Source: Candidatus Hydrogenedentota bacterium (GTDB taxonomy: Bacteria; Hydrogenedentota; Hydrogenedentia; Hydrogenedentales; SLHB01). From it: a stretch of 64,000 nucleotides of DNA. A model generated the notes under the pieces. The model was not told the origin of the DNA. It saw nothing but the letters and a program-made list of their open reading frames with translations, and did no database searches. The number at the start of each line of letters is the position of its first letter. The first letter of the stretch is position 1. Below, piece by piece: positions 1-64,000 of the stretch. Location of the stretch: contig DAOTMJ010000004.1 of the NCBI GenBank assembly GCA_035450225.1, positions 92,578 through 156,577 of the forward strand, in the 5' to 3' direction. The translations under genes and the position numbers were made by a program.

Positions 1-1647
1 GATGCCTTGTTTTTCCGTTGCGGCGAAGGTCGTGGGATTGGAGGGATCCCCGCGCGAACCGCTTCCCGCGCTCTGTTCGAGTCCCGAAAGCCACACCTTG
101 CGAAGCCGTTCGCCCAAGACGAGTTGATGGCGGTGGATCAAGGGCAGTTGTTCGTTCGTCCGGTTCGTCCAGGTGTCGCGCACGACCAGGGCCTCGGGAC
201 GCCGTTCGATCGCGCGTTGATGATCGAAAAATGCGCACGCGGTATGTGCCCACGTGGACACAGGCATCGAGAATTGGCTTTCGATCCGGAAGATTTCATC
301 GTTGAGCTTGACCTCGATAACGGCATCGGGCTTTTCCTCGACTTCGTAGGCGACGGCCGCCACGGACGGTTCGATAAACGGCAATTCACCCGTGGGCGGA
401 CCGGCCTTGGCCTTGGCGGCCGGTGGCGGAATGCGGAACGAGACGCGGCCGTTCGCGGCGATCAACGGATTCTTCACCGAGGCCGCCGCGACGTTTTCGA
501 GGATCAGCGTATTCTCGCCGGCGTAAACGAGCCCGGTGACGTCCCATTCGAACGAACAGGCCCTGATTCCGTCAAGCAGGCCGTAGTGCGGGTCGGCGTC
601 TACGCTCGTGTAATCCGGCGCGTAGAACACGTTGAACACGTTGCCGCCGCCCGTGGAATACACGTCGCCTCCGCGCGACTTGACGCGGGCCGGCTTGTTG
701 GCCAGCATCGCCATCGTCACCGGCTTGTCGTTCAGCGTCAGCCGCAGAGCGGATGTAAAACCGGCCGGACGTTCCGTGTGAAGCCGTGCGTCGAAGGCAA
801 GGACCGCCTGTTTGCCTTCCGGGGCCGGTTTCATGGTAAACGTAAATATCTGTTTGCCGCCTTGTTCGAGTTGAAGCGCATCGAAAACGATCGTGGGCGA
901 TTCGGATGCCGGCACGGTTCCATCCGTTCTCGCCAGCACGGCGGCGCGCAGACGCGATCGCGTATGCCCCCATTTCCCGGACGAAGTCGTCATAAGCGAT
1001 TCTTGCCGCGCATCCGGCCCGTCCGTATCCGAGATTCCCGCCTCGATCCGCAGCGGCGTGCCTTCTGCCGGTTTAGCGACGCCCAGCACGTTCCACGGAA
1101 TCGCCGCCTCCAACGCATATCCCGCCGCCGTGGGTTTCGCGGCCACCGCAATTTCCGAGACGGACGTCCCGTGAGGACGGTAGATGAATGCCTCGGGCGG
1201 ACAATCAATCAGCGGATCGCCCGAGTTGAAGAAGTTGCCAGGACTTAGCGCTATCTGGAATTGCCCGTCGCCGAACGCATCGCGCGCGGGATCCAAGTCC
1301 GGTTGCGCATCTACATAGAGTTCAACGTGATCGCCCTGCCAGATCGTATCGCCGCGCCGCGTCTGGCGAAGGTTGTCGTCCGTCACTTCCGCAGCCACGA
1401 AGAGGCATTCCGCACGCCACGCCAAATGGACAATGCCGCTGAGATCCGCGGGCGATTGCCAACCGCCCGAACCCCAAACGACCTGCTCCGGTTTATCAAT
1501 AACCATCGCATTCGGCATCGTCGTCCATTCGTCCAAAACGCCATCCACGGCGATCGGCGGATCCGGACGCAGGGGAATGGCGATGGCCGATGGAGTCTCA
1601 GCGACATGAACAATCGCCAGCATGAAGATCGCAATTCCAACATTCAT
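1..1647 (-). CDS. Secreted protein with N-terminal CBM9/DOMON-like carbohydrate-binding domain (3' end beyond window start)
   Basis: Hand reverse-complement translation from the ATG at 1645-1647 gives MNVGIAIFMLAIVHVAETPSA (signal peptide) followed by ...DGVLDEW...HLAWRAECLFVAAEVTDDNL...GDHVELYVDA, a CBM9-like pattern. This minus frame has no ORF in the provided track, consistent with an open frame running off the window edge. GGAGG lies 6 nt upstream of the ATG on the minus strand. The 7..1248 + ORF is its shadow. The translation was done by eye. Confidence 0.5.
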   Translation of the reverse strand, partial: MNVGIAIFMLAIVHVAETPSAIAIPLRPDPPIAVDGVLDEWTTMPNAMVIDKPEQVVWGSGGWQSPADLSGIVHLAWRAECLFVAAEVTDDNLRQTRRGDTIWQGDHVELYVDAQPDLDPARDAFGDGQFQIALSPGNFFNSGDPLIDCPPEAFIYRPHGTSVSEIAVAAKPTAAGYALEAAIPWNVLGVAKPAEGTPLRIEAGISDTDGPDARQESLMTTSSGKWGHTRSRLRAAVLARTDGTVPASESPTIVFDALQLEQGGKQIFTFTMKPAPEGKQAVLAFDARLHTERPAGFTSALRLTLNDKPVTMAMLANKPARVKSRGGDVYSTGGGNVFNVFYAPDYTSVDADPHYGLLDGIRACSFEWDVTGLVYAGENTLILENVAAASVKNPLIAANGRVSFRIPPPAAKAKAGPPTGELPFIEPSVAAVAYEVEEKPDAVIEVKLNDEIFRIESQFSMPVSTWAHTACAFFDHQRAIERRPEALVVRDTWTNRTNEQLPLIHRHQLVLGERLRKVWLSGLEQSAGSGSRGDPSNPTTFAATEKQGI

Positions 1648-1737
1648 GGCATGCCTCCTTGCCGGATTGATGACGGCCAGACGCTTTGTTCCTTGGACTG
1701 GATAACGGGCTAAAACAGGATAGAGCGTTCTGGCCGG

Positions 1738-2835
1738 CTATCCCGCGCAATCCAACGCCTCGTCCACCATCGCCAGGTAGTTTTCGACGGGAATGTAACT
1801 CGGAATCGAATTTCCGGAACCGATTGCATACCGTCCGCGCGCGCCGCAGGTTTCGATGAGATGCCGCGTATGGGCGCGTACGGCTTCGGGCGCGTCCTGC
1901 GACAGGCGGTTGATGTCAACGCCGCCAAGGACGCCGATGCGATCGCCGTATCGCGCATGGAAGTCTTCGACCGGCATGATGACGTCCTCGAACGAGTGCT
2001 TCGCGTCAATGCCGACATCGGTGATAAGGTCGTCCATGATGGCCATGACGTGCCCGCACGAATGCAGAAAGAAGGGGAGGCCGTTTTCATGCGCGATCGC
2101 CGCGAACTGTTTGTGCCACGGAAGGCAATACCGGCGCAGCGCATCGGGCGGAATGAGCGTCTGCGTGCGGAAGCCCATGTCGTCGCCCTGGAACAGCGCG
2201 ATGATGTTCGGTAGCGCGATAAGCCTTTTGTAGTAGCCGATCAGGAGTTCGCCGGTGCGTTCCGCGACCGCCTGCACCAGATCCGGCGCCTCGCACAATG
2301 CCATGCACAGCCCCTCCAGCGACATGAGCCGCGAAAGGTGTTCGAAATGGCCGCCGCCGTGGCAGGTGATCAGCCCCATGCCGTCCGGCAGATGCGTGGC
2401 GATGTATTCGAGCGGGAATAGATCCGCGTCTTCGGCTTTCGGCCACGGATACCGCTCGAATTCTTCCCAGTTCGTAATCGCGCCGCGGTGTTCCTCCGCC
2501 CAATAGCGCTGTTTGTCAACGCCCGGGGCCGTATCGGCCGCCGCGAGAGAAGCCGTCTGGAACGGCATGCCCGTCTCGAACCGCACGAAGTCGTACCCGA
2601 GCCGATGCCAGCACGCGATGAAATTGTCCCAATACGCCGCCTGCGATGCGCGGTCCGGGCCCTGTTCGACCCACTCGCGGCCCAGCAGTTCTGTCACGAT
2701 GCGCCGCTGTACCGATTCGTCCACGATGTACTCGACCAGCGGCACGCGGCGGTTCGATCGCCCCATGACGATGTCAATGAATTCCCCCGCATTCGGCGAT
2801 GGTTTTTTCAAGGGCAAATGCTTCAGCATGGTCAT
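1738..2835 (-). CDS. Uroporphyrinogen decarboxylase (URO-D)/MtaA-like family protein
   Basis: Track ORF 1738..2949, trimmed to MTMLKHLPLKKPSPNAGEFIDIVMGR. The fold-typical N-terminus and length (about 365 aa) match the URO-D family. Confidence 0.75.
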   Translation of the reverse strand: MTMLKHLPLKKPSPNAGEFIDIVMGRSNRRVPLVEYIVDESVQRRIVTELLGREWVEQGPDRASQAAYWDNFIACWHRLGYDFVRFETGMPFQTASLAAADTAPGVDKQRYWAEEHRGAITNWEEFERYPWPKAEDADLFPLEYIATHLPDGMGLITCHGGGHFEHLSRLMSLEGLCMALCEAPDLVQAVAERTGELLIGYYKRLIALPNIIALFQGDDMGFRTQTLIPPDALRRYCLPWHKQFAAIAHENGLPFFLHSCGHVMAIMDDLITDVGIDAKHSFEDVIMPVEDFHARYGDRIGVLGGVDINRLSQDAPEAVRAHTRHLIETCGARGRYAIGSGNSIPSYIPVENYLAMVDEALDCAG

Positions 2836-2952
2836 TTCAGTTCCTTGTTCGGAAAATCGCCTGCGCTCTTTGGCTTCTCCTTCTCGCGCCTTTTCGAAAA
2901 GGCATCCGACCGCCACTCTGTTCGTGCGCGTAATCGTGCGCATCCACACGAT

Positions 2953-3050
2953 AGTTTCTTTGTCCGCAACTTCTGTGCATGGTACACAGAAGTTGCGGAC
3001 AAAGAAATCATATCCTTGATTGAGGCATTGCAGCTAAGCCGCGTTAGGAG
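2953..3050. repeat. Intergenic repeat element, copy A: perfect palindrome with 23-bp arms and 7-nt spacer (2955-3007) plus a 45-bp tail ending in AGGAG
   Basis: tttctttgtccgcaacttctgtg-catggta-cacagaagttgcggacaaagaaa, then atcatatccttgattgaggcattgcagctaagccgcgttaggag. About 95% identical to copy B at 23053-23150. Lies in the divergent spacer between the URO-D gene and the GH27 gene. Confidence 0.85.
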
Positions 3051-3190
3051 ATTTCCGTCTGTTGCTCGATTACGAGGACGATTATGAACACGAACACGAG
3101 ACAACCGCTCGCCTCCGGTCGTTGCTTTAGTTTAGCATATCCGGCATGATGCAGGGGAAACCCGTCTCTTGGAACCACAGGAGATTCTCC

Positions 3191-5152
3191 ATGAAACACG
3201 TATTGTGTGCGCTGGCCATTCTGGCGGCGATTCTCGCTGCGCCATGCTCGGACGGGGCCGACTTGACGGCCCGGAAAGCCCCGAAAAACGGCCTGTGGAT
3301 CGAAACGCTTGACCTGTCCGTCATGAATCAGGGGTTCAAGCGGCCGCAGGCCTGCAAATCGCTCATGGGATTCCCCATCGCGCTGGGCGGCGTCCAGTAT
3401 CCGCACGGCATTGGCACGCACGCCGTCAGCGAGTTTTTGATCGATCTCAAGGGGGCGGCGGTGCGTTTCGACGCGATGGCCGGCGTGGACGACGAGACCC
3501 GCGGGCAGGGCTCGGTCGCGTTTGAAGTGTGGGTTGACGATCGCAAGGTCTCGGAAACCGGCCTCATGCGCGCGGGTGACAAGCCGAGGGAAATCTCCGT
3601 GGATCTCACGGGCGCTCGGTATCTTCTGCTCATGGTGTGCGACGGCGGCGACGGCACGAAACTCGATCATGCGGACTGGGCAGGGGCGTTGCTGACGCTG
3701 ATGCCCGGCGCGAAGGAAAAACCCGTCTCCATCGGCATCGGTTCGGAACCCCCGCCGCCCATCGCATCCAGCATGAATCCGGAACCGGCCATTCACGGGC
3801 CGCGCATCACCGGCGCGACGCCGGGGCGGCCGTTTCTGTTCCTGATTCCCGCGACGGGCGAAGGGCCGCTGACGTTCGAGGCGCGGGACCTTCCCGCCGG
3901 TCTCGTCCTCGACTCGACGACAGGCATCATCACGGGCGCGCTGAAACAAGCGGGAAGCACGGATGTCCTGTTGACGGCGTCCGGGCCAAAGGGAAAGGCC
4001 TCGCGAACGCTGACCATCGCCGGCGGCGAAAACATGCTGGCCTTGACCCCGCCCCTCGGCTGGAATTCATGGAACGTCTGGGGCGTGGTCGTGGACGACG
4101 AGAAAGTCCGCGCCGCCGCCGATGCGCTGGTATCGAGCGGACTCGCCGCGCACGGTTTCCAATACGTAAACATTGACGATTCCTGGGAAGGCGACCGCGA
4201 TGCAAAAGGTGTCATTCAGACCAACAAGCGTTTTCCGGACATGGCCGCCCTCGCGGACTATGTCCACGCGAAGGGTCTGAAACTCGGTATCTACTCGTCG
4301 CCGGGACCGAAAACCTGCGCCGGTTACACGGGCAGCTACCGGCATGAACAGCAGGATGCCGACACCTATGCGGCATGGGGGATTGACTATCTCAAGTACG
4401 ACTGGTGCAGCTACCGCGACATCGCGAAGAGCGCCGAACCGGAGGAACTCAAAAAGCCTTATCGCCTCATGCGCGAAGCCTTGAACCGCTGCGGCCGCGA
4501 CATCGTCTTCAGTATTTGCCAGTATGGAATGGGGGAGGTCTGGACATGGGGCGCGGAGGTAGGCGGCAATCTGTGGAGAACCACCTATGACATCGGGGAC
4601 ACGTGGGAAAGTGTGTCCGCCATCGGTTTCGCGCAAAGCGACAAAGCGCCCTATGCCGGGCCGGGCCATTGGAACGATCCCGACATGCTCGTCGTGGGCA
4701 AGGTGGGTTGGGGACCGAACGTGGCCCCGACCCGGCTCGCGCCCAACGCCCAAATCACCCACATCACGCTGTGGTGCATGTTGGCCGCGCCGCTGCTCAT
4801 CGGATGCGATCTGGTGCAACTAGACGATTTCACCCGGGCCCTGCTCACGAACGACGAAGTCCTCGACGTGGACCAGGATCCGCTTGGCCAGGCCGCCACG
4901 CGCCGCAGGCAGGAAGGCGCCTGCGAAGTCTGGGCGCGCCCCCTCTTCGACGGGACGACCGCCGTCGCCCTGTTCAATCGAGGCCCCATCAGGCGTCCCG
5001 TTACGGCTTCATGGGACGATGTCGGAGTCAAGGGCCGACAGCCCGTTCGCGATCTATGGCGGCAAAAAGACTGGCCGCCCGCCGAAGGTTCGATAACCGC
5101 CGAAGTCCCCGGACGCGGAGCGGTCCTGCTGAAAATCGGAAAGGTGCGCTGA
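3191..5152 (+). CDS. Alpha-galactosidase (GH27) with N-terminal NPCBM domain and Ig-like linker, secreted
   Basis: Track ORF 3146..5152. Start set at MKHVLCALAILAAILAAPCS (signal peptide) with AGGAG 8 nt upstream. NPCBM-like N-terminal region. GH27 hallmarks LGWNSWN, NIDDSWE, LKYDWC. C-terminal beta-sandwich. Confidence 0.85.
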   Translation: MKHVLCALAILAAILAAPCSDGADLTARKAPKNGLWIETLDLSVMNQGFKRPQACKSLMGFPIALGGVQYPHGIGTHAVSEFLIDLKGAAVRFDAMAGVDDETRGQGSVAFEVWVDDRKVSETGLMRAGDKPREISVDLTGARYLLLMVCDGGDGTKLDHADWAGALLTLMPGAKEKPVSIGIGSEPPPPIASSMNPEPAIHGPRITGATPGRPFLFLIPATGEGPLTFEARDLPAGLVLDSTTGIITGALKQAGSTDVLLTASGPKGKASRTLTIAGGENMLALTPPLGWNSWNVWGVVVDDEKVRAAADALVSSGLAAHGFQYVNIDDSWEGDRDAKGVIQTNKRFPDMAALADYVHAKGLKLGIYSSPGPKTCAGYTGSYRHEQQDADTYAAWGIDYLKYDWCSYRDIAKSAEPEELKKPYRLMREALNRCGRDIVFSICQYGMGEVWTWGAEVGGNLWRTTYDIGDTWESVSAIGFAQSDKAPYAGPGHWNDPDMLVVGKVGWGPNVAPTRLAPNAQITHITLWCMLAAPLLIGCDLVQLDDFTRALLTNDEVLDVDQDPLGQAATRRRQEGACEVWARPLFDGTTAVALFNRGPIRRPVTASWDDVGVKGRQPVRDLWRQKDWPPAEGSITAEVPGRGAVLLKIGKVR

Positions 5153-5197
5153 AAATCGCGATCGGAAAAATCCCGCGTGACCGCTGCGCCGGCTCAT

Positions 5198-5968
5198 TCA
5201 TTGCTTGCGGGCAATCACCAGCATCTCGAAATTTTCCGGCGTCAGGGCGTTGTCCCGCGAAAAAGCGCCCAATTTCGCGCCGAAGATTTCAATGCGGGCG
5301 TAGCCGAGCGTCTTCAACAGCCAGGTGATCTCACACGGCACGTAGTAGCGTTCGTTGCAGGAAAGGGCCTTCTTGTTTCCGGAGTCGTCCTCGAATTCCA
5401 CGACATTGAAATCGCGAAAAGTCATCAGATCAAAGCGATTCTTCCCGCAGGCGCTCGTGTCCTCCTGTTTCGCTTCGGCATAGAACGCCTCCACATTATG
5501 GAACAAGGGGAACAGCCCGTTGAGCGTGGTGAACAGGAACACGCCATGGTCGTTCAGGGAACGTGTCACGTTCTTCAGTATCTCGAAATTCATCTCGTCC
5601 GTTTCCATCAACGAGAATCCGCCCTCGCACAGCATGATGGCCGCATCGAATTCCGCGTGAAATGGAAGCGCCCTCGCATCATGCCGCAGGAACTCGATGC
5701 TCAGACCTTGTGCCGTTGCCTTCTCCCGTGCTCTCGCCAATTGCGATTCGGACAAGTCTACCCCCGTTACGCGATAACCCCGCTTTGTCAACTCGATCGC
5801 GTGCCGCCCGGTGCCGCAGCCGACATCGAGGATCCTCAGCGACTTGTCAAACCCAAGTTCCTTCTCGATGAAATCGCATTCTCCCTGCGTGCCCTGCGTG
5901 AAGGGCTCCTTGTCGTACTTTTGTCCGTAGTTTTCAAACAGGCTCTCATACCATTGCTTTTCACTCAT
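5198..5968 (-). CDS. Class I SAM-dependent methyltransferase
   Basis: LDVGCGTGRHAIEL (motif I) and overall Methyltransf_11/25-like layout. The 5177..6205 + ORF is its shadow. Confidence 0.85.
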   Translation of the reverse strand: MSEKQWYESLFENYGQKYDKEPFTQGTQGECDFIEKELGFDKSLRILDVGCGTGRHAIELTKRGYRVTGVDLSESQLARAREKATAQGLSIEFLRHDARALPFHAEFDAAIMLCEGGFSLMETDEMNFEILKNVTRSLNDHGVFLFTTLNGLFPLFHNVEAFYAEAKQEDTSACGKNRFDLMTFRDFNVVEFEDDSGNKKALSCNERYYVPCEITWLLKTLGYARIEIFGAKLGAFSRDNALTPENFEMLVIARKQ

Positions 5969-6114
5969 ACGTCACTCTGTTTTCCTTGTACTTATTGCGA
6001 TTCTTCTGCCGTTAGCAACCCTCTTGCCGGCGCCGGCAGGATCCCGGTTGGCCGCCGTGAAGTAGTGCGAATGCCGCGTCGGATCGTCCATCAACAAAGT
6101 ACCCGCTACGCTTT

Positions 6115-6369
6115 TTATAAGCCCCTCTTGATGTCGCACGACGTCGGCGGACGAGGAGGCAAAGACTCCAGCAGGGGACGAAGTTGTTCCGGCACAGGAA
6201 CCTGATTTTCAACATAAAACCGCTGAACGGCCCATAATATTTGATTGAGTCGCTGAGGATTCTCCACCAACTTCGGTACGCCGATCGCCCATTCCGGAAT
6301 GCGCGCTTCTAAATCCTTTTCAAGTGTTTCGGCTTTCCCGGCCTTGAGTTGCTGAAGTATATTATGCAT
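6115..6369 (-). CDS. Hypothetical small protein (84 aa) in a low-GC island
   Basis: ORF with about 50% GC against about 64% for the window. Helical, no recognisable domain. Preceded upstream by tandem dyad sites. Could be non-coding. Confidence 0.3.
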   Translation of the reverse strand: MHNILQQLKAGKAETLEKDLEARIPEWAIGVPKLVENPQRLNQILWAVQRFYVENQVPVPEQLRPLLESLPPRPPTSCDIKRGL

Positions 6370-6437
6370 ATCAAGTCACTTGATTACATTTTTGAGAGTA
6401 CCGTGTTCTCGGAGACGTGAAGGTCTCGGAATGTAAC

Positions 6438-6490
6438 GCCGATTTCCAAATCGGCTTGCTGAAACACGACATGCCGATTGGGAAATCGGC
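6438..6490. promoter_or_regulatory. Two tandem near-identical dyad-symmetric sites (GCCGATTTCCAAATCGGC and GCCGATTGGGAAATCGGC) spaced 35 bp centre to centre
   Basis: Each 18-mer is an inverted repeat (8-bp arms), and the two are near-identical. This is a typical layout for a dimeric or tetrameric repressor operator pair. Lies 65-125 bp upstream of the 6115..6369 minus ORF. Confidence 0.3.
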
Positions 6491-6793
6491 GCTACCAAGC
6501 GGCCATTTTCAATTTCAGCACAAGATTTCGTTGCCTGATCCGGCATGAAATGGCCCGGAAATGCCAATCTTCGTGGAAATTTTCATCCTGGCAAACAGTG
6601 CTGAAAACCGTCAATGACTTCTTGTTCGAAGTCAAGGCAACTACGCGGCAGTTGGATTGGAAGGAGCGATGGCGAACGATTCTCAGCCGAATATTGACCA
6701 AGATCCTGAAAGAACGACCGCTTGCCTCTCCCAACCTGCTTCCGGCTCCGATATAAACTCGCACTCGGAAGGTCTATTCTTTACAAAATCGAG

Positions 6794-6832
6794 GGCGGCA
6801 AGACTCACGAACAGGGTCCTGCTGCCTTTTTT
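6794..6832 (+). terminator. Putative intrinsic terminator (7-bp stem with one G.U, then T6) on the plus strand
   Basis: ggcggca-N19-tgctgcc then tttttt. Would terminate a plus-strand transcript from the low-GC island (small ORF 6666..6839 or a non-coding RNA). Confidence 0.3.
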
Positions 6833-6897
6833 AGGATGAAACACGTCGTTGGTCAATCGCGTACATAAAGTCCATTTCGCGCATGCCAAGCCCCACC

Positions 6898-8355
6898 TCA
6901 GTGTATTTCCCAGCCGCCGCCCAGCGCCTTGATCAATAAGACCGTCGAAACCATCCGTTGGCTGAGAATTTGCGCCGCCGACAATTCGTTCGTCAACAAG
7001 GTCCGTTCGGCATCGATCATCTGCAGATAGTCGATCGTTCCAGCCCTATATTGAATCTGTGTCAGCTTCAGATATTCCCGTGCGGCATCGACCGCCTTTG
7101 CTTGGTTCTCCGCTTCATCGGCACGCACGTGCAGGTCCGTTAGCGAGTCCTCCACATCGCGAAATGCATCCAGAACGGTTCCTCGATAGGTGGCCTGAAG
7201 CTCATCGTACCGCGCTTGGGCTTTTTGCAGCGAGGCGCGCAATCGTCTCCCGTTGAAGATGGGCAGCGAGAGATTCGGCCCAAAAGACCACGTCCGCTGT
7301 TGCCATTTCAAGAGGTCGCCGGCATCCACGCTCTGGAAACCGGCCGTCCCGGTCAGACTTATGCTTGGAAAGAAATCCGCCTTGGCCACGCCGATCTCGG
7401 CACAGGCTGCGGCAAGATTCCGTTCGGCCTCCGCCACATCGGGACGCCGCCGCAATAGATCCGAGGGCAAGCCCGCCGGGATAATGGGTGGAACGGCATC
7501 CAACGGGTGGGGCTCCAACGAAAACTCTGATGGCGGACGGCCAAGCAGAATAGCGATGGCATGTTCGAGATCGGTGCGTTGCCGACGGACATCCGCGGCT
7601 TGTACACGCGCTGACTCCAACTGCACCTGCGCCTGCAACAAGCTGGTCGCATCGACCAATCCGGCATTCACTTGACATTGCGTTAGCTCCACTTGTTCTC
7701 GATAGAGCGCCAAGTTCCTCGTCAGGATTTCATCCTGCGCATCGAGCGAACGAAGTTCGAAGTAGTCTTTGGCCAAGTCCGCCAAGAGGGTTTGGCGGAC
7801 GACCTCCAACTCGCAAACGGAAGCCTGAGCGGTTGCATCGGCGGCCTCATAGGAACGGCGAAGCCGTCCCCAAATGTCGATCTCGTAGGAAACGTCGAAC
7901 GGCAACGAAAGGCGGGTACTGGTCGTGCCGGAAGACGATCCGCCGCTCTGGACGCCTTCCGCGCCGGGCGGAGAAACTGCACCAGACGCCGACACGCCCG
8001 GCGAACGTGAACGCGTGGCCGAGGGCGACAACGCTACAACGGGAAAGAACGAACTCCGGACGGACACGGTGGATGCGCGGGCCTGTTCGACGCGCGCCAT
8101 GGCCGCTTTCAGACTCTCATTGGCTTCGAGCGCTTTTGTCGCGAGGGCCGCGAGGTCAGGATCTTGGAAGAGCAACCACCAGTCGCTCCCAAAGCCGGGT
8201 TGTGCCTTTTCGCTTTCGGTGGCGCTTTTGTACTGTCCGGGCACATCCAGCGCCGGACGTTGATAATCCGGCCCCGTTACACAAGAGCAGACAACAAGGA
8301 TCAGACCGGATACCGCCGTCGCTTGCATCCATGCTCCCACTTTGTTTCCGCGCAT
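6898..8355 (-). CDS. RND/ABC efflux outer-membrane lipoprotein, NodT family (TolC-like)
   Basis: Track ORF 6898..8604, trimmed to MRGNKVGAWMQATAVSGLILVVCSC-VTGPDYQRP. The lipobox and GPDYxRP are hallmarks of NodT-family OMFs. Two TolC repeats. GGAGGG lies upstream of the chosen ATG. Confidence 0.85.
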   Translation of the reverse strand: MRGNKVGAWMQATAVSGLILVVCSCVTGPDYQRPALDVPGQYKSATESEKAQPGFGSDWWLLFQDPDLAALATKALEANESLKAAMARVEQARASTVSVRSSFFPVVALSPSATRSRSPGVSASGAVSPPGAEGVQSGGSSSGTTSTRLSLPFDVSYEIDIWGRLRRSYEAADATAQASVCELEVVRQTLLADLAKDYFELRSLDAQDEILTRNLALYREQVELTQCQVNAGLVDATSLLQAQVQLESARVQAADVRRQRTDLEHAIAILLGRPPSEFSLEPHPLDAVPPIIPAGLPSDLLRRRPDVAEAERNLAAACAEIGVAKADFFPSISLTGTAGFQSVDAGDLLKWQQRTWSFGPNLSLPIFNGRRLRASLQKAQARYDELQATYRGTVLDAFRDVEDSLTDLHVRADEAENQAKAVDAAREYLKLTQIQYRAGTIDYLQMIDAERTLLTNELSAAQILSQRMVSTVLLIKALGGGWEIH

Positions 8356-8416
8356 ATTCCCTCCGCTCCCCGGACGTGATCCGATGGCCTCCACCACCGT
8401 TTTTCTCGAATACAGC

Positions 8417-9622
8417 CTATTCATGGCGCAGCGCCTCGATTGGATCCAGCCGGGCGGCCTTCCGTGCCGGGAAATACCCGAAAACCACGCCGATTGCCCC
8501 GGAAAACAAAAAACCGACGAGAACGATCGGCGCGTTGAAGACGAACGGCACTTGCAGGACGCCCGCAAGCGCAATCGAAGTGCCCAACGCAAGCAATATT
8601 CCAATCAGTCCGCCGAAAGAGGACAGAACGACCGCTTCCACGAGGAACTGCATCAGCACTTCCCGCTCCAATGCACCGATGGCGAGGCGTGTGCCGATTT
8701 CCCGCGTGCGTTCCGTAACCGATACCAGCATGATGTTCATGATGCCGATACCGCCCACCAACAGACTCACCGCCGCCACCGCGCCCAACAACCCGGTAAG
8801 AACCCGCGTGGTGCCCGAAAGCATCGTGGCGATCTCCTTGAGGTCCATTACGCTGAAATCATCCTCTTCGTTCGCGGACAAATGCCTGCGGACGCGCATC
8901 AGGCGCGAAATGTCCGCCTTGACCCGGTCGGTGGACTCACCCTCTTTGACAGAAACTTGGATGATGCCGATGTCTTCCTTACCCGCGATGCGCCGCTGGA
9001 ATGTGCGCAACGGAACGACGAGGAGGTCGTCTTGATCCGTGCCCATCGTAGACTGGCCTTTGCTTTCCAACAATCCAATCACCTCGCATGCGAGCTTGCC
9101 CAAACGCACCTTGCTGCCGATGGGGTCTTGGCCGCCAAATAGCTTGCCCCGGATCGTCTCGCCGATGACGCAGACCGCCACGCCCGCGCGCGTTTCGGCC
9201 TCCGTAAACGCACGGCCTTCTTTGATGCGCCGGTTGCTTACGGTGAAATACTCGACGGTGCTTCCGGTAACCGTGCTCGACCAATTCTCGTTCGCGTAGA
9301 TCACGGTCGAGGCGGCGCTCGCCGCAGGCGCCACGGCAGCCAGCGACGGGACCTCGCGGGCGATGGCTTCCGCATCGGCCAGCTTAAACGGCGCTCCGCC
9401 CGATTCCCTTCCCGGCCCCATACGCTTGCCCGGCGTAACCATCATCAAGTTACTGCCGAGGCTCGATATCTGTTCCGTGACCTGCTTGGTGGCGCCGCCT
9501 CCGAGGGTGACCAGGATGATCACCGCCGCCACGCCGATAATGATGCCCAACATCGTCAGGAAGGAACGCATCACGTTGCGGCGGAGTTCGCGTAATGCCA
9601 GTAGCAAGGCATTTCCTATCAT
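8417..9622 (-). CDS. macB: ABC transporter permease, MacB/FtsX family
   Basis: N-terminal TM helix, large periplasmic domain and C-terminal FtsX 3-TM bundle (…FGYFPARKAARLDPIEALRHE). Overlaps the ATPase gene by 4 nt. Confidence 0.9.
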   Translation of the reverse strand: MIGNALLLALRELRRNVMRSFLTMLGIIIGVAAVIILVTLGGGATKQVTEQISSLGSNLMMVTPGKRMGPGRESGGAPFKLADAEAIAREVPSLAAVAPAASAASTVIYANENWSSTVTGSTVEYFTVSNRRIKEGRAFTEAETRAGVAVCVIGETIRGKLFGGQDPIGSKVRLGKLACEVIGLLESKGQSTMGTDQDDLLVVPLRTFQRRIAGKEDIGIIQVSVKEGESTDRVKADISRLMRVRRHLSANEEDDFSVMDLKEIATMLSGTTRVLTGLLGAVAAVSLLVGGIGIMNIMLVSVTERTREIGTRLAIGALEREVLMQFLVEAVVLSSFGGLIGILLALGTSIALAGVLQVPFVFNAPIVLVGFLFSGAIGVVFGYFPARKAARLDPIEALRHE

Positions 9623-10353
9623 TGGACGTTGTCCTTGTGTGAATGATCGGTGTCGATCAGTCCATCCTTGAAATGAACGGTACGCTTGGCATAGGCGGCC
9701 ATATCGGGTTCATGGGTCACCATGACGATGGTGATTCCCTGTTCCCGGTTGAAAGCCGTCAGCAAATCCATGATCTCGACACTGCGCGCGGAATCCAGAT
9801 TGCCGGTCGGTTCGTCCGCCAGTAGGACCAACGGTTGCGTGACGATCGCACGCGCGATGGCGACCCGTTGCTGCTGGCCGCCTGACAGTTCGCCCGGCGT
9901 GTGGTGTTCCCAGCCGCTCAATCCCACGTCGCACATGGCCTGTCGGGCGCGCGCATGCCGCGTATGGGCTGCTTCACCGCGGTAGATCAATGGCAACTCG
10001 ACATTCTCGAGCGCCGAAGTACGATTCAGGAGATTGAAGCCCTGGAACACGAAGCCGAGGCAATGACGGCGCAACAGCGCCCGCTGATTGCGCGTGAGTT
10101 GGCCGACTTCGATGCCCTGAAAGCGATACGTACCGTCCGTGGGCGTGTCCAAACAGCCTAGAATGTTCATGCAGGTGCTCTTGCCCGACCCGCTCGGACC
10201 CATCACCGCGACGAACTCGCCCGGATAGATCCGCAAGTCCACACCGCGCAACGCTTCCATGGTGGCGGTGCCGGTCCCATAGACCTTGGTCACCCCCACG
10301 AGTTCGATGAGGGGCGCGTCGGTTGTGCCATGGCCATTCTTGTCGCTCATCAT
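9619..10353 (-). CDS. ABC transporter ATP-binding protein (MacB/LolD-type)
   Basis: Walker [10 protein letters not shown], signature [14 protein letters not shown], Walker [13 protein letters not shown]. Start trimmed to MMSDKNG, which overlaps the upstream stop (ATGA). Confidence 0.9.
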
Positions 10354-11645
10354 TTCAACGTCGCCACTTCGGTCACCAGTTCCATGCCCGGTTCGAGTTC
10401 GCCAGCGACGATCTCCGTCACCTTCCCGTCGGTCATTCCCTTGGTAATCGCAATGGATACAAGTTGCCCATTGCGCACAGTCCACACGCACTGGTCCTTG
10501 TTCTTTGCTCTGGAGTCATCGCGCGGCGCCGCCTTTTCACGCGGCGGGTGTGGCAGGATTGCGCTCAGCAGACTGCCGCCGCCGGACTTCTTCGCCGTCT
10601 GTGTTTGAGGCGGCGAGAACCGCAACGCCGCATTCGGCGCCAGTAGCACATTCTCTCGTTTGTTTACTATCAACGAAGCCGTGGCCGTCATCCCCGGCCG
10701 CAGAGTCAGATCCGAATTGTCCACCTTCAATACCGTTTTGTACGTCACAACCCCATCGACCGTTTCCGAACCGAAACGCACTTGCGTAATCCGGGCCGGA
10801 AACACACGATCCGGGTAGGCATCCACGGTGAACGACGCCTCTTGGCCTTTCTTCACAAGTCCCACGTCGGCTTCATCGACATCCACCAGCAGTTGCATCT
10901 GTGCCAGATCCTCCGCCAGCGTAAAGAGCACGGGCGATTGGAACTGCGCGGCGACCGTCTGTCCCGGCTCGACCGAACGAGTCAGCACGACCCCGTTGAT
11001 GGGGGAATGAACAACGGCTTTCGCCAAGTCGGACTTGTTCGCGTCCAGAGTCGCTTGCGCTTGCGCCACGGCGGCTTTCGCGCTGGCTTCGTCGGCTTGC
11101 GCCCGCTCTTGAACGGCCTTCTGTGCATCGAAATCGTGTTGCGAAGGCATCTTGCCGCCGCTCTGTTCGCGGACCTCTTTCAGTCGGGCCATCTGGGCTT
11201 CTGTCTCTCGAACGGTCGCTTGCGCCTGAAGCAGTTTGGCGCGTGCGGCTTCGAGTGCGGCAGCGGACTGGAGCGATTGCGCCTCGAGTTTCGATGTGTC
11301 GAGCCGCGCCAAGACTTGGCCAACTTCGACCTCGTCGTTGTAATCGACATCTACGGACATGATCGTCCCCGATACTTCGATGCCGACCTCCACTTCCTTG
11401 ATCGGTTCCAGGGCGCCGGTTGCGCTTACCGTCACCACCAAGTCTCCCCGGGTTACGGGCTGCGTCTCATATTTCAAGGAACTCGATGCGGTCCTCGAGT
11501 GCCACGAGACGCCCGCAGCCAATGCCGCGGCTGCAATCCCGATTCCCAAGAAATATCGCAGCATGCGGGATCCGCGTGAACGGGACTTCCCCAGTCCAAG
11601 CATCTTGGCAACATTGGATTTCGGATCGGCACACGGATTCGTCAT
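10350..11645 (-). CDS. macA: Efflux periplasmic adaptor, HlyD/MacA family
   Basis: Signal/TM anchor, long coiled-coil (EAQ…AQA…), lipoyl and beta-barrel domains. Start set at MTNPCADP with AAGGAG 6 nt upstream. Confidence 0.85.
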   Translation of the reverse strand: MTNPCADPKSNVAKMLGLGKSRSRGSRMLRYFLGIGIAAAALAAGVSWHSRTASSSLKYETQPVTRGDLVVTVSATGALEPIKEVEVGIEVSGTIMSVDVDYNDEVEVGQVLARLDTSKLEAQSLQSAAALEAARAKLLQAQATVRETEAQMARLKEVREQSGGKMPSQHDFDAQKAVQERAQADEASAKAAVAQAQATLDANKSDLAKAVVHSPINGVVLTRSVEPGQTVAAQFQSPVLFTLAEDLAQMQLLVDVDEADVGLVKKGQEASFTVDAYPDRVFPARITQVRFGSETVDGVVTYKTVLKVDNSDLTLRPGMTATASLIVNKRENVLLAPNAALRFSPPQTQTAKKSGGGSLLSAILPHPPREKAAPRDDSRAKNKDQCVWTVRNGQLVSIAITKGMTDGKVTEIVAGELEPGMELVTEVATLK

Positions 11646-11655
11646 GGCATACTCC

Positions 11656-12339
11656 TTAATCATCGGCGTTATCGTTATTGACGGACGGCGCCGAGAACTC
11701 CATTTCGTACTTTTCCCGAATGGCCCGCACCCCGGCCAGGGAAAACCGCAAGATATGTTCTGCCAGCTGGTCCACGTTGCTTGCCGCGAGTCCAAAGACG
11801 ACGCGCGGCCCTTTGTCGCGCGGTCCCGGCGCTCCCATGAAACACTGGCCGACAATGCTCATCTCGCACCATGTCACATCGCGCTCCGGAACCTGAGGTC
11901 CCAGCAATTCGCGTAGGATTCCCAAGATCTGCTTCCTGCCATACGCCAGGCTCCGTTCCAGCAAGTCATCCAAGAGGCCCGTCGGCTCGAAAATCTCCCT
12001 CATGCGAATGTGGTGAAGATGGCCTAGACGCACCGGATCGAACATCCGGCTGAGGTGCGCATGGATAAACCCCTGGAGACGTTGCTCCGGTTCCGCCGTC
12101 TCCGGCACCCCTCCGCTCAAGGGATAAAAGGATTCAGCTTTTTCTTCCAGATGCTCGAAAACCGCACGATAGAGCGATTCCTTCGACTCGAAGTAATAAT
12201 TGATGGCCGCTACATTCGTGCCTGCCCGACGGCATATCTCCGCATGGGTGCCATCTCGGTAGCCCTTTTCGGAAAAGACCTTGCAGGCCGCCTCCAGAAT
12301 GCGATCTTTGGTTTCCTGCCCGCGTCTTTGATCGGTCAT
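11656..12339 (-). CDS. TetR/AcrR family transcriptional regulator (first gene of efflux operon)
   Basis: HTH region DRILEAACKVFSEKGYRDGTHAEICRRAGTNVAAINYYFESKESLY. Start set at MTDQ with GGAGGG upstream. Confidence 0.85.
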   Translation of the reverse strand: MTDQRRGQETKDRILEAACKVFSEKGYRDGTHAEICRRAGTNVAAINYYFESKESLYRAVFEHLEEKAESFYPLSGGVPETAEPEQRLQGFIHAHLSRMFDPVRLGHLHHIRMREIFEPTGLLDDLLERSLAYGRKQILGILRELLGPQVPERDVTWCEMSIVGQCFMGAPGPRDKGPRVVFGLAASNVDQLAEHILRFSLAGVRAIREKYEMEFSAPSVNNDNADD

Positions 12340-12368
12340 CTGCCAACCCTCCAAATCAAAATATGCAA

Positions 12369-12391
12369 TTCAATTATATATTTCAATTATA
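12369..12391. promoter_or_regulatory. AT-rich direct repeat TTCAATTATA-tat-TTCAATTATA, candidate TetR operator/promoter
   Basis: Two perfect 10-mers separated by 3 nt, immediately upstream of the TetR gene start in an AT-rich patch. Confidence 0.3.
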
Positions 12392-12625
12392 CAATAGATT
12401 CTTCGGCTTGTCAAGTTCTCGCGGAATCTCAACGGCGCGCCCTGGGCCGCCCATGCGGTTGAAGAGCTTGTTGTGGCCGAGGCAATAGTTCGCATTGTCC
12501 GACAGGCGTCTCGATCTTGGGTCCACTTCCGGTCTGTTGGACGCATGGGACTTTCCGTGGATCATGTCACACTATACGGTCACATGGGATTCCTTGGCCC
12601 GAAGCGACGCCCAAGTCTTCGCGGA

Positions 12626-12675
12626 TGGCGAACAAAGCAATCATACCCTTGATTGAGACTTTGCGACTGCGCCGC
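12626..12675. repeat. Degenerate partial copy (right palindrome arm plus tail) of the 2953/23053 repeat element
   Basis: ggcgaacaaagcaatcatacccttgattgagactttgcgactgcgccgcc versus gcggacaaagaaatcatatccttgattgaggcattgcagctaagccgcgt, about 75% identity. Also in a divergent intergenic region. Confidence 0.5.
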
Positions 12676-12800
12676 CTTGGGCTGGTTTTGTCCTTCTGGG
12701 GCAAACAGACACCTTGTTTTTGATGATGGCGCGGTTGTTGTCCGATAATGGGACGGGCAAACCGGCCTTTGTTCCCGTCGGAGCGAAAGGAGGTTTTGAC

Positions 12801-13151
12801 ATGCCGGGAATCAGGAAGTCGGATCTGAAGATGTCCATTCGCGAACAGGCCAGGCAGAAGGTGCGTCCGGTAAGCGGCAACATCGGCGCCGACCGCGTGT
12901 ATCGCGAGAAAGTGGAGGCGGGCCGCCGGCATTTTTTGGAGGTGTCCGCCGAGGGCGGCGACCCGCGCGGAAAGAAAATCAAGGGCGAATTGACCTATCT
13001 GCTCAACAACTACCTGCCGTCGTACGATACCCGCATCGAACAATTGATCGACGCATGGCGGCGATCGGGCGATCCGTCCTATGACGCGAGTATCCGAGTG
13101 AAACTGCGCCAGGCAAGGCTCAAATACCAGAGTCAGAGCAAGCCCATCTGA
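12801..13151 (+). CDS. Hypothetical protein (116 aa, basic)
   Basis: Track ORF 12714..13151 trimmed to MPGIRKSDLK, with AAGGAGG 7 nt upstream. No recognised domain. Confidence 0.5.
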   Translation: MPGIRKSDLKMSIREQARQKVRPVSGNIGADRVYREKVEAGRRHFLEVSAEGGDPRGKKIKGELTYLLNNYLPSYDTRIEQLIDAWRRSGDPSYDASIRVKLRQARLKYQSQSKPI

Positions 13152-13160
13152 AGGAGACCC

Positions 13161-13661
13161 TCAGCCGGCCGGTTGCGCGGGGAACCCGGACAATCGGGCG
13201 GGCCAATCCGCGGGCAACACCCCGTGATCGCGGATGACGATGCGGCGTTGTCCTTCCGCGGCGTGCGCAAACGTGAGGTCGAGACGGCGATCGGGAAGCC
13301 ATTCCTCCGCCCGTTCGGCCCACTCGACAAGGCTGATTCCGTCCGGATCGAAAAGATCCTCGTATCCAAGATCGGTCAGTTCCGCCGCCGCCGAAAGCCG
13401 GTACAGATCGACGTGATAAAGGCACGGCGCGCTTCCGTATTGATTGACGAGCGTGAACGTGGGACTGCTGACGTGTTCGGCGCGGCCGTAATGACGCGCC
13501 ACGCCCCGCACAAAACAGGTTTTGCCCGCGGCAAGCGGCCCGTGCAGCGCCACAACCGTACCGGCCGGAATCAGGCCCGCAAGGGCACAGCCCAACGATT
13601 CGGTCTCTTCCGGATTTCGGGTGACCAGGACACGTTCCAATCCTTCAGAAGGCATTTCCAA
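13161..13661 (-). CDS. tsaE: tRNA threonylcarbamoyladenosine biosynthesis protein TsaE
   Basis: Walker A-like LHGPLAAGKTCFVRGVA plus the conserved SPTFTLVNQY…HVDLYRL block of the YjeE/TsaE family. Confidence 0.8.
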   Translation of the reverse strand: MEMPSEGLERVLVTRNPEETESLGCALAGLIPAGTVVALHGPLAAGKTCFVRGVARHYGRAEHVSSPTFTLVNQYGSAPCLYHVDLYRLSAAAELTDLGYEDLFDPDGISLVEWAERAEEWLPDRRLDLTFAHAAEGQRRIVIRDHGVLPADWPARLSGFPAQPAG

Positions 13662-13743
13662 TTAGGCAGCCTCCGGTTCAAGAATGCGAAGGAGGGGCGC
13701 GTACCGGTCCGCTGCTGAAGCCTGTCGCCGGGAGGGGGGCATG

Positions 13744-14760
13744 TCACTTGGCCGGCGCTTCAAGCGCCTGCATGCGCTCAATGGTTCGCGGTTGATCGGT
13801 TTTCAGTTCAAGCGAACGGGCATACGCGTTGCGCGCGCGGTCGTTCATGCCAAGTTGTGCGGCGACGTCTCCGATGAAATTGAACACGGTCTCGTCGTCC
13901 GGCGCGAGCCGCGCGGACCGTTCGGCGGCTTCCAGCGCGTCCTGCAGCCGCTGGGCGCGCAGCATGACTTTCGCATACGCCATGGCGTCTTCGGCGGTGT
14001 CGGGCGCAATGCGTCGGGCATCGAGAAGACGATCCACGGCCTCCTTGATACTGTCGGTGTATTCATCCGCATATTCGGGGGACGGCGGGCCAAGGGCTTC
14101 GAGATCGGCGTTGCCGTCCCGCACGCGCCCGGTTTGGATTTTCAGCGCCGCCATGGCCAAGCGGGCGCCCCAATGCGACGGTTCGCTTTCCAAGGCCTTT
14201 TCGAGCGCTTCTGCGGCCAAATCGGACAAGCCTTCCTTTCGGTATACGCGGCTCATTAAAAAATGGATGTCGCCATCCGGGGATAATTGCAGCGCGCGCC
14301 GCAGCGCGGCCAAGGCCTCAGGCGCCCGGAAATGTCCCGGCGCGGACAAATTGCGTCCGAGTTCTTTCCATGCGCAAGCATCGTCCGGTTTCAAATCCGT
14401 CAGCCTTCGCCACGTTTCCGAGGAAAGATCATATTCTCCGGCGGCGGAAAGCATTTCGGCGAATTCGCGCAACACCTGAGGATCCCTCGAAGCGCCGGCC
14501 CCCGCTTGTTCATAGCATCTGACAGCTTGTTTCAGGGAATCGTTCGCTTTGTCCGCCTGTTGCTGAAGCGCGGCGGGATCCTCTTGTCCCTGGGGGGCGG
14601 CCACGGCCGCCTTGTCCGCGCGATATTGCGCCCATGCGGACCGTGCGGCGGTGAAATCGTTTGCGGGGTGGCATGAAACACAAAGCAATAGGCCCGCAAC
14701 ACCCGTTTTCCCGACACAAAAAAGGCGGGACATCAAAACCGTACGGATTTTCTCCACCAT
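13744..14760 (-). CDS. Tetratricopeptide-repeat protein with signal peptide
   Basis: N-terminal hydrophobic signal and multiple TPR-like A/L/Y-rich repeats. Confidence 0.7.
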   Translation of the reverse strand: MVEKIRTVLMSRLFCVGKTGVAGLLLCVSCHPANDFTAARSAWAQYRADKAAVAAPQGQEDPAALQQQADKANDSLKQAVRCYEQAGAGASRDPQVLREFAEMLSAAGEYDLSSETWRRLTDLKPDDACAWKELGRNLSAPGHFRAPEALAALRRALQLSPDGDIHFLMSRVYRKEGLSDLAAEALEKALESEPSHWGARLAMAALKIQTGRVRDGNADLEALGPPSPEYADEYTDSIKEAVDRLLDARRIAPDTAEDAMAYAKVMLRAQRLQDALEAAERSARLAPDDETVFNFIGDVAAQLGMNDRARNAYARSLELKTDQPRTIERMQALEAPAK

Positions 14761-15740
14761 TATCCTTGGAGCATGACGCGGCGGATTATCTTCTGGCTTT
14801 CGACGGCATCAAGCGTACGCTGGGCCTTGCGAAGCTCCGCGATGTCTAATTTTTCTAGTTTTTTCCAAAAAATCGAGAGATTGCCCACCGCAATTTGGCA
14901 CGCATGGCATGGATCCATCCGGTGCGGGAGCATGTCGAGAATGGCATATCCTTTATAGCGCGCAATTTTGAGATAAAGCAGCGCTTCCATGATTTCCCAC
15001 ATGTTGACGCTGCCCGGTATCATCATGTCGTCGGTCAGGCGGTACGAATCGCTGAAATACATCTGAAACAGTTTGTTGGCCCGTGTCAGGAAGGCGATGG
15101 ATTCTGCGGGATTCTCTCCCGCCATCAGCGCATGGGAAAAATTCATGGCCACGCCGACATTCTTCATCGCGATTTCCTGGCAGAGGCTAAGCGACTTGCC
15201 CACCGAAGCGATGGTCAAATATTTGCGGGGTTCGCGCGGCTTGTAGGCGATCGCCACATTGATGTCCGGCGAGGCGTACTTGGCGATGGTTTTAATGGAC
15301 GAAATAACCGTGTTCCAATGGGTTGCATAGTCTACATGGAAGGGATAATCGAAACCATCCGTATAAAGCCGCAGCGTTACTTCGGTCGCACCCAGTTGCC
15401 GGGCGATGTCGGACGCTTTACGGCCTTCCTCGATGGCGATGTTTCGTGTCTTGGGATGTTGATGACCGAACGCGCTCAACGCAAACCGTTTGTCCTGCAT
15501 GAAATTGACCGACACCCCCGAACAGAGTAATCCATATTCCTTCAACACCCGTTTGAGTTCACGGACAGGAAAATCGGGCGTTACATCGGTCTGCGCAATC
15601 TCTACCGCCTTCAGGCCCTTGATTTTTGCGGCCATCGCAAGGCGATCCTGCACCCGGGGCATCTCGCGAAATCCTTCGGGCGTCGTCGGATCCACCCCGC
15701 TCGCAAAAATCCACAACCCCGCTGAAATCCGAAGGCTCAT
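14760..15740 (-). CDS. Sugar phosphate isomerase/epimerase (xylose isomerase-like TIM barrel)
   Basis: MSLRISAGLWIF… N-terminus and TIM-barrel pattern typical of the AP_endonuc_2 family. The track ORF begins with an upstream GTG at 15833, so the start is uncertain. Confidence 0.7.
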   Translation of the reverse strand: MSLRISAGLWIFASGVDPTTPEGFREMPRVQDRLAMAAKIKGLKAVEIAQTDVTPDFPVRELKRVLKEYGLLCSGVSVNFMQDKRFALSAFGHQHPKTRNIAIEEGRKASDIARQLGATEVTLRLYTDGFDYPFHVDYATHWNTVISSIKTIAKYASPDINVAIAYKPREPRKYLTIASVGKSLSLCQEIAMKNVGVAMNFSHALMAGENPAESIAFLTRANKLFQMYFSDSYRLTDDMMIPGSVNMWEIMEALLYLKIARYKGYAILDMLPHRMDPCHACQIAVGNLSIFWKKLEKLDIAELRKAQRTLDAVESQKIIRRVMLQG

Positions 15741-16142
15741 CCGGCTGTCCCGTGATGCTACGTGATCGGCGACCATGCCGGGATCGTCGCCTGCGGCTGA
15801 ACTATTTTGCGTCTTGGTATCCACTGGGTTCACTAATCCATGCGCCTACATGCGCGTTGCATGTCCAATCGTTCCATTGGACACGGTCAAGCGGAACAAC
15901 ATCCTCACTTTTCTCTGAACTTCCGCGTTGGGGTTATTTTAGATGATAATTACGCCATTGTCAATACTTTTCATGGAATTTATTGCCTTGATAAGAGAAT
16001 AAATTGATATTTGTGATAAATAATAAAACCATAAACTCCACTTTTGGTCATTAAACTGCCAATAATTATGGAAAAACATCAGCCTCAATAACGTATAAGT
16101 CTTTTTATTTCAATGTGTTGTATTGCGGTATTAAGAGGCAGG

Positions 16143-16197
16143 AAAAAAAAGGAGGCGAGTGCGGGCAGCGGGGGGACTGCCACGAAGCGCACTCGCC
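16143..16197 (-). terminator. Strong intrinsic terminator on the minus strand (10-bp GC stem with nested stem, then U8)
   Basis: Plus strand reads aaaaaaaa-gga-GGCGAGTGCG-ggcag-cgggggga-ctgcc-acgaag-CGCACTCGCC, so on the minus strand the hairpin is followed by TTTTTTTT. No minus-strand protein gene lies upstream of it. Confidence 0.55.
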
Positions 16198-16316
16198 GGT
16201 GGTGGGAACCAGTCATTGCTGACTGTGGCTGTGAGTACAAGCTGGGGGAAAGGCTTCGCTCACAGCTGTCTATGGAACACCGCATGTTCCAAAATCTATT
16301 CCCGATAAAATTTTTT

Positions 16317-16332
16317 TGGAACCGCCGTTGCC
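16317..16332 (+). promoter_or_regulatory. Sigma-54-like -24/-12 element TGGAAC-N5-TTGCC upstream of the HEAT-repeat gene
   Basis: GG and GC dinucleotides spaced exactly as in TGGCAC-N5-TTGCW. Lies 55 nt upstream of the start codon. No enhancer-binding-protein gene was seen nearby. Confidence 0.25.
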
Positions 16333-16389
16333 GTTTGACATTGGCGGAAACCTTTATCAAGATTATACCATGAAATCGGGGATTGTGTG

Positions 16390-17430
16390 ATGCGGTGGTG
16401 TCTGTACGGAATAATGCTGGTTCAGATTGTTACATCGGCGGAGGATGAAGCCGTGGCCCGGCGGACGGCGGATCGCGCGATGGAATTGATGCGCCGTGGT
16501 TCGGTGGACTGGGTCGTCTTTTCCGTTTCATCGGGCATGCCTTCGGTTCCGCGTCCGCAGACGGCTTCGCCCGTTCTTGAGGAAACCGCGCAGGCCGAGG
16601 ATCCGGAAACGCGTTTTCAAGCGTTGGAGGCGCTTTCGGAATCTGGAAATCCTGATTACCTGGATCGTTTTCTGGTTGCGCTGAACGATCCATCGCCGCC
16701 CATTCGCGAATTGGCGGCGGGGTATCTCGCGAAACAGGACGCGGGTCAAGTCTTTGCGCGGCTCATGGAATTGTTTGCGCGCGGGGGCGGCGAAGCATTG
16801 GCCCGGCTCGATCCGGCCATCCCTCTCTTGGGGGCAAGATTTGAGCCGCGATTCATGGAAGCGCTTGCGGATCCGGACGAGACGCCCGCGCGCAAGCGGA
16901 TCGCCGCCCATTGCCTGGGCCGGATGAACAGTGTCGCGGCGATACCGGCGCTGGCGGAATGCGCGTGGAATTCGGACGAGGCGACGGCCCTGGCCTGCAT
17001 ACAGGCTTTGCTGGCCGTTCGGGATCCGATAATCATCGCACGGCTGGGCGAATTGGCGGGGCATTCGCTTCCGAGCATCCGCAAGGCAGCCATTGAAGGG
17101 CTTGCCGATGCAGGCGGGCCGGAGGCGTTTGACGTGCTGGGACGGCTGGCCATGGCGCCTCCGGACGGCAACGAGGAAACAGCACGCGAGGCGGTGTTGG
17201 CGCTGGGCGCGATGAACACGGAAGCCGCCATTCCGCTCTTGATCGAAATCATGCGGACCAACGTGGCGGCACGGCGGACGGCCGTGCAGGTCCTGCGCCA
17301 ATTGACCGGCGACGATGCCGGCGATCAGCCCTCCGAGTGGCAGGCGTGGTACGAGCGGCGGATCAAGGCCCTGCAACAGCAGATCGAGCAGGAGCAAAAA
17401 TCACTTTACGATGTCGAATACATGAAATGA
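16390..17430 (+). CDS. HEAT-repeat (PBS-lyase-type) protein
   Basis: Repeated …AAxALGxxxxxxAIPxLxxLLxDxDxxVRxxAAxAL… units. The track start is GTG at 16387. The ATG at 16390 was chosen. Confidence 0.75.
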   Translation: MRWCLYGIMLVQIVTSAEDEAVARRTADRAMELMRRGSVDWVVFSVSSGMPSVPRPQTASPVLEETAQAEDPETRFQALEALSESGNPDYLDRFLVALNDPSPPIRELAAGYLAKQDAGQVFARLMELFARGGGEALARLDPAIPLLGARFEPRFMEALADPDETPARKRIAAHCLGRMNSVAAIPALAECAWNSDEATALACIQALLAVRDPIIIARLGELAGHSLPSIRKAAIEGLADAGGPEAFDVLGRLAMAPPDGNEETAREAVLALGAMNTEAAIPLLIEIMRTNVAARRTAVQVLRQLTGDDAGDQPSEWQAWYERRIKALQQQIEQEQKSLYDVEYMK

Positions 17431-17454
17431 GCCGGAAGGCACAGGGAGTAAATT

Positions 17455-18570
17455 TTGAAAGAGTCATGGGACGCCACAGCAATCCGCCCGCGCGTGATGT
17501 CCGTGGACGCGCTGCGCGGCTTCGACATGTTCTGGATCATGGGCGGCGGCGAGGCGGTCAAGCAGTTCATCCGGCTGTTCGGCGATCCGATGCCGGCCGG
17601 CATAGCGCGCCAGTTCAGCCATGTCGAGTGGGAAGGATTCGCGGCGTGGGATTTGATCATGCCGCTGTTCCTGTTCATCGTGGGCGTGGCGATGCCGTTT
17701 TCGGTGGGCCGGCGCATCGAACGGGGCGACACGCGCGCCGGCATATACCGGCACACGGCCCGGCGCGTCATCGTTTTGTTCATTCTTGGCATGATTGCGC
17801 AGGGCCACCTACTGACTTTCGATCTCGATCGCATTCACATCTACTGCAACACGTTGCAGGCGATTGCCGCCGGCTATCTCGTCGCGACGATGGCGCTGGT
17901 TCACCTGCGCATCGCGGGGCAGGCGGCCTTGTGCGCGGCGCTGCTGATCGGATTTTGGCTGATCATGATTCTTGTGCCCGTGCCGGGGCACGGCGCGGGC
18001 GTGCTGACGCCCGACGGCAATCTGGCGATGTTCATTGACGAGGCCGTGCTGGGCCGGTTTCGCGATGGCACACATTACACGTGGATCCTCAGCAGCATGG
18101 GGTTCGCGGGGTCGGTGCTGTTGGGCATGTTCGGCGGACATATCCTGAAATCGGAGCGTCTCACGCAAGGCCGCAAGGCCTTCGCGCTGGTGGGCATGGG
18201 CGTGGCATTGACGGCCGGGGGATTGATTTGGAGCCTCTGGTTTCCGATCATCAAGCATATCTGGACCAGTTCCTTCGTGCTGTTTGCCGCAGGACTGAGT
18301 TATCTTTTGCTGGCGGCGTTCTACACGGTCATGGATGTGTTTGGACACAAAACGTGGGCGTTTCCCTTTGCAGTCATCGGCGCGAACGCCCTGCTGGCCT
18401 ATCTGGCCGAAGGACTTGTCAGCGCGCATGGCATCGCGGCGTGGTTGTTCGGTGAAAGCGCCCGCGAATGGCCCGCAATGTATTCATTCCCCTTTGCGCT
18501 GCTGGTATTCGTCCTGTTGTGGATCGGCCTTTACGTCCTTTACCGGAAACGAGTCTTCGTCCGCGTGTGA
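17455..18570 (+). CDS. DUF5009/HGSNAT-like acyltransferase-family membrane protein
   Basis: MSVDALRGFDMFWIMGG motif then about 10 TM helices, typical of the heparan-alpha-glucosaminide N-acetyltransferase-like family. The start may be the internal M at 17497. Confidence 0.7.
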   Translation: MKESWDATAIRPRVMSVDALRGFDMFWIMGGGEAVKQFIRLFGDPMPAGIARQFSHVEWEGFAAWDLIMPLFLFIVGVAMPFSVGRRIERGDTRAGIYRHTARRVIVLFILGMIAQGHLLTFDLDRIHIYCNTLQAIAAGYLVATMALVHLRIAGQAALCAALLIGFWLIMILVPVPGHGAGVLTPDGNLAMFIDEAVLGRFRDGTHYTWILSSMGFAGSVLLGMFGGHILKSERLTQGRKAFALVGMGVALTAGGLIWSLWFPIIKHIWTSSFVLFAAGLSYLLLAAFYTVMDVFGHKTWAFPFAVIGANALLAYLAEGLVSAHGIAAWLFGESAREWPAMYSFPFALLVFVLLWIGLYVLYRKRVFVRV

Positions 18571-18796
18571 TGCGGGCATCGTTTTCGCTCCATTCTTTGA
18601 AACCCTCCCGGTCCCAATTGCCGCATGCAGAAAGCCATTTTGCGTAAAATAGACCACGGTTTTTCGGGATAGCGTTCTTGGGATACCGCGTCTTCGCGAT
18701 GAAGAAGAAGTTTCCCCGATCTCTTTTATTTTGGACAACACTGACAGGCGGATTTGAGTTTGGAATTACCTGGCCCGAACATCCATGTCCTGTTTT

Positions 18797-18870
18797 CCAT
18801 CTGCGTGCATCTGCGTCATCGGCGGATCGTGTGGTCTTCCGCCGATGACGCAGATACGCGCAGATATCGA
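18797..18870. repeat. Long imperfect palindrome (perfect 15-bp core arms 18812-18826/18838-18852, 11-nt loop) with internal direct repeat CATCTGCGTG/CATCTGCGTC
   Basis: tgcgtcatcggcgga-tcgtgtggtct-tccgccgatgacgca, extended to arms of about 30 bp with a few mismatches. Sits in a 490-bp convergent spacer and has no flanking U-tract. Confidence 0.6.
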
Positions 18871-19058
18871 AAAGATGAACGGGATAACGAGGTCAAACGT
18901 GATTCCTTGCGGTATTGTGGCTTTTTTACAATTCTTTTAGACAGCAATGAATTGAAATCAGCCGTCGTGAACGAATTTTTCGTCCATGAGACACCTCCGA
19001 TTTCCACTGCCGAATTCAGGTTGAAACGCGCCTCCTGTATTACCTACAGCCGGAGTTG

Positions 19059-21266
19059 TCACCGGGCATCGTTCATGCCCCATTGAAGGGTGCGATATGT
19101 TTTGAACATCGCCGGATCGCCGGGGAGCCAGACGTGCATCAGGAGGGGAAAGGGCGCGAGGTCCCGCACACGGTAAAAACCGATTGGGCGAAGCGAATCG
19201 GGCACGGCAATGCCCTGAAAATCGGCGATCGGCTCCCATGCGTTCTTCCGATAATGCGGCGAGAAATCGAACACCGGAAAGAAATACCGGACGGTCGAGA
19301 GGTTCTCCCATTCGGGGAGATCGTCTTCGCGGTCCCATGCGGCGTCTGCCGGTTTGTAGCGAAAGCCAAGACGGACGGGCGCGGACCTGTTGTTCGCACA
19401 TTCAAAATCAATCGCGAAATAATGAGCGAACACATCCGGCGCCAACCAGGCGCGCTCCACATCCGGCATGCGGGCCGGCGCAATCAGGATCCGTCCATCC
19501 GCGTCTTGCTGCTGGATCATGGGAATCGGTTCAAGTGCGGCGTTCCGGTAATTCATGATAATCGGCGCCATCGCGGAGGTTTGATATTTTCGTGCCGCAT
19601 ACAGCGGGGCGCCAAGCAGGACGGCCAGCAGGATCGTCGCCAGGATGGGCCGCGCGACCAGCGTTCCCGCCGGCGCATGGGGCAGTCCTGCGGCCGCCAA
19701 AGCAGCCCGCGGCGATTTCCCCCGTATCCAGCCGTCCGCGAAGCGCACCAGCAGGCTCAGGAGAAATCCGGCCGGCCAATAGGCCGCGAAATCCAGGTGA
19801 AACGCATGGCGCATCTGAAATGCAAGACTCGTGTAGCCGCAGAAATACAAGGGGATGATCGCCGCGGCCAACCCCATGCGCATCCCGTGCAGACTGATTG
19901 CCAGGAACGCCGCCGCGGCATAATAAACGCCATAGGCGCGCAAATGACGCGCGAGCGGGGCATGAAGCGCCGCGGATTTCCGCATGCCCATGACGGATGC
20001 ATCGAAACTAGCGTTTTTCCCCTGTAATCCGCGGATGCAGCGCAATGCCGCACCGTACCATCGCGCAACGATGTCCGCCGGATACAGGGCCGCCAGATCG
20101 CAGACCATGCGCCGGCCGACCTGCTCGGCTTCGGTGCTCCAAATGTCCAGATCGGTGCGCAGGGACCACGCGGCCGCCGTGTAAATCAATGACACGGCCG
20201 GATGAAACGGCGCTTCGGCGGCGGCGTTCAACAGGAGGCCCGTTTTGGCGTCCACGGCCGCCTGCCGCTTGTCCGCCTGCGTCTGATTGCGATAATGCGA
20301 GATGACCGCATGCACGTAAAAGTCGTGATCGTCCAGCATCGGAACGGATGAGGAGCGCGCGGTGTCCGCGTCGGCCATCATAAAATGTGCAAAACCCTGG
20401 ATCAGATAATATGCATTGTTTCCGCCGGTGTCTCTGTTCATTCGCAACACAGGATAGGCGGGAATGAGAAAACACCCCACAAAGATCGCCATGGCGGCGG
20501 CTTTCAGCCGAAACCGTCGTTTTTCCGTTCCCGGCGAGAAGGCGATCGCCGCCAAGATTGCGGGCACGCCAATGAGGGTGTCCTGGCGGAATCCGAAACC
20601 GAAACCGGTGAACAGGCCGGCGGCGCATGCTAGCGCCAGGAGCGTTTTTCCGGACGGCCTCCGCGCAATCAGATACCCCGTGGCAAGGATCGCGCCCAGA
20701 ATGAACGGCGCTTTGCAAAAATCGCGCAGGGCGGGCAGATAGGTCAGGTACACGGGAGACGACACAAACAGGATCGCGCATGCGAGGCTGATCAGGCGCG
20801 TCATTCCGAGGCGGAATATGCCGTAAGCCAGCGCGGCGGTCAGTCCGCCGGCCACCGAAACGATCCAATTCAATATCCCCCATGAAATGCCAAAGATTCG
20901 CCACAGGATCCCTGTCGCATACAAAAGATATATACGATCGTAGATGAATTTATCGCGTCTGGCCAGGCAGATCGGGGTGGACGGCATCTGCTCCGGCGAC
21001 AATGTTTCGGTTTTTTGGAGGAGAAAATCGGCGAGGGCGGGCGGATAGAATCCGGGAACGATTTCCGACATGCCGTGGCCCATGGTCCACAGCGCCGGGG
21101 GAACGAACATCATGAGCGAATCGCCATGGCGGTAGCCGGGCGTCTCGCCCGCCAGCGTCAGATAGGTCCAGTTGGCCAGCGACGCCAGAACAAACAAGGC
21201 GGCGGCGATTGCGGCATCACGCCGCGAGAAGGTATGATCGCTTCGCCTGAGTTCATCGGGACGCAT
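19059..21266 (-). CDS. Polytopic membrane glycosyltransferase, GT-C fold (ArnT/PMT-like), putative
   Basis: More than 12 predicted TM helices in the N-terminal 450 aa plus a large C-terminal soluble domain. Genomic association with a GT2 polyprenol-phosphate sugar synthase and a LAB_N protein. Confidence 0.5.
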   Translation of the reverse strand: MRPDELRRSDHTFSRRDAAIAAALFVLASLANWTYLTLAGETPGYRHGDSLMMFVPPALWTMGHGMSEIVPGFYPPALADFLLQKTETLSPEQMPSTPICLARRDKFIYDRIYLLYATGILWRIFGISWGILNWIVSVAGGLTAALAYGIFRLGMTRLISLACAILFVSSPVYLTYLPALRDFCKAPFILGAILATGYLIARRPSGKTLLALACAAGLFTGFGFGFRQDTLIGVPAILAAIAFSPGTEKRRFRLKAAAMAIFVGCFLIPAYPVLRMNRDTGGNNAYYLIQGFAHFMMADADTARSSSVPMLDDHDFYVHAVISHYRNQTQADKRQAAVDAKTGLLLNAAAEAPFHPAVSLIYTAAAWSLRTDLDIWSTEAEQVGRRMVCDLAALYPADIVARWYGAALRCIRGLQGKNASFDASVMGMRKSAALHAPLARHLRAYGVYYAAAAFLAISLHGMRMGLAAAIIPLYFCGYTSLAFQMRHAFHLDFAAYWPAGFLLSLLVRFADGWIRGKSPRAALAAAGLPHAPAGTLVARPILATILLAVLLGAPLYAARKYQTSAMAPIIMNYRNAALEPIPMIQQQDADGRILIAPARMPDVERAWLAPDVFAHYFAIDFECANNRSAPVRLGFRYKPADAAWDREDDLPEWENLSTVRYFFPVFDFSPHYRKNAWEPIADFQGIAVPDSLRPIGFYRVRDLAPFPLLMHVWLPGDPAMFKTYRTLQWGMNDAR

Positions 21267-21309
21267 CGGCCGCCGTGTTCCTTTCCCCGGTTATTATAGG
21301 GAGCGCGCC

Positions 21310-21987
21310 ATGGCCGGGGCGAACGGCCGTGCCGTGTGGAGCAATCCGTATATTTTGGAAACAGCATACACCATAGTGGGCGTGGCGGGATCCGTCCTGT
21401 TCTTCGGGCGATTCTACGTCCAGTGGATCGTCGCCGAGATCAAAAAACAATATGTGGTACCCGTCTCGTTTTGGTATATGAGCGCCGCGGGATCGCTGAT
21501 GCTTTTCGTCTATGCCTTTGGGCGCGGATCTCCGGGCGGCACCTTGGGCGTTTGCTTCAATCTCATCGTATATTGCCGCAACCTTATCCACATCTGGCGC
21601 GAACGCGGGGTGCTGACCCCGTTCTGGAACGTGGCCGCGCACGTTTTCGCGTGCGTGACAATCGGAATTGCATCGGCGCTGACCTTTTTCACGTGGCGGG
21701 CCGGTTACAGCAACACGACGGAATTCTGGGCGTGGTCGGCCGTTTGGGCGGTGGGGCAGGCCGTGTTTTTCCTGAGATTCCTCATCCAGTGGGCCGTAAC
21801 GGAAATCCGGCACAAGAGCATCATACCCGCATCGTTCTGGTGGCTGAGCCTTGCCGGCCTGTTTCTGCACGGGAGTTATTTTTTTCATCGCGGCGACTGG
21901 CTTTTGGCCATCGGGACCATTTCCGACGGGTTGCCCTATGTTCGCAATCTGTGGCTGATGCGGCGGTATCCGCCCGCCGGGGAATAA
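21310..21987 (+). CDS. Lipid-A-disaccharide synthase N-terminal (LAB_N) domain protein, tandem LAB_N repeats
   Basis: Two copies of the FFGRFYVQW…PxSFWxxSxxGSxxLxxY motif. GGAG 7 nt upstream of the ATG. Confidence 0.7.
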   Translation: MAGANGRAVWSNPYILETAYTIVGVAGSVLFFGRFYVQWIVAEIKKQYVVPVSFWYMSAAGSLMLFVYAFGRGSPGGTLGVCFNLIVYCRNLIHIWRERGVLTPFWNVAAHVFACVTIGIASALTFFTWRAGYSNTTEFWAWSAVWAVGQAVFFLRFLIQWAVTEIRHKSIIPASFWWLSLAGLFLHGSYFFHRGDWLLAIGTISDGLPYVRNLWLMRRYPPAGE

Positions 21988-22112
21988 CGCCGGCCATGAA
22001 AGACCCGTCGGGCGATCGATACATGGAACGCATCATGGCGCGGGAAACGTCGAACAAAAAACCAGTCCCGCGTTCACGATGAAAGGGACAAGCCGCTTTA
22101 TGGATACCCGCC

Positions 22113-22838
22113 TCACGCCCGCCCGGTCAGGCGGCGCCAGGCGATCTTCAACAGGCTATAACCGACGGAAACGAAATTGCGTGGGTGAAAGGCCTTTGAA
22201 ACGCCGTGCTGCCGTTCTTCACTCGGGACTTCGACCTGCACATAGGTCGCGCCGCGCGCAAGCAGCCGGGTAATCAATTCGGCTTCATAGGCGAATCCCC
22301 GCGTGCCGGGATGATGCCGGACGACATTTTCGCGCAGGTGGACGACCGCGCCGTTGTAATAGCCGATATGGTTCCCGCTGATGGCGTTGACGAGGGCGGT
22401 AAACGTGCGCGAAATAATGCGCCGAAACAACGGACGATTGTCCAGTGCGCCAAAGTACGGTATGATCATGTCCGCCTGTCCCAGTTTCGACAACAATGCG
22501 ACGATGACTTCCTGCCGTTCGACATTGTCGCCGTTGACCAGCATGTAGTATTTGCCGCGGGCGATGCGTGCGCCCTCTTCGTGCATGACGCCGAGTCCCT
22601 GGTGGCGGTCATGGGTTTTGAGGGTGATGGGAATGTCCGGGTGCGCTCTTTGAAATGCTTCGACAACGGCCACCGTGCCGTCCGTCGAGCAGTCGTCCAT
22701 CACCAGAATTTCATACGAAACCGGCACTTCCGCCACGGCTTTCATGATTACGTCAAAGGTGCCCGTGACGTTTTTTTCCTCGTTGAGACAGGGCACAAAA
22801 AACGTAATATCGGCGGAGGGCGCCGTTTCGTTCAGCAT
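22113..22838 (-). CDS. Glycosyltransferase family 2, polyprenol-phosphate sugar synthase type (ArnC/DPM1/GtrB-like)
   Basis: ITFFVPCLNEE, VMDDCSTDGT, and DxD-like NGDN. Trimmed from the track ORF to MLNETAPS. Confidence 0.85.
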   Translation of the reverse strand: MLNETAPSADITFFVPCLNEEKNVTGTFDVIMKAVAEVPVSYEILVMDDCSTDGTVAVVEAFQRAHPDIPITLKTHDRHQGLGVMHEEGARIARGKYYMLVNGDNVERQEVIVALLSKLGQADMIIPYFGALDNRPLFRRIISRTFTALVNAISGNHIGYYNGAVVHLRENVVRHHPGTRGFAYEAELITRLLARGATYVQVEVPSEERQHGVSKAFHPRNFVSVGYSLLKIAWRRLTGRA

Positions 22839-23052
22839 GGACCGGCTTCCTTCGATAGGCCGCAAGTGTTCAGCCCAACAACAAGGCCATTGTACCGGCG
22901 TGCGGCCCTAGGTGCAAACCCGCGCATTGCCTCATGCCAAATCCGGTTCCTCGCAGGAATCTATGCAATGAGTAATTGGACAAGCATGCGCCAACGCGTG
23001 TATTTCCAAAATTGGAAACGCATTGGAAAGCGCGCAGGCAAGCACATATTGT

Positions 23053-23150
23053 CAGTTTCTTTGTCCGCGACTTCTGTGCATGGTACACAGAAGTTGCGGA
23101 CAAAGAAATCATATCCTGGATTGAGGCATTACGGCTGAGCCGCGTCAGTT
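23053..23150. repeat. Intergenic repeat element, copy B (palindrome 23055-23107, one G.U-compatible arm substitution)
   Basis: Same orientation as copy A and exactly 20100 bp downstream. Lies in the divergent spacer between the GT2 gene and the aldo/keto reductase gene. Confidence 0.85.
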
Positions 23151-23387
23151 TCTTAGGAGCACGAGGAGCGCGAGCCAGTACGAACAGGGTGGCGGCCGGA
23201 TGTATTTTCGGCATAGCACGAAGAGAAACTGGGTTGTGGGCGCTCCCTGCGTTAGCCGGCGTCATCCGAAGGACGCTGGGAATCAGGCGTCGTGTGGTCA
23301 AGAAGGTTACAGGAGCCGATTTTTTATTTGGGACAATAGGGTTCGCTATAATCGCATAATGGCCGGCATTGAAGAAGGAAAATGCAA

Positions 23388-24335
23388 ATGGAATATGTTT
23401 TCATGGCCCGTACCGGTTTGCGCGTGTCGCGTGTATGCCTGGGCACGATGACGTTTGGAAAAGAAGCGGACGAAGAAGTTTCACGCGCCATCATGGATCA
23501 CGCGTGGGATCTGGGCGTCAATTTCTTCGACACGGCGAACATTTACAACAAGGGGTTGACCGAGGAAATCGTCGGACGCTGGATCGGCGACCGGCGCGAA
23601 TCGCTCGTGCTCGCGTCGAAGGTTCATTTCCCGACGGGCGATGGCCCGCTCGATCGCGGCAGCTCGCGGCGGCATATTCTGATCGAGGTCGAAAAAAGCC
23701 TGAAGCGTCTCCGGACGGACTGGTTGGACATTCTCTATCTTCATCATTGGGACGAACACACGGACATCGGGGAAACCCTGGGCGCTGTGGACACGCTGGT
23801 CCGCCAGGGCAAGGTCATGTATTGCGGCGTGTCGAATTTCTCCGCATGGCAGACGATGAAGGCCCTGGATTGTGCTGCGGCCCGCAACCTGATGCCGATC
23901 GTGTGCATGCAGCCCATGTACAACCTGATCAAGCGGCAGGCGGAAGTCGAATTGTTCCCGTTGGCGCTGGCCGAGCGCGTGGCCGTGTTTCCGTACAATC
24001 CGCTGGCGGCGGGCGTGTTGACGGGCAAGTACCTGCGGGGCGAATCGGGCCGTTTGCACGAAAGCGACATGTATCGCGAGCGGTATAAGGCGCCGGTCTA
24101 TGCGGAAGTCGCCCAACGCTTCGTGGACTATGCGGCGGCGCATGGCTATTCGCCGGCCCCGCTGGCGTTGGCATGGGTCGCGGGCCATCCGGCCGTCACG
24201 GCGCCAATCCTCGGCGCGCGAAACATGGCGCAGTTTACGGATTGCCTGAAATTTCTCGACCTTGCCTTGACGCCCGAACAGCGCGCGGAAATCTCGGCCT
24301 TGTCCATCGAGCCGCCCTTGGCGACGGATCGCTGA
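23388..24335 (+). CDS. Aldo/keto reductase
   Basis: LGTMTFG, GVNFFDTANIY, LHHWD, and VSNFSAWQ motifs. AAGGA lies 8 nt upstream of the second ATG. Confidence 0.9.
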   Translation: MEYVFMARTGLRVSRVCLGTMTFGKEADEEVSRAIMDHAWDLGVNFFDTANIYNKGLTEEIVGRWIGDRRESLVLASKVHFPTGDGPLDRGSSRRHILIEVEKSLKRLRTDWLDILYLHHWDEHTDIGETLGAVDTLVRQGKVMYCGVSNFSAWQTMKALDCAAARNLMPIVCMQPMYNLIKRQAEVELFPLALAERVAVFPYNPLAAGVLTGKYLRGESGRLHESDMYRERYKAPVYAEVAQRFVDYAAAHGYSPAPLALAWVAGHPAVTAPILGARNMAQFTDCLKFLDLALTPEQRAEISALSIEPPLATDR

Positions 24336-26741
24336 TTACTCTTCCGCGATGAATCCGTGGTAAAGGCCCATGTAATAGGGCAGCAGGAACACGCCGCCGT
24401 GGGCCAGTTCGCGTCCGTCGCCGGGATAGTCGAGTTGCCACGGATCGGTGTTCCAGTAATTGAAGTGGCGTTCGTCCACCGGCAGGACAAATCCATTGCG
24501 ACGAAAGCCTTTTCCGCGGGCCTCGCGCCCTTCGCGCACATGGGCGGGCAACGGTACGAGGTCCTTGCGGTGGCTGTTTTCATGCGCCCAGTTGCATCGG
24601 TCGAGCGGAAAACGCACCAGGGTTTCGACCGACTGCTCAAGCCATTCGCCGTCCGGCGACAGATCCACGGTCTGATACTGGTCGCTGAAACTCGCGCCCG
24701 ATCCCATGGCGGCATAGGCAAAATTGAAGAAGGGATTGAGTTCGGGTTTTTCAACGTCCCAATACTGCTTGAACGAATAGCGGGCCATCTCGGTGACCTT
24801 GGGATCGTGCGAGTAGAGGATCAGGTTGTAGAAGTTCATGAAGGCCATTTCATCGTCGGACTGGTTTCCGCCGCCGACGACCAGGGGAATCTTGGGCGTC
24901 ATGAGGTTCATTGCGTAACCGTGATCGCGCACGAGCATGTCGAACGCGTCGCGGTATTTCGTGTCGCCGCAGATGTGATGCGCGGTGGCCAGATACGACA
25001 GGATGCTGAGCGAGTTGAGTCCGCGCTCGATCATCCACAGGGGGTTCCGGTTGAGCTGGCTTGGACTGAACACGGCCCAGCGGGTGCGCTGGCCGTCCCA
25101 GTCCACCAGGTTGAAATCGTGCTCGACCAAGTGATCGGTCAGCGCGCCGACGACCTCGCGCACGCGCTGTTTTTCCTCGTCGGTGTCGGCAACGAGGTCG
25201 TAATAGCGCCCGTGAAAAAAGTAGTGTCCGTCGAGTTCGTCCGAACTCGTGTCGCATTTCCAATACCATTTGCGGTCGGCGCTGAGCGGCCAGCGCGGGG
25301 TGATGATTTTCCACAGGGCGTCGGATGAATTGCGAATACGCTCGTCGCGTTCGCGGGTATATTCGGTTTCGTTGGGGTTCGGCCCGTCCGCCGGCAGGAC
25401 GCAGCGCGCGACGAAACCCTTAAGGGCGGGCGGATCGCCGCCCTGCGTGACGGTTTGCAGAAAGCGCAAGGCCTCGAACGCCTTTTGGGCGCGTTTTTTG
25501 GCGAGCGGATCTTTCGTTGCGGCATACGCGAAACATTCGCCCGCGCCGTACATGCTCGTCCACAGGCCGTCGTTGTCGGTGTCGTGCAGTTTCGATTCGG
25601 ACTTGTCGCCCGGTCGTTTGAGGCGCGCCTCGAGCACGTATTCGTATTCGGTGCGTCGGTGGTATTTGTCTATTTCGTCCTCGTAGAACGCGGCTTTTTC
25701 GCGGAGGGTCATGGGTTTGCGCTGGATGCGGCCGACGCCGTTGCGCGTGGCGAACCATGCGCCGCCGTCCGGATCGGGGCATATTCCGTACACGTGATCG
25801 GCGGGCAGCCACCGCCGGCCTTGCCGGTATTCCCACGATTTCCCGTCGAAACGGATGGCGCCTTTCGTCGTCGCGAACCACACGCTCCGCTCGCCGGTTT
25901 GCGCCGAGGCCACGAAGGTAAAATCGTTGTACGGCAAGCCGTCCTCCGGCGTGTACAGGTTCCATTGTCCCTCGCGGGAGAGGCACCCAACCCCGTGCGG
26001 ACTCGCGAACCAGAGCCCGCCCGCGCTGTCCCACGCGATGCCGCGCACGTCCACCGCCGTCCAACTCCGCGCGCCTTCTTGTGGAAACAGGCGCCTCCAT
26101 GAACCCATCTCCCGCAAAAACAGTCCGCTCGACGCCGCCACGGCGACACCCTCGCCGGCGTCGGCGTTTTTGCGCGCCTTCACGGCGGCAATGCGGGTTC
26201 CCTCGCGTAGCAGCGCGTTCAGTTCTTCAACGGGCGAGAACGAGTCGCCGGACCACACGCACAGTCCCTGTTCCGTTCCGAGCCACACATGATGTTCCGA
26301 AGGTTCGATGCACGTGATCTTTGCGTCCGGCGGAAGCGGCATCTGCCGCGTTTCCCCATCCGGGCCAAGGCAATGAACGGCATCGCGATCAACCGCGAAC
26401 ACGTGATTTCCGTGCACGGCGATGTGCGTAATGCCCGTTTCGGGAAGCCCCTCGACTTTTCGCCAGCGCGCACCGTCGAACGACGCCACGCCCCCGGCGG
26501 TCAGCGCATGGCGGACGGGGGATGCGCCCCCGCCCGGTTCCGTTGCGTCGAACCCCGCCACGGCGTGAATTTTTTCGTCTGGAAGCCCGCTTGTTTCATC
26601 GTAAAAGACCGCGATTTCCTGCGCGAAACTTTTGATGCGCAAAGGCGGTTTCGACGCCTTGGCCGTTTCCTCGGCGAGACCCGGCCACGCCGTCCCCGCC
26701 AATGCACACGCCGCCAACGCCGTTGCCACCGTTTGTCGCAT
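24336..26741 (-). CDS. Secreted protein: N-terminal two-component-regulator-type beta-propeller plus C-terminal alpha/alpha-toroid glycoside-hydrolase-like domain
   Basis: Signal peptide MRQTVATALAACALAGTAWPGLA with GGAGG 6 nt upstream. Repeated W/GxxxGLxxxDG propeller blades. C-terminal 450 aa rich in aromatic and acidic residues, typical of six-hairpin glycosidases. The family is not identified. Confidence 0.55.
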   Translation of the reverse strand: MRQTVATALAACALAGTAWPGLAEETAKASKPPLRIKSFAQEIAVFYDETSGLPDEKIHAVAGFDATEPGGGASPVRHALTAGGVASFDGARWRKVEGLPETGITHIAVHGNHVFAVDRDAVHCLGPDGETRQMPLPPDAKITCIEPSEHHVWLGTEQGLCVWSGDSFSPVEELNALLREGTRIAAVKARKNADAGEGVAVAASSGLFLREMGSWRRLFPQEGARSWTAVDVRGIAWDSAGGLWFASPHGVGCLSREGQWNLYTPEDGLPYNDFTFVASAQTGERSVWFATTKGAIRFDGKSWEYRQGRRWLPADHVYGICPDPDGGAWFATRNGVGRIQRKPMTLREKAAFYEDEIDKYHRRTEYEYVLEARLKRPGDKSESKLHDTDNDGLWTSMYGAGECFAYAATKDPLAKKRAQKAFEALRFLQTVTQGGDPPALKGFVARCVLPADGPNPNETEYTRERDERIRNSSDALWKIITPRWPLSADRKWYWKCDTSSDELDGHYFFHGRYYDLVADTDEEKQRVREVVGALTDHLVEHDFNLVDWDGQRTRWAVFSPSQLNRNPLWMIERGLNSLSILSYLATAHHICGDTKYRDAFDMLVRDHGYAMNLMTPKIPLVVGGGNQSDDEMAFMNFYNLILYSHDPKVTEMARYSFKQYWDVEKPELNPFFNFAYAAMGSGASFSDQYQTVDLSPDGEWLEQSVETLVRFPLDRCNWAHENSHRKDLVPLPAHVREGREARGKGFRRNGFVLPVDERHFNYWNTDPWQLDYPGDGRELAHGGVFLLPYYMGLYHGFIAEE

Positions 26742-26856
26742 GACGAACCTCCAATACATGATATGCGCACTCCAAAATCGGATTGTAAGAGACGCCGGCC
26801 GGAAAGCACAAGACCCTGAAGAGGCGCTCAGGAGGCGATCCTGGCGCGCCGGAACG

Positions 26857-28281
26857 TCAAAGGCCCAGCGCCGCACGCGCCATGGAGGCGAGAAAGGCCG
26901 CCAGCGGAGCGGACGCGGAATCCGATGCGCCGTCCTGTTTTTCAGGTTGTCGGATGGCTTTCACATAACCGCGTCCGTGGATCGCGAACGACGAGAGCGC
27001 TTCCGCCTGCAATTGTTCGAGCCGGGTTACCGCGTCCGCGCCATGGGCGGATTCGATCAGTTCCACAATCTGATACCGGACGGGCAGATTGCCGAGTTCG
27101 ATGAGCGGATCGTTCACGAAATGCGCGGGCATGTATTGGACAATGGCCTTGTCCATTTTGAGGTTCATGTCGTGCGAGGCCTTGGCTATCCGCGCGCGGG
27201 GAACCGAATCGGCATAGGCCGGGACGGTTCTCGGCTGCAACAGCGCGGCGAGCATGGGCTGCTGCGTGTCGTTCCGCCGCAGGGCGTCTTCCATGACGAT
27301 CCCCTCGAAGGTCTCCAGCGCCACGTGGCGGTTCGAGGAGAGTTGGACGGCATGGTCCTTGGGCGTGGACCATCCGAGCATGTCCAGCAAATTGATGAAC
27401 AGCATCCGCAATGTGCTATATCCCGGCAGCGCCGTCGTGTGATACGGCATGGATAAATCGCCTAGGTAATGGAGGCCCCATCCCATGAACCGCCAGCCCC
27501 AATAGTCATGGCCGCGATCGAAAGCGAATTTTGACAGCGACTTGAACAGGTGGATTCGGTATTCCGGATAGGATTCTTTCAAAAAAGAAGCGAACAGGAA
27601 CACAAGGGGCGATTCATGATAGAACCCCATGTGAAAGGGGGCCTGTGAACCGTAATCAAGCCCCGGATTGCCGAACGGCTGCACGCCGAACCCGTAATAG
27701 AGGCCGAATTCCGTGCCGTTGTCTTCAAAAAGCCCGATGTCCATGCCATAGTCCGGTTCGTTGCTCGCCGTTGCGACAACGTCCGCCGCGCCGGCCGGTT
27801 CGCCCGGATCCAGGGCGACGAAATCGAAAATGGACAAGTTCGAGGTGTCCCGAAGAATGGAAACCTCGCCCGGATCGAGCCGGCGTTTGGAGGCGGTCGA
27901 AACGCCCGCCAGCGGACTCAGGTAGAGCGGCGTGCGGATGTTGGGGTTCACGCGGATGGCCTTGAAAAAGCGATCGCGAATGTCGCCGGCATTTCCCGTG
28001 GCCGCAAACGCCAGCGCATCCGGACGCGGCTTGTAGGAGGCCAGGTTTGTTCGCGCCCATGTTTCCTCCGCCTCCAACAGTCCGGCCAGATCCGCTTCCA
28101 CATCCATCAGAAAAGTTTCCAGGGGTGTGGCCGGCGCGGGGGCGGCTTCCGTAACCTCGGACAGGGTTGACAGGATGGGTTTGGTCAACAGGGGGTGATG
28201 CTCCCACGCCGTGGCGGCCCACGGCGCGAACAGGATCGTGAATTGAACCCACAACAAACATTGGATGCTTCGATTTCGCAT
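26857..28281 (-). CDS. Secreted zinc-dependent phospholipase C / S1-P1 nuclease family protein, putative
   Basis: Signal peptide MRNRSIQCLLWVQFTILFAPWAATA, after which the mature protein begins with W-EHHP. An N-terminal Trp is a zinc ligand hallmark of this family. WGLHYLGDLSMPYH is also consistent. The track ORF was trimmed by 179 codons. Confidence 0.45.
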   Translation of the reverse strand: MRNRSIQCLLWVQFTILFAPWAATAWEHHPLLTKPILSTLSEVTEAAPAPATPLETFLMDVEADLAGLLEAEETWARTNLASYKPRPDALAFAATGNAGDIRDRFFKAIRVNPNIRTPLYLSPLAGVSTASKRRLDPGEVSILRDTSNLSIFDFVALDPGEPAGAADVVATASNEPDYGMDIGLFEDNGTEFGLYYGFGVQPFGNPGLDYGSQAPFHMGFYHESPLVFLFASFLKESYPEYRIHLFKSLSKFAFDRGHDYWGWRFMGWGLHYLGDLSMPYHTTALPGYSTLRMLFINLLDMLGWSTPKDHAVQLSSNRHVALETFEGIVMEDALRRNDTQQPMLAALLQPRTVPAYADSVPRARIAKASHDMNLKMDKAIVQYMPAHFVNDPLIELGNLPVRYQIVELIESAHGADAVTRLEQLQAEALSSFAIHGRGYVKAIRQPEKQDGASDSASAPLAAFLASMARAALGL

Positions 28282-28462
28282 GGCGCTTCGTTCCTTCTCT
28301 TGGTCCTTTCCTTGACGGTTGAATGCCGAACCACGGGAATCCCGTAAAAAACGGAACGGGAATCCCCATACAAATCCAAAGCGCGATTTTACCTGTGGGG
28401 GTTCGTGTCGTTCAACCGGGATCGTTGAAAAAAATTGGGCGAGAAGGAGTCTTTTTGAGATA

Positions 28463-28828
28463 ATGAGACCTGAACAACCAAAATGCGCGTTGGCCGCCGT
28501 GCGGCAAAAGGCCGAACAGATGGGCGACAAAAAGAAAAAAACGAAGTGGGTGATTACTGTTTGCCGGGAATCCAAGTGCAAGGACAAGGGGGCCAAAAAG
28601 GTGGCGGAACGCCTCAAGGAACTGGTCGAGGAACAGGGGATCGAGGCGACGGTCAAGATAAAGAAGGCGGATTGCTTCGGCAAATGCAAAGAGGGCCCGA
28701 TCGTCGAATGCGCCGCGATACCGCTTCGTTTCACGAACGTGTCGCCGGAGGACGCCGAGGTCATCATCGCCCGGTGCTTGGCGGGAAACGCCGAAAAGAA
28801 GTCCCGCGGCCCTTCCAAACGGGATTGA
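28463..28828 (+). CDS. Thioredoxin-like [2Fe-2S] ferredoxin (NuoE/HoxF-type small Fd)
   Basis: Cysteine ligands Cx4C (CRESKC) and Cx3C (CFGKC) in Trx-like Fd spacing. The start is uncertain (MRPEQ versus MGDKK). Confidence 0.55.
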   Translation: MRPEQPKCALAAVRQKAEQMGDKKKKTKWVITVCRESKCKDKGAKKVAERLKELVEEQGIEATVKIKKADCFGKCKEGPIVECAAIPLRFTNVSPEDAEVIIARCLAGNAEKKSRGPSKRD

Positions 28829-29037
28829 TCGAAAACGCCGGGTCGAACGCATCTAATTGTGCTGGAAATCCAAATGCCTGTTCTAGCCGTATGTGCGCCA
28901 CATCGTGCAATGCCCCATTCGGGAAAACGCGATGACGCATACGGCGAGGGCGGGAAATGCCCATTGCACTATGGACGGCGGCCTTGATTCGACGGGCGGC
29001 CCTGTGTTGAAATGGGCGTTCGACGGAGGATTCAATC

Positions 29038-29688
29038 ATGGAAAAACACGCGGCGGTCCAATACATTTTGGACCAGTGCATCATTGCGGTGGTGCGGGCG
29101 GATTCGGGCGGCGACGATTTGGTGCGGGTGGTCGAGGCGATTGCGGCGGGGGGCGTCCATTGCATCGAAGTCACCATGACGACGCCGGGCGCGTTGAAGT
29201 GTATCGAGGCGGCGGCAACCAAACTGGCCGGCGCCGATGTGTTATTGGGGGTGGGCACGGTGCTCGATGCCGAAACCTGCCGGATGGCCATCCTGGCCGG
29301 CGCGGAATACGTCGTTTCCCCGACCCTGTCGGCGGAAACGATTCGGATGGCCCGGCGGTACGGTGTTCCGATGATTGCCGGCGCGTACACGCCGACCGAG
29401 ATCCTCGCGGCGTGGGAACAGGGCGCCGATTTCGTGAAAGTGTTTCCGGCGAGCATCGGCGGCCCGGATTACATCAAGGCCGTCAAGGCGCCGCTGCCGC
29501 AGATTCCCTTGGTGCCGACGGGCGGTGTCGAACTCGAAAACATCGGCGCATTCCTCAAGGCAGGCGCGTCGGCCCTTGCGGTCGGCGGCAATCTGGTGAC
29601 GAAAAAGATGCTGGCCAATCGTGATTTCGCGGGCATGACGGAAAACGCGAAAAAGTTCGCCGGGGCCGTGCTTGCGGCCCGCGGGTGA
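29038..29688 (+). CDS. eda: 2-dehydro-3-deoxyphosphogluconate / 4-hydroxy-2-oxoglutarate aldolase
   Basis: IIAVVR, GGVHCIEVT, VGTVLD, PTGGV, and KVFPA blocks of KDPG aldolase. Confidence 0.9.
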   Translation: MEKHAAVQYILDQCIIAVVRADSGGDDLVRVVEAIAAGGVHCIEVTMTTPGALKCIEAAATKLAGADVLLGVGTVLDAETCRMAILAGAEYVVSPTLSAETIRMARRYGVPMIAGAYTPTEILAAWEQGADFVKVFPASIGGPDYIKAVKAPLPQIPLVPTGGVELENIGAFLKAGASALAVGGNLVTKKMLANRDFAGMTENAKKFAGAVLAARG

Positions 29689-29743
29689 CGCCCCGTGACC
29701 TTGCCCGTTTTTTTTGTTCCATAGTGTCGTTGGAGTATCGCGC

Positions 29744-30172
29744 ATGCAGATTGAAACGGTCGAACAACGCTGCCTGACCTACCTTCAGCAGGTATCGAAT
29801 CCCATCGTTCCGCTTTCACGCCTGCTCGCGTATCTGCGGCAATTTCCCGACTGTCGAGACGTGGATGAGGGCGATTTGACCGATTTTCTGGCCAAACACG
29901 AACTTTTTCGCGTGTTCAATCCATTGCCGGTGGACCCCCATCAGGCGCGCGCGCTGGGCATTTCGACGGATCGCCGCGTCATATTGACGACGCGGGTGCC
30001 GACGCGCGCCGAAGCCCGCGCATCCATGAACGAAATGCTCGATTCCCTGGGACGGGCGCTCGGAACGGCCCTTCGCGAGGCCAATGAACGAGACGATGAC
30101 GAACTCCGCCGCAAGGCCGAACACCTGATGCGCCGCATCGAAAAAATCCGGGCGGATCTCGCGGTGCAATAG
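29744..30172 (+). CDS. Hypothetical protein
   Basis: Start trimmed to MQIETVEQR, with GGAG 8 nt upstream. No recognised domain. Confidence 0.45.
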   Translation: MQIETVEQRCLTYLQQVSNPIVPLSRLLAYLRQFPDCRDVDEGDLTDFLAKHELFRVFNPLPVDPHQARALGISTDRRVILTTRVPTRAEARASMNEMLDSLGRALGTALREANERDDDELRRKAEHLMRRIEKIRADLAVQ

Positions 30173-30259
30173 CAAAGCCCGCACGGCGCGCCGCCGTAGG
30201 TATAAACGCCATGACGAAAAACATCGCACGACGGCGTGTGTCTCTGCTACGATATTTTC

Positions 30260-31018
30260 ATGAAACGGATACTGGCATTTTGCGGGCGTGACTGGCGGGA
30301 TCCGAAAGCCGGCGATCCCGAACGGTATATGCACGAGGTGTTGCGGCGCATCGCCGCGCAGGGGCATTACATCGTGTGGGTTTGCCCCAGTTACCGGACC
30401 GGTCTGGGGTGGAGCCGCCGCCCGGCGTCGCTCGAGGTGCTGGACGGCATCCAGGTGGCGCGCTTGGGCGCGCGGTTTCTGTACCGGACGATGGCAGGCA
30501 TGTTTCTGTCGCGATTGCGCGAGCGATCGCAAACTGCGGCGCCCTTCGACGCCATTCTGGATTGCGTGATCCGGCGTCCGCTCGATTTGACGGACAAGAC
30601 GGACACGCCGATCATTCCCGTGGTATTCGGCCTGTCGCCGCGCCTGCGCGCGGACACCCAGCCGCCCGGTCCCGTCATTGCGGCGTCGCATGAGGCGCGC
30701 GAAGCCTTGCGGCGATCAGGGCTTCCGGAAAAATTCATTGTGACGGCGCCGTTTGGTTCGGAGGCGTGTATGGGCGACCTCAAGGACACCGCTGGTGTGT
30801 GGGCCGCGGATCCTTCCCGGCCGACCGCCGGAATGACCGGCGCCATTCGCCGCCTGTTTACGTACGGCCGTTTGCGAAAGAAACAGGCGGTGGATCGCGG
30901 CCACACGAGCACGCAGACGTGGGACGCCACGGCCGGTCTTGTGTTGGCCACGATAGAAAACCTGGAGGCGCCGGTTGCGAAAGAGCCGCGCCGCCGGCAA
31001 TTGATGCCGGTGCCGTAA
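30260..31018 (+). CDS. Glycosyltransferase family 4-like protein, N-terminal domain intact but catalytic domain degenerate or truncated
   Basis: MKRILAFCGRDWRDPKAGDPERYMHEVLRRIAAQGHYIVWVC resembles Glyco_trans_4-like_N. Only about 250 aa remain. No frameshifted continuation was found in other frames. Confidence 0.35.
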   Translation: MKRILAFCGRDWRDPKAGDPERYMHEVLRRIAAQGHYIVWVCPSYRTGLGWSRRPASLEVLDGIQVARLGARFLYRTMAGMFLSRLRERSQTAAPFDAILDCVIRRPLDLTDKTDTPIIPVVFGLSPRLRADTQPPGPVIAASHEAREALRRSGLPEKFIVTAPFGSEACMGDLKDTAGVWAADPSRPTAGMTGAIRRLFTYGRLRKKQAVDRGHTSTQTWDATAGLVLATIENLEAPVAKEPRRRQLMPVP

Positions 31019-31063
31019 CGAGGAAAGACACGGGCGGGACAATCCGCCGAAAGGGAGCGCATC

Positions 31064-32476
31064 ATGCACTATTGGCTGGCGTTGGGAGTGATGGGCATGG
31101 CCGTGTCGGCGGCTTCCGCGGGAGTTGCGGCAGAAATCGCGAAGGATCGCATGCTGGTGGTGGACGGGAAACGGACCTTTGTGCTCGGCATTTACGAAAA
31201 CCCGGCCGACGACGCGATCATGCGTCAGATTGCCGACGCGGGATTCAACCTGATTCAAACGCCCGCCAAAGCAGAGGCTCTCGATCGGGCCGCGTCCTTT
31301 GGCCTGCATGCGTGGATCAACACCGGCGCCAGCATTGATTTCAGCGTGGACCGCAAGGCGCGTGAAAAGGCGCTGGAAGGGCTTGTCGCGGACTACGCGG
31401 GACATCCGGCGCTGCTGGCATGGGAAGTCCCCGACGAGGCGCTGTGGAATTGCTGGTACGGCGCGATGCAGTGGCGGCACGATCAGGAACCGGCCCAGCA
31501 GCGGGCACGGATTGATGCGCTGCAGGATACCGCTCTAAAGGAACGGCTGCGCGGCATGCAGGCCGATTCGAAACGGCTTTTCTCCAGGGGCGCGATTGCC
31601 GCCTCGGAACGGATGGCCGACGAAATCTGGCGCATGCTGGGCGTCGAACCGCCAAATCCCGAACTCAATATTTCCAACGCCCAGGAACGTTCCGAAATGA
31701 TGTGCAAAGGCATGATCGAAGGCTACCATCGCCTGAAAGGGCTGGACGCGAAACACCCGGTATGGATGAATCATGCGCCGCGCAACAGCATCGAACAACT
31801 TGCGGCGTTCAACCGGGGCGCGGATATCGTGGGCTGCGATATCTACCCGGTTCCGGCCTACCGCACCGGCCATTCGGACCTGATGGAACGATCGATCGCG
31901 GCCGTCGGCGCCTACACGGATCGCATGCAGGATGCGGCGCCGGGCAAGCCTGTCTGGATGGTGCTGCAGGGGTTTGCGTGGTCCGACCTGGAGAAAAATC
32001 CCACGCCGAAATCCATCGAGGAGATGCGCGTTCCGACGTTCGCCGAGTCGCGCTTCATGGCATACGATGCAATCGTCCACGGCGCGCGGGGAATCCTCTA
32101 TTGGGGCACGGCCTATACGAAACGCGACGGGACGCTCTGGGCGGACCTCTTGAAGCTCGTGCGCGAACTGGCCGATTTGCAGCCCGTGCTTTCGGCGCCG
32201 GACGGGCGGATGCGGCTTCGCGTCGAACGGGCGCCCACATGGGGTTCGGGGGACCGCACGGTCCGGGTGCTGCCCAAGGCCGCCGGACGCGAAGTATGGC
32301 TGATCGTGGTCAACGAATCGCTGGAACCCATGACCTATACCGTGTCCGGCCTTAGCGGCCTCGACGGCACGCGATACCACGATCCGCAGGACGATCGCGA
32401 GGCGGTGGTGAAAAACGGTTCCCTTTCGTTGGACATTTCCCCGCAAAGCGTGCAGGTGCTGCGGCCCGAAGCGTGA
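31064..32476 (+). CDS. Secreted TIM-barrel glycoside-hydrolase-like protein (GH5/GH42-like, family uncertain)
   Basis: Signal peptide, (beta/alpha)8-like alternation, and conserved NH/E-containing blocks (WMNHAP, MVLQGFAW). Confidence 0.5.
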   Translation: MHYWLALGVMGMAVSAASAGVAAEIAKDRMLVVDGKRTFVLGIYENPADDAIMRQIADAGFNLIQTPAKAEALDRAASFGLHAWINTGASIDFSVDRKAREKALEGLVADYAGHPALLAWEVPDEALWNCWYGAMQWRHDQEPAQQRARIDALQDTALKERLRGMQADSKRLFSRGAIAASERMADEIWRMLGVEPPNPELNISNAQERSEMMCKGMIEGYHRLKGLDAKHPVWMNHAPRNSIEQLAAFNRGADIVGCDIYPVPAYRTGHSDLMERSIAAVGAYTDRMQDAAPGKPVWMVLQGFAWSDLEKNPTPKSIEEMRVPTFAESRFMAYDAIVHGARGILYWGTAYTKRDGTLWADLLKLVRELADLQPVLSAPDGRMRLRVERAPTWGSGDRTVRVLPKAAGREVWLIVVNESLEPMTYTVSGLSGLDGTRYHDPQDDREAVVKNGSLSLDISPQSVQVLRPEA

Positions 32477-32492
32477 ACGTTCGGAGGCGCCC

Positions 32493-33902
32493 ATGGAAAC
32501 GATGAGCGTATTTTGGGATCTTTTGAACAAATGGCTCGAATGGCCGATTCTGTGGGTATGCTATTGGCTTGATTGGCCGATGCCGTCCAAAGAATGGCTT
32601 ACGGCCTACAAACTGGGACTCGCCGGTCTTTTTGTTCTGATTCTCGCGGCCCTTTTTCTGGAATTGCGCCACCGATGGATTCATCGCACATGGAAGCGTA
32701 GTTTTTCGGCCGACGACCGCATCGAAAAACCGGAGAAAATCCCCGCGCATATCGCGGCGCTCGAAGCCGCGCACGATGTCGAACGCGTGGTTGAACCGCT
32801 CAAGAAAGCCAAGGCCTACGACCGGGTCGCCGAAGTGTACGCGTCCGTGAACCAGCCGCGCGAGGCGGCGGCATGGTACGAGAAGGCGGGCGACCGGCGT
32901 GCGGCCGCGCAACAATGGGCCTTGGCGGGCGAAACGCAAAAGGCGGCCGCGATTTTGCTGAAGGAGGGGGATTACGCGACGGCGGCGCGCTTCTTCGAGG
33001 AATTGCGGCAGTATGCCGACGCGGCGTCCGCGTATGAAAAGGCGGGCGACATGGCCCGCGCGGCCGGCGCCCATGCACGCGCGGGCAAGACTGATCGCGC
33101 GGCTCAATTGTTCGAGCAATGTTTCAAGTCGTCCACGCCGGACATGCCGACAGTGGAAGCCTGTTATGCATGGCTGCAATCCGAGACGACCCTGAATGCC
33201 TTGGATGCGGACCGGCGCAACGGCCTGATGGCGGCGCTGGCGCCGTGTTTCGAATCGGCAGGACGCAACGAAACCGCCGCCCAACTGTACCGGGCCGCGG
33301 GACAATCCGCCAAGGCGGGCGAACTTTTCGCGCAAGCCGGCCTTTTCCAGGAAGCGGCGCGCTGCCTTCAGGACGCGGGCTGCCTACCCGAAGCGCGCCG
33401 GATGCTTGCGCGACATTACGAAACCATCGGGCGATGGGAAGACGCGGCCAAGGCCTATGCGGCCCTTGGCGAACACCACGCCGCCGCCGCTGCGTTTGCA
33501 AAGGCCGGCAACAAGGCGGCCGCCGCCGCTTCCCATGAAAAAGCGGGCGAATTCTATCCGGCCGCCGTCGCGTATGCCGCCGTCGGCGACTGGCCGGCAA
33601 CCGCGCGCGCGGCCGCCAAGGTCGGCGGCGACGATCCCAAGTCGGATGCGGCGCGGGCGCTGCTCGGACAGGCCTTGTTTGAATTGAAAGATTATGCGCG
33701 ATCGGCCCAGGTGCTTGAAGAACTGCTGACGGGCAAATGGATTGACGCCGACAACGTGGCGCTGATGTACGCGCTGGGCGTCGCGTGGGAATCCGCCGGC
33801 CATCTTGAAAAAGCCCGCGAGGCGTATCGGAAAGTCGGCATGTTCAACCCGATGTACAAGGACATCGCCGAGCGTCTCAAACGAAGCGACAAACCGGAGT
33901 AA
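32493..33902 (+). CDS. Membrane-anchored TPR-like repeat protein
   Basis: N-terminal TM segment, then more than 8 degenerate repeats of the form AxxAYEKAGDxxxAA. Confidence 0.6.
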   Translation: METMSVFWDLLNKWLEWPILWVCYWLDWPMPSKEWLTAYKLGLAGLFVLILAALFLELRHRWIHRTWKRSFSADDRIEKPEKIPAHIAALEAAHDVERVVEPLKKAKAYDRVAEVYASVNQPREAAAWYEKAGDRRAAAQQWALAGETQKAAAILLKEGDYATAARFFEELRQYADAASAYEKAGDMARAAGAHARAGKTDRAAQLFEQCFKSSTPDMPTVEACYAWLQSETTLNALDADRRNGLMAALAPCFESAGRNETAAQLYRAAGQSAKAGELFAQAGLFQEAARCLQDAGCLPEARRMLARHYETIGRWEDAAKAYAALGEHHAAAAAFAKAGNKAAAAASHEKAGEFYPAAVAYAAVGDWPATARAAAKVGGDDPKSDAARALLGQALFELKDYARSAQVLEELLTGKWIDADNVALMYALGVAWESAGHLEKAREAYRKVGMFNPMYKDIAERLKRSDKPE

Positions 33903-33942
33903 GGCGGGTTCCGCCTGAACGGCAAGAACCCGGTTCGACAAG

Positions 33943-35598
33943 ATGACTTTACTGGCCTTTTCCATATGGCTCGTTGGCCTTGGATTCAGCGGGGAGGAAG
34001 TTTCGATGCAACTGTTCGCAACGGCCAATCAGGTGTGCGAGATAACGTTCACAAGCAGCGCCCGGTACGACGATCCCTACAATGAAATTGAAATGGAGGG
34101 CGTGTTCCACCACCCGGACGGGCGGACTTTCAAGATTCCCGCGTTTTGGCGCGGGGGAGGCCGTTGGGCGATTCGTTTCAGTCCGCCGGATGTTGGCGAG
34201 TATACATTCGAGACGAAATGCTCACGTGCTGCCGATCGCGGCCTGCACGGCGTTTCGGGGAAATTGGCCGTTGGCGCGTACACCGGCGAAAACCCGTTGT
34301 ACCGTCACGGGCGGCTGCGCGTCGCCGCCGACAAACGCCATTTCGAACACGCCGACGGTACGCCGTTCTTCTGGATGGGCGACACGTGGTGGATGGGACT
34401 GTCGCAACGGCTCGACTGGCCGAACGGATTTCAGATGCTGGCCGCCGACCGCGTCGCAAAAGGTTTCAACGTCGTCCAGATCATCGCGGGACCTTATCCC
34501 GACATGGACGCGTGGGACGCGCGCGGGCGAAACGAGGCGGGGTTTCCGTTCGCCGCCGATTTCGCGCGCGTGAATCCGGCCTACTTCGACATGGCCGATC
34601 TCAAAATCGCCCATCTGGCCGACACCGGCCTCATGCCGTGCATCGTCGGAATGTGGGGTTACTACATGCCCCGGATCGGCGAGGAACGGATCAAACGCTA
34701 CTGGCGCTATCTTGTGGCGCGATATGGCGCGTATCCCGTCGCGTGGTGCATCTGCGGCGAAGGGACAATGGCCTACTACCTATCGAAAACGCCCAAGGAA
34801 GACGCCGCCGCGCAGAAAACCGGATGGACGCATGTGATGGCCTATGTCCGCGAAATTGACGGCCACCATAATCTCATTTCGATTCATCCGACCCAGTATG
34901 GACGCGAACAAGTCGAGGACCCGGCCTTGATGGATTTCGAGATGTTGCAGACCGGCCACGGCGATCTCGACAGCGTCGCCCCGACCGCCGAAACGGTCAT
35001 TGCCGCCATGGGGCGGACGCCCGCGATGCCCGTGGTCAATTCCGAGGTTAATTACGAAGGCATTCTGGGCCGCTGCTGGCAGAACGTCCAGCGCCTGTGC
35101 TTTTACGTGTCCGCGCTCAACGGCGTCGCGGGCTACACCTACGGCGCGAACGGCATCTGGCAGATGAGCACGCGCGAGAACCCGTACGGGCCGTCGCCGC
35201 ACGGGCGCTGTTGGGGCAACACGCCGTGGCGGGATGCGATGCTCCTTCCCGGCGGGAAACAGGCGGCGTGGGGCGCATCCTTCATGCGCCGTTTTCCGTG
35301 GTGGGAAATGGAACGTCGTCCCGAATGGGTCGAGCCGGCATGGAAACGCGAGAACCCCTACACCTGCACCGCCGCCGGCATTCCCGGAAAACTCCGCGTC
35401 ATCTACACCCCGATGGCATGGGATCCGCCACTCGTCAAGGGGCTTGAACCCGGCGTGGCTTATCGGGCCTACTACGCCGACCCCTGCACCGGCACGGATC
35501 ATCCCATCGGCGACGTCACACCCGACGCGGAAGGCAACTGGCGCCCGCCCATCCCGCCGGAAGTGCATGATTGGCTATTGGTTCTCACCGCCACGTAA
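33943..35598 (+). CDS. GH140-like (DUF4038/DUF5060) glycoside hydrolase family protein
   Basis: TPFFWMGDTWW and downstream blocks typical of DUF4038 (apiosidase family GH140). Confidence 0.6.
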   Translation: MTLLAFSIWLVGLGFSGEEVSMQLFATANQVCEITFTSSARYDDPYNEIEMEGVFHHPDGRTFKIPAFWRGGGRWAIRFSPPDVGEYTFETKCSRAADRGLHGVSGKLAVGAYTGENPLYRHGRLRVAADKRHFEHADGTPFFWMGDTWWMGLSQRLDWPNGFQMLAADRVAKGFNVVQIIAGPYPDMDAWDARGRNEAGFPFAADFARVNPAYFDMADLKIAHLADTGLMPCIVGMWGYYMPRIGEERIKRYWRYLVARYGAYPVAWCICGEGTMAYYLSKTPKEDAAAQKTGWTHVMAYVREIDGHHNLISIHPTQYGREQVEDPALMDFEMLQTGHGDLDSVAPTAETVIAAMGRTPAMPVVNSEVNYEGILGRCWQNVQRLCFYVSALNGVAGYTYGANGIWQMSTRENPYGPSPHGRCWGNTPWRDAMLLPGGKQAAWGASFMRRFPWWEMERRPEWVEPAWKRENPYTCTAAGIPGKLRVIYTPMAWDPPLVKGLEPGVAYRAYYADPCTGTDHPIGDVTPDAEGNWRPPIPPEVHDWLLVLTAT

Positions 35599-35858
35599 AC
35601 CGTTGGCGATTAAAACGTCCATGGGAAAAGGACACAAAGAACGTCAAGGACATTTATCCGGCGGGTGAAGTCCTTTTTGGCGTTGAGTGTCTTGTCCCGG
35701 ATTCAGCCCTTCCGGCAACTCCCGATTCTATCCTCGACGGGGAGTAAATCGGCGTTGCGCTTCTTTGGAAGGCATGGGAAGTTGACAGACACGAGGGGCG
35801 TGGGATAGGCTGGCAACCAAGGCGGGCCTGTGGACGTTCCGCCGGGAGAAAACAATAC

Positions 35859-36284
35859 ATGGCATCGGCAAAATATTTGTTGGTCGTGGCGCTGGCGGCC
35901 TTATGCTGCGGCTGTTCCACGGTCGGCCGTTATCCCCAATTGCTCGAACCGGCGATGACCCCCCCGGAACTCAAGGCGGGCGAGACGGCCGTGATTACCG
36001 TGCGCGTTTCGGACCGGCACAACATCATTCACCGCGTCGAAGGCGTGGTACGCGAGGATCCCGCGGTGAAACTGAAACTGCGTGACGACGGCAAGGCGCC
36101 CGATGAAAAGGCGGGCGACGGCGTTTGGTCGCTTCAGGTGGATGCGCCGTTTCAGGCGCCTGCGGGCCAGTACCATGTTGATCTGACCGCTTACCGACAG
36201 GACGGTTCACCGGTTCCCATGCGCAAGGATGGACAAAAACAGCCGTTGACCGCAACCATCCCGGTCGCCATTCTCAATCCCTGA
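35859..36284 (+). CDS. Lipoprotein, hypothetical
   Basis: Lipobox LAALCCGC-S with no recognised domain. A TTGACA hexamer lies about 70 nt upstream. Confidence 0.55.
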   Translation: MASAKYLLVVALAALCCGCSTVGRYPQLLEPAMTPPELKAGETAVITVRVSDRHNIIHRVEGVVREDPAVKLKLRDDGKAPDEKAGDGVWSLQVDAPFQAPAGQYHVDLTAYRQDGSPVPMRKDGQKQPLTATIPVAILNP

Positions 36285-36313
36285 ACCAACGAACGGAGCG
36301 CATTGACCCATCC

Positions 36314-37579
36314 ATGAACACGATTGGCTTTCTTGCCGTTCTTGCCGGCGCCTTTGCGGCGCCGAACGTGGTGCTGTTGTCCGTGGACACGTTGCGCGCG
36401 GATTACTTGGGTTGCTACGGGTATCCGCATCCCTCGTCGCCAGTCTTGGACGCCTTTGCAACAGAAGGGTTGCTGTTCGAGGACTGCGTGTGCGAGGTGC
36501 CGCTGACGCTTCCCTCGTTCGGCTGCATGTTTTCCGGCTTGTATCCCCGGACGACCGGCACAACCAAAAACGGCTTGCGAATGCCCGAAACGAAACCGCT
36601 TATCACCGAAGTATTCAAAAAGGCGGGCTATCAGACGTTTTGCGTTCAAAGCAATTGGCCCCTGAAAGGCCGCCTGTCGGGTCTCGATCGCGGTTTCGAC
36701 GTCTACAACGACGAGTTCGAGCAGAAACGCTGGGGATTCATGCTCGGCGAACGCAACGCCGAACAGGTCACCGCAGCCGGCCTGGAGATACTCGGCCAGC
36801 GCGATCCGGCCAAGCCCTTTTTCCTGTGGATCCACTATTCGGATCCGCACGCGCCCTATGAAATGCACAAGAAATTCAACGTGCTGGGCCAATCGCCCGG
36901 CAGTCTCGAACCGCGCGAGCGTGTACGCGCGAAGTATGCCTCGGAAGTGGCCTTTACCGATTACCACATCGGACGTTTCCTTGCCGCGCTGCCCGGCGAG
37001 AACACCTTCGTCATGTTTGTGGCGGATCACGGCGAGAGCCTATTCGAGCACAACTATCTTGGCCATGGACGGCGCATCTTTCAGACCAACCTGCACGTGC
37101 CGTTTATTTTGCGCGGCCCCGGCATCGCGCCGGGCCGGTCGAAATCGCCGGTCTGCGTGCTCGACGTCGCGCCGACGCTGCTGGGTATGGGAGGATTTTC
37201 GCCCCTGCCCGGCATGGAAGGCCGGAACGTGCTCCTTGATCCCCCCGGTCCCTCCACGGTTCGCCATGTCGAAACCTACGGCGGCGCGGTACCCCGGCTG
37301 CCGTTGCTAAGGGCGTTGTTGCGCAACCGTGGTCCCCAGAAACGCGGCATCATCCACGAAGGCTGGAAGTTGATTATCGGCGGCGGCGCCCATTTGTTCT
37401 ATCTGCCCGAAGACCCGAAAGAGTCAAGCAACCTGGCCCGCAAACACCCCGAACGTGTGGCCGCCCTTCGCAAAATGATCGATCAATGGGACAAGGCGCA
37501 TCCCCGCGGCAAAGCCTGCGAATCCAAACTCTCCGCCGAGGACGTGGAAGCCCTACGGGGCCTTGGCTATTTGTATTGA
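36314..37579 (+). CDS. Sulfatase-family (alkaline phosphatase superfamily) hydrolase/transferase, non-canonical active-site motif
   Basis: LLSVDTLRADYLGCYG and downstream metal-binding blocks of PF00884. The canonical C/S-x-P-x-R is absent (CEVPLTLPS), suggesting a Thr/Ser-nucleophile subtype. Confidence 0.7.
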   Translation: MNTIGFLAVLAGAFAAPNVVLLSVDTLRADYLGCYGYPHPSSPVLDAFATEGLLFEDCVCEVPLTLPSFGCMFSGLYPRTTGTTKNGLRMPETKPLITEVFKKAGYQTFCVQSNWPLKGRLSGLDRGFDVYNDEFEQKRWGFMLGERNAEQVTAAGLEILGQRDPAKPFFLWIHYSDPHAPYEMHKKFNVLGQSPGSLEPRERVRAKYASEVAFTDYHIGRFLAALPGENTFVMFVADHGESLFEHNYLGHGRRIFQTNLHVPFILRGPGIAPGRSKSPVCVLDVAPTLLGMGGFSPLPGMEGRNVLLDPPGPSTVRHVETYGGAVPRLPLLRALLRNRGPQKRGIIHEGWKLIIGGGAHLFYLPEDPKESSNLARKHPERVAALRKMIDQWDKAHPRGKACESKLSAEDVEALRGLGYLY

Positions 37580-38431
37580 CGCGGCGGACAAGTACGTCTC
37601 CGGATTCACCGCGACGCCTTCCCGGCGAACCTCGAAGTGGACATGCGGGCCCGTGGCCCGTCCCGTGCTGCCCACCTTCGCAATGCGGGTCGTTTCCGTA
37701 ACCCGGTCGCCTTTGCGCACGAGATTTTTCTGATTGTGCGCATAAAGCGTCTGCACGCCGTCCGCATGCTGCACGATGACCGTGTTGCCGTACCCGGCCT
37801 GCCAACCGCTGAAGACAACCCGGCCCGGTTCAGCCGGATGAATTGCCGTACCCGCCTGGGCCGTCAAATCAATGCCCGCGTGCCATTCGCGTGCGCCCGT
37901 GAACGGATCGGAGCGCATTCCGTAACCGGATGAAACCTGCAAAGGCCCGTCCAGAATCGCCTTTACGGATCGGATCGGCGCGGAGGCCGTCCGGCGCTCT
38001 ACCAGCGATTGGATCAACGCGGTCAATTCGTCGCTCGGCGGCGCTTGTACTTTCGCGGGTGCGGCCCGCACGGCCACCGGCAAAGGCGGCGCCGCATTCA
38101 GCGGCGACAGATCGAGTTTCTGGCCGATGGCTATGCGGTTTGCATCGGCAAGGCGATTGGCATGGGCCACTTTACGGACCGCCTCGCCTATGTCCTGTTG
38201 GGACGGATTCATGCCTTGTTGCCGCAATGCCCTGCTGCAAATGGCCGACAAGGTGTCGCCCGCCCTGACCGTGTATTCGCCAAGGGGGGGCTTGTTCGAG
38301 GAATCCGGCGCCTGCATGCGATCCAAAAGGTCTTGGAATGTCGTCGAGGAGGAACGCAGGGCCGTTGCGGGCGAAAACGCCGTTACCGGACGCCGGTAGT
38401 CCGTCCCGATGGCCGACACGTGTGCCGTCAT
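37553..38431 (-). CDS. LysM domain-containing M23 family metallopeptidase
   Basis: LysM region YTVRAGDTLSAIC…IAIGQKL. M23 motifs HAGIDL and GSTGRATGPHVHFEV. Start trimmed to MTAHV. Confidence 0.85.
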   Translation of the reverse strand: MTAHVSAIGTDYRRPVTAFSPATALRSSSTTFQDLLDRMQAPDSSNKPPLGEYTVRAGDTLSAICSRALRQQGMNPSQQDIGEAVRKVAHANRLADANRIAIGQKLDLSPLNAAPPLPVAVRAAPAKVQAPPSDELTALIQSLVERRTASAPIRSVKAILDGPLQVSSGYGMRSDPFTGAREWHAGIDLTAQAGTAIHPAEPGRVVFSGWQAGYGNTVIVQHADGVQTLYAHNQKNLVRKGDRVTETTRIAKVGSTGRATGPHVHFEVRREGVAVNPETYLSAASIQIAKAP

Positions 38432-38709
38432 TTGCCCATGGCCCTCCCGATGCAATTGCCCGGAAAGCGCAACCGGCGTGCCACTGGGAAAAGGCAACTC
38501 TAACACATTGAAATAAAAAGGCTTGTCTCTCTACCCGTATTCGCGATATCGCGACAAGGTAGGAAGAAACTGCCGCAACGCGGACGATATAGACTTTATG
38601 GACGTGGAAAGTTATTCGCCTTTCGGGAGAAGTCCACGGGATCCACAACGCCCACCTTGTCCACAGCGAAAGATACGCGCTCGACCGCCAATGGGCCGGT
38701 GCGAAAGGT

Positions 38710-38874
38710 TTATTCGGTGTCCGGCGCCGCAGTTGCCTTGTTGCGTGGCCAAAGCGCCACAACCGACAGGAATATCATCACGAATCCCCACAGTTCCTGA
38801 TACAGTTTTTCCGGCGTCTGAGCCGAATACGAAGGAACCGGACGCCCCGGCTTGGTCACCATACCAATATGCAT
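38710..38874 (-). CDS. Small single-TM protein (54 aa), not in the ORF track
   Basis: ATG preceded by GGAGGA at 7 nt. Translation MHIGMVTKPGRPVPSYSAQTPEKLYQELWGFVMIFLSVVALWPRNKATAAPDTE, with one TM helix. Sits between flhG and the M23 peptidase gene on the same strand. Confidence 0.35.
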   Translation of the reverse strand: MHIGMVTKPGRPVPSYSAQTPEKLYQELWGFVMIFLSVVALWPRNKATAAPDTE

Positions 38875-38972
38875 AAGACGTTCCTCCAATTCCGCGATAA
38901 TTCAACCAAGCGCATTATAGCAGCATCCTGAAAAGTCTACAACACACACACGCGGCGGATGGAGTTTCCGCG

Positions 38973-39833
38973 TCAGGCGTTGCTGGCGAGACCGAGGGTC
39001 TGGGCGAAACGGCGGAAGAAACCGCTGCGGGCGCGGTCGGCTTCGGCGCGTTGGCGGACCATCTTTCCAGCGAGGTCCTGAACGCATTTTGCCGCAGGCG
39101 ACGCCGGAAACGCGATGGTGAAGGGGGTGCTCTGCATGACGCTCTGGGTGACATGCGGATCGCGCAGGATATGGCCGAGGTACGACAACGTAAGGCCGAG
39201 GTATTGCCTTGCGACACGGGTTAGGTTCGTCATGACGGCGAGGGCCTGCTGTGGACTTGCGGCCATGTTGACGATAAGCCGGAACGAAGCATCCTCGCGG
39301 ATGCCGGCAATCGTTTTGATCGTGGCGTAGGCGTCCACGATGGCGGAAGGTTCCGGCGTTGTCACGAGCAGGATTTCGTCCGCGGCGGCGGCGAACCGCA
39401 CGGCGTTCTGGCCAATGCCCGCCATCGTGTCAATGATGACGAAATCGGCCATCTCCTGAAGATCATGGAGTCCGTCCAGCACGTTTTGCCGCGCGCGCGC
39501 GTTGAGATCGGCCAGTTTGGCGAGGCCGGAAGTGCCGGGGACTATCAGGATGTCCGCCGGGCCTTTCATAAGGATGTCGCGCATGGGTTTCTCGCCGTCA
39601 ATCACGTGCTGGAGGTTGTGGAACGAATTGAGGCCCATCAACACTTCGACGTTGGCAAGGCCGAGATCGGCGTCGAGCACGATGACCCGTTTGGCTTGCC
39701 GGGCGATGGCGATGGCGAGATTGACGCTCACCGTCGTCTTGCCAACGCCGCCCTTGCCGCTGGTCACGGCGAGTACGCGGGCCATGTTCTGGTGTTTTCG
39801 GACGAATTCACGCAGATTGTGCGCTTGATCCAC
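38973..39833 (-). CDS. flhG: Flagellar number/placement regulator FlhG (MinD/ParA-family ATPase)
   Basis: Deviant Walker A VTSGKGGVGKTT. Immediately downstream of flhF. Confidence 0.85.
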   Translation of the reverse strand: MDQAHNLREFVRKHQNMARVLAVTSGKGGVGKTTVSVNLAIAIARQAKRVIVLDADLGLANVEVLMGLNSFHNLQHVIDGEKPMRDILMKGPADILIVPGTSGLAKLADLNARARQNVLDGLHDLQEMADFVIIDTMAGIGQNAVRFAAAADEILLVTTPEPSAIVDAYATIKTIAGIREDASFRLIVNMAASPQQALAVMTNLTRVARQYLGLTLSYLGHILRDPHVTQSVMQSTPFTIAFPASPAAKCVQDLAGKMVRQRAEADRARSGFFRRFAQTLGLASNA

Positions 39834-41076
39834 GGCAGGAATCTCCTTCTTCGAGCAGCAGCCGCGCCACCTTGCCGGGCGTGGCGATCTCGATGTCGTC
39901 GGGCACGTTTTGTCCCGTGCTGAAATAACTCAGGGGCAGGCCGCTTTCGGCCGCCAAGTCGAACAGGGCGCCGAAGCGTCCCGTTTCGTCGAGCTTTGAA
40001 AAGAGCAGCGAGGAAGGCCGCAGGCAATTGAACCGCGCGGCGATGGCGCGCAGGTCGTCCGCGCAGGTTCCGGCGCTGAGCACGAGCATGACGTCGTCGG
40101 GCGGCGCGGCGTCGAATTCCGATTTCAACTCGCGGATCTGTTCCTCGTTGAACGGGCTGCTGCCGGCCGTGTCCACAAACACGAAATCATAGTCCGCGAA
40201 AGCTTCGAGCGCGATCAGGTATTCGCTGGCGTCGTTGGCGATGCGCATGGGCAATCCGGCAATGGTCGCGTACACGCGCAACTGTTCCGGCGCGGCGACG
40301 CGGTAGGTGTCGAGCGTGACGATGGCGACGCGCGCGCGGTCGCGGATGGCGAACAGTGCGGCGAGTTTCGCGAGGTTCGTCGTCTTTCCGACGCCTGTGG
40401 GGCCGATCAGCGCGACGACGCGCCGGGCCGCCCCCGCGCGCGCCAGGCCGTGTGTCACCAGCACGCGTTTTTGAATTTCCATGCGGAGCCGTTCGGTGAA
40501 GACGCGCGGATTGCGCAGGATCGATCGGTCGGCATTGCCCACGACCGCGTCCATCAGGGATGCCGCCAGCGTGCGTCCCATGCCGCTATCCACAAGCCGG
40601 CGGTAGTGCGGAATGAAATCGGACGGAAACTCCGTACAGGGTGTCTCGGCGACCAGCACCTGCAGCAGACGGCGCATCTCCTCGACTTCGCGCCGCAGAT
40701 CCGGCGGGGCTTGCTCCTTTTTGCCCGGCGGCCCGGCCGCGGTTTCCTGACGGGGCGTGGCGGCGGCGGCTCGTTGTTGCGCAAGCCGGCGGAAGAACGC
40801 GACGGTTTCGCGCATGGCCTCGTCGGAACCGGCGGCCGTTTGGTGCGCGGAGTACTTTTTTTCGGCCAGACTCTTCGGGCGTGCGAGGGGCTTGGCGGGC
40901 GGCGAGGCGGTCAGTTGAATCGCCTTGCGTCCGAACAGGCCGAACAGACCGCCCTCCCTTACTTCGGCCGTGTTCAGGACGATCGCGTCCTCGCCGAGTT
41001 GGCGGACCATCTGCCGGTAGGCGTCGTCGAAAGTGCCGGCGGTAAACGTGTGCAGTTTGCGTTCCATGTTATGCAC
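39808..41076 (-). CDS. flhF: Flagellar biosynthesis GTPase FlhF (SRP-type)
   Basis: SRP-GTPase motifs LIGPTGVGKTT and DTAGSSPFN, with a basic N-terminal domain. Confidence 0.85.
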   Translation of the reverse strand: MHNMERKLHTFTAGTFDDAYRQMVRQLGEDAIVLNTAEVREGGLFGLFGRKAIQLTASPPAKPLARPKSLAEKKYSAHQTAAGSDEAMRETVAFFRRLAQQRAAAATPRQETAAGPPGKKEQAPPDLRREVEEMRRLLQVLVAETPCTEFPSDFIPHYRRLVDSGMGRTLAASLMDAVVGNADRSILRNPRVFTERLRMEIQKRVLVTHGLARAGAARRVVALIGPTGVGKTTNLAKLAALFAIRDRARVAIVTLDTYRVAAPEQLRVYATIAGLPMRIANDASEYLIALEAFADYDFVFVDTAGSSPFNEEQIRELKSEFDAAPPDDVMLVLSAGTCADDLRAIAARFNCLRPSSLLFSKLDETGRFGALFDLAAESGLPLSYFSTGQNVPDDIEIATPGKVARLLLEEGDSCRGSSAQSA

Positions 41077-43147
41077 TCACTTGTCCCTCGCTCTGTACCT
41101 GCACTTCGGGATCGATTTCATTGTATGAAAGCACGACGATTTTCGGGATGCGCCGTTCGACCATGCGCCGGAAATACCGCCGCACCGGCGCGGATGTCAG
41201 CACCACCGGCTCATGTCCCACCAGCGTCAGCGGCTGCACGGCCTGCGCGGCATTGCGCGCTATGAGATCCGCGCGATTCGGCGCGATGGGCACGTATTCC
41301 CCGGTTTCGCCCTGCCGCACCGCGTCGAGGATCTCGCGCTCGACGGCGGGATCGAGCGTCACGACGTGCAACACGCGTCCTTCGTCGGCGTACTGTGCGG
41401 AAATTTCGCGGGCGAGCCGGTGCCGGCAATACTCGGTCAGGATGTCGAGATCCTTCGTGCGCGGGGCGTAATCGGCCAGCGTTTCCAGGATGGCTTCAAG
41501 ATTTCGGATGGACACGCGCTCGCGCAGGAGGTTGTGCAGTATTTTCTGCACTTCGCCGAGGGTCAGCAGATTCGGCAGCAATTCCTCGACCACGCTGGGA
41601 GACGTTTCCTTGAGATGCTTGATCAGGTTCTGCACATCTTCCCGGGTGAGCAGATCGCTTGCGTGCGCCGTGATGAGTTCCGTGAGATGCGTGGCCAGCA
41701 CGGCGGTCGGTTCGACGATGGTGTAGCCGAGACGCTCGGCCCGGTCGCGATGGGCACGGGCGACCCACGTGGCCTGCAGGCCGAACGCGGGTTCCTTCGT
41801 CGGAACCCCCTCGATCTCCTCTTCGGCAAGGCCGGGATTCATGGCCATGAAATGTTCGGGCAGCAATTCGTATCCGCCAATGATGGCCTCGCGCAGGCGC
41901 ACGCGATATTCGTTCGGACGTAGACGCATATTGTCCACAATTCGGATGACCGGCACGACGAACCCCAGTTTGGTGGCGATTTGCTGCCGGATGATCTGGA
42001 TGCGCGTGAGTAGATCGCCGCCCTGTTTCGGATCGGCAAGGGCAATCAGTCCGTAGCCCAGTTCGATCTTCAGCGGATCGATCGTCAACAAATCTTCCGT
42101 GCGGGGCTGTGCCTCTGCGCGTGTGGCTTCCTGATCGGCAAGTTCCTTGGAAAGTTGCGCGGCCTCGCGCGCCTTGAACGCCTCGTTCGCGCGATAGGCG
42201 CCCATCGCCAGCAAGCCGGCCACAATCATAAACGGCACTGTCGGCATGCCGGGCACAAGCCCGAAAATCGCGAGCATCGCCGCGGACACGCCCAGCGCGC
42301 GCGGGTATCGCGTCAATTGGCGCCCGAAGTCCACCCCCATGTTTTCCTCGGTCGCCGTGCGCGTCACGATGAGGCCCGCCGCGGTCGAAACGACCAGCGC
42401 GGGCACTTGTGTGACGAGGCCGTCGCCGATGGTCAGTTGCGTGTAGACGCGCAAGGCGTCGGTGACCGGCAGCCCGCGCATCAGCACGCCGATGATCAAT
42501 CCGCCGATGATGTTGACAATCGTGATGACCAACCCGGCAATGGCGTCGCCGCGGACGAATTTCGTCGCGCCGTCCATCGCCCCGTAAAAGTCCGCCTCGC
42601 GCTCGATCCCCTGCCGGCGCGCACGCGCCTGGGCCTCGGTGATGAGGCCCGCGTTCAGATCGGCGTCCACGCCCATCTGTTTGCCGGGCATGGCGTCCAA
42701 GGTAAAACGCGCGGCCACTTCCGAAATGCGCTGCGCGCCCCGCGTGATGACCACGAACTGGATCACCACAAGGATAAGGAAAATGACGGCTCCGACCACG
42801 AAACTGCCGCTCGTCACAAAACTTCCAAACGCATTGATCACGTTGCCCGCATAGCCGTTCGCGAGGATCAGGCGCGTCGAGGCCACATTCAGACTGAGGC
42901 GGAACAGCGTCAGGATCAACAGCATCGAGGGAAACACGGCGAATTCGACGGGGCGTTGCAGGTAGATGGTGGCGAGCAGGGTAACGACCGAAATCGAGAT
43001 GTTGACGGTCAGCAGGATGTCGAGCGCCCATGTCGGGATGGGAATGACCAGCACGACCAGAATGCCGATCACGCACACGGCCAGCGCGACATCCTGATTG
43101 TCCGCCAAATTCCACGGACGCTGCGTCTCGACTTGTCCTATCGCCAC
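41069..43147 (-). CDS. flhA: Flagellar biosynthesis protein FlhA
   Basis: FHIPEP family. 8-TM N-terminus plus conserved cytoplasmic domain. Begins with GTG, with GGAG 7 nt upstream. Confidence 0.9.
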   Translation of the reverse strand: MAIGQVETQRPWNLADNQDVALAVCVIGILVVLVIPIPTWALDILLTVNISISVVTLLATIYLQRPVEFAVFPSMLLILTLFRLSLNVASTRLILANGYAGNVINAFGSFVTSGSFVVGAVIFLILVVIQFVVITRGAQRISEVAARFTLDAMPGKQMGVDADLNAGLITEAQARARRQGIEREADFYGAMDGATKFVRGDAIAGLVITIVNIIGGLIIGVLMRGLPVTDALRVYTQLTIGDGLVTQVPALVVSTAAGLIVTRTATEENMGVDFGRQLTRYPRALGVSAAMLAIFGLVPGMPTVPFMIVAGLLAMGAYRANEAFKAREAAQLSKELADQEATRAEAQPRTEDLLTIDPLKIELGYGLIALADPKQGGDLLTRIQIIRQQIATKLGFVVPVIRIVDNMRLRPNEYRVRLREAIIGGYELLPEHFMAMNPGLAEEEIEGVPTKEPAFGLQATWVARAHRDRAERLGYTIVEPTAVLATHLTELITAHASDLLTREDVQNLIKHLKETSPSVVEELLPNLLTLGEVQKILHNLLRERVSIRNLEAILETLADYAPRTKDLDILTEYCRHRLAREISAQYADEGRVLHVVTLDPAVEREILDAVRQGETGEYVPIAPNRADLIARNAAQAVQPLTLVGHEPVVLTSAPVRRYFRRMVERRIPKIVVLSYNEIDPEVQVQSEGQVSA

Positions 43148-43173
43148 TCGCCCACTCCAAACGCCAAATTCCC

Positions 43174-43201
43174 AACTTCTAACTTCTAACTTCTAACTTC
43201 T
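43174..43201. repeat. Perfect tandem heptamer (AACTTCT)x4 in the flhB-flhA spacer
   Basis: The four copies abut the flhB stop codon. In mRNA sense this is (AGAAGUU)4 immediately upstream of the flhA SD. Confidence 0.9.
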
Positions 43202-43203
43202 TA

Positions 43204-44313
43204 TCATGCCGCCGCCTCGTTCCATTGCCGGTTCCGTTCGCGGATTTTCTCCGCCCGCCGGTCAATGCGATACACATAGGCCAGCACCTCGGCCACCGCG
43301 CGGAACAGGTTTTCCGGCACGGGATGGCCCACCTCGACCGTTCGGTATATTGTGCGCGCCAATTCGGGTTTTTGCACGATGGGCACATCGTTTGCCATGG
43401 CGATTTCGCGGATGCGTTCGGCCAGGATCCGCGCGCCTTTCGCCACGACGACCGGCGCGGCCATCTCCGCCGCGTCGTACCGCAGCGCAACCGCAAACCG
43501 CGTCGGATTGGTTACGATCACGTCCGCCTTCGGCACTTCGGCCATCATCCGCTGCATCGCGATGCGTCGCTGGATCTGCCGGATACGCTGTTTGATGCGT
43601 GGATCGCCCTCGTATTCCTTCAATTCTTCACGGGCTTCCTGCGTGGTCATCATGAGGTTGCGTTCACGCTGCCAATACTGAAACCCGTAGTCGAGAATGC
43701 CAAGGACCAGCAGGGCAAGGGCGATCCGCCACCAGAGCGTGGCGATCATCGCGCCCACCACCGGCAGCAGCGCGAGCGGCGTTAGCCCCATCAGGTTCAC
43801 ATAATCGTCCAGATGTCCCTGCACCGTAATCCAGGTGATGTACAGCGCCAGCCCCACCTTGAGAAGCGACTTGACGAGTTCGGCCAACGATCGCAGTGAA
43901 AAATAATTCGACAGGCCCTTGATTGGATTCAGTTTCGACAATTTCGGCGTCATCGGCTTCGTCGTGTACAGAAATCCCACCTGAAGCACACTGGCGGACA
44001 CGCCGGCCACGAGCATCACCAGCATGAAAGGCAGTACGATCGGCGCGATCCACAGCGTCCCTTGGAGGGCCAGGCTTTGCACGGACTGGACGCCGGGGTC
44101 AAGCGACGCCGCGTGGTCGAAATAGTAACGGGTCGCGGCGACGAGCCGCTCGAACATCGGCGCGCCCAGAAAACGCAGCGCCGCCACCGCCGCCAGCAAG
44201 GCGACCGCGGCCGACAAATCCTGGCTGCGCGCGATATTGCCTTCCTCGCGTGCGCGCGTCCGTTTTTGCGGGGACGCGGGTAACGTCTTTTCGCCGCCCG
44301 ATTGCTCCGCCAT
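43204..44313 (-). CDS. flhB: Flagellar biosynthesis protein FlhB
   Basis: Type III export switch protein layout. The NPTH autocleavage region is present as NPTRFAVAL. Confidence 0.9.
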   Translation of the reverse strand: MAEQSGGEKTLPASPQKRTRAREEGNIARSQDLSAAVALLAAVAALRFLGAPMFERLVAATRYYFDHAASLDPGVQSVQSLALQGTLWIAPIVLPFMLVMLVAGVSASVLQVGFLYTTKPMTPKLSKLNPIKGLSNYFSLRSLAELVKSLLKVGLALYITWITVQGHLDDYVNLMGLTPLALLPVVGAMIATLWWRIALALLVLGILDYGFQYWQRERNLMMTTQEAREELKEYEGDPRIKQRIRQIQRRIAMQRMMAEVPKADVIVTNPTRFAVALRYDAAEMAAPVVVAKGARILAERIREIAMANDVPIVQKPELARTIYRTVEVGHPVPENLFRAVAEVLAYVYRIDRRAEKIRERNRQWNEAAA

Positions 44314-44316
44314 TGC

Positions 44317-45093
44317 CTAGGGCCTCATGCCTTGAATTACCGTAGAAACATTGCTGAACATCTCGCCGTACATTCCGTCCAGAAAACCGATGTACAGTTC
44401 CAGCGAAACCGCGACGACCACAAGGCTCAGCGCGATCGTCACGGGAAATCCCACCACGAACAACTGGATCTGCGGCACCACGCGGCCGACCAGTCCCATC
44501 ACGACATAGGCCACCAACATCGCCGCGCCCACCGGCGCCGCGATCATCAGGCCGTCGTAAAACATCGCGCGGCCCCATTGGCTCACTTCCCATATCAGTT
44601 TCGGACGCAGCACGAAACCGCCCAGCGGGATTTGATCGTAGGTCGAGGCCAGCGCGCGCAACATCAGGTGATGCCCGTTCGTCGCGAGCAACACCAGCAC
44701 CGCCACGATGAACAGAAAGAAACCGAAGATCGGAAACTGCGTTTCGAGCGCGGGATTGAACACGTTCATCATGCCGAATCCCGTCTGCATATCCATGATT
44801 TGTCCGGCCACTTGGATCGAACCGAACACAATCGTCATCACGAATCCCATCAACAGCCCTATCAGGAACTCGCCCGCCCCAACCAGCGCGAACGCCAGCG
44901 GATCGTCCGGGATGGCCATGTGCAGCGGCGCCAACGTCGGGGCGATAAGCGCCGCCGTGAGCCCGACAAGACCGATCTTTCCCATCGCCGGGAAATTCGC
45001 CGAACCGAGCACCGGCGCCGACACAATCAATCCGCTCACCCGCGCCATCACCAGGATGAACAGCTTGACGATCTCCACCTCATAAACAATCAA
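44317..45093 (-). CDS. fliR: Flagellar biosynthesis protein FliR
   Basis: 6-TM FliR/EscT family pattern. Adjacent to flhB. Confidence 0.9.
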   Translation of the reverse strand: MIVYEVEIVKLFILVMARVSGLIVSAPVLGSANFPAMGKIGLVGLTAALIAPTLAPLHMAIPDDPLAFALVGAGEFLIGLLMGFVMTIVFGSIQVAGQIMDMQTGFGMMNVFNPALETQFPIFGFFLFIVAVLVLLATNGHHLMLRALASTYDQIPLGGFVLRPKLIWEVSQWGRAMFYDGLMIAAPVGAAMLVAYVVMGLVGRVVPQIQLFVVGFPVTIALSLVVVAVSLELYIGFLDGMYGEMFSNVSTVIQGMRP

Positions 45094-45166
45094 GGGCCTT
45101 CCTCGAAACGACGGACTGCGCTCCGCGGGGATGAATCAGGCGCGGACGCACAGGCCTTTCTCTTTG

Positions 45167-45436
45167 TTACTGAACCAGCTTGTCGAATCCGCCGAACAAC
45201 GGCTCGACAAAATCCAACAACACCGAAACCATCCAGGGAAGAAACACGACGAAAGCCACCATGACCGCCACGATCTTCGGCACGAACGTCAAGGTGATTT
45301 CCTGGATTTGCGTCACCGACTGGAACACGCTGATGATCAACCCGACCAGCATCCCCGACAGCAGCATCGGAGCCGATGCCAGCAAAGTCACCACCATGGC
45401 ATCGCGACTCAAAAAGAAGATGTCGTCAAGAGTCAT
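45167..45436 (-). CDS. fliQ: Flagellar biosynthesis protein FliQ
   Basis: 89-aa two-TM protein MTLDDIFFLSRDAMVVTLLASAPMLLSGMLVGLIISVFQ… The track ORF was trimmed by 39 codons. Confidence 0.85.
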   Translation of the reverse strand: MTLDDIFFLSRDAMVVTLLASAPMLLSGMLVGLIISVFQSVTQIQEITLTFVPKIVAVMVAFVVFLPWMVSVLLDFVEPLFGGFDKLVQ

Positions 45437-45509
45437 AACTCGTTTCCATGAAATGGGATAGACACATTCCTCCAGTCGTTCACGGCCGACCCCATCACCA
45501 TTCGAGGCA

Positions 45510-45539
45510 AGAATACCACAATATGTTGCGGTTGTCAAT
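45510..45539 (-). promoter_or_regulatory. Sigma70-like promoter TTGACA-N18-TATTCT upstream of fliQ
   Basis: Perfect -35, a 4/6 -10, and an upstream A/T tract. About 70 nt upstream of the fliQ ATG. Confidence 0.3.
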
Positions 45540-45770
45540 CGAAAAAATAACAATTTGTTGATATTGAAAGCGATGGGCGCCGGAAAATTGTGTCAGTCCC
45601 TTGGTTGGCGCAAAACGTGGATGGCGGCTGTCTAAACCCACATTCGGCGAAGGACGCCAAAGGTTTCAGGCTTGTCCAACGCTTGAGCATGAAGCCCGCG
45701 TTCTGTCGCCAAAGCGGAGGTTGTCCCTGTACGAGGAATCAGGCGCCGCACATGAGGTAGACTAACGGGC

Positions 45771-47099
45771 ATGGGCTGGATCGAATTATTGATCATACTC
45801 GCGATGCTGGCGCTGAACAGTTTGTTTGCCGCCTACGAACTGGCGCTGGCATCGGTAAGCGTGGGACGCCTGAAACTGCTGGCCGAGCGCAAGCGCGCCG
45901 GGGCGGCCGCGGCGCTGGCCATGAAAGACCGCATGGAGGCGAGTCTCGCGGTCGTTCAAATCGGCATCACCGTTGTGGGGGCGATTGCCGCGGCCACGGG
46001 CGGGTCCGGCGCGGAAGAGGGCATCTCGCCGCATATCGAAGCGGCGCTGGGTCTTTCGGCGGGGATCTCGGACGCCCTTGCCATCGCGATGGTGGTCGTG
46101 CCGCTTTCCGCGGCGACCATCATCTTCGGCGAACTGGTTCCGAAAACGGTCGGACTGCGCAACAACGAATGGGTATGCCTGAAACTCAGCCCGATCATGC
46201 GGGTGTTCGGAATGATGGTGTATCCGGCCATGGCCTTCTGCGAATGGGCCACGAAAGCGCTGGTGGGCGTTTTCGAGCGCAAAATGCCGCATGAAACGGC
46301 GTCACGGCACGAACTCGGTCTTGCGGAACTGCGGGCGCAGGCGCATATGCTGCGCACCGAGCGCGTCATCGGCTCGGAACAGGAACGCATTATTCTGGGC
46401 GCGAGCAAACTGACTCAGACGCGTATCGCCGACATCCTCGTCCATGCGCAGGATATCGCCCTACTCGACGCCGACGCGCCTCTCGAAGAACACTTCGTCA
46501 AGGTCCATCTCGAGGGCTATACGCGATTTCCCGTCACGGAACGGCCCGGCGATCCGCAGTCCATCATCGGTTATGTCAATCTCAAGGAAATCGTCTTTCT
46601 GGCCAAGGCCCATCCGGAAGCGCCGACGCTGCGGAGCATTCTGCGTCCCCTGATTGCCGTCGCCCCGGAAGCCTCCATCGGATATGCCTTCAGCCGGATG
46701 ATGTCCGAGCATGTTCACTTGGCCGTGGTGCGGGATTCGAAGGGCACTGTGCGTGGAATCGTCACGCTCGAAGACATCCTGGAAGAAATCGTCGGGGATA
46801 TTCAGGACGAATTCGATCGCTTGCCGCGCCATGTCGTGCCATCGGGCAGTTCTTGGGTCGTGGGCGGCGGCGTGAAGATGGAACGGCTTCGGGAGGTCTT
46901 TGCGGACCCGACCCTCGGCGAAGACACGCCGCCGGACACGCAATTTGCCGACTGGATCGCTTCCAGCGTACACGTCCCGCTGCGCGGCGGCGACGCACTG
47001 GCCGTCGCGTCCCTCAAAATCCTGGTGCGCAAAACACGGCGCCAGAAGATTTTCGAGGCGCTTGTCACGCCCGAAACAGACGGCCGCGCCGGGTTATAA
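45771..47099 (+). CDS. HlyC/CorC (CNNM) family transporter: DUF21 membrane domain, CBS pair, CorC_HlyC C-terminal domain
   Basis: MGWIELLIILAMLALNSLFAAYELALAS opening, CBS pair region, and C-terminal transporter-associated domain. Confidence 0.85.
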   Translation: MGWIELLIILAMLALNSLFAAYELALASVSVGRLKLLAERKRAGAAAALAMKDRMEASLAVVQIGITVVGAIAAATGGSGAEEGISPHIEAALGLSAGISDALAIAMVVVPLSAATIIFGELVPKTVGLRNNEWVCLKLSPIMRVFGMMVYPAMAFCEWATKALVGVFERKMPHETASRHELGLAELRAQAHMLRTERVIGSEQERIILGASKLTQTRIADILVHAQDIALLDADAPLEEHFVKVHLEGYTRFPVTERPGDPQSIIGYVNLKEIVFLAKAHPEAPTLRSILRPLIAVAPEASIGYAFSRMMSEHVHLAVVRDSKGTVRGIVTLEDILEEIVGDIQDEFDRLPRHVVPSGSSWVVGGGVKMERLREVFADPTLGEDTPPDTQFADWIASSVHVPLRGGDALAVASLKILVRKTRRQKIFEALVTPETDGRAGL

Positions 47100-48359
47100 G
47101 TCGAATTCACCGCCTTTGGCCAGTTTGCGGCGAATGCGTTCGAGGCGTTGGCGGATGGCATGGGTTGCGGGATCATCCTCGTCAGCGCCCAAGAGGGCGA
47201 TGGCTTCCTCGCAGACCCGCCGTGCCTCGGGCAGATTGCGCGCGCGGTGTTCGTAATGCTTGGCAAGTTCAAGCCGCGGGAGCGGATCGAACGGAAATTC
47301 GCGCGCCATACGGTCCCACGCGCTTTCCATGCCCTCCCAGTCCTGCCGGCGCTTGCAGGCAAACGCCAGCATGGCCAGGCATTCGCGCCGCAGAACCGGG
47401 TCCGGCTCGCCGCACAACAATTGTTCCGCACGCGAAATAACGTTGTCGTAACGCCGCTGGCGAAAATGCAGGCGCACAACGGACAGGCGATCCTCGTCGT
47501 GGTCGAATCCTTCCCTGCCGGGCGCGGCCAGCCCCCGCGACAAGCGCGCCGTAAGCGCGGCCAGCGACAGGATGTCCATGCGGTGATGATAGAAGACGCG
47601 CTTGAGTTCACGCGCGTCCCGCGTGCGCAGGTAGTCGAACCAGATAAGCGGGATGTCCGCGCCGGGCACGTCGCCGCGGCGTTCGAGACCCAGCACCGCC
47701 CGTTCGATATTCCCCAGGCTGCAATCCTTGACGCGCAGTTTCCAGATACGCCGCACGGCATGGAGCAAATCGAAGTGCGGGATCCCGTCCAGCCGAAACG
47801 GGAGCCGGTGGGCGATGAACCGCGTGCGCAGCAGCGGCACGTCGAAACTCTTGCCGTTGAAGGTGACAATGGAAGTTCCGCGCGCGAACAGTGCCCCCAG
47901 GTAGCGCAACATCGGTTCTTCCTCGTCGAAATCGCGCATGAAGGTCTGTTCGAGACGGAACACGCCGTTGTCGAAGAAACCCGCGCCGACGAGAAACGGC
48001 ACCGTCCCCGTGCCCCCGGCCAATCCGGTCGTCTCGACATCGAGAAAGAGGGCCGTGGCCGGGTCGAAATCGTCCAAATCGGGATCGCACGCGCACAAGG
48101 CAACATGTTCGGGAATCGCTTCCAGCACGTCGCCGAGCGCAAGGCCGCCCTGTTGCGTTTCAGGCGGGAACTCGGTTACGACCCGATAGAAGCGGTCTTC
48201 TCCGTCCCCGACAACCTCGCCCGGCACAATGCGATCTATTTCGAAGTCGCCGCGCACGCGGCGTTCCTCGAGTTCGGCGCGCTTGCGTCCCCATTCGGCC
48301 CCGGTCATGAGGTCGTGCCTTGCAAGCAGTTCCTTGAGTTTGTCCTTGGTGTCCGGCAT
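47094..48359 (-). CDS. RNase H-like domain protein (YprB-like exonuclease fold) with C-terminal TPR-like region
   Basis: LFLDVETTGL and FNGKSFDVPLL motifs typical of the DnaQ/RNaseH-like_2 family. The 47148..48383 + ORF is its shadow. Confidence 0.6.
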   Translation of the reverse strand: MPDTKDKLKELLARHDLMTGAEWGRKRAELEERRVRGDFEIDRIVPGEVVGDGEDRFYRVVTEFPPETQQGGLALGDVLEAIPEHVALCACDPDLDDFDPATALFLDVETTGLAGGTGTVPFLVGAGFFDNGVFRLEQTFMRDFDEEEPMLRYLGALFARGTSIVTFNGKSFDVPLLRTRFIAHRLPFRLDGIPHFDLLHAVRRIWKLRVKDCSLGNIERAVLGLERRGDVPGADIPLIWFDYLRTRDARELKRVFYHHRMDILSLAALTARLSRGLAAPGREGFDHDEDRLSVVRLHFRQRRYDNVISRAEQLLCGEPDPVLRRECLAMLAFACKRRQDWEGMESAWDRMAREFPFDPLPRLELAKHYEHRARNLPEARRVCEEAIALLGADEDDPATHAIRQRLERIRRKLAKGGEFDL

Positions 48360-48379
48360 GGGCGCGGCGGCTTCGGGCG

Positions 48380-49135
48380 CTAGGAGGCGGAATGGATGAG
48401 GCCGGTCGGCGTCTGCCCGAGGTTCAGCGACGCCTCGACAGCCTCGATGAAGCGAACGACCGCCAGTTCGGCCAGCGTGGCATCTTTCTGTTCGAGGGCG
48501 TCAATCAGGCGCAGATACGCCTTCCGGCGTTGCTGGAAATCGGGCACGGACTGCACCACGAGACTGACCAGTTCCGCGCTGACCCGCTCGACCGATTTGA
48601 ACAGGGCCTGGCATACGCCGTTGCGGGTGGCCTCGACGCAGGCGCGGTAGATTTCCTGCGTGATTTCGGTTTGACGCTCCCGGTTGTCCCGTGACATTTC
48701 CCATTCCGCGAAGAGCCGCTTGATTGTGGCCAGTTCTTCATCCGTGCGCCGGACGGCCGCAAGGCGCACCACCAGCCGCATGAAATATCCGCGAAATTCC
48801 AGCACTTGCCGCAGGAAATCCACGTTCACCGAGCCGTCTTCGTTGCGCATGAGCGTGTCGAATATGCTGATCCCCCGCAGGAATTCGATGTCCTGGACAT
48901 ACACGCCCGACCCCTGCCAGCTTCGCACGGCGCCCATCGCCTCAAGGCGCTTGATCGCTTCGCGCACGACATTGCGGGCCACGCCGAACTGTACCGCCAA
49001 TTCACGTTCCGGCGGCAATTTGGATCCCGGTGGAAATTCCTTCTGAAGCAATTTCCGGGAAAGCTGGTTCGCTATTTCCTCCGAACTCGTCCGGACGTTT
49101 GGGATTTCCCGGTCGCCTTGAATGTTTCGTGCCAT
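48380..49135 (-). CDS. GntR family transcriptional regulator (FadR/FCD subfamily)
   Basis: Winged HTH LPPERELAVQFGVARNVVREAIKRLEAMGAV followed by an FCD-type helical domain. Confidence 0.85.
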   Translation of the reverse strand: MARNIQGDREIPNVRTSSEEIANQLSRKLLQKEFPPGSKLPPERELAVQFGVARNVVREAIKRLEAMGAVRSWQGSGVYVQDIEFLRGISIFDTLMRNEDGSVNVDFLRQVLEFRGYFMRLVVRLAAVRRTDEELATIKRLFAEWEMSRDNRERQTEITQEIYRACVEATRNGVCQALFKSVERVSAELVSLVVQSVPDFQQRRKAYLRLIDALEQKDATLAELAVVRFIEAVEASLNLGQTPTGLIHSAS

Positions 49136-49226
49136 GGGGGAACCCTTTCCGCAATCTATTGTCCTCCAGCAACCCCTCCGTTGTCAACGGAACGGCCGAA
49201 TCCGAACGAATCGGATATGGCGGAAA

Positions 49227-50432
49227 TCAGCGGCGGCGCAGTAGACTGTGCCGCCGACGCGAACCGCGGGACACTTTTGGGCGTTCCGATTCCGGGGTAA
49301 ACAGCGAAATGACCGGCACGGCGCCTTCCCATTCCGCGCGCGGCAGATTCTTGCCGAGCGCCTTTTCGAGCGTTTTTAGGTCCATGAACTCTTCCGGACA
49401 CACGAAGGTAATCGCGTCGCCTTCCGCGCTGGCGCGGGCGGTGCGCCCGATGCGGTGGATGTATTCTTCCGCAGTCTTGGGGATGTCGAAATTGATTACA
49501 TGGCTGATGCCCTGGATATCGAGTCCGCGCGCGGCCACGTCGGTCGCGACAAGGATCTTGTACCGGCCTTCGCGGAACCCGTCGAGCGCATGCTGGCGCT
49601 GGTTTTGGGAACGGTCGCCATGAATCGCCTGCGCCTTGAAACCTTCCCGGTGCAGCGCCTTGGCGACGCGATCGGTGCGATGCTTGGTGCGTATGAAGAC
49701 CAGCGCCGAGGTCACGGCCGGATCCCGGAGGATTTTGGTGAGCAGGGAGATTTTCGAAGTGGCGCTGACCGTGTAGATTTGCTGGCGGACGCTGTCCACC
49801 GGCGTCATGATGGTCCCCACCTCGATGCGTTGGGGCGACTGCTGCATGTCGGCGGCCAACCGTGCGATTTCCTGCGGGAACGTCGCCGAAAAGAACAGCG
49901 TTTGGCGGTCTTTCGGGAGTTTGTCGAGGATGCGGCGGATGTCGGGCAGAAAACCCATGTCCAGCATCCGGTCGGCCTCGTCCAGCACGAGAATGGCAAG
50001 ATGGTCAAAGCGCACGTTGCCGCGCCCGAAATGATCGAGCAGGCGCCCGGGCGTGGCGACAACCACCGTGCGTCCCTGGCGCAGCGCGGTGGCCTGCTTG
50101 TCCATGCCGGCGCCGCCGTAGACGCACACGGCGTTGAGACCGGCGCTCTTGGCCAGCGGTTCGATGACCGCATGCACCTGAATGGCCAGCTCGCGCGTCG
50201 GCGCGAGGACCAGCATGGCGTTTTTCGTCCGGGGCAATCCGGCGAGACGGGTCAACGACGGCAGCGCGAACGCCAGCGTCTTGCCCGTGCCCGTCTGGGC
50301 GATGGCCAGAAGGTCTTTCCCTTCCAGCGCGACCGGTATGGCCTGTTCCTGGACGGGTGTCGGCTCGACGATACCCTGCGCCTTGAGCAGTTTCATAAAG
50401 CGCGGATCGATACTGAATTCTTCAAAAGTCAT
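49227..50432 (-). CDS. DEAD-box ATP-dependent RNA helicase
   Basis: Q motif PTPVQ, AQTGTGKT, PTRELA, DEAD, SAT, HRIGRTARA. Trimmed to MTFEEF. My hand-indexing of the start differs by 1 nt (see noticed_but_rejected). Confidence 0.9.
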   Translation of the reverse strand: MTFEEFSIDPRFMKLLKAQGIVEPTPVQEQAIPVALEGKDLLAIAQTGTGKTLAFALPSLTRLAGLPRTKNAMLVLAPTRELAIQVHAVIEPLAKSAGLNAVCVYGGAGMDKQATALRQGRTVVVATPGRLLDHFGRGNVRFDHLAILVLDEADRMLDMGFLPDIRRILDKLPKDRQTLFFSATFPQEIARLAADMQQSPQRIEVGTIMTPVDSVRQQIYTVSATSKISLLTKILRDPAVTSALVFIRTKHRTDRVAKALHREGFKAQAIHGDRSQNQRQHALDGFREGRYKILVATDVAARGLDIQGISHVINFDIPKTAEEYIHRIGRTARASAEGDAITFVCPEEFMDLKTLEKALGKNLPRAEWEGAVPVISLFTPESERPKVSRGSRRRHSLLRRR

Positions 50433-50772
50433 GGTTATTTCCCTTTCGTTTGCCGGAGACTCTCCGGTCAAGGTGGAATCTTGCCTGCTGAACACCGGCA
50501 AAGAGGGAAGCATACACGAACATAAGCGCCTTTTGGCGCGGGCGAGTGGCCATTCTTTCTGGTGTACACAGGCCGGCGGGAAAACGCTCCTTGGCGCCGC
50601 CGCGCCGCCTGAACAGCAGCCATATTGGGCGCCAGTATGCCACACCACCCGCACAAAACACAAATCTTCAAACGGCGAAAAATCCGATACCGCCTTCTTC
50701 GCGCTTGGCCCTGGATGTTTGGTATTCTTCTTCCGAATGGTCCGGTGGATTGTGCGGAGGAATCAAATAACG

Positions 50773-51810
50773 ATGGCGAAGAAAGCATCCGTCCGGCTGC
50801 CGGCGGAATGGGAACCGCAGGCGGGCGTACAGTTGACATGGCCGAACGCGGGAGGCGATTGGCGCGGACGCTTGGATTGGATTGAAGCGTCGCTCGCGGG
50901 CATCGCGCGCGAAGTCAGCCTCCGTGAAATTTGCCTGATTGCAACCGACAATGTTCAACGAACCGCCGACATCGTCCGGCGCGCCGGCGCGCGAATGGAC
51001 TCGGTGCGCCTGTATCCAATCGAGTCGAACGACATCTGGGCGCGTGACCACGGACCCATAACCGTCTTGAAAAACGGCCGTCCGGTCATTCTGGATTTTG
51101 CATTCAACGCATGGGGACTCAAGTATCCGGGAAACTTGGACAACCTGCTCACGCGGCGGCTCGCGGAAGCGGGCGCCTTCGGAAAAACGCGCGTGCGGAC
51201 GCTGCCGCTGGTCCTCGAAGGCGGATCGATCGAGTCGGACGGCGCGGGGACGTTGATGACGACAGCGGAATGCCTGCTCTGGCCCAACCGGAATCCGGCC
51301 TACAACCAGCGGCAGATTGACGCCCAACTGCGCCGGTATCTGGGCGCGGAGCGCATCCTCTGGATTCGAAACGGCCACATTCCCGGCGACGACACGAATT
51401 CGCACATAGACACGCTGGCGCGGTTCTGTTCGACGGACACGATTGCGTATTGCGGCTGCGACGATCCGACCGATGAAAGTTACCTGAGCCTCAGGGCGCT
51501 CGAGGAGGAATTGCGATCCCTTCGCACGCTCGACGGAAAACCGTACCGGCTTGAACGGCTGCCCATGCCCGCGCCAATTTTCGACGCACAAGGCGATCGC
51601 CTGCCGGCCAATTACGCCAATTTCCTGATCATCAACGGCGCGGTTCTTGTGCCGTCCTACGGAGTTCCCCAGGATGAACAGGCCCGGCAAATCCTCGCCG
51701 GTTGTTTCCCCGAGCGCGCAATCGTCGGCGTGGACAGCCGCGGGCCGGTCGTCATTTATGGCGCGTTGCATTGCGTGACGATGCAAATCCCGGAAGGAGC
51801 CCTGCCATGA
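50773..51810 (+). CDS. aguA: Agmatine deiminase
   Basis: Peptidyl-arginine/agmatine deiminase family blocks (WARD, DFAFNAWG, HIDTLARF, GALHCVTMQ, catalytic Cys). The track ORF 50182..51810 was trimmed to MAKKASV. Confidence 0.85.
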   Translation: MAKKASVRLPAEWEPQAGVQLTWPNAGGDWRGRLDWIEASLAGIAREVSLREICLIATDNVQRTADIVRRAGARMDSVRLYPIESNDIWARDHGPITVLKNGRPVILDFAFNAWGLKYPGNLDNLLTRRLAEAGAFGKTRVRTLPLVLEGGSIESDGAGTLMTTAECLLWPNRNPAYNQRQIDAQLRRYLGAERILWIRNGHIPGDDTNSHIDTLARFCSTDTIAYCGCDDPTDESYLSLRALEEELRSLRTLDGKPYRLERLPMPAPIFDAQGDRLPANYANFLIINGAVLVPSYGVPQDEQARQILAGCFPERAIVGVDSRGPVVIYGALHCVTMQIPEGALP

Positions 51811-52700
51811 GCCGGACGATCAAGGCGGGCCTTGTTCAACAGGCATGCTCCGACGACAAAGAGGCCACAATCGCCAAAACGATCGCGGGCATCCGCGAGG
51901 CGGCAGAGGGCGGAGCGGAGTTGGTCGTCCTTCAGGAACTGCACACGGGACCGTATTTCTGCCAGACGGAAGATCCGTCCCATTTCGCGCGCGCCGAGAG
52001 CATTCCCGGCCCCACGTCGGACCGGCTGGGCGGATTGGCGGGCGAACTGGGCATCGTGCTGGTTGCGTCCCTGTTTGAAAAGCGCGCGCCGGGCCTGTAT
52101 CACAACACGGCGGTCGTGCTTGATCGCGACGGAAGCATCGCCGGCCTGTATCGCAAGATGCACATTCCGGAAGATCCTGGCTTCAATGAAAAATTCTATT
52201 TTGCGCCGGGTGATTTGGGTTTCAAGCCGATCCAAACTTCCGCGGGGGTGTTGGGCGTGCTCGTGTGCTGGGACCAATGGTATCCCGAAGCGGCGCGGCT
52301 CATGGCGCTGGCCGGCGCGGAAATGTTGATATACCCCACCGCCATCGGATGGGTTCCGGAGGATTCGGACGAGGAACGCGCGCGCCAGCGCGAGGCGTGG
52401 CTGATCATACAGCGCGGGCACGCCATCGCGAACCATTTGCCCGTCGTCGCAGCCAACCGGGTCGGGTTCGAGGCGCACCCCAGCCGGCCCGGGGAAGGCA
52501 TTTTGTTCTTCGGCAGCAGTTTCATCGCCGGTCCGCAGGGCGAACTGCTCGCCTCGGCATCGCCGGATCGGGAAGAGGTGCTGACGGCCGAAATCGATCT
52601 CGACCGCACGGAGGAGGTGCGCCGCCTTTGGCCTTTCTTCCGGGACCGCCGCGTGGACGCCTACAACGGCCTGCTCGAACGGTATCTCGACTCCGGCTGA
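51807..52700 (+). CDS. aguB: N-carbamoylputrescine amidase (nitrilase superfamily)
   Basis: C-N hydrolase catalytic triad context (VLQELH…, RKMHIP, LVCWDQWYPE). The start ATG overlaps the aguA stop (ATGA), with AGGAG 8 nt upstream. Confidence 0.85.
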   Translation: MSRTIKAGLVQQACSDDKEATIAKTIAGIREAAEGGAELVVLQELHTGPYFCQTEDPSHFARAESIPGPTSDRLGGLAGELGIVLVASLFEKRAPGLYHNTAVVLDRDGSIAGLYRKMHIPEDPGFNEKFYFAPGDLGFKPIQTSAGVLGVLVCWDQWYPEAARLMALAGAEMLIYPTAIGWVPEDSDEERARQREAWLIIQRGHAIANHLPVVAANRVGFEAHPSRPGEGILFFGSSFIAGPQGELLASASPDREEVLTAEIDLDRTEEVRRLWPFFRDRRVDAYNGLLERYLDSG

Positions 52701-52783
52701 CCGATCGGCTCTCGCGTTATTTTCCCAAAGGGTATATACTGTTCATGGTGAACGGTGAACCATTTGAACAGGGAGGGCAAACC

Positions 52784-53581
52784 ATGAAGATCTGTATGGC
52801 AGGCGCATGTGGACGGATGGGGCGGCGCATCCTGGATCTGGCTGCGGCCGAACCCGACATCGAAATCGGCGGCGCTTTCGATCAGATGTCCCTGGCGGGT
52901 TCAGAGATTTTCATTGGGGCCGAGACGAGCCGGCCCCGCCGGCTTAAAATATCGGCGGACGGCGCGGCGGAAATCGCGAAGTCGGACGTGCTGATTGACT
53001 TCACGGTGGCGCATGCCTGTGTAGGCAACGCACAACTCGCGGCCAAGGCCGGCAAGCCGTGCGTCATCGGCACCACGGGACTGTCCGTCGAATACAAAGC
53101 CGAGCTTATTGAACTGGCCCGCAAGGTGGCGATCGTCTACGCGCCGAACATGAGCGTGGGCGTCAATGTGCTCTTCAAGATTGCCCGGGAAGTGGCAATG
53201 ACGCTCGGCCTCGATTACAACGTCGAAATCACGGAAATCCATCACAACCTCAAGAAGGACAGTCCCAGCGGCACGGCGCTCCGGCTCGCCGAGGGCATCG
53301 CGGACGTGCTGGGTCTCGACTGTCCGGGCGACGTGGCCCACGGCCGGCAAGGCATGGTGGGCGAACGTCCCGCGCGGCAGATCGGCATCCATGCGATTCG
53401 CGGCGGGGATGTGGTGGGCGAACACACGGTTTGTTTCATCGGCCAGGGCGAACGCGTCGAACTGACGCATCGCGCGCATAACCGCGACAATTTCGCGCGC
53501 GGCGCGTTGCGCGCGGCCCGGTTCGTCATAAGCGCGCCGCCGGGTCTGTACGACATGCAGGACGTGCTCGGCCTGAAGTGA
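52784..53581 (+). CDS. dapB: 4-hydroxy-tetrahydrodipicolinate reductase
   Basis: MKICMAGACGRMGRRI Rossmann motif, with conserved HHxxKxDxPSGTA block. GGGAGGG 6 nt upstream. Confidence 0.9.
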   Translation: MKICMAGACGRMGRRILDLAAAEPDIEIGGAFDQMSLAGSEIFIGAETSRPRRLKISADGAAEIAKSDVLIDFTVAHACVGNAQLAAKAGKPCVIGTTGLSVEYKAELIELARKVAIVYAPNMSVGVNVLFKIAREVAMTLGLDYNVEITEIHHNLKKDSPSGTALRLAEGIADVLGLDCPGDVAHGRQGMVGERPARQIGIHAIRGGDVVGEHTVCFIGQGERVELTHRAHNRDNFARGALRAARFVISAPPGLYDMQDVLGLK

Positions 53582-53584
53582 CGT

Positions 53585-54976
53585 TTACCAACGACCCGCA
53601 AGGGGATCGTCGGTTTCGCGCTGCATCGCACGAAGTCGTTCCCGCAGGCGTTTGAGCGTCCGGGCATGGCGTGCTTCGCCGGACAGATCCCTCGTCTCAA
53701 AAGGATCGCGCGCAAGGTCAAACAACTGGGTGCGCCGTTCGCCCTTGACTTGGTATTCGATCAGTTTGTAATCGCCGACACGAATCGCGCGCTGCACGTC
53801 GCGGTAGGCAAAAAAGATTGCGTCGCGGACCGGTTCGCCGCGCAAGGCCGGAAGCAGGCTCCTGCCGTCCACGCCTTTGGGAAGCGGCGCGCCAATCAGG
53901 TCGAACAGCGTCGGAAAAGTATCCGTCAGGTAGCAAAACGCATCGCATCGCATCCCGCGAGGGAAGCCGGGGCCGGCCATCAACAACGGTACATGGATGC
54001 TGTGCTCATAGGCGTTTTGCTTGCCGAAAAGACCGTGCTGCCCGACGGCGAGTCCATTGTCGCCCGCGAAGACGATCAGCGTTTCCTCCGCAAGGCCGGT
54101 TTCGTCGAGTACGGCGAGGATGCGCCCGATCTGTTCGTCGAGATGCGAAATCATCGCGTAATACTCGGCCAATTGAAACCGCGTGTTTTCGGGTGTGCGC
54201 GGCCACGGCGCGAGTTTTTCGTCGCGGGTTTCGAGATCGCCGTTGTCGAACGGATGACGCGGCAGACAATTCGGCGGCAGGGAAAGCCGCTTCGGATCGT
54301 ACAACGCGCGATACGCCTCCGGCGCCGTGCGGGGATCATGCGGCGCCGTAAACGCCACATAGAGCAGAAACGGATTGGATCCGTCGTGCGCCTGCAGAAA
54401 CCGGATGGCGTCGTCGGCGAACAGTTCGCTCGAAAACCGATCGCCGACATGCGCGGACTCCACCGGATACCGGCCGGTCGGATCGTAGGCATGCACCGGC
54501 ACGGCTCGTTGGTTGCTCATTCCACCGAAGAAAATGCTGCTGCCCGACGCAAACGCCCGGTTGAACGACCCGCGCCCGTTGTGCCATTTGCCGATGCCGT
54601 GCGTGGCATAGCCGCGTTCGTGCAGCACCCCCGGAAGCAAAGGCACGCTTTCGGGCAGCGTGTCGGGGTGTTCAATATGAAACAGATGCCGTCCCGACAT
54701 GATCATCGCGCGGCTCGGCGCGCACAGCGCGCCGTGATGCGAGCCGAAGATGTATGCATTGGTGAAGGCCACCCCCCGCCCCGCAAGCGCATCCAAATGC
54801 GGCGTGTGGATTTCCGGATTTCCCAGCGCGTGAATTGTATCGAACCGCTGGTCGTCCGAAAGCAGGTAAAGGATGTTTTTTGGTTTTTTATCCTTCGCGG
54901 CGACCGGCCATTGCGCTCCAAGCGCTGCGGCGGCCGCGCCCGCCGTCGCCGCGCCCAAAAAAGTGCGTCTGTTCAT
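53585..54976 (-). CDS. Arylsulfatase (canonical, Tat signal)
   Basis: Twin-arginine signal MNRRTFLGAATAGAAAAALGA. Catalytic CAPSRAMIMSGRH (CxPxR) with LLSDDQRFD metal site. Confidence 0.85.
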   Translation of the reverse strand: MNRRTFLGAATAGAAAAALGAQWPVAAKDKKPKNILYLLSDDQRFDTIHALGNPEIHTPHLDALAGRGVAFTNAYIFGSHHGALCAPSRAMIMSGRHLFHIEHPDTLPESVPLLPGVLHERGYATHGIGKWHNGRGSFNRAFASGSSIFFGGMSNQRAVPVHAYDPTGRYPVESAHVGDRFSSELFADDAIRFLQAHDGSNPFLLYVAFTAPHDPRTAPEAYRALYDPKRLSLPPNCLPRHPFDNGDLETRDEKLAPWPRTPENTRFQLAEYYAMISHLDEQIGRILAVLDETGLAEETLIVFAGDNGLAVGQHGLFGKQNAYEHSIHVPLLMAGPGFPRGMRCDAFCYLTDTFPTLFDLIGAPLPKGVDGRSLLPALRGEPVRDAIFFAYRDVQRAIRVGDYKLIEYQVKGERRTQLFDLARDPFETRDLSGEARHARTLKRLRERLRAMQRETDDPLAGRW

Positions 54977-55136
54977 GAAGCCCTCCTCTCGACGCCATGA
55001 TAGCGCAGAATTGAGTCGCCATCAATTGAAAAAAAAGACTTGAAACGGACAGGGGGGTGTGGAGTATATTATTGACAGGAGCGGTATGATTACCGTTGCG
55101 ATACAAAGCCGGGAGGCGTGTCATAAGGAGAGCGCC

Positions 55137-55322
55137 ATGAAACACTATCGGGTGGTAACGCGTATGCCGCGTGTGGCGACTACAACCGATACGGGTACGG
55201 ACACGGGCATCACCATCGGCGGCCTGACCGGTTCGACGCCGCTGGAAATCAAGGTAAATTTCAGTGTTATGATGGTTGACCGGGTCATCACCTACGTCTT
55301 CCAGAAAAGCAGCCAACTGTAG
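55137..55322 (+). CDS. Small Thr/Asp-rich protein, paralog A (61 aa)
   Basis: AAGGAG 6 nt upstream of the ATG. MKHYRVVTRMPRVATTTDTGTDTGITIGGLTGSTPLEIKVNFSVMMVDRVITYVFQKSSQL. Confidence 0.4.
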   Translation: MKHYRVVTRMPRVATTTDTGTDTGITIGGLTGSTPLEIKVNFSVMMVDRVITYVFQKSSQL

Positions 55323-55354
55323 TCGCGCTGGAAGCCAACGGAGGAGGTATGATA

Positions 55355-55555
55355 ATGAGGCATGTGCATGCGGTAACTAAAACACCCGCCCCGGCGACGA
55401 CCACAGACATTACCGGCGGCCTTCCGCTGCTGATCAAACTCAACGGGGTCGTTTCGATCGTGGATCAACTGCTGCTGGCCCAGCGCCAAAGTCCCTGGAA
55501 AGTCCACTTCGGGCCCGATACCGATACCGGAACCGACACGACCACCACCCTTTGA
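55355..55555 (+). CDS. Small Thr/Asp-rich protein, paralog B (66 aa)
   Basis: GGAGGAGG 6 nt upstream of the ATG. MRHVHAVTKTPAPATTTDITGGLPLLIKLNGVVSIVDQLLLAQRQSPWKVHFGPDTDTGTDTTTTL. Shares the M[KR]H…VT[RK].P..ATTTD…ITxGGL…L.IK.N motif with paralog A. Confidence 0.4.
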   Translation: MRHVHAVTKTPAPATTTDITGGLPLLIKLNGVVSIVDQLLLAQRQSPWKVHFGPDTDTGTDTTTTL

Positions 55556-55559
55556 CGGA

Positions 55560-56417
55560 TCAAATCCGGCTCTGGCCGACGGCGGCCAGCGCGATGCGGA
55601 GGTGATCGCAGTCCAAAAAGCGGTTTTCGGGTTTCTTGTCAATCATGCGCATGATGATGTCCCCCAGTTGCGGGGGACATTTTTTATTGATCCGCGATGG
55701 ATGCTCCGGGATCACGCGCAAGTGACATTGATACAAGTGCTGGAGATTGTCCACGGGAAACGGCACGCGCTCGGCAAACATGAGATAGAAGGTGATGCCC
55801 AGCGAATAGATGTCGCTTTGCGGGGTGGCTTTTCCGGCGGGCCGGGACGGCAGCGGGATCAGTTCCGGCGCCACGTACATCGGCGTGACCTGCTCGTGCA
55901 GGCCGGAATCAAACAAACTCAACAGATAACTGTTTCCGGTCAACGAATAATCCACGAGTTTCGCGATGCCCTTGCGGGTGAACAGGATATTCGTCGGCTT
56001 CAGGTCATGGTGCGTGAAGCCTTGCTCGTGCACGTACTGCAACCCGTTGCAAATCTGGGCGGCAATGACTAGGCGCTCCTGCAGGTTCCAGGGGCGATTG
56101 TCAAGGTACCACTTCAGATCCGGCCCATCCACGTATTCGAGCACCAGGCATTCGCCTTCATCGCCCTGTAGAAACTCGTAAATCTGGGCCACATTGGGGT
56201 GGGAAAACGCGCGGAATTTCGCCACGCTTCGCGCAAAATCGCGCAGGTGAAGGCGGTTTCGGAAAAAAGCGGGATAAAAAAGTTTAAGTGCGGCCACGCG
56301 GTTGTTTTCGGTGTCAATTCCGCGATAAACCTGCCCGGTGCCGCCTTTTCCCAATAGCCGGTCGAGCCGGTAATGATACAATGTCTGCCTGTCGGGAGGT
56401 CTGAATTCCTGCGTCAT
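55560..56417 (-). CDS. Serine/threonine protein kinase (kinase domain only)
   Basis: Gly loop LGKGGTGQVY, AALK, HHDLKPTN, VDYSL (DFG-like), and APE. Confidence 0.85.
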   Translation of the reverse strand: MTQEFRPPDRQTLYHYRLDRLLGKGGTGQVYRGIDTENNRVAALKLFYPAFFRNRLHLRDFARSVAKFRAFSHPNVAQIYEFLQGDEGECLVLEYVDGPDLKWYLDNRPWNLQERLVIAAQICNGLQYVHEQGFTHHDLKPTNILFTRKGIAKLVDYSLTGNSYLLSLFDSGLHEQVTPMYVAPELIPLPSRPAGKATPQSDIYSLGITFYLMFAERVPFPVDNLQHLYQCHLRVIPEHPSRINKKCPPQLGDIIMRMIDKKPENRFLDCDHLRIALAAVGQSRI

Positions 56418-56465
56418 GCCTGTCCAAATCCTTTACGGATCCTCAAAAATAACCGGCCGAACGAT

Positions 56466-56855
56466 TCAGATCAATAAATCCAGATCGATCTGAGGGGCAT
56501 CCGCCCATAATCCGTCCAAATCGTAGAATTCGCGAGCTTCCTCGCGAAAGATATGCACGATCACGTCCCCATAATCCACCACAAGCCAGCCGCCCTTAAA
56601 ACCGCCTTCGGCGTGATGCGGCAAAACGCCCGCCGCTTTCATTCCATCCCGAACCGCATTGAACACGGCCCGCAACTGCGGTTCGCTTGCCGCGCTGCAG
56701 AGCAGAAACGCATCCGCAATCACCGTCAGCCCGCGCACATCGTACGCGCGTATGTCAATCGCCTTGTGATCCGCCGCCAGTTCGCCAATTCTCTTTGCCT
56801 TGGTCAGAAATTCGGGCGGCTCCGTTACTTTTTTTTTCCGCACCAGTCGCGCCAA
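56466..56855 (-). CDS. rsfS: Ribosome silencing factor RsfS (Iojap)
   Basis: Conserved LVVDYGDVIVHIFREEAREFYDLDGLW C-terminus. Start chosen as TTG with AAGGAG 5 nt upstream. The track ORF begins at a TTG at 56927. Confidence 0.65.
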   Translation of the reverse strand: MARLVRKKKVTEPPEFLTKAKRIGELAADHKAIDIRAYDVRGLTVIADAFLLCSAASEPQLRAVFNAVRDGMKAAGVLPHHAEGGFKGGWLVVDYGDVIVHIFREEAREFYDLDGLWADAPQIDLDLLI

Positions 56856-56938
56856 ACGATTCTCCTTAGAGGTTATAAAGACGGGTTGCGTGATCGGGCC
56901 GATCCGTCGGATTCGTCGGATCCGCAATCGTCAATTCT

Positions 56939-58387
56939 TCAGCCGTTATTCAATTCACGCATCAGAATTTCGTTCACCAATTTGGGATTGGCCTTTCCCT
57001 GGGTCGCCTTCATGACTTGGCCCACCAGGAATCCCATCGCCTGTTTTTTGCCGGCCCGGTAATCCGCCACGGGACCGGGATGGGCCGCCACAACACTGTG
57101 CACGGCCTTTTCAATGGCGTCCGTATCGCTGATTTGCACTAGCCCCTTTTCCTCGACAAGCGTTTTGGGCGCCTTGCCCGTATCGAACATGGCCGGCAAG
57201 AGTTCTTTCGCGATTTTTCCGCTGATCGTTCCCTGTTCGATCAAGGCGATCATCGCGGCCAGATTCACGGCGGACACCGGGCACGCGGCGATATCCGTCT
57301 TGTTTTCGACCAGCAACGCCTGCAAATCGCCCATAATCCAATTTGCGGCCTGCTTGGCCGGCGCACCCGAACGCACCACTTCCTCGAAATAGTCCGCCAT
57401 GGACTTGTTGGCCGTCAATACGCCGGCGTCGTAGGCATTCAATCCGTACTCGGCCTGGAAACGCCCGAACCGCGCTTTCGGCAATTCCGGCATGGCGGAA
57501 CGTATCCGTTCGACAAAGGCCTCGTCAATCGCGATGGGAACCAAGTCCGGCTCCGGAAAATAGCGGTAGTCGTGCGCCGATTCCTTCGAACGCTGCGACA
57601 CGGTGATCCCGCGGTCCGCATCCCATCCGCGCGTTTCCTGGACCACCGTTCCTCCACTTTCGATTACCTCGCGCTGACGCGCCACTTCAAATTCGATGGC
57701 CTTCTGCGTGCCGCTGAACGAGGCCACGTTTTTGACTTCGGTCTTGACGCCGAATTGTGTCGCTCCGACGGGCCGGATGCTGATGTTGGCCTCAGCCCGC
57801 AGCGATCCTTCCTCCATGTTGCAGTCGCTGACGCCCAGATACTGCAGGATCTGCTTGAGCGCCGTCAGGTACGCGTAGGCTTCCTGCGCGCTGCGGATAT
57901 CCGGTTCCGACACGATTTCCAGCAGGGGCACGCCGCTCCGGTTGAAATCCACCCCGCTCTGTGCGGGGCCGCCGCCTTCGCCGCCAATCGTGTGGACATT
58001 GCGCGCCGTGTCCTCTTCGATATGGACCCGCGTAATGCCGATGCGCTTCCGGGAGCCATCCACCTCAATCTCGATGGATCCGTCGTGGCACAACGGCAAG
58101 TCGTATTGGCTGATCTGGTAATTCTTGGCGAGGTCCGGGTAGAAATAGTTCTTGCGGTCCATCTTCGACCACTTCGAGATGGTACAGTCGAGCGCCAGCC
58201 CGACCGCGACCGCGGATTCGACCACCGCACGATTCATGACCGGCAACACGCCCGGCATGCCCAGGCAGACCGGACAGACATTCGTGTTGGCCGGCGCGTT
58301 GAAATGCGTGCTGCAGCCGCAGAACACCTTTGATTTCGTGCTCAGTTCCACGTGCACTTCAAGACCGATTACCGCTTCATAAGCCAT
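56939..58387 (-). CDS. gatB: Asp-tRNA(Asn)/Glu-tRNA(Gln) amidotransferase subunit B
   Basis: MAYEAVIGLEVHVEL…FCGC…CPVCLGMPG N-terminus diagnostic of GatB. C-terminal YqeY-like domain. Confidence 0.9.
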   Translation of the reverse strand: MAYEAVIGLEVHVELSTKSKVFCGCSTHFNAPANTNVCPVCLGMPGVLPVMNRAVVESAVAVGLALDCTISKWSKMDRKNYFYPDLAKNYQISQYDLPLCHDGSIEIEVDGSRKRIGITRVHIEEDTARNVHTIGGEGGGPAQSGVDFNRSGVPLLEIVSEPDIRSAQEAYAYLTALKQILQYLGVSDCNMEEGSLRAEANISIRPVGATQFGVKTEVKNVASFSGTQKAIEFEVARQREVIESGGTVVQETRGWDADRGITVSQRSKESAHDYRYFPEPDLVPIAIDEAFVERIRSAMPELPKARFGRFQAEYGLNAYDAGVLTANKSMADYFEEVVRSGAPAKQAANWIMGDLQALLVENKTDIAACPVSAVNLAAMIALIEQGTISGKIAKELLPAMFDTGKAPKTLVEEKGLVQISDTDAIEKAVHSVVAAHPGPVADYRAGKKQAMGFLVGQVMKATQGKANPKLVNEILMRELNNG

Positions 58388-58489
58388 GAGTTCTTACCTT
58401 GAATGCAAAATGCGGGGAGGGAAACGGGCCCGATCCCGCCGCCGTTCCCTCCTCGCCACCCGGTTTGACCGCTGTCCGTAATCCTTCTT

Positions 58490-58786
58490 TCATTCCACGT
58501 CCAGAATCCGCGGCACCAGAAAATATTCGCCGTCCGTTTTCGGGGCGTTCTTCAACGCCTGCTCGCGATCGAGCGACGGACAAACCGTATCGTCTCGAAA
58601 CACGTTTGTCATCGGCATCGCGTGCATCGTCGGTTCAACGCCGGACGTGTCCAGTTCGTTCAGTTTGTCCATGTAGGACAGAATGTCGTTCATCTGTTGG
58701 ATCAGGCGATCCTTCGTGGCCTCATCCGGCGAAAGTTGCGCCAGCGCCGCCACGTGTTCGACATCGTCTCGCGTAATCTTCGGCAT
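58490..58786 (-). CDS. gatC: Asp-tRNA(Asn)/Glu-tRNA(Gln) amidotransferase subunit C
   Basis: ITRDDVEHVAALAQLSPDE…LNELDTSGVEP pattern of GatC. gatA is not adjacent. Confidence 0.85.
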   Translation of the reverse strand: MPKITRDDVEHVAALAQLSPDEATKDRLIQQMNDILSYMDKLNELDTSGVEPTMHAMPMTNVFRDDTVCPSLDREQALKNAPKTDGEYFLVPRILDVE

Positions 58787-58848
58787 TCGTTTCCGATCCT
58801 CCCCTGCTTTTTTTCACTCAGGATCGTAACATATACGAAAAAGACTTT

Positions 58849-60078
58849 CTAATTTTGTTGCCGATCCTTCTCGGCGTTTTTGATGTAACCGATCAACCGC
58901 GCGAGTTCGTATGCGTTGGGCGTCGCTTTGTAAACGAGATAGAAGGCTACAATGGGTTCTCGCACCCGTGGCTCGGCATCCGCGAAGGCCAGCCAATTGA
59001 CGGCGTGGCCGACGTAACCGGGGTCGAGTTTCGGGCTGCCGGTGGTGCTGCCCATGAGAATACCGCCGCCAAGCCGCGCTATGCCGTGGATCACCATCGC
59101 GCCCACGCGCCGCAAGTCGTCCGCCGTAAAGATTTGCCCGTCGTGCGCCAGCGCCACCGGCAACGCCATGGTCAGGCCCGCGTGCGAGGCGTCCTCCCCG
59201 TTCACGTCTTCGCGGGCGCGCTCCTCCTTCACCGGATCGAGGGGCAACCAGTAACTCCAGTAATAGGCGCCGTCGGGGCTCGCGTACAACCGGTTCTTGA
59301 TGTAGCGCCCAAGGGCCAGCGCGCGATCGCGGTGGGTGGTATTTCCCGACAATTGCCACGAACGCCACAAGGCCCAGCCCATCGCGCTGAGCCGGTTGCC
59401 CGGCAACGGTTTGTTTTCGAGGACGTTTTCCTGGTCCATGCCGATGTAATGGCCCGCGCCCTCCTCGGGCCCGTCGCGCCATTGCCGGTCATGCACGGCC
59501 AGCGCGTCTGTAGCGCCTTTCGCGATGGACTGAAATGCCGTGCCGAGTTCCTCCAGAAACGCCGCATGATCCCGCGCAAGCAAGAGAAACTCGAACATGG
59601 GCGCGGTGATGATGCCCGTGTGAACCGCGTGGACGGCCCGCCCGCGCTCGGCGAACTTGTCACAACCCCACGCCGCCACGACACGCCCCGTGAACAAGGA
59701 CTTGCCAATCTTGTCGTCCGTAACCGCCAGCGCAGCCTCGATGCACCGGCGGTTGGCGCGCAGATATTTGGCGTCGCCCGTAGCGCGGTACATGTCGTTC
59801 AACGACATCATGCGGTACGACAACCCCCACGCGATGCCGCCGGAATCGTTCGAGATCTTCTGAATGGCCTTGTCGAGATTGCCGCCCATGTAGAGTTCGT
59901 CGTACCGGGCCGCCGTCGCGTATTCCCCGAGCGACGACGGCTGAGCCGCCTTCGGAAATTCCTTTTCAAACCGGGCGATATAGTCCTTGTCCGCGGCATC
60001 GTCGGCCCATGTAAATCCGGCCCATGCAAATCCGGCCCATGCGAATACCGGAAGCGCAAACCAGAGAAATGATTTCAT
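58849..60078 (-). CDS. Secreted hypothetical protein, alpha/alpha-toroid glycoside-hydrolase-like (family unknown)
   Basis: Signal peptide MKSFLWFALPVFAWAGFAWAGFTWA with GGAG 8 nt upstream. The mature region resembles six-hairpin glycosidase folds. Confidence 0.45.
   Translation of the reverse strand: MKSFLWFALPVFAWAGFAWAGFTWADDAADKDYIARFEKEFPKAAQPSSLGEYATAARYDELYMGGNLDKAIQKISNDSGGIAWGLSYRMMSLNDMYRATGDAKYLRANRRCIEAALAVTDDKIGKSLFTGRVVAAWGCDKFAERGRAVHAVHTGIITAPMFEFLLLARDHAAFLEELGTAFQSIAKGATDALAVHDRQWRDGPEEGAGHYIGMDQENVLENKPLPGNRLSAMGWALWRSWQLSGNTTHRDRALALGRYIKNRLYASPDGAYYWSYWLPLDPVKEERAREDVNGEDASHAGLTMALPVALAHDGQIFTADDLRRVGAMVIHGIARLGGGILMGSTTGSPKLDPGYVGHAVNWLAFADAEPRVREPIVAFYLVYKATPNAYELARLIGYIKNAEKDRQQN
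60004..60048. repeat. Imperfect 15-bp tandem repeat x3 inside the signal-peptide coding region
   Basis: ggcccatgtaaatcc / ggcccatgcaaatcc / ggcccatgcgaatac, encoding the WAGF(A/T) repeats. Confidence 0.6.
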
Positions 60079-60220
60079 TGATAATCTCCATTGAGCGATT
60101 GCCGCAAATGCCATGGAAGGACTATATCCCGCATGGGGCAAACAGCGCAATGCCCGGAATGCGTTCGCTTGAGCCGACCTTGCGCGTTGCGGTATGGTCT
60201 TGCCGAAGGAGAACCGACGC

Positions 60221-60670
60221 ATGATTATGGATGTCTTGTCCCGGTGGAACCATTACTACTGGCTGAACGAGCGGTTCGAGGAGTCGTTTCGTTTTCTCGA
60301 AATGCTGGCGCCCGGGACGCCCGACGGCCGGCACGACATTGACGGCGACAATGTTTATTGCATGATTCAATCCTATGAAACCAAATCGCGCGAGGGGCAA
60401 CAGTTCGAGGCGCACCGCCAGTACGCGGACATCCAGATGGTCCTGGAAGGGGAGGAATCCATTCTATGGGCGCCGGCCGACGGGCTGGAGACCGTCCGTC
60501 CGTACGAGCCCGATATCGCGTTTTTCGCGCTGACGCCCACACCCGCCGAACTCGTGCTGACGCCGTCCGTCTTTTGTGTGTTCTTTCCCCAGGACGCGCA
60601 CGCGCCCTGCCTCCGGCATGGCGGCATAACCCGCGTACGCAAAGCGGTTGTGAAAGTACGTATCTCCTGA
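60221..60670 (+). CDS. YhcH/YjgK/YiaL (DUF386) family protein
   Basis: RWNHYYWLN…HRQYADIQMVLEGEE…FFPQDAHAP cupin-like pattern of the family. AAGGAG 9 nt upstream. Confidence 0.7.
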   Translation: MIMDVLSRWNHYYWLNERFEESFRFLEMLAPGTPDGRHDIDGDNVYCMIQSYETKSREGQQFEAHRQYADIQMVLEGEESILWAPADGLETVRPYEPDIAFFALTPTPAELVLTPSVFCVFFPQDAHAPCLRHGGITRVRKAVVKVRIS

Positions 60671-60743
60671 CCGGCATGTTATCGAGGAGCGCCGATTCGC
60701 CATGCGCGGGAAATGGAGATATAAAAACAGGGGGGACAAATAA

Positions 60744-61268
60744 ATGGCACCCGTTTATTTTGTGGACGGATACAACGTGATCCATCACTCGACGCGGTTG
60801 CGCCCGCTGGCAATCGAAAGTTTCGAGCAGGCCCGCGACGCCCTCATTGAACACGTGGGGCGGTTTTGCGTGGCCACCGGCCACACGGTCAAGATCATCT
60901 TCGACGGGTGCGGCCGCCGCGCCGAACCGGCGCCGCCCCTAAAAGGCATCAAAGGGCTTGAGGTATTGTATTCCCCGGGCCATCAAAGCGCCGACGCGTT
61001 GATCGAACGGACCGTCTACCAAACGCCGAACCGGCGCAACGTTATCGTGGTCAGCAGCGACCGGGGCATTCGCGACCTGTGTCGCGGCCTTGGCGCGATG
61101 GTCATGGATGCGGACATCTTTCTCGACACCATCGGCGAGTCCGAGTCCGAAACCCGCGCCGCAATGGTTCATCTTCAGCGGGCCGACACGCTGAACCGCA
61201 TCGAAAACCGCCTCGGCGAAGCCAACGTCTCCCTTCTCGAACAACTGAAGCGGAAGCTCAAAACATAG
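60744..61268 (+). CDS. NYN (PIN-like) domain protein, YacP/Rae1 family
   Basis: YFVDGYNVIH, KIIFDG, and VVSSDRGIRD blocks. Confidence 0.7.
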   Translation: MAPVYFVDGYNVIHHSTRLRPLAIESFEQARDALIEHVGRFCVATGHTVKIIFDGCGRRAEPAPPLKGIKGLEVLYSPGHQSADALIERTVYQTPNRRNVIVVSSDRGIRDLCRGLGAMVMDADIFLDTIGESESETRAAMVHLQRADTLNRIENRLGEANVSLLEQLKRKLKT

Positions 61269-61433
61269 CGTCTACATGCCCCGATAGCGGCTTGGCGTGG
61301 CGATCCACACGGTTCCCGTCCCGGAGGAAAAGAAATACAGCCGCCGCCGTCACGGGAGAAGCGGCACGCGCAATGACGGAAAATATACACGGTCTGCACC
61401 CCAATCGCCTGAATTGTTGTTTGCATTTTATGC

Positions 61434-61462
61434 TTGCCAGAACGGGATTTTCCGGCTATAAT
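61434..61462 (+). promoter_or_regulatory. Near-consensus sigma70 promoter TTGCCA-N17-TATAAT
   Basis: -35 5/6, 17-nt spacer, perfect -10. The next plus-strand start codon is about 195 nt downstream (61664), implying a long structured 5' leader with hairpins such as gcggg-aat-cccgc. Confidence 0.5.
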
Positions 61463-61663
61463 AACTATTTGCGCGAAAACGCCGTTTCGGGATCATGGGC
61501 GCATATGGACGGTTATCCTGCGCGGTTCCGATGCGTGTTTTGGTGTGAATCACTCGGAAAAGGCGGGAGTTTTCGGGCGTTTTTCGGTGGTTTGGCATCG
61601 CGGGAATCCCGCATCGTGATTTCCCGCGGCGGTGAATAGTTTCAGGGGACAAGGAATTTTGGT

Positions 61664-63499
61664 ATGCGGCATACGGCAAGTATGGTCGCGGCGATGGAGG
61701 GCATCAGTCGTCCGGCTTTTTTGATCGCCCGCGAACTAGCCAACAACAGCCGTTCAGGATTGACGGTCCGATTCTTGTCGAAGAAACTCGACTTGCCGGA
61801 AGAGGAAGTCGAGTATCTGGTGGACATCAATCACAAGTTTCTTTTTACGGACCTGACGAAGATCAAGATCGTTTCCGAGGGTCTGAACGCCGTCGGACGC
61901 ATTACCGTTGGCCTCGAAAACCACGGCGACATTCCGTCGTTGTTCCGTTACGTCAAACTGCTCGGCCCGCAGGAATTCCGCCATCTCGAAGAATTCCTTG
62001 ATCTTGAAAGCCCCTGCACGAAAAAGGAACTGGTCGAGTCGCTGGTCGCTCGCGCGTACCAGCACCCGGATTCGGTCATCACCTATGTGGCAACGGGCGG
62101 TTTCTCGCATACGGCGCGGGAAGTGTTCGATATCGTCTGGAACTCGAAGGAGGGCGTCATGCCCGTGTCAAAGATACGCGCGGCGCACGGCGGTTCGGAA
62201 TACGAGGTCGAGCAGGCGCTGTGGGAACTGTTCCGCGGGATGGCCCTGTTCGAGATGTTCCGGTTCGACGCCGAGGACCGTCTGGTGCGCGTGGCGGGGC
62301 TGCTCTCGGAAATCCGGCAGTATCGCGAATCACTCGGACACATCGCCGGACAGAAGGCTCGGCCGAAAGCGCATCGCGGCACGCCGGCGTTTGTCGAGTC
62401 AAACGGCCTGCGTTTCACCGACATGATTTGCCGGCTTGTGGCGGCGTTGGCGGCGCGGCCCGCGCGGTTGCGCAGCGATGGCGAGTTGTTCCGCGAGGAC
62501 CGGCGGCGGCTGGCGGACATCTGCCCGGAAGAAACGGAGCCTTCGCTGAACACATGCCTGTGGGCGGCCCAAGGCGTGGGCTGGCTCGCGCGCGTGGACA
62601 ACGAGCTTCGCGCGGGCGAACTCGAGCCGTTGCTCTCGCTGGGTCCCATCGAGCGCCATCGAATTCTGTGCGACTGGCTGCTTTCGTCGGACACGGAGTC
62701 GTGCCCGCGGCGGCTCATTGCCCGTATCATGGAAGAACTCAGGCCCGGCACGTGGTACTCGGTGATCGAGGTGGCGCGGTTTGGGCTGGCCATCCAGTCC
62801 GAAGACGATCAGCCGTTGCTGAAATGCGCCGGCGCGCATTGGCATTACGCGAGTCCGGGCGCCTTGTCGCATTCCGAGCGGAGTCTGGTTCATGCGCTCG
62901 AAACGGCGCTTGTCTGGCTCGGATTGGTGGACCGCGCCGAAGAGGATGCGGAAAGCGTGTTCATGCTGACGGCGCTGGGCGAGCACATACTGCTCGAACG
63001 CCCGCCGGATGGACTCGAGGGCCTGTTTTCACAGCACGACGCGACGATCGTCGTGCAGCCCAATTTCGACGTCGTCGTGCCGACGCAGGACATGGATCCC
63101 TTGTTGACCGTGCCGCTTGACCAGTTCGCGGTGCGATCGAGCGTCGGCCAGGCGACCGTCTACCATCTCGAAAAAAACCAATTCACGCGGGCCATCCAGG
63201 AAGGACATGACGCGAACGCCTTTGTCGAGTTTTTGATCGCGCACAATCGGGGCGGCGCGCTGCCGTCGAATGTGATGACCACGCTCGAGGATTGGCGCGG
63301 CGGCATGAAACGCGTCCGCCTTCGCACGCTGCACGTCGTCGAATCCGACGACGCCCTCGTGCTGGCCGACTTGCTCCATCGCCGGCGTTTCAGGAAATTT
63401 CTCTCGCCCGTCGAGTCGCATCGTGTCGCCGTCTATGCGAAGATTGACAAGGCCGAACTCGAAAAACTGCTCGAAAAAGACGGGTTTATCGTTGAATAG
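61664..63499 (+). CDS. Hypothetical 611-aa cytoplasmic protein with C-terminal XPB-N-terminal-like (Helicase_C_3/damage-recognition-like) domain, no ATPase motifs
   Basis: The C-terminal blocks ATIVVQPNFDVVVP and TVYHLEKNQFTRAIQEGHDANAFVEFLIAHNRGGALPSNVMTTLEDW resemble the XPB N-terminal domain. No Walker A/B was found anywhere in the protein. Confidence 0.5.
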   Translation: MRHTASMVAAMEGISRPAFLIARELANNSRSGLTVRFLSKKLDLPEEEVEYLVDINHKFLFTDLTKIKIVSEGLNAVGRITVGLENHGDIPSLFRYVKLLGPQEFRHLEEFLDLESPCTKKELVESLVARAYQHPDSVITYVATGGFSHTAREVFDIVWNSKEGVMPVSKIRAAHGGSEYEVEQALWELFRGMALFEMFRFDAEDRLVRVAGLLSEIRQYRESLGHIAGQKARPKAHRGTPAFVESNGLRFTDMICRLVAALAARPARLRSDGELFREDRRRLADICPEETEPSLNTCLWAAQGVGWLARVDNELRAGELEPLLSLGPIERHRILCDWLLSSDTESCPRRLIARIMEELRPGTWYSVIEVARFGLAIQSEDDQPLLKCAGAHWHYASPGALSHSERSLVHALETALVWLGLVDRAEEDAESVFMLTALGEHILLERPPDGLEGLFSQHDATIVVQPNFDVVVPTQDMDPLLTVPLDQFAVRSSVGQATVYHLEKNQFTRAIQEGHDANAFVEFLIAHNRGGALPSNVMTTLEDWRGGMKRVRLRTLHVVESDDALVLADLLHRRRFRKFLSPVESHRVAVYAKIDKAELEKLLEKDGFIVE

Positions 63500-63518
63500 G
63501 CAGACAACCGGGCTCCGG

Positions 63519-64000
63519 CTACCGGTCGCGATGGACGATAAATGCCGCCAGGGCACGGAAGGAATCCGCCTCGGATCCAAACGTCCGTAGCGCGTCCAAG
63601 GCCTGTTGCACAGCCTCCTCGGCCCGTTGCCGTGCCCGATCCAGGCCCAGAATCGAGGGATAGGTCGCCTTTTCATTGGCGGCGTCGCTGCCGACGGGCT
63701 TTCCCATGGCCGCCTCGGAACCGGCGACATCGAGGATGTCATCGGCGATTTGGAAAGCAAGACCGGCGGCCTCGCCATACCGTGTCAAGGCGTCAAGCGT
63801 CGGGGCGTTCGATCCGGCGAGCAAGGCGCCGGCCCGCACGGATGCCCGGATGAGCGCGCCGGTTTTCAGCGTATGCGTTTCCCGCAATGCCTCGAAGCCG
63901 ATGCGATCGCCTTCATGCGCCATATCGAGCATCTGTCCGCCGACCATGCCCCATGCGCCGGCGGCGCAGGCAATCTCCTCGATGACTTGAAGCGCGGCGG
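63519..64000 (-). CDS. Polyprenyl diphosphate synthase (IspA/GGPPS-type), C-terminal part; 5' end beyond window
   Basis: KTGALI and second Asp-rich motif FQIADDILD, then GKPVGSDAANEKATYP. The frame stays open through 64000. Confidence 0.8.
   Translation of the reverse strand, partial: AALQVIEEIACAAGAWGMVGGQMLDMAHEGDRIGFEALRETHTLKTGALIRASVRAGALLAGSNAPTLDALTRYGEAAGLAFQIADDILDVAGSEAAMGKPVGSDAANEKATYPSILGLDRARQRAEEAVQQALDALRTFGSEADSFRALAAFIVHRDR

Follow-up and report, generated by a model that had tools for sequence, protein, structure and literature searches.

A dispersed hairpin repeat of probable REP/MITE-like character in a Candidatus Hydrogenedentes lineage

Repeats of the Correia/NEMIS, ERIC and RUP families and similar bacterial MITEs give transcripts that form long duplexes, can carry IHF-like sites and alter the stability of neighbouring mRNAs; they have terminal inverted repeats over the whole unit and a TA-like duplication. 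For IS200/IS605 ends and PATEs, compared here from general knowledge, the relevant feature is that IS608-type ends carry guide and cleavage sites several bases from a short, imperfect hairpin. REP palindromes are 20-40 bp long, have a stem of 6-13 bp and a short loop, and are GTAG-tagged (Di Nocera et al. 2013, PMC3733652). The unpaired tag at one end of a REP, GTAG or CGTC, is preserved in over 90% of members.

The repeat family analysed here, which we call E, is best read as lineage-specific, non-coding and non-autonomous, and in a broad sense as a member of the REP/MITE class. Like REP, BIME and REPIN sequences it is an extragenic, non-coding, multi-copy hairpin repeat. It resembles REPs in the unpaired xTAG tetranucleotide directly at the hairpin foot and the occasional head-to-tail and inverted pairs, and BIMEs in the mosaic association with other small modules; a copy inside an ABC-transporter operon parallels the malE-malF REP. 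However, the E stem has 23 bp instead of 6-13 bp, the palindrome (with a 7-nt loop) spans 53 nt instead of 20-40 nt, a fixed 40-nt non-palindromic tail follows, and the tag, mostly TTAG or ATAG, behaves as part of the flank and not of the element. With IS200/IS605 ends E has in common the asymmetric hairpin ends, the lack of terminal inverted repeats and of an evident target duplication, and the insertion 3' of a short conserved sequence that resembles its own 3' end and is shared by tandem copies. On the other hand, its stem is long and perfect rather than short and imperfect, its right hairpin is weak, and its left hairpin starts at the first base and leaves no space for a guide tetranucleotide of its own. 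Correia/NEMIS, ERIC and RUP are likewise intergenic repeats of about 100 nt, whereas E is a one-sided palindrome with a tail.

Structure of the element and its copies in the window

E is 93 nt long. A 53-nt near-perfect palindrome at the extreme 5' end, folding at -49 to -55 kcal/mol (z = -6 to -9), is followed by the 40-nt tail, with a short inverted repeat (AATCA/TGATT), a GC hairpin of 5 bp and a terminal TTAG. The copies have sharp boundaries in common (TTTC...GCGTTAG). The AATCA-N6-TGATT repeat overlaps AATCATATCCTTG, which agrees with the IHF consensus, taken as WATCAANNNNTTR, at 8 of its 9 specified positions; we estimate the probability of such a match by chance at about 0.03. The GC hairpin lies 5 nt from the 3' end, is 95% paired and lacks covariation, and no guide/cleavage pairing could be assigned at either end; in copy 1 this module reads GCAGC-TAA-GCCGC-GTTAG. 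By eye, the consensus has no terminal inverted repeats: the 5' end TTTCTTTGTCC is unrelated to the reverse complement of the 3' end CTAACGCGGCT, and the two ends have only a subterminal CCGCAA in common. Neither coding signals nor promoter-like or terminator-like signals were found within E.

Two known structures were considered and rejected. No site resembling an intrinsic terminator (a GC-rich stem and then a T-run) is present at the palindrome; the T-rich run of E belongs to the 5' arm instead of following the stem on its 3' side. In an integron attC site, the R'' (RYYYAAC) and R' (GTTRRRY) cores stand at opposite ends of one imperfect hairpin; the 3' GTTAGGN of E fits R', but the 5' TAGTTTC contains no inverse core, and the copies are dispersed, not arrayed.

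Three copies are present in the window, the whole 64-kb stretch analysed (Table 1). As the earlier note had observed, two of them are nearly identical and in the same orientation (2953-3047 and 23054-23148, 94% identity over 95 nt); no match to the arm pattern is expected by chance (100 shuffles). The starts of copies 1 and 3 are 20101 nt apart, and the 20.1-kb spacing singled out in that note is without meaning. The palindrome, described there as perfect in each copy, is perfect in copy 1, whereas copy 3 has one mismatch; the loop is CATGGTA in both. The AGGAG given there as the end of the tail lies outside the element: the consensus ends ...GCCGCGTTAG(G), and AGGAG comes next in only 3 of 22 copies. 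Copy 1 has TAG (2952-2954) on its left and G on its right, and copy 3 has CAG on its left. The 8 nt 3' of copy 3 (TTTCTTAG) repeat the first bases of the element and look like the stump of a deleted tandem copy.

Copy 2 does lack the left arm, as had been noticed (nhmmer E=5e-11, model positions 42-98). It has a 5-bp mini-hairpin, TTCGC-GGATG-GCGAA, in place of the long stem; the AATCA-N6-TGATT repeat is its best-preserved part, and a strain variant (L029) carries the same decayed copy. All three copies indeed lie between divergent genes (URO-D-like/GH27, TetR/hypothetical and GT2/aldo-keto reductase (AKR), respectively), and a profile search found no further copy in the window, again in line with the earlier observation.

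Table 1. Positions of E copies, their parts and adjoining modules in the window
Feature	Position	Strand	Remarks
Neighbouring module, outside core E	2903..2941	-	NNACGA hexamer run, then ACGAACAGAGTGGCGGTCGGATG; directly left of copy 1
Copy 1, full 93-nt element	2955..3047	+	2 differences from family consensus; perfect 23-bp stem
Copy 1, parts	left arm 2955-2977, loop 2978-2984, right arm 2985-3007, tail 3008-3047	+	tail ends TTAG
Tail inverted repeat AATCA-N6-TGATT	3006..3021	+	read from sequence; (nearly) invariant in 20-copy alignment; matched in all three window copies
3' end module	3030..3047	+	consensus GCGGC-TGA-GCCGC (5-bp GC hairpin), then GTTAG
Neighbouring module, hexamer-periodic run GATTACGAGGACGATTATGAACACGAACACGAGAC	3068..3102	+	21 nt after copy 1
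Copy 2, decayed and partial	12626..12680 (match to 12682)	+	last ~10 nt of right arm, and tail; 80% identity
Copy 3, full	23056..23148	+	4 differences from consensus, including one G.T stem mismatch
Copy 3, parts	arms 23056-23078 and 23086-23108, loop 23079-23085, tail 23109-23148	+	tail ends CAG
Neighbouring module after copy 3	23160..23202	+	ACGA-rich run and ACGAACAGGGTGGCGGCCGGATG

Distribution and insertion sites of the family

A metagenome scan with a 26-nt pattern returned 26 loci; with some further loci added, 22 flank contexts could be told apart, in which the element ends are identical. Metagenome contigs of one uncultured Candidatus Hydrogenedentes lineage from digesters and sludge thus carry E in 22 or more genomic contexts, and at least 19 of the copies lie beyond the window, on other contigs. 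No match was found in species-representative genomes (one each for 185,579 bacterial and archaeal species) or in plasmid and phage collections. Individual copies differ from the consensus at 0-7 positions (2.7% per site); the pattern is star-like, most differences are confined to a single copy, and one copy is identical to the consensus. By these comparisons one master sequence has given rise to copies at 22 or more places within a single lineage, and the spread was probably recent. Conservation is even across all 93 nt and stops abruptly at both ends, which argues for a transposed unit rather than a motif.

The copies are found in both orientations and next to genes as different as GH27, AKR, an MttB-like gene, pseudopilins, an Opp transporter and a GH95-like gene. 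One copy sits within an Opp-type operon, between the binding-protein and permease genes, and two inverted copy pairs flank an MttB-like gene and pseudopilin/GH genes. According to our own gene calls, the spacers are divergent in 7 cases, convergent in 2 and co-directional in about 10, E running with the genes in 3-4 of these and against them in 6. REPs lie mostly downstream of genes, between ORFs that are co-directional or convergent; in contrast, many E copies occupy divergent promoter spacers. Orientation relative to local GC skew is unbiased (6 versus 7), although this comparison is weak because the loci are short.

The sequence immediately before E is a (T/A)TAG that is loosely conserved, and the base after E is usually a G (position +1 is G in 16/22). 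In the xTAG abutting the stem, T is present in 17, A in 20 and G in 20 of 22 copies, and the base before them varies (T in 13 copies, A in 5, G in 3); this site is more variable than the interior of E. The left-flank trinucleotide is TAG in 13/22 copies; it deviates in 7-8 of 22, compared with about 2.4 expected from the interior (P about 0.002-0.007), whereas the right TAG is conserved like the interior (4/22 deviate, P=0.21). Left and right variants agree in only 1 of 10 deviating copies, and left AAG, TTG and GAG are each paired with a right TAG. In a head-to-tail doublet (L011, 3576-3671 and 3669-3766) the two copies have one TAG in common, and in another locus (L044) a copy directly follows the terminal TTTTAG of a different repeat. 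On this statistical evidence, E appears to obey an IS200/IS605-derived insertion rule, with (T/A)TAG on the left, G at +1 and tandem or nested copies placed after TTAG. Copy number outside the window and target-site duplications had both been raised in the earlier note. The former is now put at 22 or more in the lineage, window copies included; the latter amounts to TAG on both sides of 12/22 copies and CAG on both sides of one, with no co-varying duplication found. No empty site was recovered, and the absence of a target duplication is therefore deduced statistically.

Origin of the copies and competing explanations

Taken together, at least 22 scattered, non-coding hairpin copies point to a selfish mini-element and not to a shared switch for neighbouring genes. 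We consider it very probable that E is a dispersed selfish repeat; the three window copies would then be independent insertions rather than a device that links their neighbours. This agrees with the MITE/REP-like option listed earlier: the copies are dispersed, have sharp common boundaries and lie in unrelated flanks. A local origin of the window copies, either by segmental duplication or as the ends of a 20-kb composite unit, would account for their identity, common orientation and spacing. It is refuted by the copies on other contigs and by the window pair itself: no derived change is common to copies 1 and 3, which are both nearer to the consensus than to one another, and their flanks are unrelated.

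The very stable stem, the 7 of about 18 classifiable copies in divergent promoter regions and the AATCA-N6-TGATT/IHF-like site kept even in the decayed copy would suit a selected cis-regulatory unit, whether an operator or cruciform recognised by one regulator or a structured RNA (sRNA gene) coordinating the neighbours. Such a unit is nevertheless highly improbable. Neither the shared operator suggested earlier nor a regulon fits unrelated neighbour genes, spacers of all types and both orientations, or uniform conservation over 93 nt with a sharp stop at the ends; one window copy has been left to decay, and relatives with an 80-87% identical AKR have no element upstream. At the RNA level, the G.U wobble that had been read as a sign of constraint loses its force, since the arm changes create wobbles on the plus strand in two cases and on the minus strand in two, and only one pair is truly compensatory. 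About six other single-base arm changes disrupt the pairing whichever strand is read, and covariation scores the same as in slid controls. Moreover, E contains none of the promoter- or terminator-like signals sought, and Rfam 15 gave 0 matches over the whole window at gathering thresholds; permissive thresholds yielded only sub-threshold miRNA-precursor models that fit any long hairpin. One copy (L017) has its loop inverted to the reverse complement, which we count as palindrome behaviour at the DNA level.

The remaining question is how E moves. A cut-and-paste MITE mobilised by a DDE transposase (for example IS630/Tc1-like, with a TA or CTAG target) would explain a small, non-coding, multi-copy intergenic element, and the TAG or CAG found on both sides of some copies would then be the target-site duplication (TAG/TA). 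However, the missing terminal inverted repeats, the left and right trinucleotides that do not co-vary and a left site significantly more variable than the right make this unlikely. The reading that we favour, with moderate confidence, is a mobile repeat of REP/MITE-like kind that is non-autonomous and specific to this lineage. Our support for an HUH-type enzyme as the agent that moves it in trans, most likely in the form of hairpin DNA, is tentative. Such a tyrosine transposase, of the IS200/IS605 or RAYT type, would act on E as single-stranded hairpin DNA, cut after the flanking TTAG and after E's own 3' TTAG, and paste the element without target duplication. Against it, the left cleavage site would abut the hairpin foot, unlike in IS608-type ends, the stem is far longer than in REPs, orientation shows no GC-skew bias in the weak comparison above, and about 22 copies are few for a REP family. 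No transposase was found among the window genes scanned (1-58 kb, where the earlier statement to this effect holds), beside any copy or between the two inverted copy pairs. No Y1 TnpA partner, with or without TnpB, that shares the ends of E was found among the window genes scanned or among proteins containing its translation, and no RAYT gene flanked by the repeats (a REPtron) was seen in the ~390 kb of sequence examined.

Consequences and neighbouring modules

The window copies should not be annotated as a shared regulatory device for the GH27, AKR and TetR-adjacent genes. The family breaks assemblies, several copies lying at contig ends, and deletions can arise between 95-nt direct repeats that are 20 kb apart. 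More broadly, this uncultured phylum has REP/MITE-like repeats of its own, and their well-defined TTAG^G joint offers a concrete starting point for tracing the responsible transposase in complete Hydrogenedentes genomes. Once transcribed, a copy adds a 23-bp duplex to the mRNA, as in the ABC-transporter operon, and may affect expression: the duplex could be an RNase III substrate or an exonuclease block. By its position, the Opp-type operon copy would be the clearest candidate for such an mRNA effect, recalling the action of REP/BIME sequences in E. coli operons.

Several copies adjoin further small modules. The module at the left of copy 1 points toward the URO-D-like gene, and hexamer runs similar to that after copy 1 occur just 3' of copies in other loci (L013 and L018/L045). 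A wider interpretation, which we regard as rather improbable, is that E is one module of an undescribed modular hairpin/hexamer-array system in Hydrogenedentota, with a common TTAG^G joint and a single-strand DNA transposase of unseen end architecture. Its other parts may be the NNACGA arrays, the ACGAACAGnGTGGCGG motif and a 150-nt 'Y' repeat ending in TTA(A)GG, and cleavage may occur directly beside the 23-bp perfect stem, unlike in IS200/IS605 or RAYT systems. In this interpretation, copies within operons may in some cases have been recruited for RNA processing. A canonical GTAA/GTAG-tagged REP doublet is present at 6433-6495 of the window and in another locus (L024), indicating that REP-type repeats do occur in this lineage.

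Extent and divergence of the repeat family

A single scan of metagenome contigs with a 26-nt pattern, covering the junction between the right arm and the tail of the 93-nt repeat E, matched 26 loci. Once re-assemblies of the same site had been removed and later-found loci added, there were 22 distinct contexts. All copies have in common the 93 nt TTTCTTTGTCCGCAACTTCTGTG-CATGGTA-CACAGAAGTTGCGGACAAAGAAA-TCATATCCTTGATTGAGGCATTGCGGCTGAGCCGCGTTAG, and similarity is lost abruptly at either end. The earlier note had considered a MITE/REP-like element, and this option is borne out by the 22 contexts, the identical 93-nt unit and its sharp ends. Each copy carries 0-7 departures from the consensus, or 2.7% per site; the changes are mostly private, and one copy equals the consensus. 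Such star-like divergence indicates that the family spread recently from a single master sequence. Several copies lie at contig ends (metagenome loci L009, L014, L018, L023 and L027), which implies that the family breaks assemblies and that 22 is a minimum count. On long contigs the density is roughly one copy per 50-100 kb; the 257-kb Ga0116193_1000006, for example, holds three and the 469-kb Ga0116255_10000006 two. Across 185,579 species, each represented by one genome, neither the tail nor the palindrome pattern had a match, nor did the palindrome pattern match viral contigs, and BLAST with copy 1 found no match in plasmids or phages. E belongs to the broad REP/MITE class as a lineage-restricted member that had not been catalogued before. 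Its layout is unusual in that a perfect 23-bp hairpin at one terminus is joined to a 40-nt tail, which ends in TTAG.

Within the window, a repeat search confirmed the two copies and the degenerate third reported earlier. Copies 1 and 3 fall within a 95-nt direct repeat (94% identity, spacing 20101), and the last 54 nt of this repeat form a three-member family, at 80% identity, that includes the partial copy. The 23-nt arm occurs four times, two per copy on opposite strands, with a chance expectation of none, and there are exactly three matches to the start of the tail. All three sites are in divergent spacers, between the neighbours first named for them, which Pfam confirmed. Exact protein matches put the window on JGI contigs from anaerobic digesters, such as the 181-kb Ga0116147_1000016, and its aldo-keto reductase is 100% identical to a protein that NCBI assigns to a Candidatus Hydrogenedentes MAG. 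Local duplication as the origin of copies 1 and 3 is ruled out: they have no derived changes in common and thus represent independent insertions. The decayed copy shows that some copies, at least, are not maintained.

Coordinates of E, its junctions and other features in the window and in other loci (L handles)
Feature	Locus	Position	Remark
E, copy 1	window	2955-3047	
E, copy 2	window	12626-12680	decayed, partial
E, copy 3	window	23056-23148	
95-nt direct repeat	window	2953-3047 / 23054-23148	
54-nt family, third member	window	12628-12681	
E with inverted loop	L017	1955-2052	
Head-to-tail E doublet	L011	3576-3766	same as L009 1-175 and L019
Opp junction, focal lineage	L038	10004-10294	
Opp junction, relative	L042	4105-4610	
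Opp junction, relative	L043	4129-4132	
NNACGA hexamer run	window	3068-3102	right of copy 1
NNACGA hexamer run	L013		
NNACGA hexamer run	L045	4091-4165	
Inverted NNACGA run	window	2903-2941	minus strand, left of copy 1
Inverted NNACGA run	L044	~2040-2100	
M2 motif	window	23160-23202	right of copy 3
M2 motif	L038	~10225-10262	right of Opp copy
M2 motif, inverted	window		left of copy 1
Y repeat	L026	320-446	
Y repeat	L044	~1950-2100	minus strand
Y repeat	L042	4470-4508	relative's Opp spacer
REP doublet	window	6433-6495	
REP doublet	L024	8613-8675	
REP single unit	L015	7351-7373	
28-nt-arm inverted repeat	window	18799-18865	
Flagellar export cluster	window	38973-45436	minus strand
Stretch without called gene	window	50514-51806	1.3 kb
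Long ORF	window	50182-51810	plus strand
Long ORF	window	50668-51786	minus strand

Insertion joint and proposed route of mobilization

The insertion joint of E is clear. The element has no terminal inverted repeat. The three bases to its left are TAG in 13 of the 22 copies and AAG, TTG, CAG, GAG or TAT in the rest; the base preceding them is T in 13, A in 5 and G in 3. The last three bases of E itself are TAG in 18/22, and the first base to the right is G in 16/22. Interior divergence predicts that any 3-nt stretch deviates in about 2.4 of 22 copies; the observed numbers are 7-8 for the left trinucleotide (P about 0.002-0.007) and 4 for the right one (P=0.21). With the left above expectation and the right near it, the left TAG behaves as a target with partial conservation would, and the right TAG as a part of E. 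The earlier note proposed a look for flanking target-site duplications. Left and right variants agree in only 1 of the 10 deviating copies, and this discordance argues against duplication of TAG.

Tandem and nested arrangements are also informative. A head-to-tail doublet has a single TAG for both units, which carry the same private T-to-G arm change and so arose locally. Copy 3 runs on into what matches the 5' start of a further copy (CAG-TTTCT-TAG), as would result from deletion of a tandem partner. In locus L044, E stands directly after the terminal TTTTAG of a different repeat. Taken together with the flank bias, these arrangements fit a model in which an element ending in TTAG would insert into (T/A)TAG^G. 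Elements of the IS200/IS605 family insert 3' of a target resembling their own 3' terminus, and the proposed insertion of E is alike in this respect. The xTAG-plus-hairpin layout also recalls GTAG-tagged REPs (PMC3733652). Integron attC and dif-like sites, brought to mind by the GTTAGG end of E, were rejected on anatomy.

A HUH-type single-strand DNA mechanism is the most likely, though unproven, route for E. In agreement with the earlier note, no transposase domain was found among the window genes scanned (1-58 kb). No transposase adjoins any copy of E either, and a protein-database search with its three open translations returned six short spurious ORFs and no transposase. A composite transposon was considered for two inverted pairs of E (L017 and L025/L031) and rejected, since they enclose ordinary metabolic or pilin genes and no transposase. 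The orientation of E relative to local GC skew gave no signal in these short loci.

Orthologues yielded no empty site, the nearest relatives being too diverged for an exact joint. The closest relatives of AKR, the aldo-keto reductase gene beside one window copy, are 80-87% identical, have a different upstream neighbour and lack E; those of the binding protein of Opp, an ABC-transporter-type operon carrying E, reach at most 70% identity. At the Opp binding-protein/permease junction, the focal lineage has a 290-bp spacer carrying E. In one relative (L043) the stop and start codons overlap (ATGA), leaving no spacer, and in another (L042) there is an unrelated 505-bp insert bounded by inverted CGCGAATGAACGCGAAT arrays. 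The 290-nt spacer is therefore lineage-specific, and small repeats seem to have landed at this junction repeatedly.

RNA, coding and regulatory readings

We asked whether E could act as a structured RNA. Its region folds strongly on both strands (-49 kcal/mol, z -6.3, for the plus-strand RNA, whose folding the earlier note had advised; -55 kcal/mol, z -9.2, for the minus strand), and pairing in the 23-bp helix is 94.6% across 20 aligned copies. Covariation of the helix in these copies scores 0.030, the same as for structures shifted by 1-3 columns. The stem has a single truly compensatory change (C-G to T-A in L008), two other apparent double changes being an artefact of the misaligned decayed copy. 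The earlier note took a G.U wobble on the plus strand as a sign of RNA-level constraint. This argument fails: single arm changes give a plus-strand wobble twice (copy 3, L028) and a minus-strand wobble twice (L010, L017), and about six others break pairing on both strands. The wobble in the earlier note is of the kind that any transition produces, and it carries no strand information. Rfam gave nothing at gathering thresholds and, at permissive ones, only miRNA-precursor models that stayed below threshold and that score any long hairpin. By consensus, E has no promoter-like or terminator-like sites, and its T-rich run belongs to the 5' arm instead of following the stem. In L017 the 7-nt loop reads TGCCATG versus the usual CATGGTA (reverse complement TACCATG), which implies that the palindrome centre has flipped at the DNA level. 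The RNA reading of E is not supported. Coding potential was suggested by one tail frame (KEIISLIEALRLSRV), in which the three window copies show apparent synonymous changes; it was rejected, as there is no codon pattern family-wide and no start codon, and downstream sequences are joined in different frames.

A shared operator or cruciform site was another option of the earlier note. Family-wide, spacers were typed with a simple gene finder that uses codon usage learned from the window and reproduces the JGI gene calls at the AKR locus. By these calls, 7 spacers are divergent, 2 convergent, 3 co-directional with E and 6 co-directional against it; another copy (L038 10064-10161) separates, in sense orientation, the genes for the substrate-binding protein and the first permease of the Opp-type operon. 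Adjoining genes include those for GH27, AKR, an MttB-like methyltransferase, pseudopilins, a sugar-nucleotide transferase, ABC transporters and a GH95-like protein, whose functions are unrelated. Unrelated neighbours, mixed spacers and ordinary genes between inverted pairs speak against both a regulon and a fixed 5'-UTR element, and the regulatory reading is not supported. Where E is transcribed, it may still affect the transcript through RNase III cleavage or stabilization.

Other small repeats and features of the window

Hexamer-periodic runs and the M2 motif (ACGAACAGnGTGGCGGyyGGATG) lie 0-110 nt from 6 of about 23 copies of E, and both orientations relative to E are seen. The runs stand to the right of copy 1 and of the copies in L013 and L045 and, inverted, to the left of copy 1 and of the L044 copy. 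Elsewhere in about 390 kb, runs and motif hardly occur, and their reading frame is not constant. The Y repeat, about 150 nt long, consists of a hexamer array, then CTCAAAACCCCGCGGTTATCGCACTCGCTAAATCAT..., then TTTCTTGTTGTT..TAGAAGCCGGATTTTAAGG, with the end TTTTA(A)GG; Y and E are alike in ending TTA(A)GG. Both the focal lineage and a Hydrogenedentes relative (L042; proteins about 68% identical) carry Y. A second dispersed palindromic repeat comprises two inverted copies of GCCGATTTCCAAATCGGC with outside tags GTAAC/GTAGC, and the window and L024 have about 20 nt of conserved flank in common on each side. By its layout, the window doublet qualifies as a REPIN-like, GTAG-tagged canonical REP doublet. 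The intergenic DNA of the lineage, with E and these other modules, is thus a BIME-like mosaic.

The spacer before a 735-aa gene holds an inverted repeat with 28-nt arms, 93% complementary, and an 11-nt spacer (ATCTGCGTGCATCTGCGTCATCGGCGGA...TCCGCCGATGACGCAGATACGCGCAGAT), with no second copy in about 390 kb examined. No tRNA was found in the whole window, and the simple gene finder called no gene in one stretch overlapped by long ORFs on both strands. A cluster with FliQ/FliR/FlhB/FlhA-type Pfam domains, followed by an SRP54-type GTPase (FlhF-like) and a MinD/ParA-type ATPase, suggests a motile organism.

Follow-up and report, generated by a model that had tools for sequence, protein, structure and literature searches.

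What is encoded in the DNA that lies between a divergent HEAT-repeat gene and a xylose-isomerase-like TIM-barrel gene (TIM) in a member of the uncultured phylum Hydrogenedentota? Bacteria of this phylum occur widely in sediments, groundwater, wastewater and the ocean. They have been seen almost exclusively as metagenome bins, and to our knowledge nothing is known about their gene regulation. An earlier note on this DNA, a stretch of 64 kb to which we refer as the window, had pointed to an AT-rich island and a candidate small RNA on the minus strand. Judged by its sequence and that of its relatives, the flagged locus is a real small non-coding RNA gene, new to the catalogues and conserved across the Hydrogenedentota. 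By analogy with characterized riboregulators, the RNA most likely silences other genes through base-pairing of three exposed C-rich patches, and a stress-type sigma factor probably switches it on. The best explanation of the locus, to which we assign a probability of roughly 60%, is a structured regulatory RNA on the minus strand, transcribed from an ECF-type promoter and acting in trans through three redundant C-rich seeds. The features on which this reading draws are collected in Table 1.

Table 1. Features of the small RNA locus and its immediate surroundings, in window coordinates.
Feature	Position	Strand	Basis and remarks
Sigma-70-like ATCACA-18-TGgTATAAT, possible second promoter	16362..16391	-	Consensus scan, 10/12 plus TG; start site ~16355, isoform ~210 nt
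Optional 5' extension of the long isoform	16269..16355	-	Contains CCGCC..GGCGG hairpin and ECF-like promoter DNA; otherwise no sequence or structure conservation
TTGACA, putative -35 of the divergent HEAT-repeat gene's sigma-70 promoter (TTGACA-N17-CAAGAT)	16335..16340	+	Spacing read from sequence
GGGAATA, -35-like element, putative ECF-sigma type	16297..16303	-	>90% conserved in A1
GTT, -10-like element of the ECF-type promoter	16276..16278	-	GGAATA-N18-GTT pattern match at 16302-16276
Conserved small RNA core, ~120-126 nt	16143..16268	-	P2, P3, single-stranded linker, P4 terminator, U-tract; 5' end predicted
P2 hairpin GCUGUGAG...CUCACAGC and upper stem	16228..16266	-	11/11 modelled pairs change on both sides, pairing kept
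P2 apical loop CUUUCCCCCA, C-rich seed 1	16252-16243	-	CCCCC invariant; unpaired probability 0.99 (86 homologues)
P3 hairpin CAGUCA-GCAA-UGACUG	16210..16225	-	Nearly invariant; 99.2% of cells paired
Single-stranded linker GUUCCCACCACC, C-rich seed 2	16198..16209	-	Invariant or >90% conserved (86 sequences); mean unpaired probability 0.83
P4 intrinsic-terminator hairpin: 10-bp outer stem, internal loop, inner GGCAG/CUGCC	16154..16197	-	Folding alone: -27.4 kcal/mol
P4 apical loop UCCCCCCG, C-rich seed 3	16176-16169	-	CCCCC invariant; unpaired probability 0.99
U8 tract of the terminator	16143..16150	-	Direct sequence reading
AT-rich island, 27-30% GC	15940..16140	.	Composition profile; fast-evolving spacer, small RNA terminator to TIM gene
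Sigma-70 promoter TTGACA-17-TAAAAT of the downstream TIM gene	15936..15964	-	11/12 matches; inside the AT-rich island, outside the RNA

The element is widely distributed within the phylum. Searches with blastn recovered it from 57 Hydrogenedentota genome loci, where its nucleotide identity is 75-95% and the amino acid identity of the adjacent TIM protein only 67-92%, and an independent metagenome scan that used the RNA core alone added 49 loci. A profile search with nhmmer yielded 107 copies, one for each locus, from genomes and metagenomes of Hydrogenedentota, and in the 64-kb window a covariance model (R1) found positions 16275-16141, at 133.8 bits, as its sole real match. The occurrence of only one copy in each locus and in the window rules out a repeat or mobile element. 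No catalogued family accounts for the RNA. The search of Rfam that the earlier note had suggested gave no match at the gathering score (Rfam 15) in the whole window or in 15 homologous loci, and at E <= 10 the sole match between 15800 and 16500 was a spurious one, on the plus strand, to a mammalian lncRNA model (22.5 bits versus a gathering score of 70). ARAGORN reported no tRNA or tmRNA.

Conservation and structure both begin only at about position 16268, with no more than short boxes kept further 5'. The statement that the sequence holds several stable hairpins was borne out as far as folding goes, the 222-nt stretch being far more stable than its shuffles (z = -5.4 on the minus strand and -2.8 on the plus strand), but the hairpins upstream of ~16268 are not kept even in the nearest relative. 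The 126-nt core folds at -52.6 kcal/mol (z = -7.1), and its minimum free energy (MFE) structure is the consensus structure. Covariation statistics and unpaired probabilities were computed on 86 non-redundant copies. In the model-based alignment of these copies 95.6% of the cells are paired, compared with 26-42% when the partners are slid against each other, and 23 of the 33 base pairs show changes on both sides, values reached by none of 500 shuffles; compensatory changes appear on a plain MAFFT alignment as well. Retention in relatives, which the earlier note had proposed as a check, holds for P2, P3 and P4, which are kept or covary, and fails for the upstream hairpins, including CCGCC...GGCGG at about 16347-16322.

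The individual elements are constrained in different ways. The covarying P2 hairpin presents UUUCCCCCA in its loop, and the rare variants of P3 (CAGCC..GGCUG and CAGUCC..AGACUG) still pair. Between P3 and P4, the motif GGUUCCCACCACC of the linker is single-stranded, and the linker is intact in a clade whose 5' GGAAUA motif has decayed. The inner stem of P4 covaries, with GC/AU/UA swaps in five of its six pairs, the outer stem is almost invariant, and the apical loop has the consensus UyCCCCCG. The CCCCC and UUCCCACC columns are invariant in the alignment. The arms of P2 and the internal loop of P4 differ in length by 1-4 nt. Altogether some 60 nt, comprising P3, the linker and outer P4, are nearly invariant.

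P4 has the form of an intrinsic terminator, a GC-rich hairpin at 16197-16154 followed by eight U residues on the transcribed strand. It is the strong terminator that had been described there (GGCGAGTGCG...CGCACTCGCC, with the nested GGCAG/CUGCC stem and T8 at 16150-16143). A simple terminator scan did not list it because its loop exceeds that scan's 8-nt limit; folding and conservation reveal it nonetheless, and nearly every homologue has a U-run after P4, two loci (L101 and L125) being without one. Only the minus strand has the U-tract after the hairpin. G-U pairs are frequent, as in the U-G pair atop inner P4 in 80 of 89 rows, and would be A-C mismatches on the other strand, which indicates that the minus strand is the one transcribed. 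The central proposal of an independent non-coding minus-strand transcript that ends at this terminator is therefore well supported at the sequence level by phylum-wide conservation, compensatory changes, strand-specific G-U pairs and the U-tract.

Could the conserved element instead be a small protein gene? It had been stated that no open reading frame longer than 15 aa exists here, which is incorrect: a 91-aa frame with a TTG start (16085-16360, minus strand) and an 86-aa frame with an ATG start (16113-16373, plus strand) can both be read mechanically across the element. However, Pfam gave no match to either, their start codons lie in unconserved sequence, and the minus-strand frame reads through the terminator and its U-tract. 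Indels of 1, 2 and 4 nt distinguish the homologues within P2 and within the internal loop of P4, and base substitutions compensate one another in stems instead of falling at third codon positions. With no Pfam match and no conserved frame, we consider a coding gene ruled out, its probability being negligible.

The predicted start of the transcript is preceded by a pair of conserved boxes. GGAAT is fixed at -37 to -33 relative to the first P2 base, and GGAAT-N18/19-GTT is present in 60 of the 86 non-redundant copies (N18 in 42, N19 in 17), with GTT 8-10 nt before the first paired P2 base in 56 of those 60. The spacer between the boxes is of fixed length and lacks sequence conservation, and A/T tracts precede GGAAT. 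The pattern is also specific, since this RNA accounts for 67 of the 72 GGAATA-N16-18-YGTT sites that 0.99 Mb of loci contain; in the window, a second GGAATA-N18-GTT, at 38769-38795, is no more than chance would predict and is not followed by a gene on its strand. Promoters recognized by the ECF factors sigmaH, sigmaR and sigmaE follow the consensus gGGAAta and t/cGTT, as GGAAT-N18-19-GTT (PMC10012870). The DNA upstream of the RNA, gGGAATA-N17/18-(t/c)GTT, has the same boxes and spacing, although the promoter call rests on similarity to a consensus from Actinobacteria, a phylum distant from Hydrogenedentota (PMC10012870). In its boxes, its 18-19 nt spacing and its distance to the RNA, the putative promoter thus agrees with those of the sigmaH/sigmaR/sigmaE type, and its geometry predicts an RNA species of about 120-126 nt. 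The same loci have housekeeping promoters that read TTGACA-N17-TAnAAT, so the small RNA promoter belongs to a different class. A tblastn search with E. coli RpoE as the query detected no ECF sigma gene in the window or in the locus flanks, which is a weak negative. In a marine clade that comprises about 19 of the 86 copies, GGAAT is absent and sigma-70-type promoters are found 85-100 nt upstream instead; regulation of the small RNA is consequently not uniform across the phylum.

These observations bear on the length of the RNA, which had been put at about 210 nt. The TGgTATAAT box from which this estimate came is indeed present on the minus strand at 16370-16362, with a weak -35 element (ATCACA) at an 18-nt spacing, and it may drive a longer isoform of about 210 nt; the conserved unit, in comparison, measures only about 120-126 nt. 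It is conceivable that a single RNA of about 210 nt starts at TGgTATAAT and that GGAATA...GTT lies inside it, for instance with GGGAAU:GUUCCC closing a multi-branch fold. The box is a good extended -10, it is retained in two close relatives (L111 and L106) despite diverged surroundings, the marine-clade loci have sigma-70 promoters (TTGACA-N17-TATTGT, TGnTATAGT) equally far upstream of P2, and GGGAAU pairs with GUUCCC in the MFE folds of many homologues; one locus (L025) has AGGA/UCCU there. Yet the 5' 90 nt are unconserved in sequence and structure outside the two short boxes, and the fixed length and random sequence of the spacer between these boxes resemble a promoter rather than a helix. 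Neither the GGGAAU:GUUCCC helix nor the alternative GGAAUA:UGUUYC hairpin receives covariation support. The former is paired in 83.9% of cells versus 83.8% in shuffles, with 171 of 500 shuffles equaling it, and its variants break pairs without compensation; the latter likewise shows no covariation beyond shuffles, and both were rejected. Most loci, including the close homologue L002, lack a sigma-70 promoter at the position of TGgTATAAT, and in this genome the box coincides in part with the divergent HEAT promoter's -10 region, an overlap that could explain its retention. Promoter-like matches occur in the 2.5-kb region at the frequency seen in shuffles (2 found versus 1.5 +/- 1.2), which makes the box alone weak evidence. 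We regard a single RNA of about 210 nt as unlikely and favor the shorter transcript from the ECF-type promoter.

The putative HEAT promoter stands back-to-back with the small RNA promoter, and a conserved TGTCAA that lies 30-45 nt upstream of GGAAT on the small RNA strand in many loci is presumably the HEAT -35 element. On the other side, the spacer between terminator and TIM is the AT-rich island that had been associated with the RNA. Its composition is real, with 27-30% GC in 100-nt windows between 15950 and 16149, and the window as a whole has 60.2% GC rather than the 64% that had been given for the genome. The island lies outside the RNA, however, and represents the spacer that carries TIM's sigma-70 promoter. 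Compared with the same spacer in the 92%-identical locus L002, similarity is limited to the promoter block, and spacer GC content ranges from 0.29 to 0.62 across loci, so that AT-richness is lineage-specific.

Such an arrangement raises the question of whether the RNA is a cis-regulatory leader, a riboswitch or attenuator of TIM with the terminator as its expression platform. Of 80 loci fetched via TIM, 57 have the RNA upstream of this gene and in the same orientation, as do 35 of the 41 loci that were fetched via the RNA core alone and include at least 700 nt downstream. Between terminator and TIM, nearly all loci nevertheless contain a conserved sigma-70 promoter, cTATTGAC(A/T)-N17-TAnAAT (9-12 of 12 matches), which is also found in loci without the small RNA and would serve TIM there. 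TIM therefore has its own promoter downstream of the terminator whether the RNA is present or absent, which argues that the RNA is not its leader; a riboswitch or attenuation leader would have no separate promoter before its gene. In addition, 200-550 nt of unconserved spacer separate the RNA from TIM, the terminator is the most conserved part and has no evident alternative pairing, pspA and pspC replace TIM downstream of the RNA in one subclade, and the RNA is missing from 13 TIM loci despite ample upstream sequence. The leader role is largely refuted by the intervening promoter, and we judge it highly improbable. As a by-product, these loci document canonical sigma-70 promoters (TTGACA-N17-TAnAAT) in Hydrogenedentota. 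At the sequence level the small RNA gene is thus a discrete unit, delimited by a promoter-like motif, a terminator and the separate promoter of the next gene, with no conserved reading frame.

How might such an RNA act? A motif of the form UUCCC(C/A)C occurs three times and is exposed each time, as UUCCCCC (P2 loop), UUCCCAC (linker) and UyCCCCC (P4 loop), and all three sites are invariant or more than 90% conserved and predicted to be unpaired. In conjunction with the promoter analysis, we propose the following model. Transcription would start at the conserved GGAATA-N17/18-GTT just upstream of P2, and given an ECF-type promoter the RNA would be induced together with a stress regulon; in this genome, a longer isoform may additionally arise from the sigma-70-like extended -10 that lies some 95 nt further upstream. 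The RNA would act in trans, with at least one of its three C-rich seeds pairing with the G-rich ribosome-binding regions of target mRNAs, and pairing at the ribosome-binding site (RBS) would block translation, as has been shown experimentally for LhrC, RsaE and 6C RNA. Expected target sites are unpaired GGGGGAA or GGUGGGAAC-like sequences at the RBS of conserved 5'UTRs. Stress induction of the small RNA is possible on the strength of its promoter sequence. More tentatively, we speculate that it forms the non-coding arm of an ECF-sigma stress regulon common to most Hydrogenedentota, induced by an ECF factor of sigmaH/sigmaE type, in which three interchangeable UUCCC seeds shut down mRNAs with G-rich RBSs.

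The closest precedent for this design is LhrC of Listeria monocytogenes, which is induced by cell-envelope stress and blocks the Shine-Dalgarno (SD) region of its targets through UCCC sites in loop A, an unpaired segment and the loop of the terminator, all three of which bind there (PMC4132741). Both RNAs have redundant UCCC sites in a 5' hairpin loop, an inter-hairpin strand and the terminator loop, and both are of similar size, about 100-120 nt. Unlike LhrC, which belongs to Firmicutes, is multicopy and is controlled by the LisRK two-component system, the RNA described here is single-copy in the window and has an extra invariant hairpin (P3) and an ECF-like promoter, and its motif is UUCCCCC rather than CUCCC...UUUU. 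There is no sequence or Rfam similarity between the two; with no Rfam match and one copy per locus and in the 64-kb window, the RNA does not belong to the LhrC family.

Two further groups show related features. In Actinobacteria, the C-rich loops of 6C RNA (RF01066) bind G-rich RBSs (PMC6486639), and as in our case these loops sit on stable hairpins in a high-GC organism. The overall architecture and the phylum differ, our RNA has an additional single-stranded seed, and the RF01066 model gave no match even at E <= 10. By definition, 6C RNAs have two hairpin loops that each carry a run of at least six cytosines; the loops described here carry five (P2) and five to six (P4), which places the RNA outside that family. 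RsaE/RoxS and other UCCC-motif small RNAs of Firmicutes likewise expose repeated UCCC motifs in unpaired regions, with which they target SD sequences (PMC2790875). They show no homology to the Hydrogenedentota RNA, and their structure and regulators differ.

For the coupling to an ECF factor, the relevant comparison is with MicA, RybB and MicL of Enterobacteria, small, terminator-ended RNAs that depend on sigmaE and constitute the repressing arm of the envelope-stress regulon. The RNA described here resembles them in ending at a terminator and in its highly conserved, putatively ECF-type promoter. They differ from it in their promoter consensus (GGAACTT...TCNAA) and in their seeds, which are located at the 5' end rather than in C-rich loops; they depend on Hfq, and no sequence relation exists.

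What would follow if this reading is correct? The RNA would be the first riboregulator defined for the uncultured Hydrogenedentota, and the LhrC/6C design would have been invented independently and coupled to MicA/RybB-style ECF control. It would add another independent case of three redundant C-rich seeds that include the terminator loop, and such a case would support this layout as a general solution for G-rich RBSs where organisms may lack Hfq-type chaperones. In practical terms, the alignment offers a ready-made Rfam-type family for the annotation of Hydrogenedentota genomes and could provide a marker of the stress regulon that is readable directly in metatranscriptomes.

An RNA that binds protein rather than mRNA presents a different possibility. 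As a sponge, decoy or scaffold, its UUCCC sites together with P3, linker and P4 could bind a C-rich-RNA-binding protein or the ribosome. About 60 contiguous nucleotides are essentially invariant across the phylum, which exceeds what a short seed typically needs, and protein binding could be the cause. Sponges of the CsrB/RsmZ type repeat one short motif in their loops, a design that the three exposed sites also fit, and no mRNA target was found. On the other hand, the locus has no linked candidate for a protein partner, base-pairing is proven for the closest structural analogues (LhrC, RsaE and 6C), and the target search covered 64 kb and neighboring genes, so that its empty result is weak evidence. 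Taken together, we consider a protein-binding role rather improbable and retain base-pairing with mRNAs as the preferred mode of action.

Within the DNA covered by the search, the RNA is overall no more complementary to the TIM 5'UTR than expected by chance (mean z about 0), with z of -2.4 to -4.6 in one clade, and this region is not supported overall as a conserved target. The start region of the divergent HEAT-repeat gene was also inspected, its start codons being not reliably callable. UUCCCC is complementary to a GGGGAA that presumably forms the helix-45 loop of 16S rRNA, a match that we judge to be a probable coincidence. The sole clean G-rich RBS in the window precedes a yacP-like gene at 60744.

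Our comparative analysis revealed a conserved structured RNA gene on the minus strand (core 16268–16143), a reading to which we assign a probability of about 0.95. It defines a new small RNA (sRNA) family of Hydrogenedentota that is real, well supported and absent from Rfam. An Rfam 15 scan, a check that the earlier note suggested, found nothing across the window, at the locus even with E <= 10 allowed, or among 15 homologous loci. Neither a tRNA nor a tmRNA turned up, and a full-text literature search for small RNAs in Hydrogenedentes yielded nothing relevant. The protein of the downstream gene, a xylose-isomerase-like TIM-barrel (TIM) gene, assigns the window to Candidatus Hydrogenedentota and is shared by 80 genome loci at 66–92% amino-acid identity. 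In 57 of these 80, an 80–140-nt block that matches window positions ~16281–16141 with 75–95% nucleotide identity precedes the TIM gene by a few hundred nucleotides, and this block is more conserved than the adjoining protein-coding gene. Metagenome contigs, scanned with the 26-nt RNA core alone to avoid bias from neighbour-based fetching, contributed 49 additional loci. A profile search over all loci returned 107 copies, at most one per locus, and in the 64-kb window a covariance model with filters off found one copy and no other.

Features of the sRNA locus and its exposed C-rich seeds
Feature	Position	Strand	Basis or property
Sigma-70-like promoter ATCACA-18-TGgTATAAT	16391–16362	-	consensus scan and sequence
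Stretch of ~90 nt between sigma-70-like promoter and GGGAATA		-	
GGGAATA box	16303–16297	-	
GTT box	16278–16276	-	
P2, long hairpin, apical loop CUUUCCCCCA	16266–16228	-	
P3, short hairpin CAGUCA-GCAA-UGACUG	16225–16210	-	
Single-stranded linker GUUCCCACCACC	16209–16198	-	
P4, two-tier hairpin, apical loop UCCCCCCG	16197–16154	-	
U8 tract	16150–16143	-	
AT-rich stretch past U-tract, ~200 bp, 27–30% GC			composition profile
Near-perfect sigma-70 promoter TTGACA-17-TAAAAT, inside AT-rich stretch, facing TIM gene	15964–15936	-	
TIM-barrel protein, xylose-isomerase-like	14760–15833	-	PF01261, E = 1.6e-17
HEAT-repeat gene, divergent	from 16387	+	
Seed in P2 loop, UUUCCCCCA			predicted unpaired probability 0.99 across homologues
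Seed in linker, GGUUCCCACC			predicted unpaired probability 0.83 across homologues
Seed in terminator loop, GUyCCCCCG			predicted unpaired probability 0.99 across homologues

The minus strand folds stably, as had been proposed, with z-scores against shuffles of -5.4 (222 nt) and -7.1 (126-nt core), and the plus strand reaches -2.8. A covariance model was built from 86 non-redundant copies, and the same copies realigned to it at 82–138 bits each. Standard pairs fill 95.6% of cells in this alignment (26–42% with the 3' partners slid by 1–3 columns), two-sided, pair-keeping changes affect 23 of 33 pairs, and none of 500 column shuffles reached any of five measures; since the alignment was fitted to the model, the pair counts lean towards it. 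GC/AU/UA swaps are already present in the P2 apex and inner P4 of a plain MAFFT alignment. Covariation is heavy in P2 and inner P4, and P3 and outer P4 are near-invariant. G-U pairs, which the opposite strand would turn into A-C mismatches, are common (the P4 loop is closed by U-G in 80 of 89 rows), and only on the minus strand is P4 followed by a U-run; both signs identify the minus strand as the sense strand. A coding gene across the element has next to no probability. ORFs of 91 aa (minus) and 86 aa (plus) do cross it, contrary to the earlier statement that none exceeds 15 aa, but neither matches Pfam, and the P2 arms and P4 internal loop differ by 1–4 nt among copies, which excludes a conserved reading frame. 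Covariation, strand signals and the lack of a conserved frame thus bear out the non-coding minus-strand RNA of the earlier note. Two of the homologous loci fetched for comparison (L numbers), L101 (1864–1997, minus) and L125 (9–142, plus), keep the entire RNA with CCUCCUAUGUCCG after P4 in place of the U-tract; these two copies may terminate inefficiently or depend on Rho.

Where does the RNA begin? Conservation upstream of P2 is confined to two short boxes, GGAAT(A) and, 18–19 nt on, GTT, the latter 8–10 nt ahead of the first paired base. The spacer is fixed in length and unrelated in sequence between copies, and A- or T-tracts often lie 10–25 nt upstream of GGAAT. This arrangement occurs in 60 of the 86 non-redundant copies (N18, n = 42; N19, n = 17; N17, n = 1), with a GGAAA variant in a few more, and 67 of the 72 occurrences of GGAATA-N16-18-YGTT in 0.99 Mb of Hydrogenedentota loci are at the sRNA. 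Clearly unlike the canonical TTGACA-N17-TAnAAT promoters of the same loci, the boxes and their spacing are identical to the ECF consensus of sigmaH, sigmaE and sigmaR, defined in Actinobacteria (-35 gGGAAta, -10 t/cGTT, GGAAT-N18-19-GTT; individual promoters are written GGAATA-N17-GTT; PMC10012870). From this match, and from the failure of the boxes to pair as a helix (GGGAAU:GUUCCC or GGAAUA:UGUUYC; no better than shuffles, with variants breaking pairs uncompensated), we infer an ECF-type promoter that would start transcription near 16268 and give a primary RNA of ~120–126 nt. A tblastn search of the window and locus flanks with an approximate E. coli RpoE query found no ECF sigma gene near the locus.

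The earlier note had instead envisaged a single RNA of about 210 nt starting at TGgTATAAT. That box, the terminator hairpin with its U8 and the AT-rich stretch are all present where it placed them, and the RNA is predicted to end at this terminator, but conservation stops short of the promoter, and promoter-like matches here occur at chance frequency (2 found, 1.5 expected). L111 and L106, both close relatives, retain TGgTATAAT, and in a marine clade without GGAAT sigma-70 promoters (TTGACA-N17-TATTGT, TGnTATAGT) stand at the same 85–100 nt from P2. The box, however, lies over the -10 region of the HEAT gene's divergent promoter, an overlap that could equally account for its retention. A single 210-nt RNA is unlikely; given the retained box and the marine-clade promoters, judged by sequence, this genome may make both long and short forms. 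The HEAT gene seemingly uses TTGACA-N17-CAAGAT (16335–16367, plus), and in many loci the TTGACA (16335–16340) is conserved, reading TGTCAA from the sRNA strand; the block CAAGATTATACCA of this region, reverse complement of the TGgTATAAT region, is unchanged in both L111 and L106. The two promoters, divergent in direction, would overlap.

The most conserved unpaired nucleotides are one motif in three versions. In Listeria LhrC, induced by envelope stress, UCCC sites in loop A, an unpaired segment and the loop of the terminator have each been shown to bind a target's Shine-Dalgarno region (PMC4132741), and the three sRNA seeds have this same layout. C-rich loops likewise pair with G-rich ribosome-binding sites in 6C RNA (PMC6486639) and in Staphylococcus UCCC-motif RNAs (PMC2790875). 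Because the layout matches these RNAs, we propose that the sRNA acts in trans and would repress translation through three redundant C-rich seeds. An ECF-type stress sigma may drive its expression, as sigmaE does for the sRNAs MicA, RybB and MicL. Clear precedents exist for both the design and the likely regulation, and we lean, with some reserve, towards this combined ECF-driven, trans-acting mechanism. The main rival is a protein partner: some 60 near-invariant nucleotides (P3, linker, outer P4) exceed the needs of seeds and therefore leave room for one, although we consider it distinctly unlikely. The sole clean G-rich ribosome-binding site in the window, GGGGGGA (CAGGGGGGACAAAUAAAUG, 60720–60746), lies ahead of a YacP-like NYN-domain gene (60744–61268, plus); being complementary to the UCCCCCC loops, it makes this gene a candidate target. 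Overall, pairing potential with the adjacent TIM 5'UTR does not rise above chance. In one clade (L054, L093, L061, L057, L063, L060, L055, L115) the linker GGUUCCCACCACC is strongly complementary to a site ~80–93 nt upstream of the aligned start at -18 to -23 kcal/mol (z -2.4 to -4.6), and in the other clades there is nothing comparable; the site may be a target specific to that lineage or a resemblance passed down by chance.

Of the 41 loci that were fetched by the RNA alone and extend at least 700 nt downstream, 35 carry the TIM gene downstream on the same strand; upstream, a divergent HEAT gene is common. This linkage raises the possibility of a cis-acting leader of the TIM gene, which we nevertheless judge very improbable. 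A strong sigma-70 promoter, cTATTGAC(A/T)-N17-TAnAAT (9–12 of 12 matches), separates terminator and TIM gene in nearly every locus, this promoter stands equally far from the gene in loci without the RNA, and one subclade carries pspA and pspC in place of TIM; the sRNA is therefore an independent unit within a conserved neighbourhood. The AT-rich island of the earlier note exists, but it is the spacer bearing the TIM promoter. Promoter block excepted, it is unalignable even to the 92%-identical locus L002, and its AT-richness is a local feature, since the equivalent spacer spans 0.29 to 0.62 GC across loci; the window itself measures 60% GC, not the ~64% given for the genome.

The TIM promoter is conserved phylum-wide (window 15936–15964, minus; homologous position in nearly all of L002–L130) and is followed by a 5'UTR of ~100–190 nt whether or not the sRNA is present. 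This long leader of conserved length may host its own cis-regulatory element. In L083 and L076 the distance from sRNA terminator to TIM gene is ~1.3 kb, against 200–550 nt elsewhere, something having been inserted. L010, which lacks the sRNA, has GGAATA-N16-TGTT (3871–3896, plus) between the TIM sigma-70 promoter and the TIM match, ~105 nt before the latter, which could be chance or a remnant. The pspA-type subclade comprises L120, L085, L089, L101, L109, L124 and L125; downstream of the sRNA in L120 (4364–5877, minus) lie pspA (PspA_IM30, 3.6e-43), a 140-aa membrane protein and a PspC-domain protein, with a sigma-54-like TGGCAT-N5-TTGC ahead of them (5950–5964, minus). This neighbourhood is circumstantial evidence that fits an envelope/membrane-stress theme.

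Beyond the TIM gene the minus-strand context is ordinary: a TPR gene (13744–14760), tsaE (13161–13661), a TetR/CecR-type regulator (11656–12354) and an HlyD-family membrane-fusion protein (10350–11855). A second GGAATA-N18-GTT in the window (38769–38795, plus; 0.69 expected by chance) has no plausible same-strand gene downstream. The window also holds a flagellar export/placement cluster (38973–43147, minus) with flhA (FHIPEP, 5e-270), flhF (SRP54-type GTPase) and a MinD/ParA-like flhG, followed downstream by an M23 peptidase with a LysM domain (37553–38506, minus).

Follow-up and report, generated by a model that had tools for sequence, protein, structure and literature searches.

A probable p52-like homologue of bacterial XPB-adjacent proteins behind a conserved sigma70-type promoter in Candidatus Hydrogenedentota

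Introduction

In TFIIH, p52 (Tfb2) binds the N-terminal domain of the XPB helicase and stimulates its ATPase activity, while the C-terminal domain of p52 itself binds p8. We know of no bacterial counterparts of the p34, p62 or p8 partners. With respect to p52, a 2012 paper states that no bacterial homologue had been identified (PMC3353954). In archaea, XPB forms a helicase-nuclease pair with Bax1, a non-helicase partner that modulates XPB (reviewed in PMC13024598). The protein described here resembles Bax1 in concept, i.e. as a non-helicase protein that would partner XPB; however, Bax1, a nuclease, contacts XPB at the thumb-like motif (ThM) and the second helicase domain (HD2) rather than at the N-terminal domain, and neither a nuclease domain nor similarity to Bax1 was found in our protein. 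The literature that we searched on bacterial p52-like proteins, PF13625 and Rv0862c contained no study of its family.

The protein, of 611 residues, is encoded in a 64,000-nucleotide stretch of a Candidatus Hydrogenedentota genome (the window). Here we compare the gene, its promoter and leader, and the predicted protein fold with those of orthologues, with bacterial proteins encoded beside XPB, and with p52/Tfb2.

Results and Discussion

The gene and its promoter

The gene and the elements that precede it are as follows.

61434..61439, + strand: -35 hexamer TTGCCA (TTGTCA in most orthologues); near the consensus and conserved in orthologous loci
61440..61456, + strand: 17-nt spacer; length fixed in 61/61 loci, sequence partly conserved (consensus ....gg..tTtGT.gGC)
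61457..61462, + strand: -10 hexamer TATAAT (TATAAT or TATACT in orthologues); matches the consensus and is conserved
61651..61655, + strand: likely ribosome-binding site AAGGA, its last base 9 nt before the ATG (read directly from the sequence)
61664..63499, + strand: coding sequence of the 611-aa protein, stop codon included (ORF and public gene calls)

The open reading frame has no upstream in-frame start, and independent gene calls in six public contigs from this species place the start at the same codon. Residues M1, R2 and H3 are invariant among 41 orthologues, and purine-rich GGAG/GGGG runs occupy the position equivalent to the ribosome-binding site in orthologues. There are at least 343 homologues in a 90%-clustered database, nearly all of 610-616 aa, and many residues are unchanged among orthologues down to 47% identity. 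The GTDB species genomes gave 99 matches to the family, from which 80 loci were kept; the majority are labelled Hydrogenedentota, and the remainder, filed under other labels, look like mislabelled MAGs. The gene occurs throughout the candidate phylum Hydrogenedentota. The protein had no match in NCBIfam or PADLOC.

The promoter, TTGCCA-N17-TATAAT at 61434-61462, matches the consensus at 11 of 12 positions. All 61 loci with upstream sequence match TTGTCA-N17-TATAAT at 10 or more of 12 positions, the spacer always being 17 nt and the form in orthologous loci TTGTCA-N17-TATA(A/C)T; in 2.43 Mb of sequence, both strands included, 54 of the 58 strict matches lie just upstream of the 611-aa gene. With near-consensus hexamers, a spacer in the 16-18 nt range and a position conserved in orthologues, the element has the properties of a sigma70-type promoter, and the original prediction of such a promoter is supported well beyond the consensus match because the element is conserved upstream of every orthologue examined. 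The further claim that it is the best sigma70 promoter in the window did not hold, because a 12/12 site, TTGACA-N17-TATAAT, lies at 12414 (-); there is also a second 11/12 site at 15964 (-). That the ORF is a real gene with a real promoter is, in our view, almost certain. As read from the sequence, a near-consensus promoter conserved throughout a phylum would imply strong constitutive expression.

Domain architecture and likeness to p52/Tfb2

The protein can be divided into four regions, all encoded on the + strand.

61664..62353, + strand: residues 1-230, N-terminal module found in the Hydrogenedentota family only; a winged helix (~16-69) and helical repeats in the model
62357..62968, + strand: residues 232-435, winged-helix array common to XPB-linked partners (secondary structure, MarR/ArsR winged-helix matches, hhalign)
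63050..63400, + strand: residues 463-579, PF13625 domain with the XPB N-terminal / p52 'clutch' fold (Pfam)
63401..63496, + strand: residues 580-611, conserved C-terminal tail (...LEKDGFIVE), which aligns to the last residue of XPB-linked partners

An XPB-N-terminal-like domain had been proposed for the C-terminal region, and the HMM search identified it as PF13625 (Helicase_C_3) at residues 463-579 (45.4 bits versus a gathering cut-off of 34.2, E 9.7e-12, model positions 2-119 of 125), with a mixed alpha/beta fold that can be superposed on the XPB N-terminal domain. Pattern searches found neither a Walker A nor a Walker B motif, and the Pfam scan found no ResIII, Helicase_C or ERCC3_RAD25_C domain, in agreement with the predicted lack of a helicase core. 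The protein thus differs from the XPB/ERCC3/Ssl2/Rad25 helicases of superfamily 2 both in having no pair of RecA-like motor domains and in the placement of its PF13625 domain, which is N-terminal in the helicases. Full-length matches fall into only ~8 clusters at 50% identity, and within the lineage-specific module conservation is highest in the N-terminal winged helix.

Sequence searches of the PDB, with the single protein or with the family profile, returned nothing significant (best E 0.67). When the AlphaFold2 model (mean pLDDT 79.6) was compared with the PDB using Foldseek, the best 17 matches were p52/Tfb2 chains (E 1.8e-5 to 7e-3, 350-580 columns); the search output itself gives this identity for 6trs_B and 7o4i_2, and the other chains we take to be p52/Tfb2 from their length and the known content of the entries. 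XPB chains rank after p52/Tfb2, and generic winged-helix proteins are worse by 3-4 orders of magnitude. The different arrangement of the domains keeps the TM-scores to p52 low (0.2-0.38).

The model shows an overall architecture closest to that of TFIIH p52/Tfb2, i.e. a series of winged helices leading into a clutch domain that shares its fold with the N-terminal domain of XPB, and, as in p52/Tfb2, there is no enzymatic domain. The protein itself falls far short of the Pfam Tfb2 (PF03849) threshold (10.3 bits versus 34.5, E 0.33; a faint match of residues 415-527 to model positions 247-355), whereas a distant bacterial relative, P0143, passes it (43.7 bits). Other differences from p52/Tfb2 are the N-terminal 230 residues, which are unrelated, and the bacterial setting of a gene that is not linked to XPB and whose product is only predicted to interact with it. 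The original prediction saw a stand-alone helicase-associated family of unclear function; its helicase-less character stands, but the function can be refined given the resemblance of the whole protein to p52/Tfb2. Overall, we consider it very probable that the protein is a p52-like homologue of XPB partners.

Relationship to bacterial proteins encoded beside XPB

Many bacterial XPB genes have a p52-like neighbour, as the following loci show. In ~35 of 57 more distant XPB loci a PF13625-type protein adjoins the helicase, some of the remaining loci having short flanks. This partner is roughly 700 aa long in the 23 loci where the ORF could be delimited, and in clean cases starts 8-140 nt past the XPB stop codon. 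A relative of 899 aa, with Tfb2, two PF13625 domains and WYL, is encoded directly upstream of an XPB helicase, and two PF13625 copies per chain occur in distant relatives. Partners of both sizes are uncharacterised and bear the NCBI name 'helicase-associated domain-containing protein'.

Profile comparison by hhalign of the 611-aa family with the XPB-linked partners gave a probability of 99.6% (E 1.5e-24) over 366 columns spanning residues 232-611, the homology beginning at residue 232 and the alignment running to the last residue; hmmsearch of the family against XPB-adjacent partner proteins gave E values down to 1e-29. The partner profile in turn has sequence matches to the N-terminal domain of human XPB (E 4e-4) and to the clutch of yeast Tfb2 (E 5e-4). 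At the sequence level, then, the 611-aa protein is shown to be a homologue of proteins that other bacteria encode directly beside an XPB-type helicase.

As with the XPB-adjacent partners, the protein ends in a PF13625 domain and tail. The differences lie in its N-terminal third, in its length when set against partners of ~700 aa with one PF13625 or ~900 aa with the Tfb2, double PF13625 and WYL arrangement (relative to the 899-aa type it has a single PF13625 and no WYL), and in gene location: the partners' genes abut XPB, whereas the 611-aa gene never does and has its own conserved promoter. A homologue search with P0162, a protein of 568 aa with a similar layout, returned five proteins only, and no helicase is present in the context of the P0273 and P0301 loci.

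XPB and gene neighbourhood in Hydrogenedentota

Some Hydrogenedentota do encode XPB, examples being the L012 and, probably, the L136 locus. In L012 the XPB gene and the orthologue share a contig, 9 kb apart, and XPB is followed by addB and addA; the contig of the L136 XPB locus is 501,843 bp long, as is the longest contig carrying the orthologue P0018. The Hydrogenedentota XPB has its own N-terminal PF13625 domain (E 5.5e-36), and its motor domains and Walker motifs are all present. Of the XPB loci, the 23 closest (identity of at least 73%, Hydrogenedentota-type) have neither a partner gene nor the 611-aa gene in flanks of up to 8 kb; addB and/or addA lies downstream of XPB in 15. No XPB occurs within the window, and an XPB lies within 10 kb of the orthologue in one of the 80 loci.

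In the window, the neighbours of the 611-aa gene are a YacP-like NYN gene, DUF386, gatC/gatB and a convergent polyprenyl synthase. When neighbourhood conservation was examined, none of these was found beside orthologues outside this species; they are therefore uninformative with respect to function. Neighbours partly conserved elsewhere (a PilZ protein, a 249-aa membrane protein, a LarA-like gene and a divergent TonB/ExbB pair) look like plain sub-clade synteny.

Possible roles of the protein

Taken as a whole, we regard as the probable explanation that the gene encodes a p52-like XPB partner located elsewhere in the genome, under a conserved promoter and with a species-specific insert in its leader. 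The gene would constitute a single independent transcription unit, driven by a sigma70-type TTGCCA-N17-TATAAT promoter that has been kept with it throughout the phylum; its leader would have gained ~155 nt in this species alone, forming two terminator-like hairpins. The product, with no ATPase and with its N-terminal module, winged-helix array and PF13625 domain in that order, is proposed as an XPB partner encoded away from the xpb-addB-addA cluster because that cluster has no adjacent partner in Hydrogenedentota. Through its clutch-like domain the protein would form a beta-sheet-to-beta-sheet pair with the N-terminal domain of XPB, in the manner of p52 in TFIIH; its winged-helix array may bind DNA or further factors, to recruit XPB or stimulate it during DNA repair or recombination. 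The step from homology to function, that the protein acts with XPB in trans, is drawn by analogy, and we put it at slightly less than an even chance. Several observations count against a partner role: genomic linkage with XPB is absent in the phylum; strong constitutive expression would be odd for a dedicated repair-helicase cofactor; the likeness to p52 is limited by the sub-threshold Tfb2 score, the lack of a significant PDB sequence match and the low TM-scores; and XPB-linked partners have nothing that corresponds to the highly conserved first 230 residues, which suggests an additional or different function.

A second reading, which we consider somewhat unlikely, is that the protein is an autonomous DNA-binding protein (a global regulator, or a nucleoid-associated or chromosome-organising factor) that binds DNA through ~4 winged helices and, without any helicase, homodimerises via PF13625 into a symmetric form of the XPB-p52 pseudo-dimer. 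High constitutive expression from the phylum-wide promoter would suit such a role, as would the pronounced conservation of the N-terminal winged helix; the conserved neighbours in the 80 loci include no helicase, similar orphans of 570-631 aa in other lineages likewise have no helicase neighbour, and the paired PF13625 copies of distant relatives show a domain that tends to pair with its own copy. However, residues 232-611 are collinear and homologous with XPB-operon partners up to the last residue, the XPB of Hydrogenedentota is exceptional in having no adjacent partner yet retaining the pairing domain, and no DNA motif or operator for the 611-aa protein was identified.

Returning to the XPB partner reading, a broader evolutionary version of it may be put forward, albeit as a speculation that we think rather improbable in its entirety. 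An ancestral bacterial XPB-p52 module might have been split in Hydrogenedentota, XPB then being kept with AddAB and the p52-like protein becoming a highly expressed, phylum-wide, stand-alone adaptor that has a new N-terminal module for binding DNA or protein; the adaptor may recruit XPB, possibly along with other factors, to DNA breaks or RNA polymerase, and so would be a counterpart of the XPB-p52 core of TFIIH.

The leader

The long interval between promoter and start codon had been proposed as a structured, candidate riboregulatory leader. Its features are as follows.

61469..61663, + strand: predicted 5' leader of ~195 nt (start placed ~7 nt past the -10 hexamer)
61475..61640, + strand: species-specific extra sequence of ~155 nt, boundaries approximate (alignment with L001, leader ends aligned by eye)
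61472..61548, + strand: long imperfect terminator-like hairpin with a 5' A-tract and 3' U-tract, dG -32.4 kcal/mol (z -2.59, biased by limits picked after seeing the fold)
61546..61596, + strand: second hairpin of A-tract/stem/U-tract form, dG -18.4 kcal/mol (z -3.13, with the same bias)
61600..61612, + strand: palindrome GCGGG-AAT-CCCGC; the surrounding hairpin (z -0.78) is no better than shuffles

The predicted distance was correct: the end of the -10 hexamer is 201 nt from the ATG, which gives a leader of ~195 nt if transcription starts, as assumed, ~7 nt further on. It ranks second in length among the 61 orthologous leaders (median 47 nt). The extra ~155 nt is absent from an 85%-identical relative (L001) and from all other orthologues, and the other long leaders have no sequence in common with it. 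BLAST found no second copy in the window or the 80 loci, and thus gave no evidence for a repeat or MITE.

That the leader is a cis-regulatory RNA, i.e. a transcription attenuator or riboswitch-like element controlling the gene in this species, is unlikely on these data. In its favour are the two successive A-tract/U-tract hairpins between promoter and ATG, the first of which has a core (61519-61537) listed as terminator-like by the consensus scan, and that scan found no further promoter-like site separating the hairpins from the ATG. On the other hand, the excess of terminator-like sites in the region is slight (8 found versus 4.8 expected), the scan for riboswitches matched no Rfam family at E values as high as 10, and no structure is conserved among orthologues, whose leaders have no excess structure (median fold z -0.2). 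The whole leader folds no better than its shuffles (MFE -75.3 kcal/mol versus -72.9 +/- 4.3, z -0.56). Of the structured leader originally described, the palindrome and, with their limits set post hoc, the two sub-hairpins therefore stand, but overall structure does not, and the riboregulatory proposal is not borne out. On sequence comparison, the long leader is a species-specific insertion and shows no sign of a conserved riboregulator.

Finally, the idea that the gene is a decayed XPB-type helicase that has lost its motor domains, and is non-functional or drifting, would fit an XPB-type N-terminal domain without a helicase core but is effectively refuted by the conservation of length and of many residues, and is also at odds with the C-terminal position of that domain, an architecture that fits a separate partner family rather than XPB, and the separate presence of a full XPB in the phylum.

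Concluding remarks

The TTGTCA-N17-TATA(A/C)T element is a clean case of phylogenetic footprinting revealing a promoter in an uncultured phylum. Under this remarkably conserved, strong promoter the Hydrogenedentota keep a diverged and unlinked p52-like version of the protein that other bacteria encode beside XPB. Should it act alone, it would be a multi-winged-helix DNA-binding protein that is abundant and specific to the phylum. If it does partner XPB, the XPB-p52 pair at the core of TFIIH would be older than the eukaryotes, and a defined protein would provide an experimental handle on the role of XPB in bacteria.

Gene context and family distribution

The 611-aa reading frame was borne out in coordinates and start by an identical gene call in six public contigs of this species, where it is flanked by the same genes. 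The genes concerned are:

61664-63499, + strand, coding sequence of the 611-aa protein, without an in-frame start farther upstream
60744-61268, YacP-like NYN gene, upstream
60194-60670, DUF386 gene, upstream
from 63519, convergent polyprenyl synthase gene, downstream

As originally predicted, the protein has neither a Walker A nor a Walker B motif and carries a helicase-associated domain, Pfam PF13625 (Helicase_C_3) being matched at residues 463-579 with 45.4 bits (E 9.7e-12), above the curated cut-off of 34.2 bits. A protein of a Candidatus Hydrogenedentes MAG in NCBI is 100% identical and bears the name 'helicase-associated domain-containing protein'; both the PF13625 family and this name are known, which means that annotation of the gene already exists to that extent. 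It can be ruled out that the 611-aa protein is itself an XPB helicase. Elsewhere in the window there are a full-length FHIPEP (FlhA-type export gate) gene (41072-43147, minus strand) and an ordinary DEAD-box RNA helicase gene, not XPB-like (49230-50663, minus strand), the sole helicase among the 10 largest ORFs scanned.

At least 343 clusters (90% identity) match the 611-aa protein, with lengths of nearly always 610-616 aa. Scanning a single genome for each GTDB species gave 99 loci with a homologue; most of the best 80 of these 99 are labelled Hydrogenedentota, with identity down to 47%, and the other labels among them resemble those of mislabelled MAGs. An exhaustive profile search restricted the full-length architecture to about 8 clusters at 50% identity, with about 2,200 further clusters having only the C-terminal 200-270 residues in common with the family. 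From the lengths, the labels and the restricted architecture, the protein is therefore phylum-specific and of constant length. Clear orthologues (57-69% identity) also lie on contigs labelled Bathyarchaeia archaeon, uncultured Nitrospiraceae/Nitrospirales, Rhodothermaeota or FCB group (L005 (DATKVG010000020.1), L002, L003, L006-L008, L036 and L047), which look like mis-binned or mislabelled MAG contigs; the family-specific promoter is present near the usual distance from the ATG in L002, L003, L005, L006, L008 and L047, the six with usable upstream sequence.

Relationship to p52/Tfb2 and XPB-adjacent proteins

An AlphaFold2 model built from 41 orthologues (mean pLDDT 79.6) predicts, from the N-terminus, one winged helix (roughly residues 16-69) and helical repeats reaching to about residue 230, then winged-helix units in the region of about 250-435, and finally an alpha/beta domain that extends from near residue 460 to the C-terminal end. 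In a Foldseek search of the PDB with this model, the 17 best matches were chains of the TFIIH subunit p52/Tfb2 (E 1.8e-5 to 7e-3, 350-580 columns), chain identity coming from database output for 6trs_B and 7o4i_2 only, and the remainder being presumed p52/Tfb2 from chain length and what is known of the entries. XPB chains came next (125-185 columns), and generic multi-winged-helix proteins appeared only at E ~0.1. TM-scores to the matches were low (0.2-0.38), as is expected where flexible domains differ in arrangement. The comparison shows the predicted fold to be nearest that of p52/Tfb2; by score, the protein falls short of membership of Pfam Tfb2. In TFIIH, the winged helices of p52 are followed by a 'clutch' domain, whose fold is that of the N-terminal domain of XPB and which pairs with the latter as a pseudo-symmetric dimer (PMC6422496).

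A distant relative of 899 aa, with a Tfb2 domain, two PF13625 copies and a WYL domain, is encoded in a 4.7-Mb genome directly upstream of a full XPB helicase gene (PF13625, ResIII, ERCC3_RAD25_C and Helicase_C); P0143, a relative of the 899-aa protein, scores above the Pfam Tfb2 cut-off (43.7 versus 34.5 bits). A 71-aa ORF without a Pfam match (L088:7762-7977) directly precedes the 899-aa p52-like gene and its XPB gene. The TFIIH subunit p8/Tfb5, which binds the C-terminal domain of p52, is of the same size, the likeness being limited to size and position.

A metagenome scan with the helicase of L012, a Hydrogenedentota contig, gave 80 XPB loci, comprising 23 closest (at least 73% identity, including the Hydrogenedentota-type locus L136) and 57 more distant. 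Among the 57 more distant loci, about 35 have a PF13625 partner gene adjoining XPB; in 23 loci with a delimited ORF the partner has about 700 aa, and in clean cases it starts 8-140 nt past the XPB stop. Aligned with the Hydrogenedentota 611-aa family, a profile of ten such partners spans residue 232 through the last residue (hhalign probability 99.6%, E 1.5e-24), and the same profile, searched against the PDB by sequence alone, matched the N-terminal domain of human XPB (E 4e-4) and the clutch of yeast Tfb2 (E 5e-4). At the level of profile comparison, the 611-aa gene product is shown to be a helicase-less homologue of the partners encoded beside XPB in other bacteria. Among other relatives, an orphan PF13625 protein of 570 aa and another, short PF13625 gene occur 7.5 kb apart in L089 and L090 (positions 3-539 and 8001-9713); between and after these are duplicated Cation_efflux and AP_endonuc_2 genes, which suggest a local segmental duplication.

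XPB in Hydrogenedentota

A tblastn search of Hydrogenedentota loci with the XPB of the 899-aa locus revealed an XPB gene on an orthologue's own contig, 9 kb away (L012, followed by addB and addA), and aligned the XPB N-terminal domain with the C-terminal domain of five orthologues (29-34% identity, E down to 3e-9). One or both of addB and addA, whose products are a PD-(D/E)XK nuclease and a UvrD-type helicase-nuclease, lie downstream of XPB in 15 of the 23 closest XPB loci, an order suggestive of an xpb-addBA repair operon. An XPB/ERCC3-type helicase gene with addB and addA directly after it was seen in the Hydrogenedentota-type loci L012 (14061-21833, minus strand), L093, L096, L100, L101, L103, L104, L107-L109 and L136. 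The flanks (up to 8 kb) of the 23 closest loci contain no PF13625 partner gene, and Hydrogenedentota XPB retains its own PF13625 N-terminal domain (E 5.5e-36). These results show that the 611-aa gene is unlinked from XPB in its own phylum, where XPB is without its usual neighbour.

Promoter and leader

The promoter-like sites and leader elements considered are:

61434-61462, + strand, TTGCCA-N17-TATAAT, sigma70-type, 11 of 12 consensus positions
12386-12414, minus strand, TTGACA-N17-TATAAT, 12 of 12 sigma70 consensus, best promoter-like site in the window
from 15964, minus strand, TTGACA-N17-TAAAAT, 11 of 12, some 100 nt ahead of the 14760-15833 gene
61472-61548, sub-hairpin in the leader insertion, A-tract/stem/U-tract form, z -2.6, boundaries picked after folding
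61546-61596, sub-hairpin in the leader insertion, A-tract/stem/U-tract form, z -3.1, boundaries picked after folding

The predicted promoter, 201 nt from its -10 hexamer to the ATG, is strongly supported as real by its conservation: in the 320 nt that precede the conserved MRH start, all 61 orthologous loci match TTGTCA-N17-TATAAT at 10 or more of 12 positions, always with N17. The strict pattern TTG[TC]C[AG]-N17-TATA[AC]T has 58 matches in 2.43 Mb of Hydrogenedentota DNA (both strands), 54 of them directly upstream of the gene, and matches the window once, at this site. The genes beside the family differ from lineage to lineage; the promoter therefore travels with the gene. Its description as the best sigma70 promoter in the window was wrong, given the perfect minus-strand site, which lies about 530 nt ahead of an HlyD-like gene (start at 11855, minus strand); the promoter ranks among the three best. 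The spacer is in part conserved across the phylum (consensus tTtGT.gGC just before the -10; 61440-61475 and equivalents in orthologue loci L001-L080), as is a TT about 6-7 nt past the -10, and these bases could be an operator or start-site feature. A C ahead of the -35 and a G behind the -10 are also conserved.

The proposal of a riboregulatory leader was not supported. Inferred leaders at 61 loci have a median of 47 nt (interquartile range 42-55), the 195 nt of the window being the second longest. In the closest relative (L001, 85% amino-acid identity) the homologous promoter is just 75 nt ahead of the ATG, and both ends of that leader can be aligned with the window, which leaves an insertion of about 155 nt in the latter, with no second copy in the window or the 80 loci. 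An Rfam search of the leader returned nothing at E up to 10, the whole leader is no better folded than shuffled sequence (z -0.56), and the orthologue leaders have no surplus of structure (median z -0.2; below -2 in 4 of 61). The palindrome GCGGG-AAT-CCCGC is present (61600-61612), and the two sub-hairpins could act as transcription attenuators in this species. As a conserved regulatory RNA the leader is rejected, and we consider a function of any kind improbable.

Discussion

The original observation was largely correct, and the protein tells more than was then supposed. Comparative genomics, with XPB known from loci of the phylum, suggests that it may be a partner of an XPB encoded elsewhere in the genome, with which, by analogy to p52, it would pair through its clutch-like domain. 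Because of the addAB association, the pair would probably act in DNA-break repair. Against a role as XPB partner, one would not expect so strong and constitutive-looking a promoter for a repair-helicase cofactor, the N-terminal 230 residues are highly conserved yet lineage-specific, and orphan relatives occur in other lineages. The main alternative, an autonomous multi-winged-helix DNA-binding protein that homodimerises via the same PF13625 domain, is in our view possible but rather unlikely. The conservation of the family and its architecture exclude a decayed remnant of a helicase.

A literature search found no paper on the stand-alone or the XPB-adjacent bacterial proteins, and the function of bacterial XPB was termed elusive in a 2026 review (PMC13024598). 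What appears to be new here is a p52-like protein of the XPB-partner type, unlinked from the helicase, with a novel N-terminal module and fixed across a phylum. Its value would lie chiefly in pointing to a bacterial XPB-p52 module.
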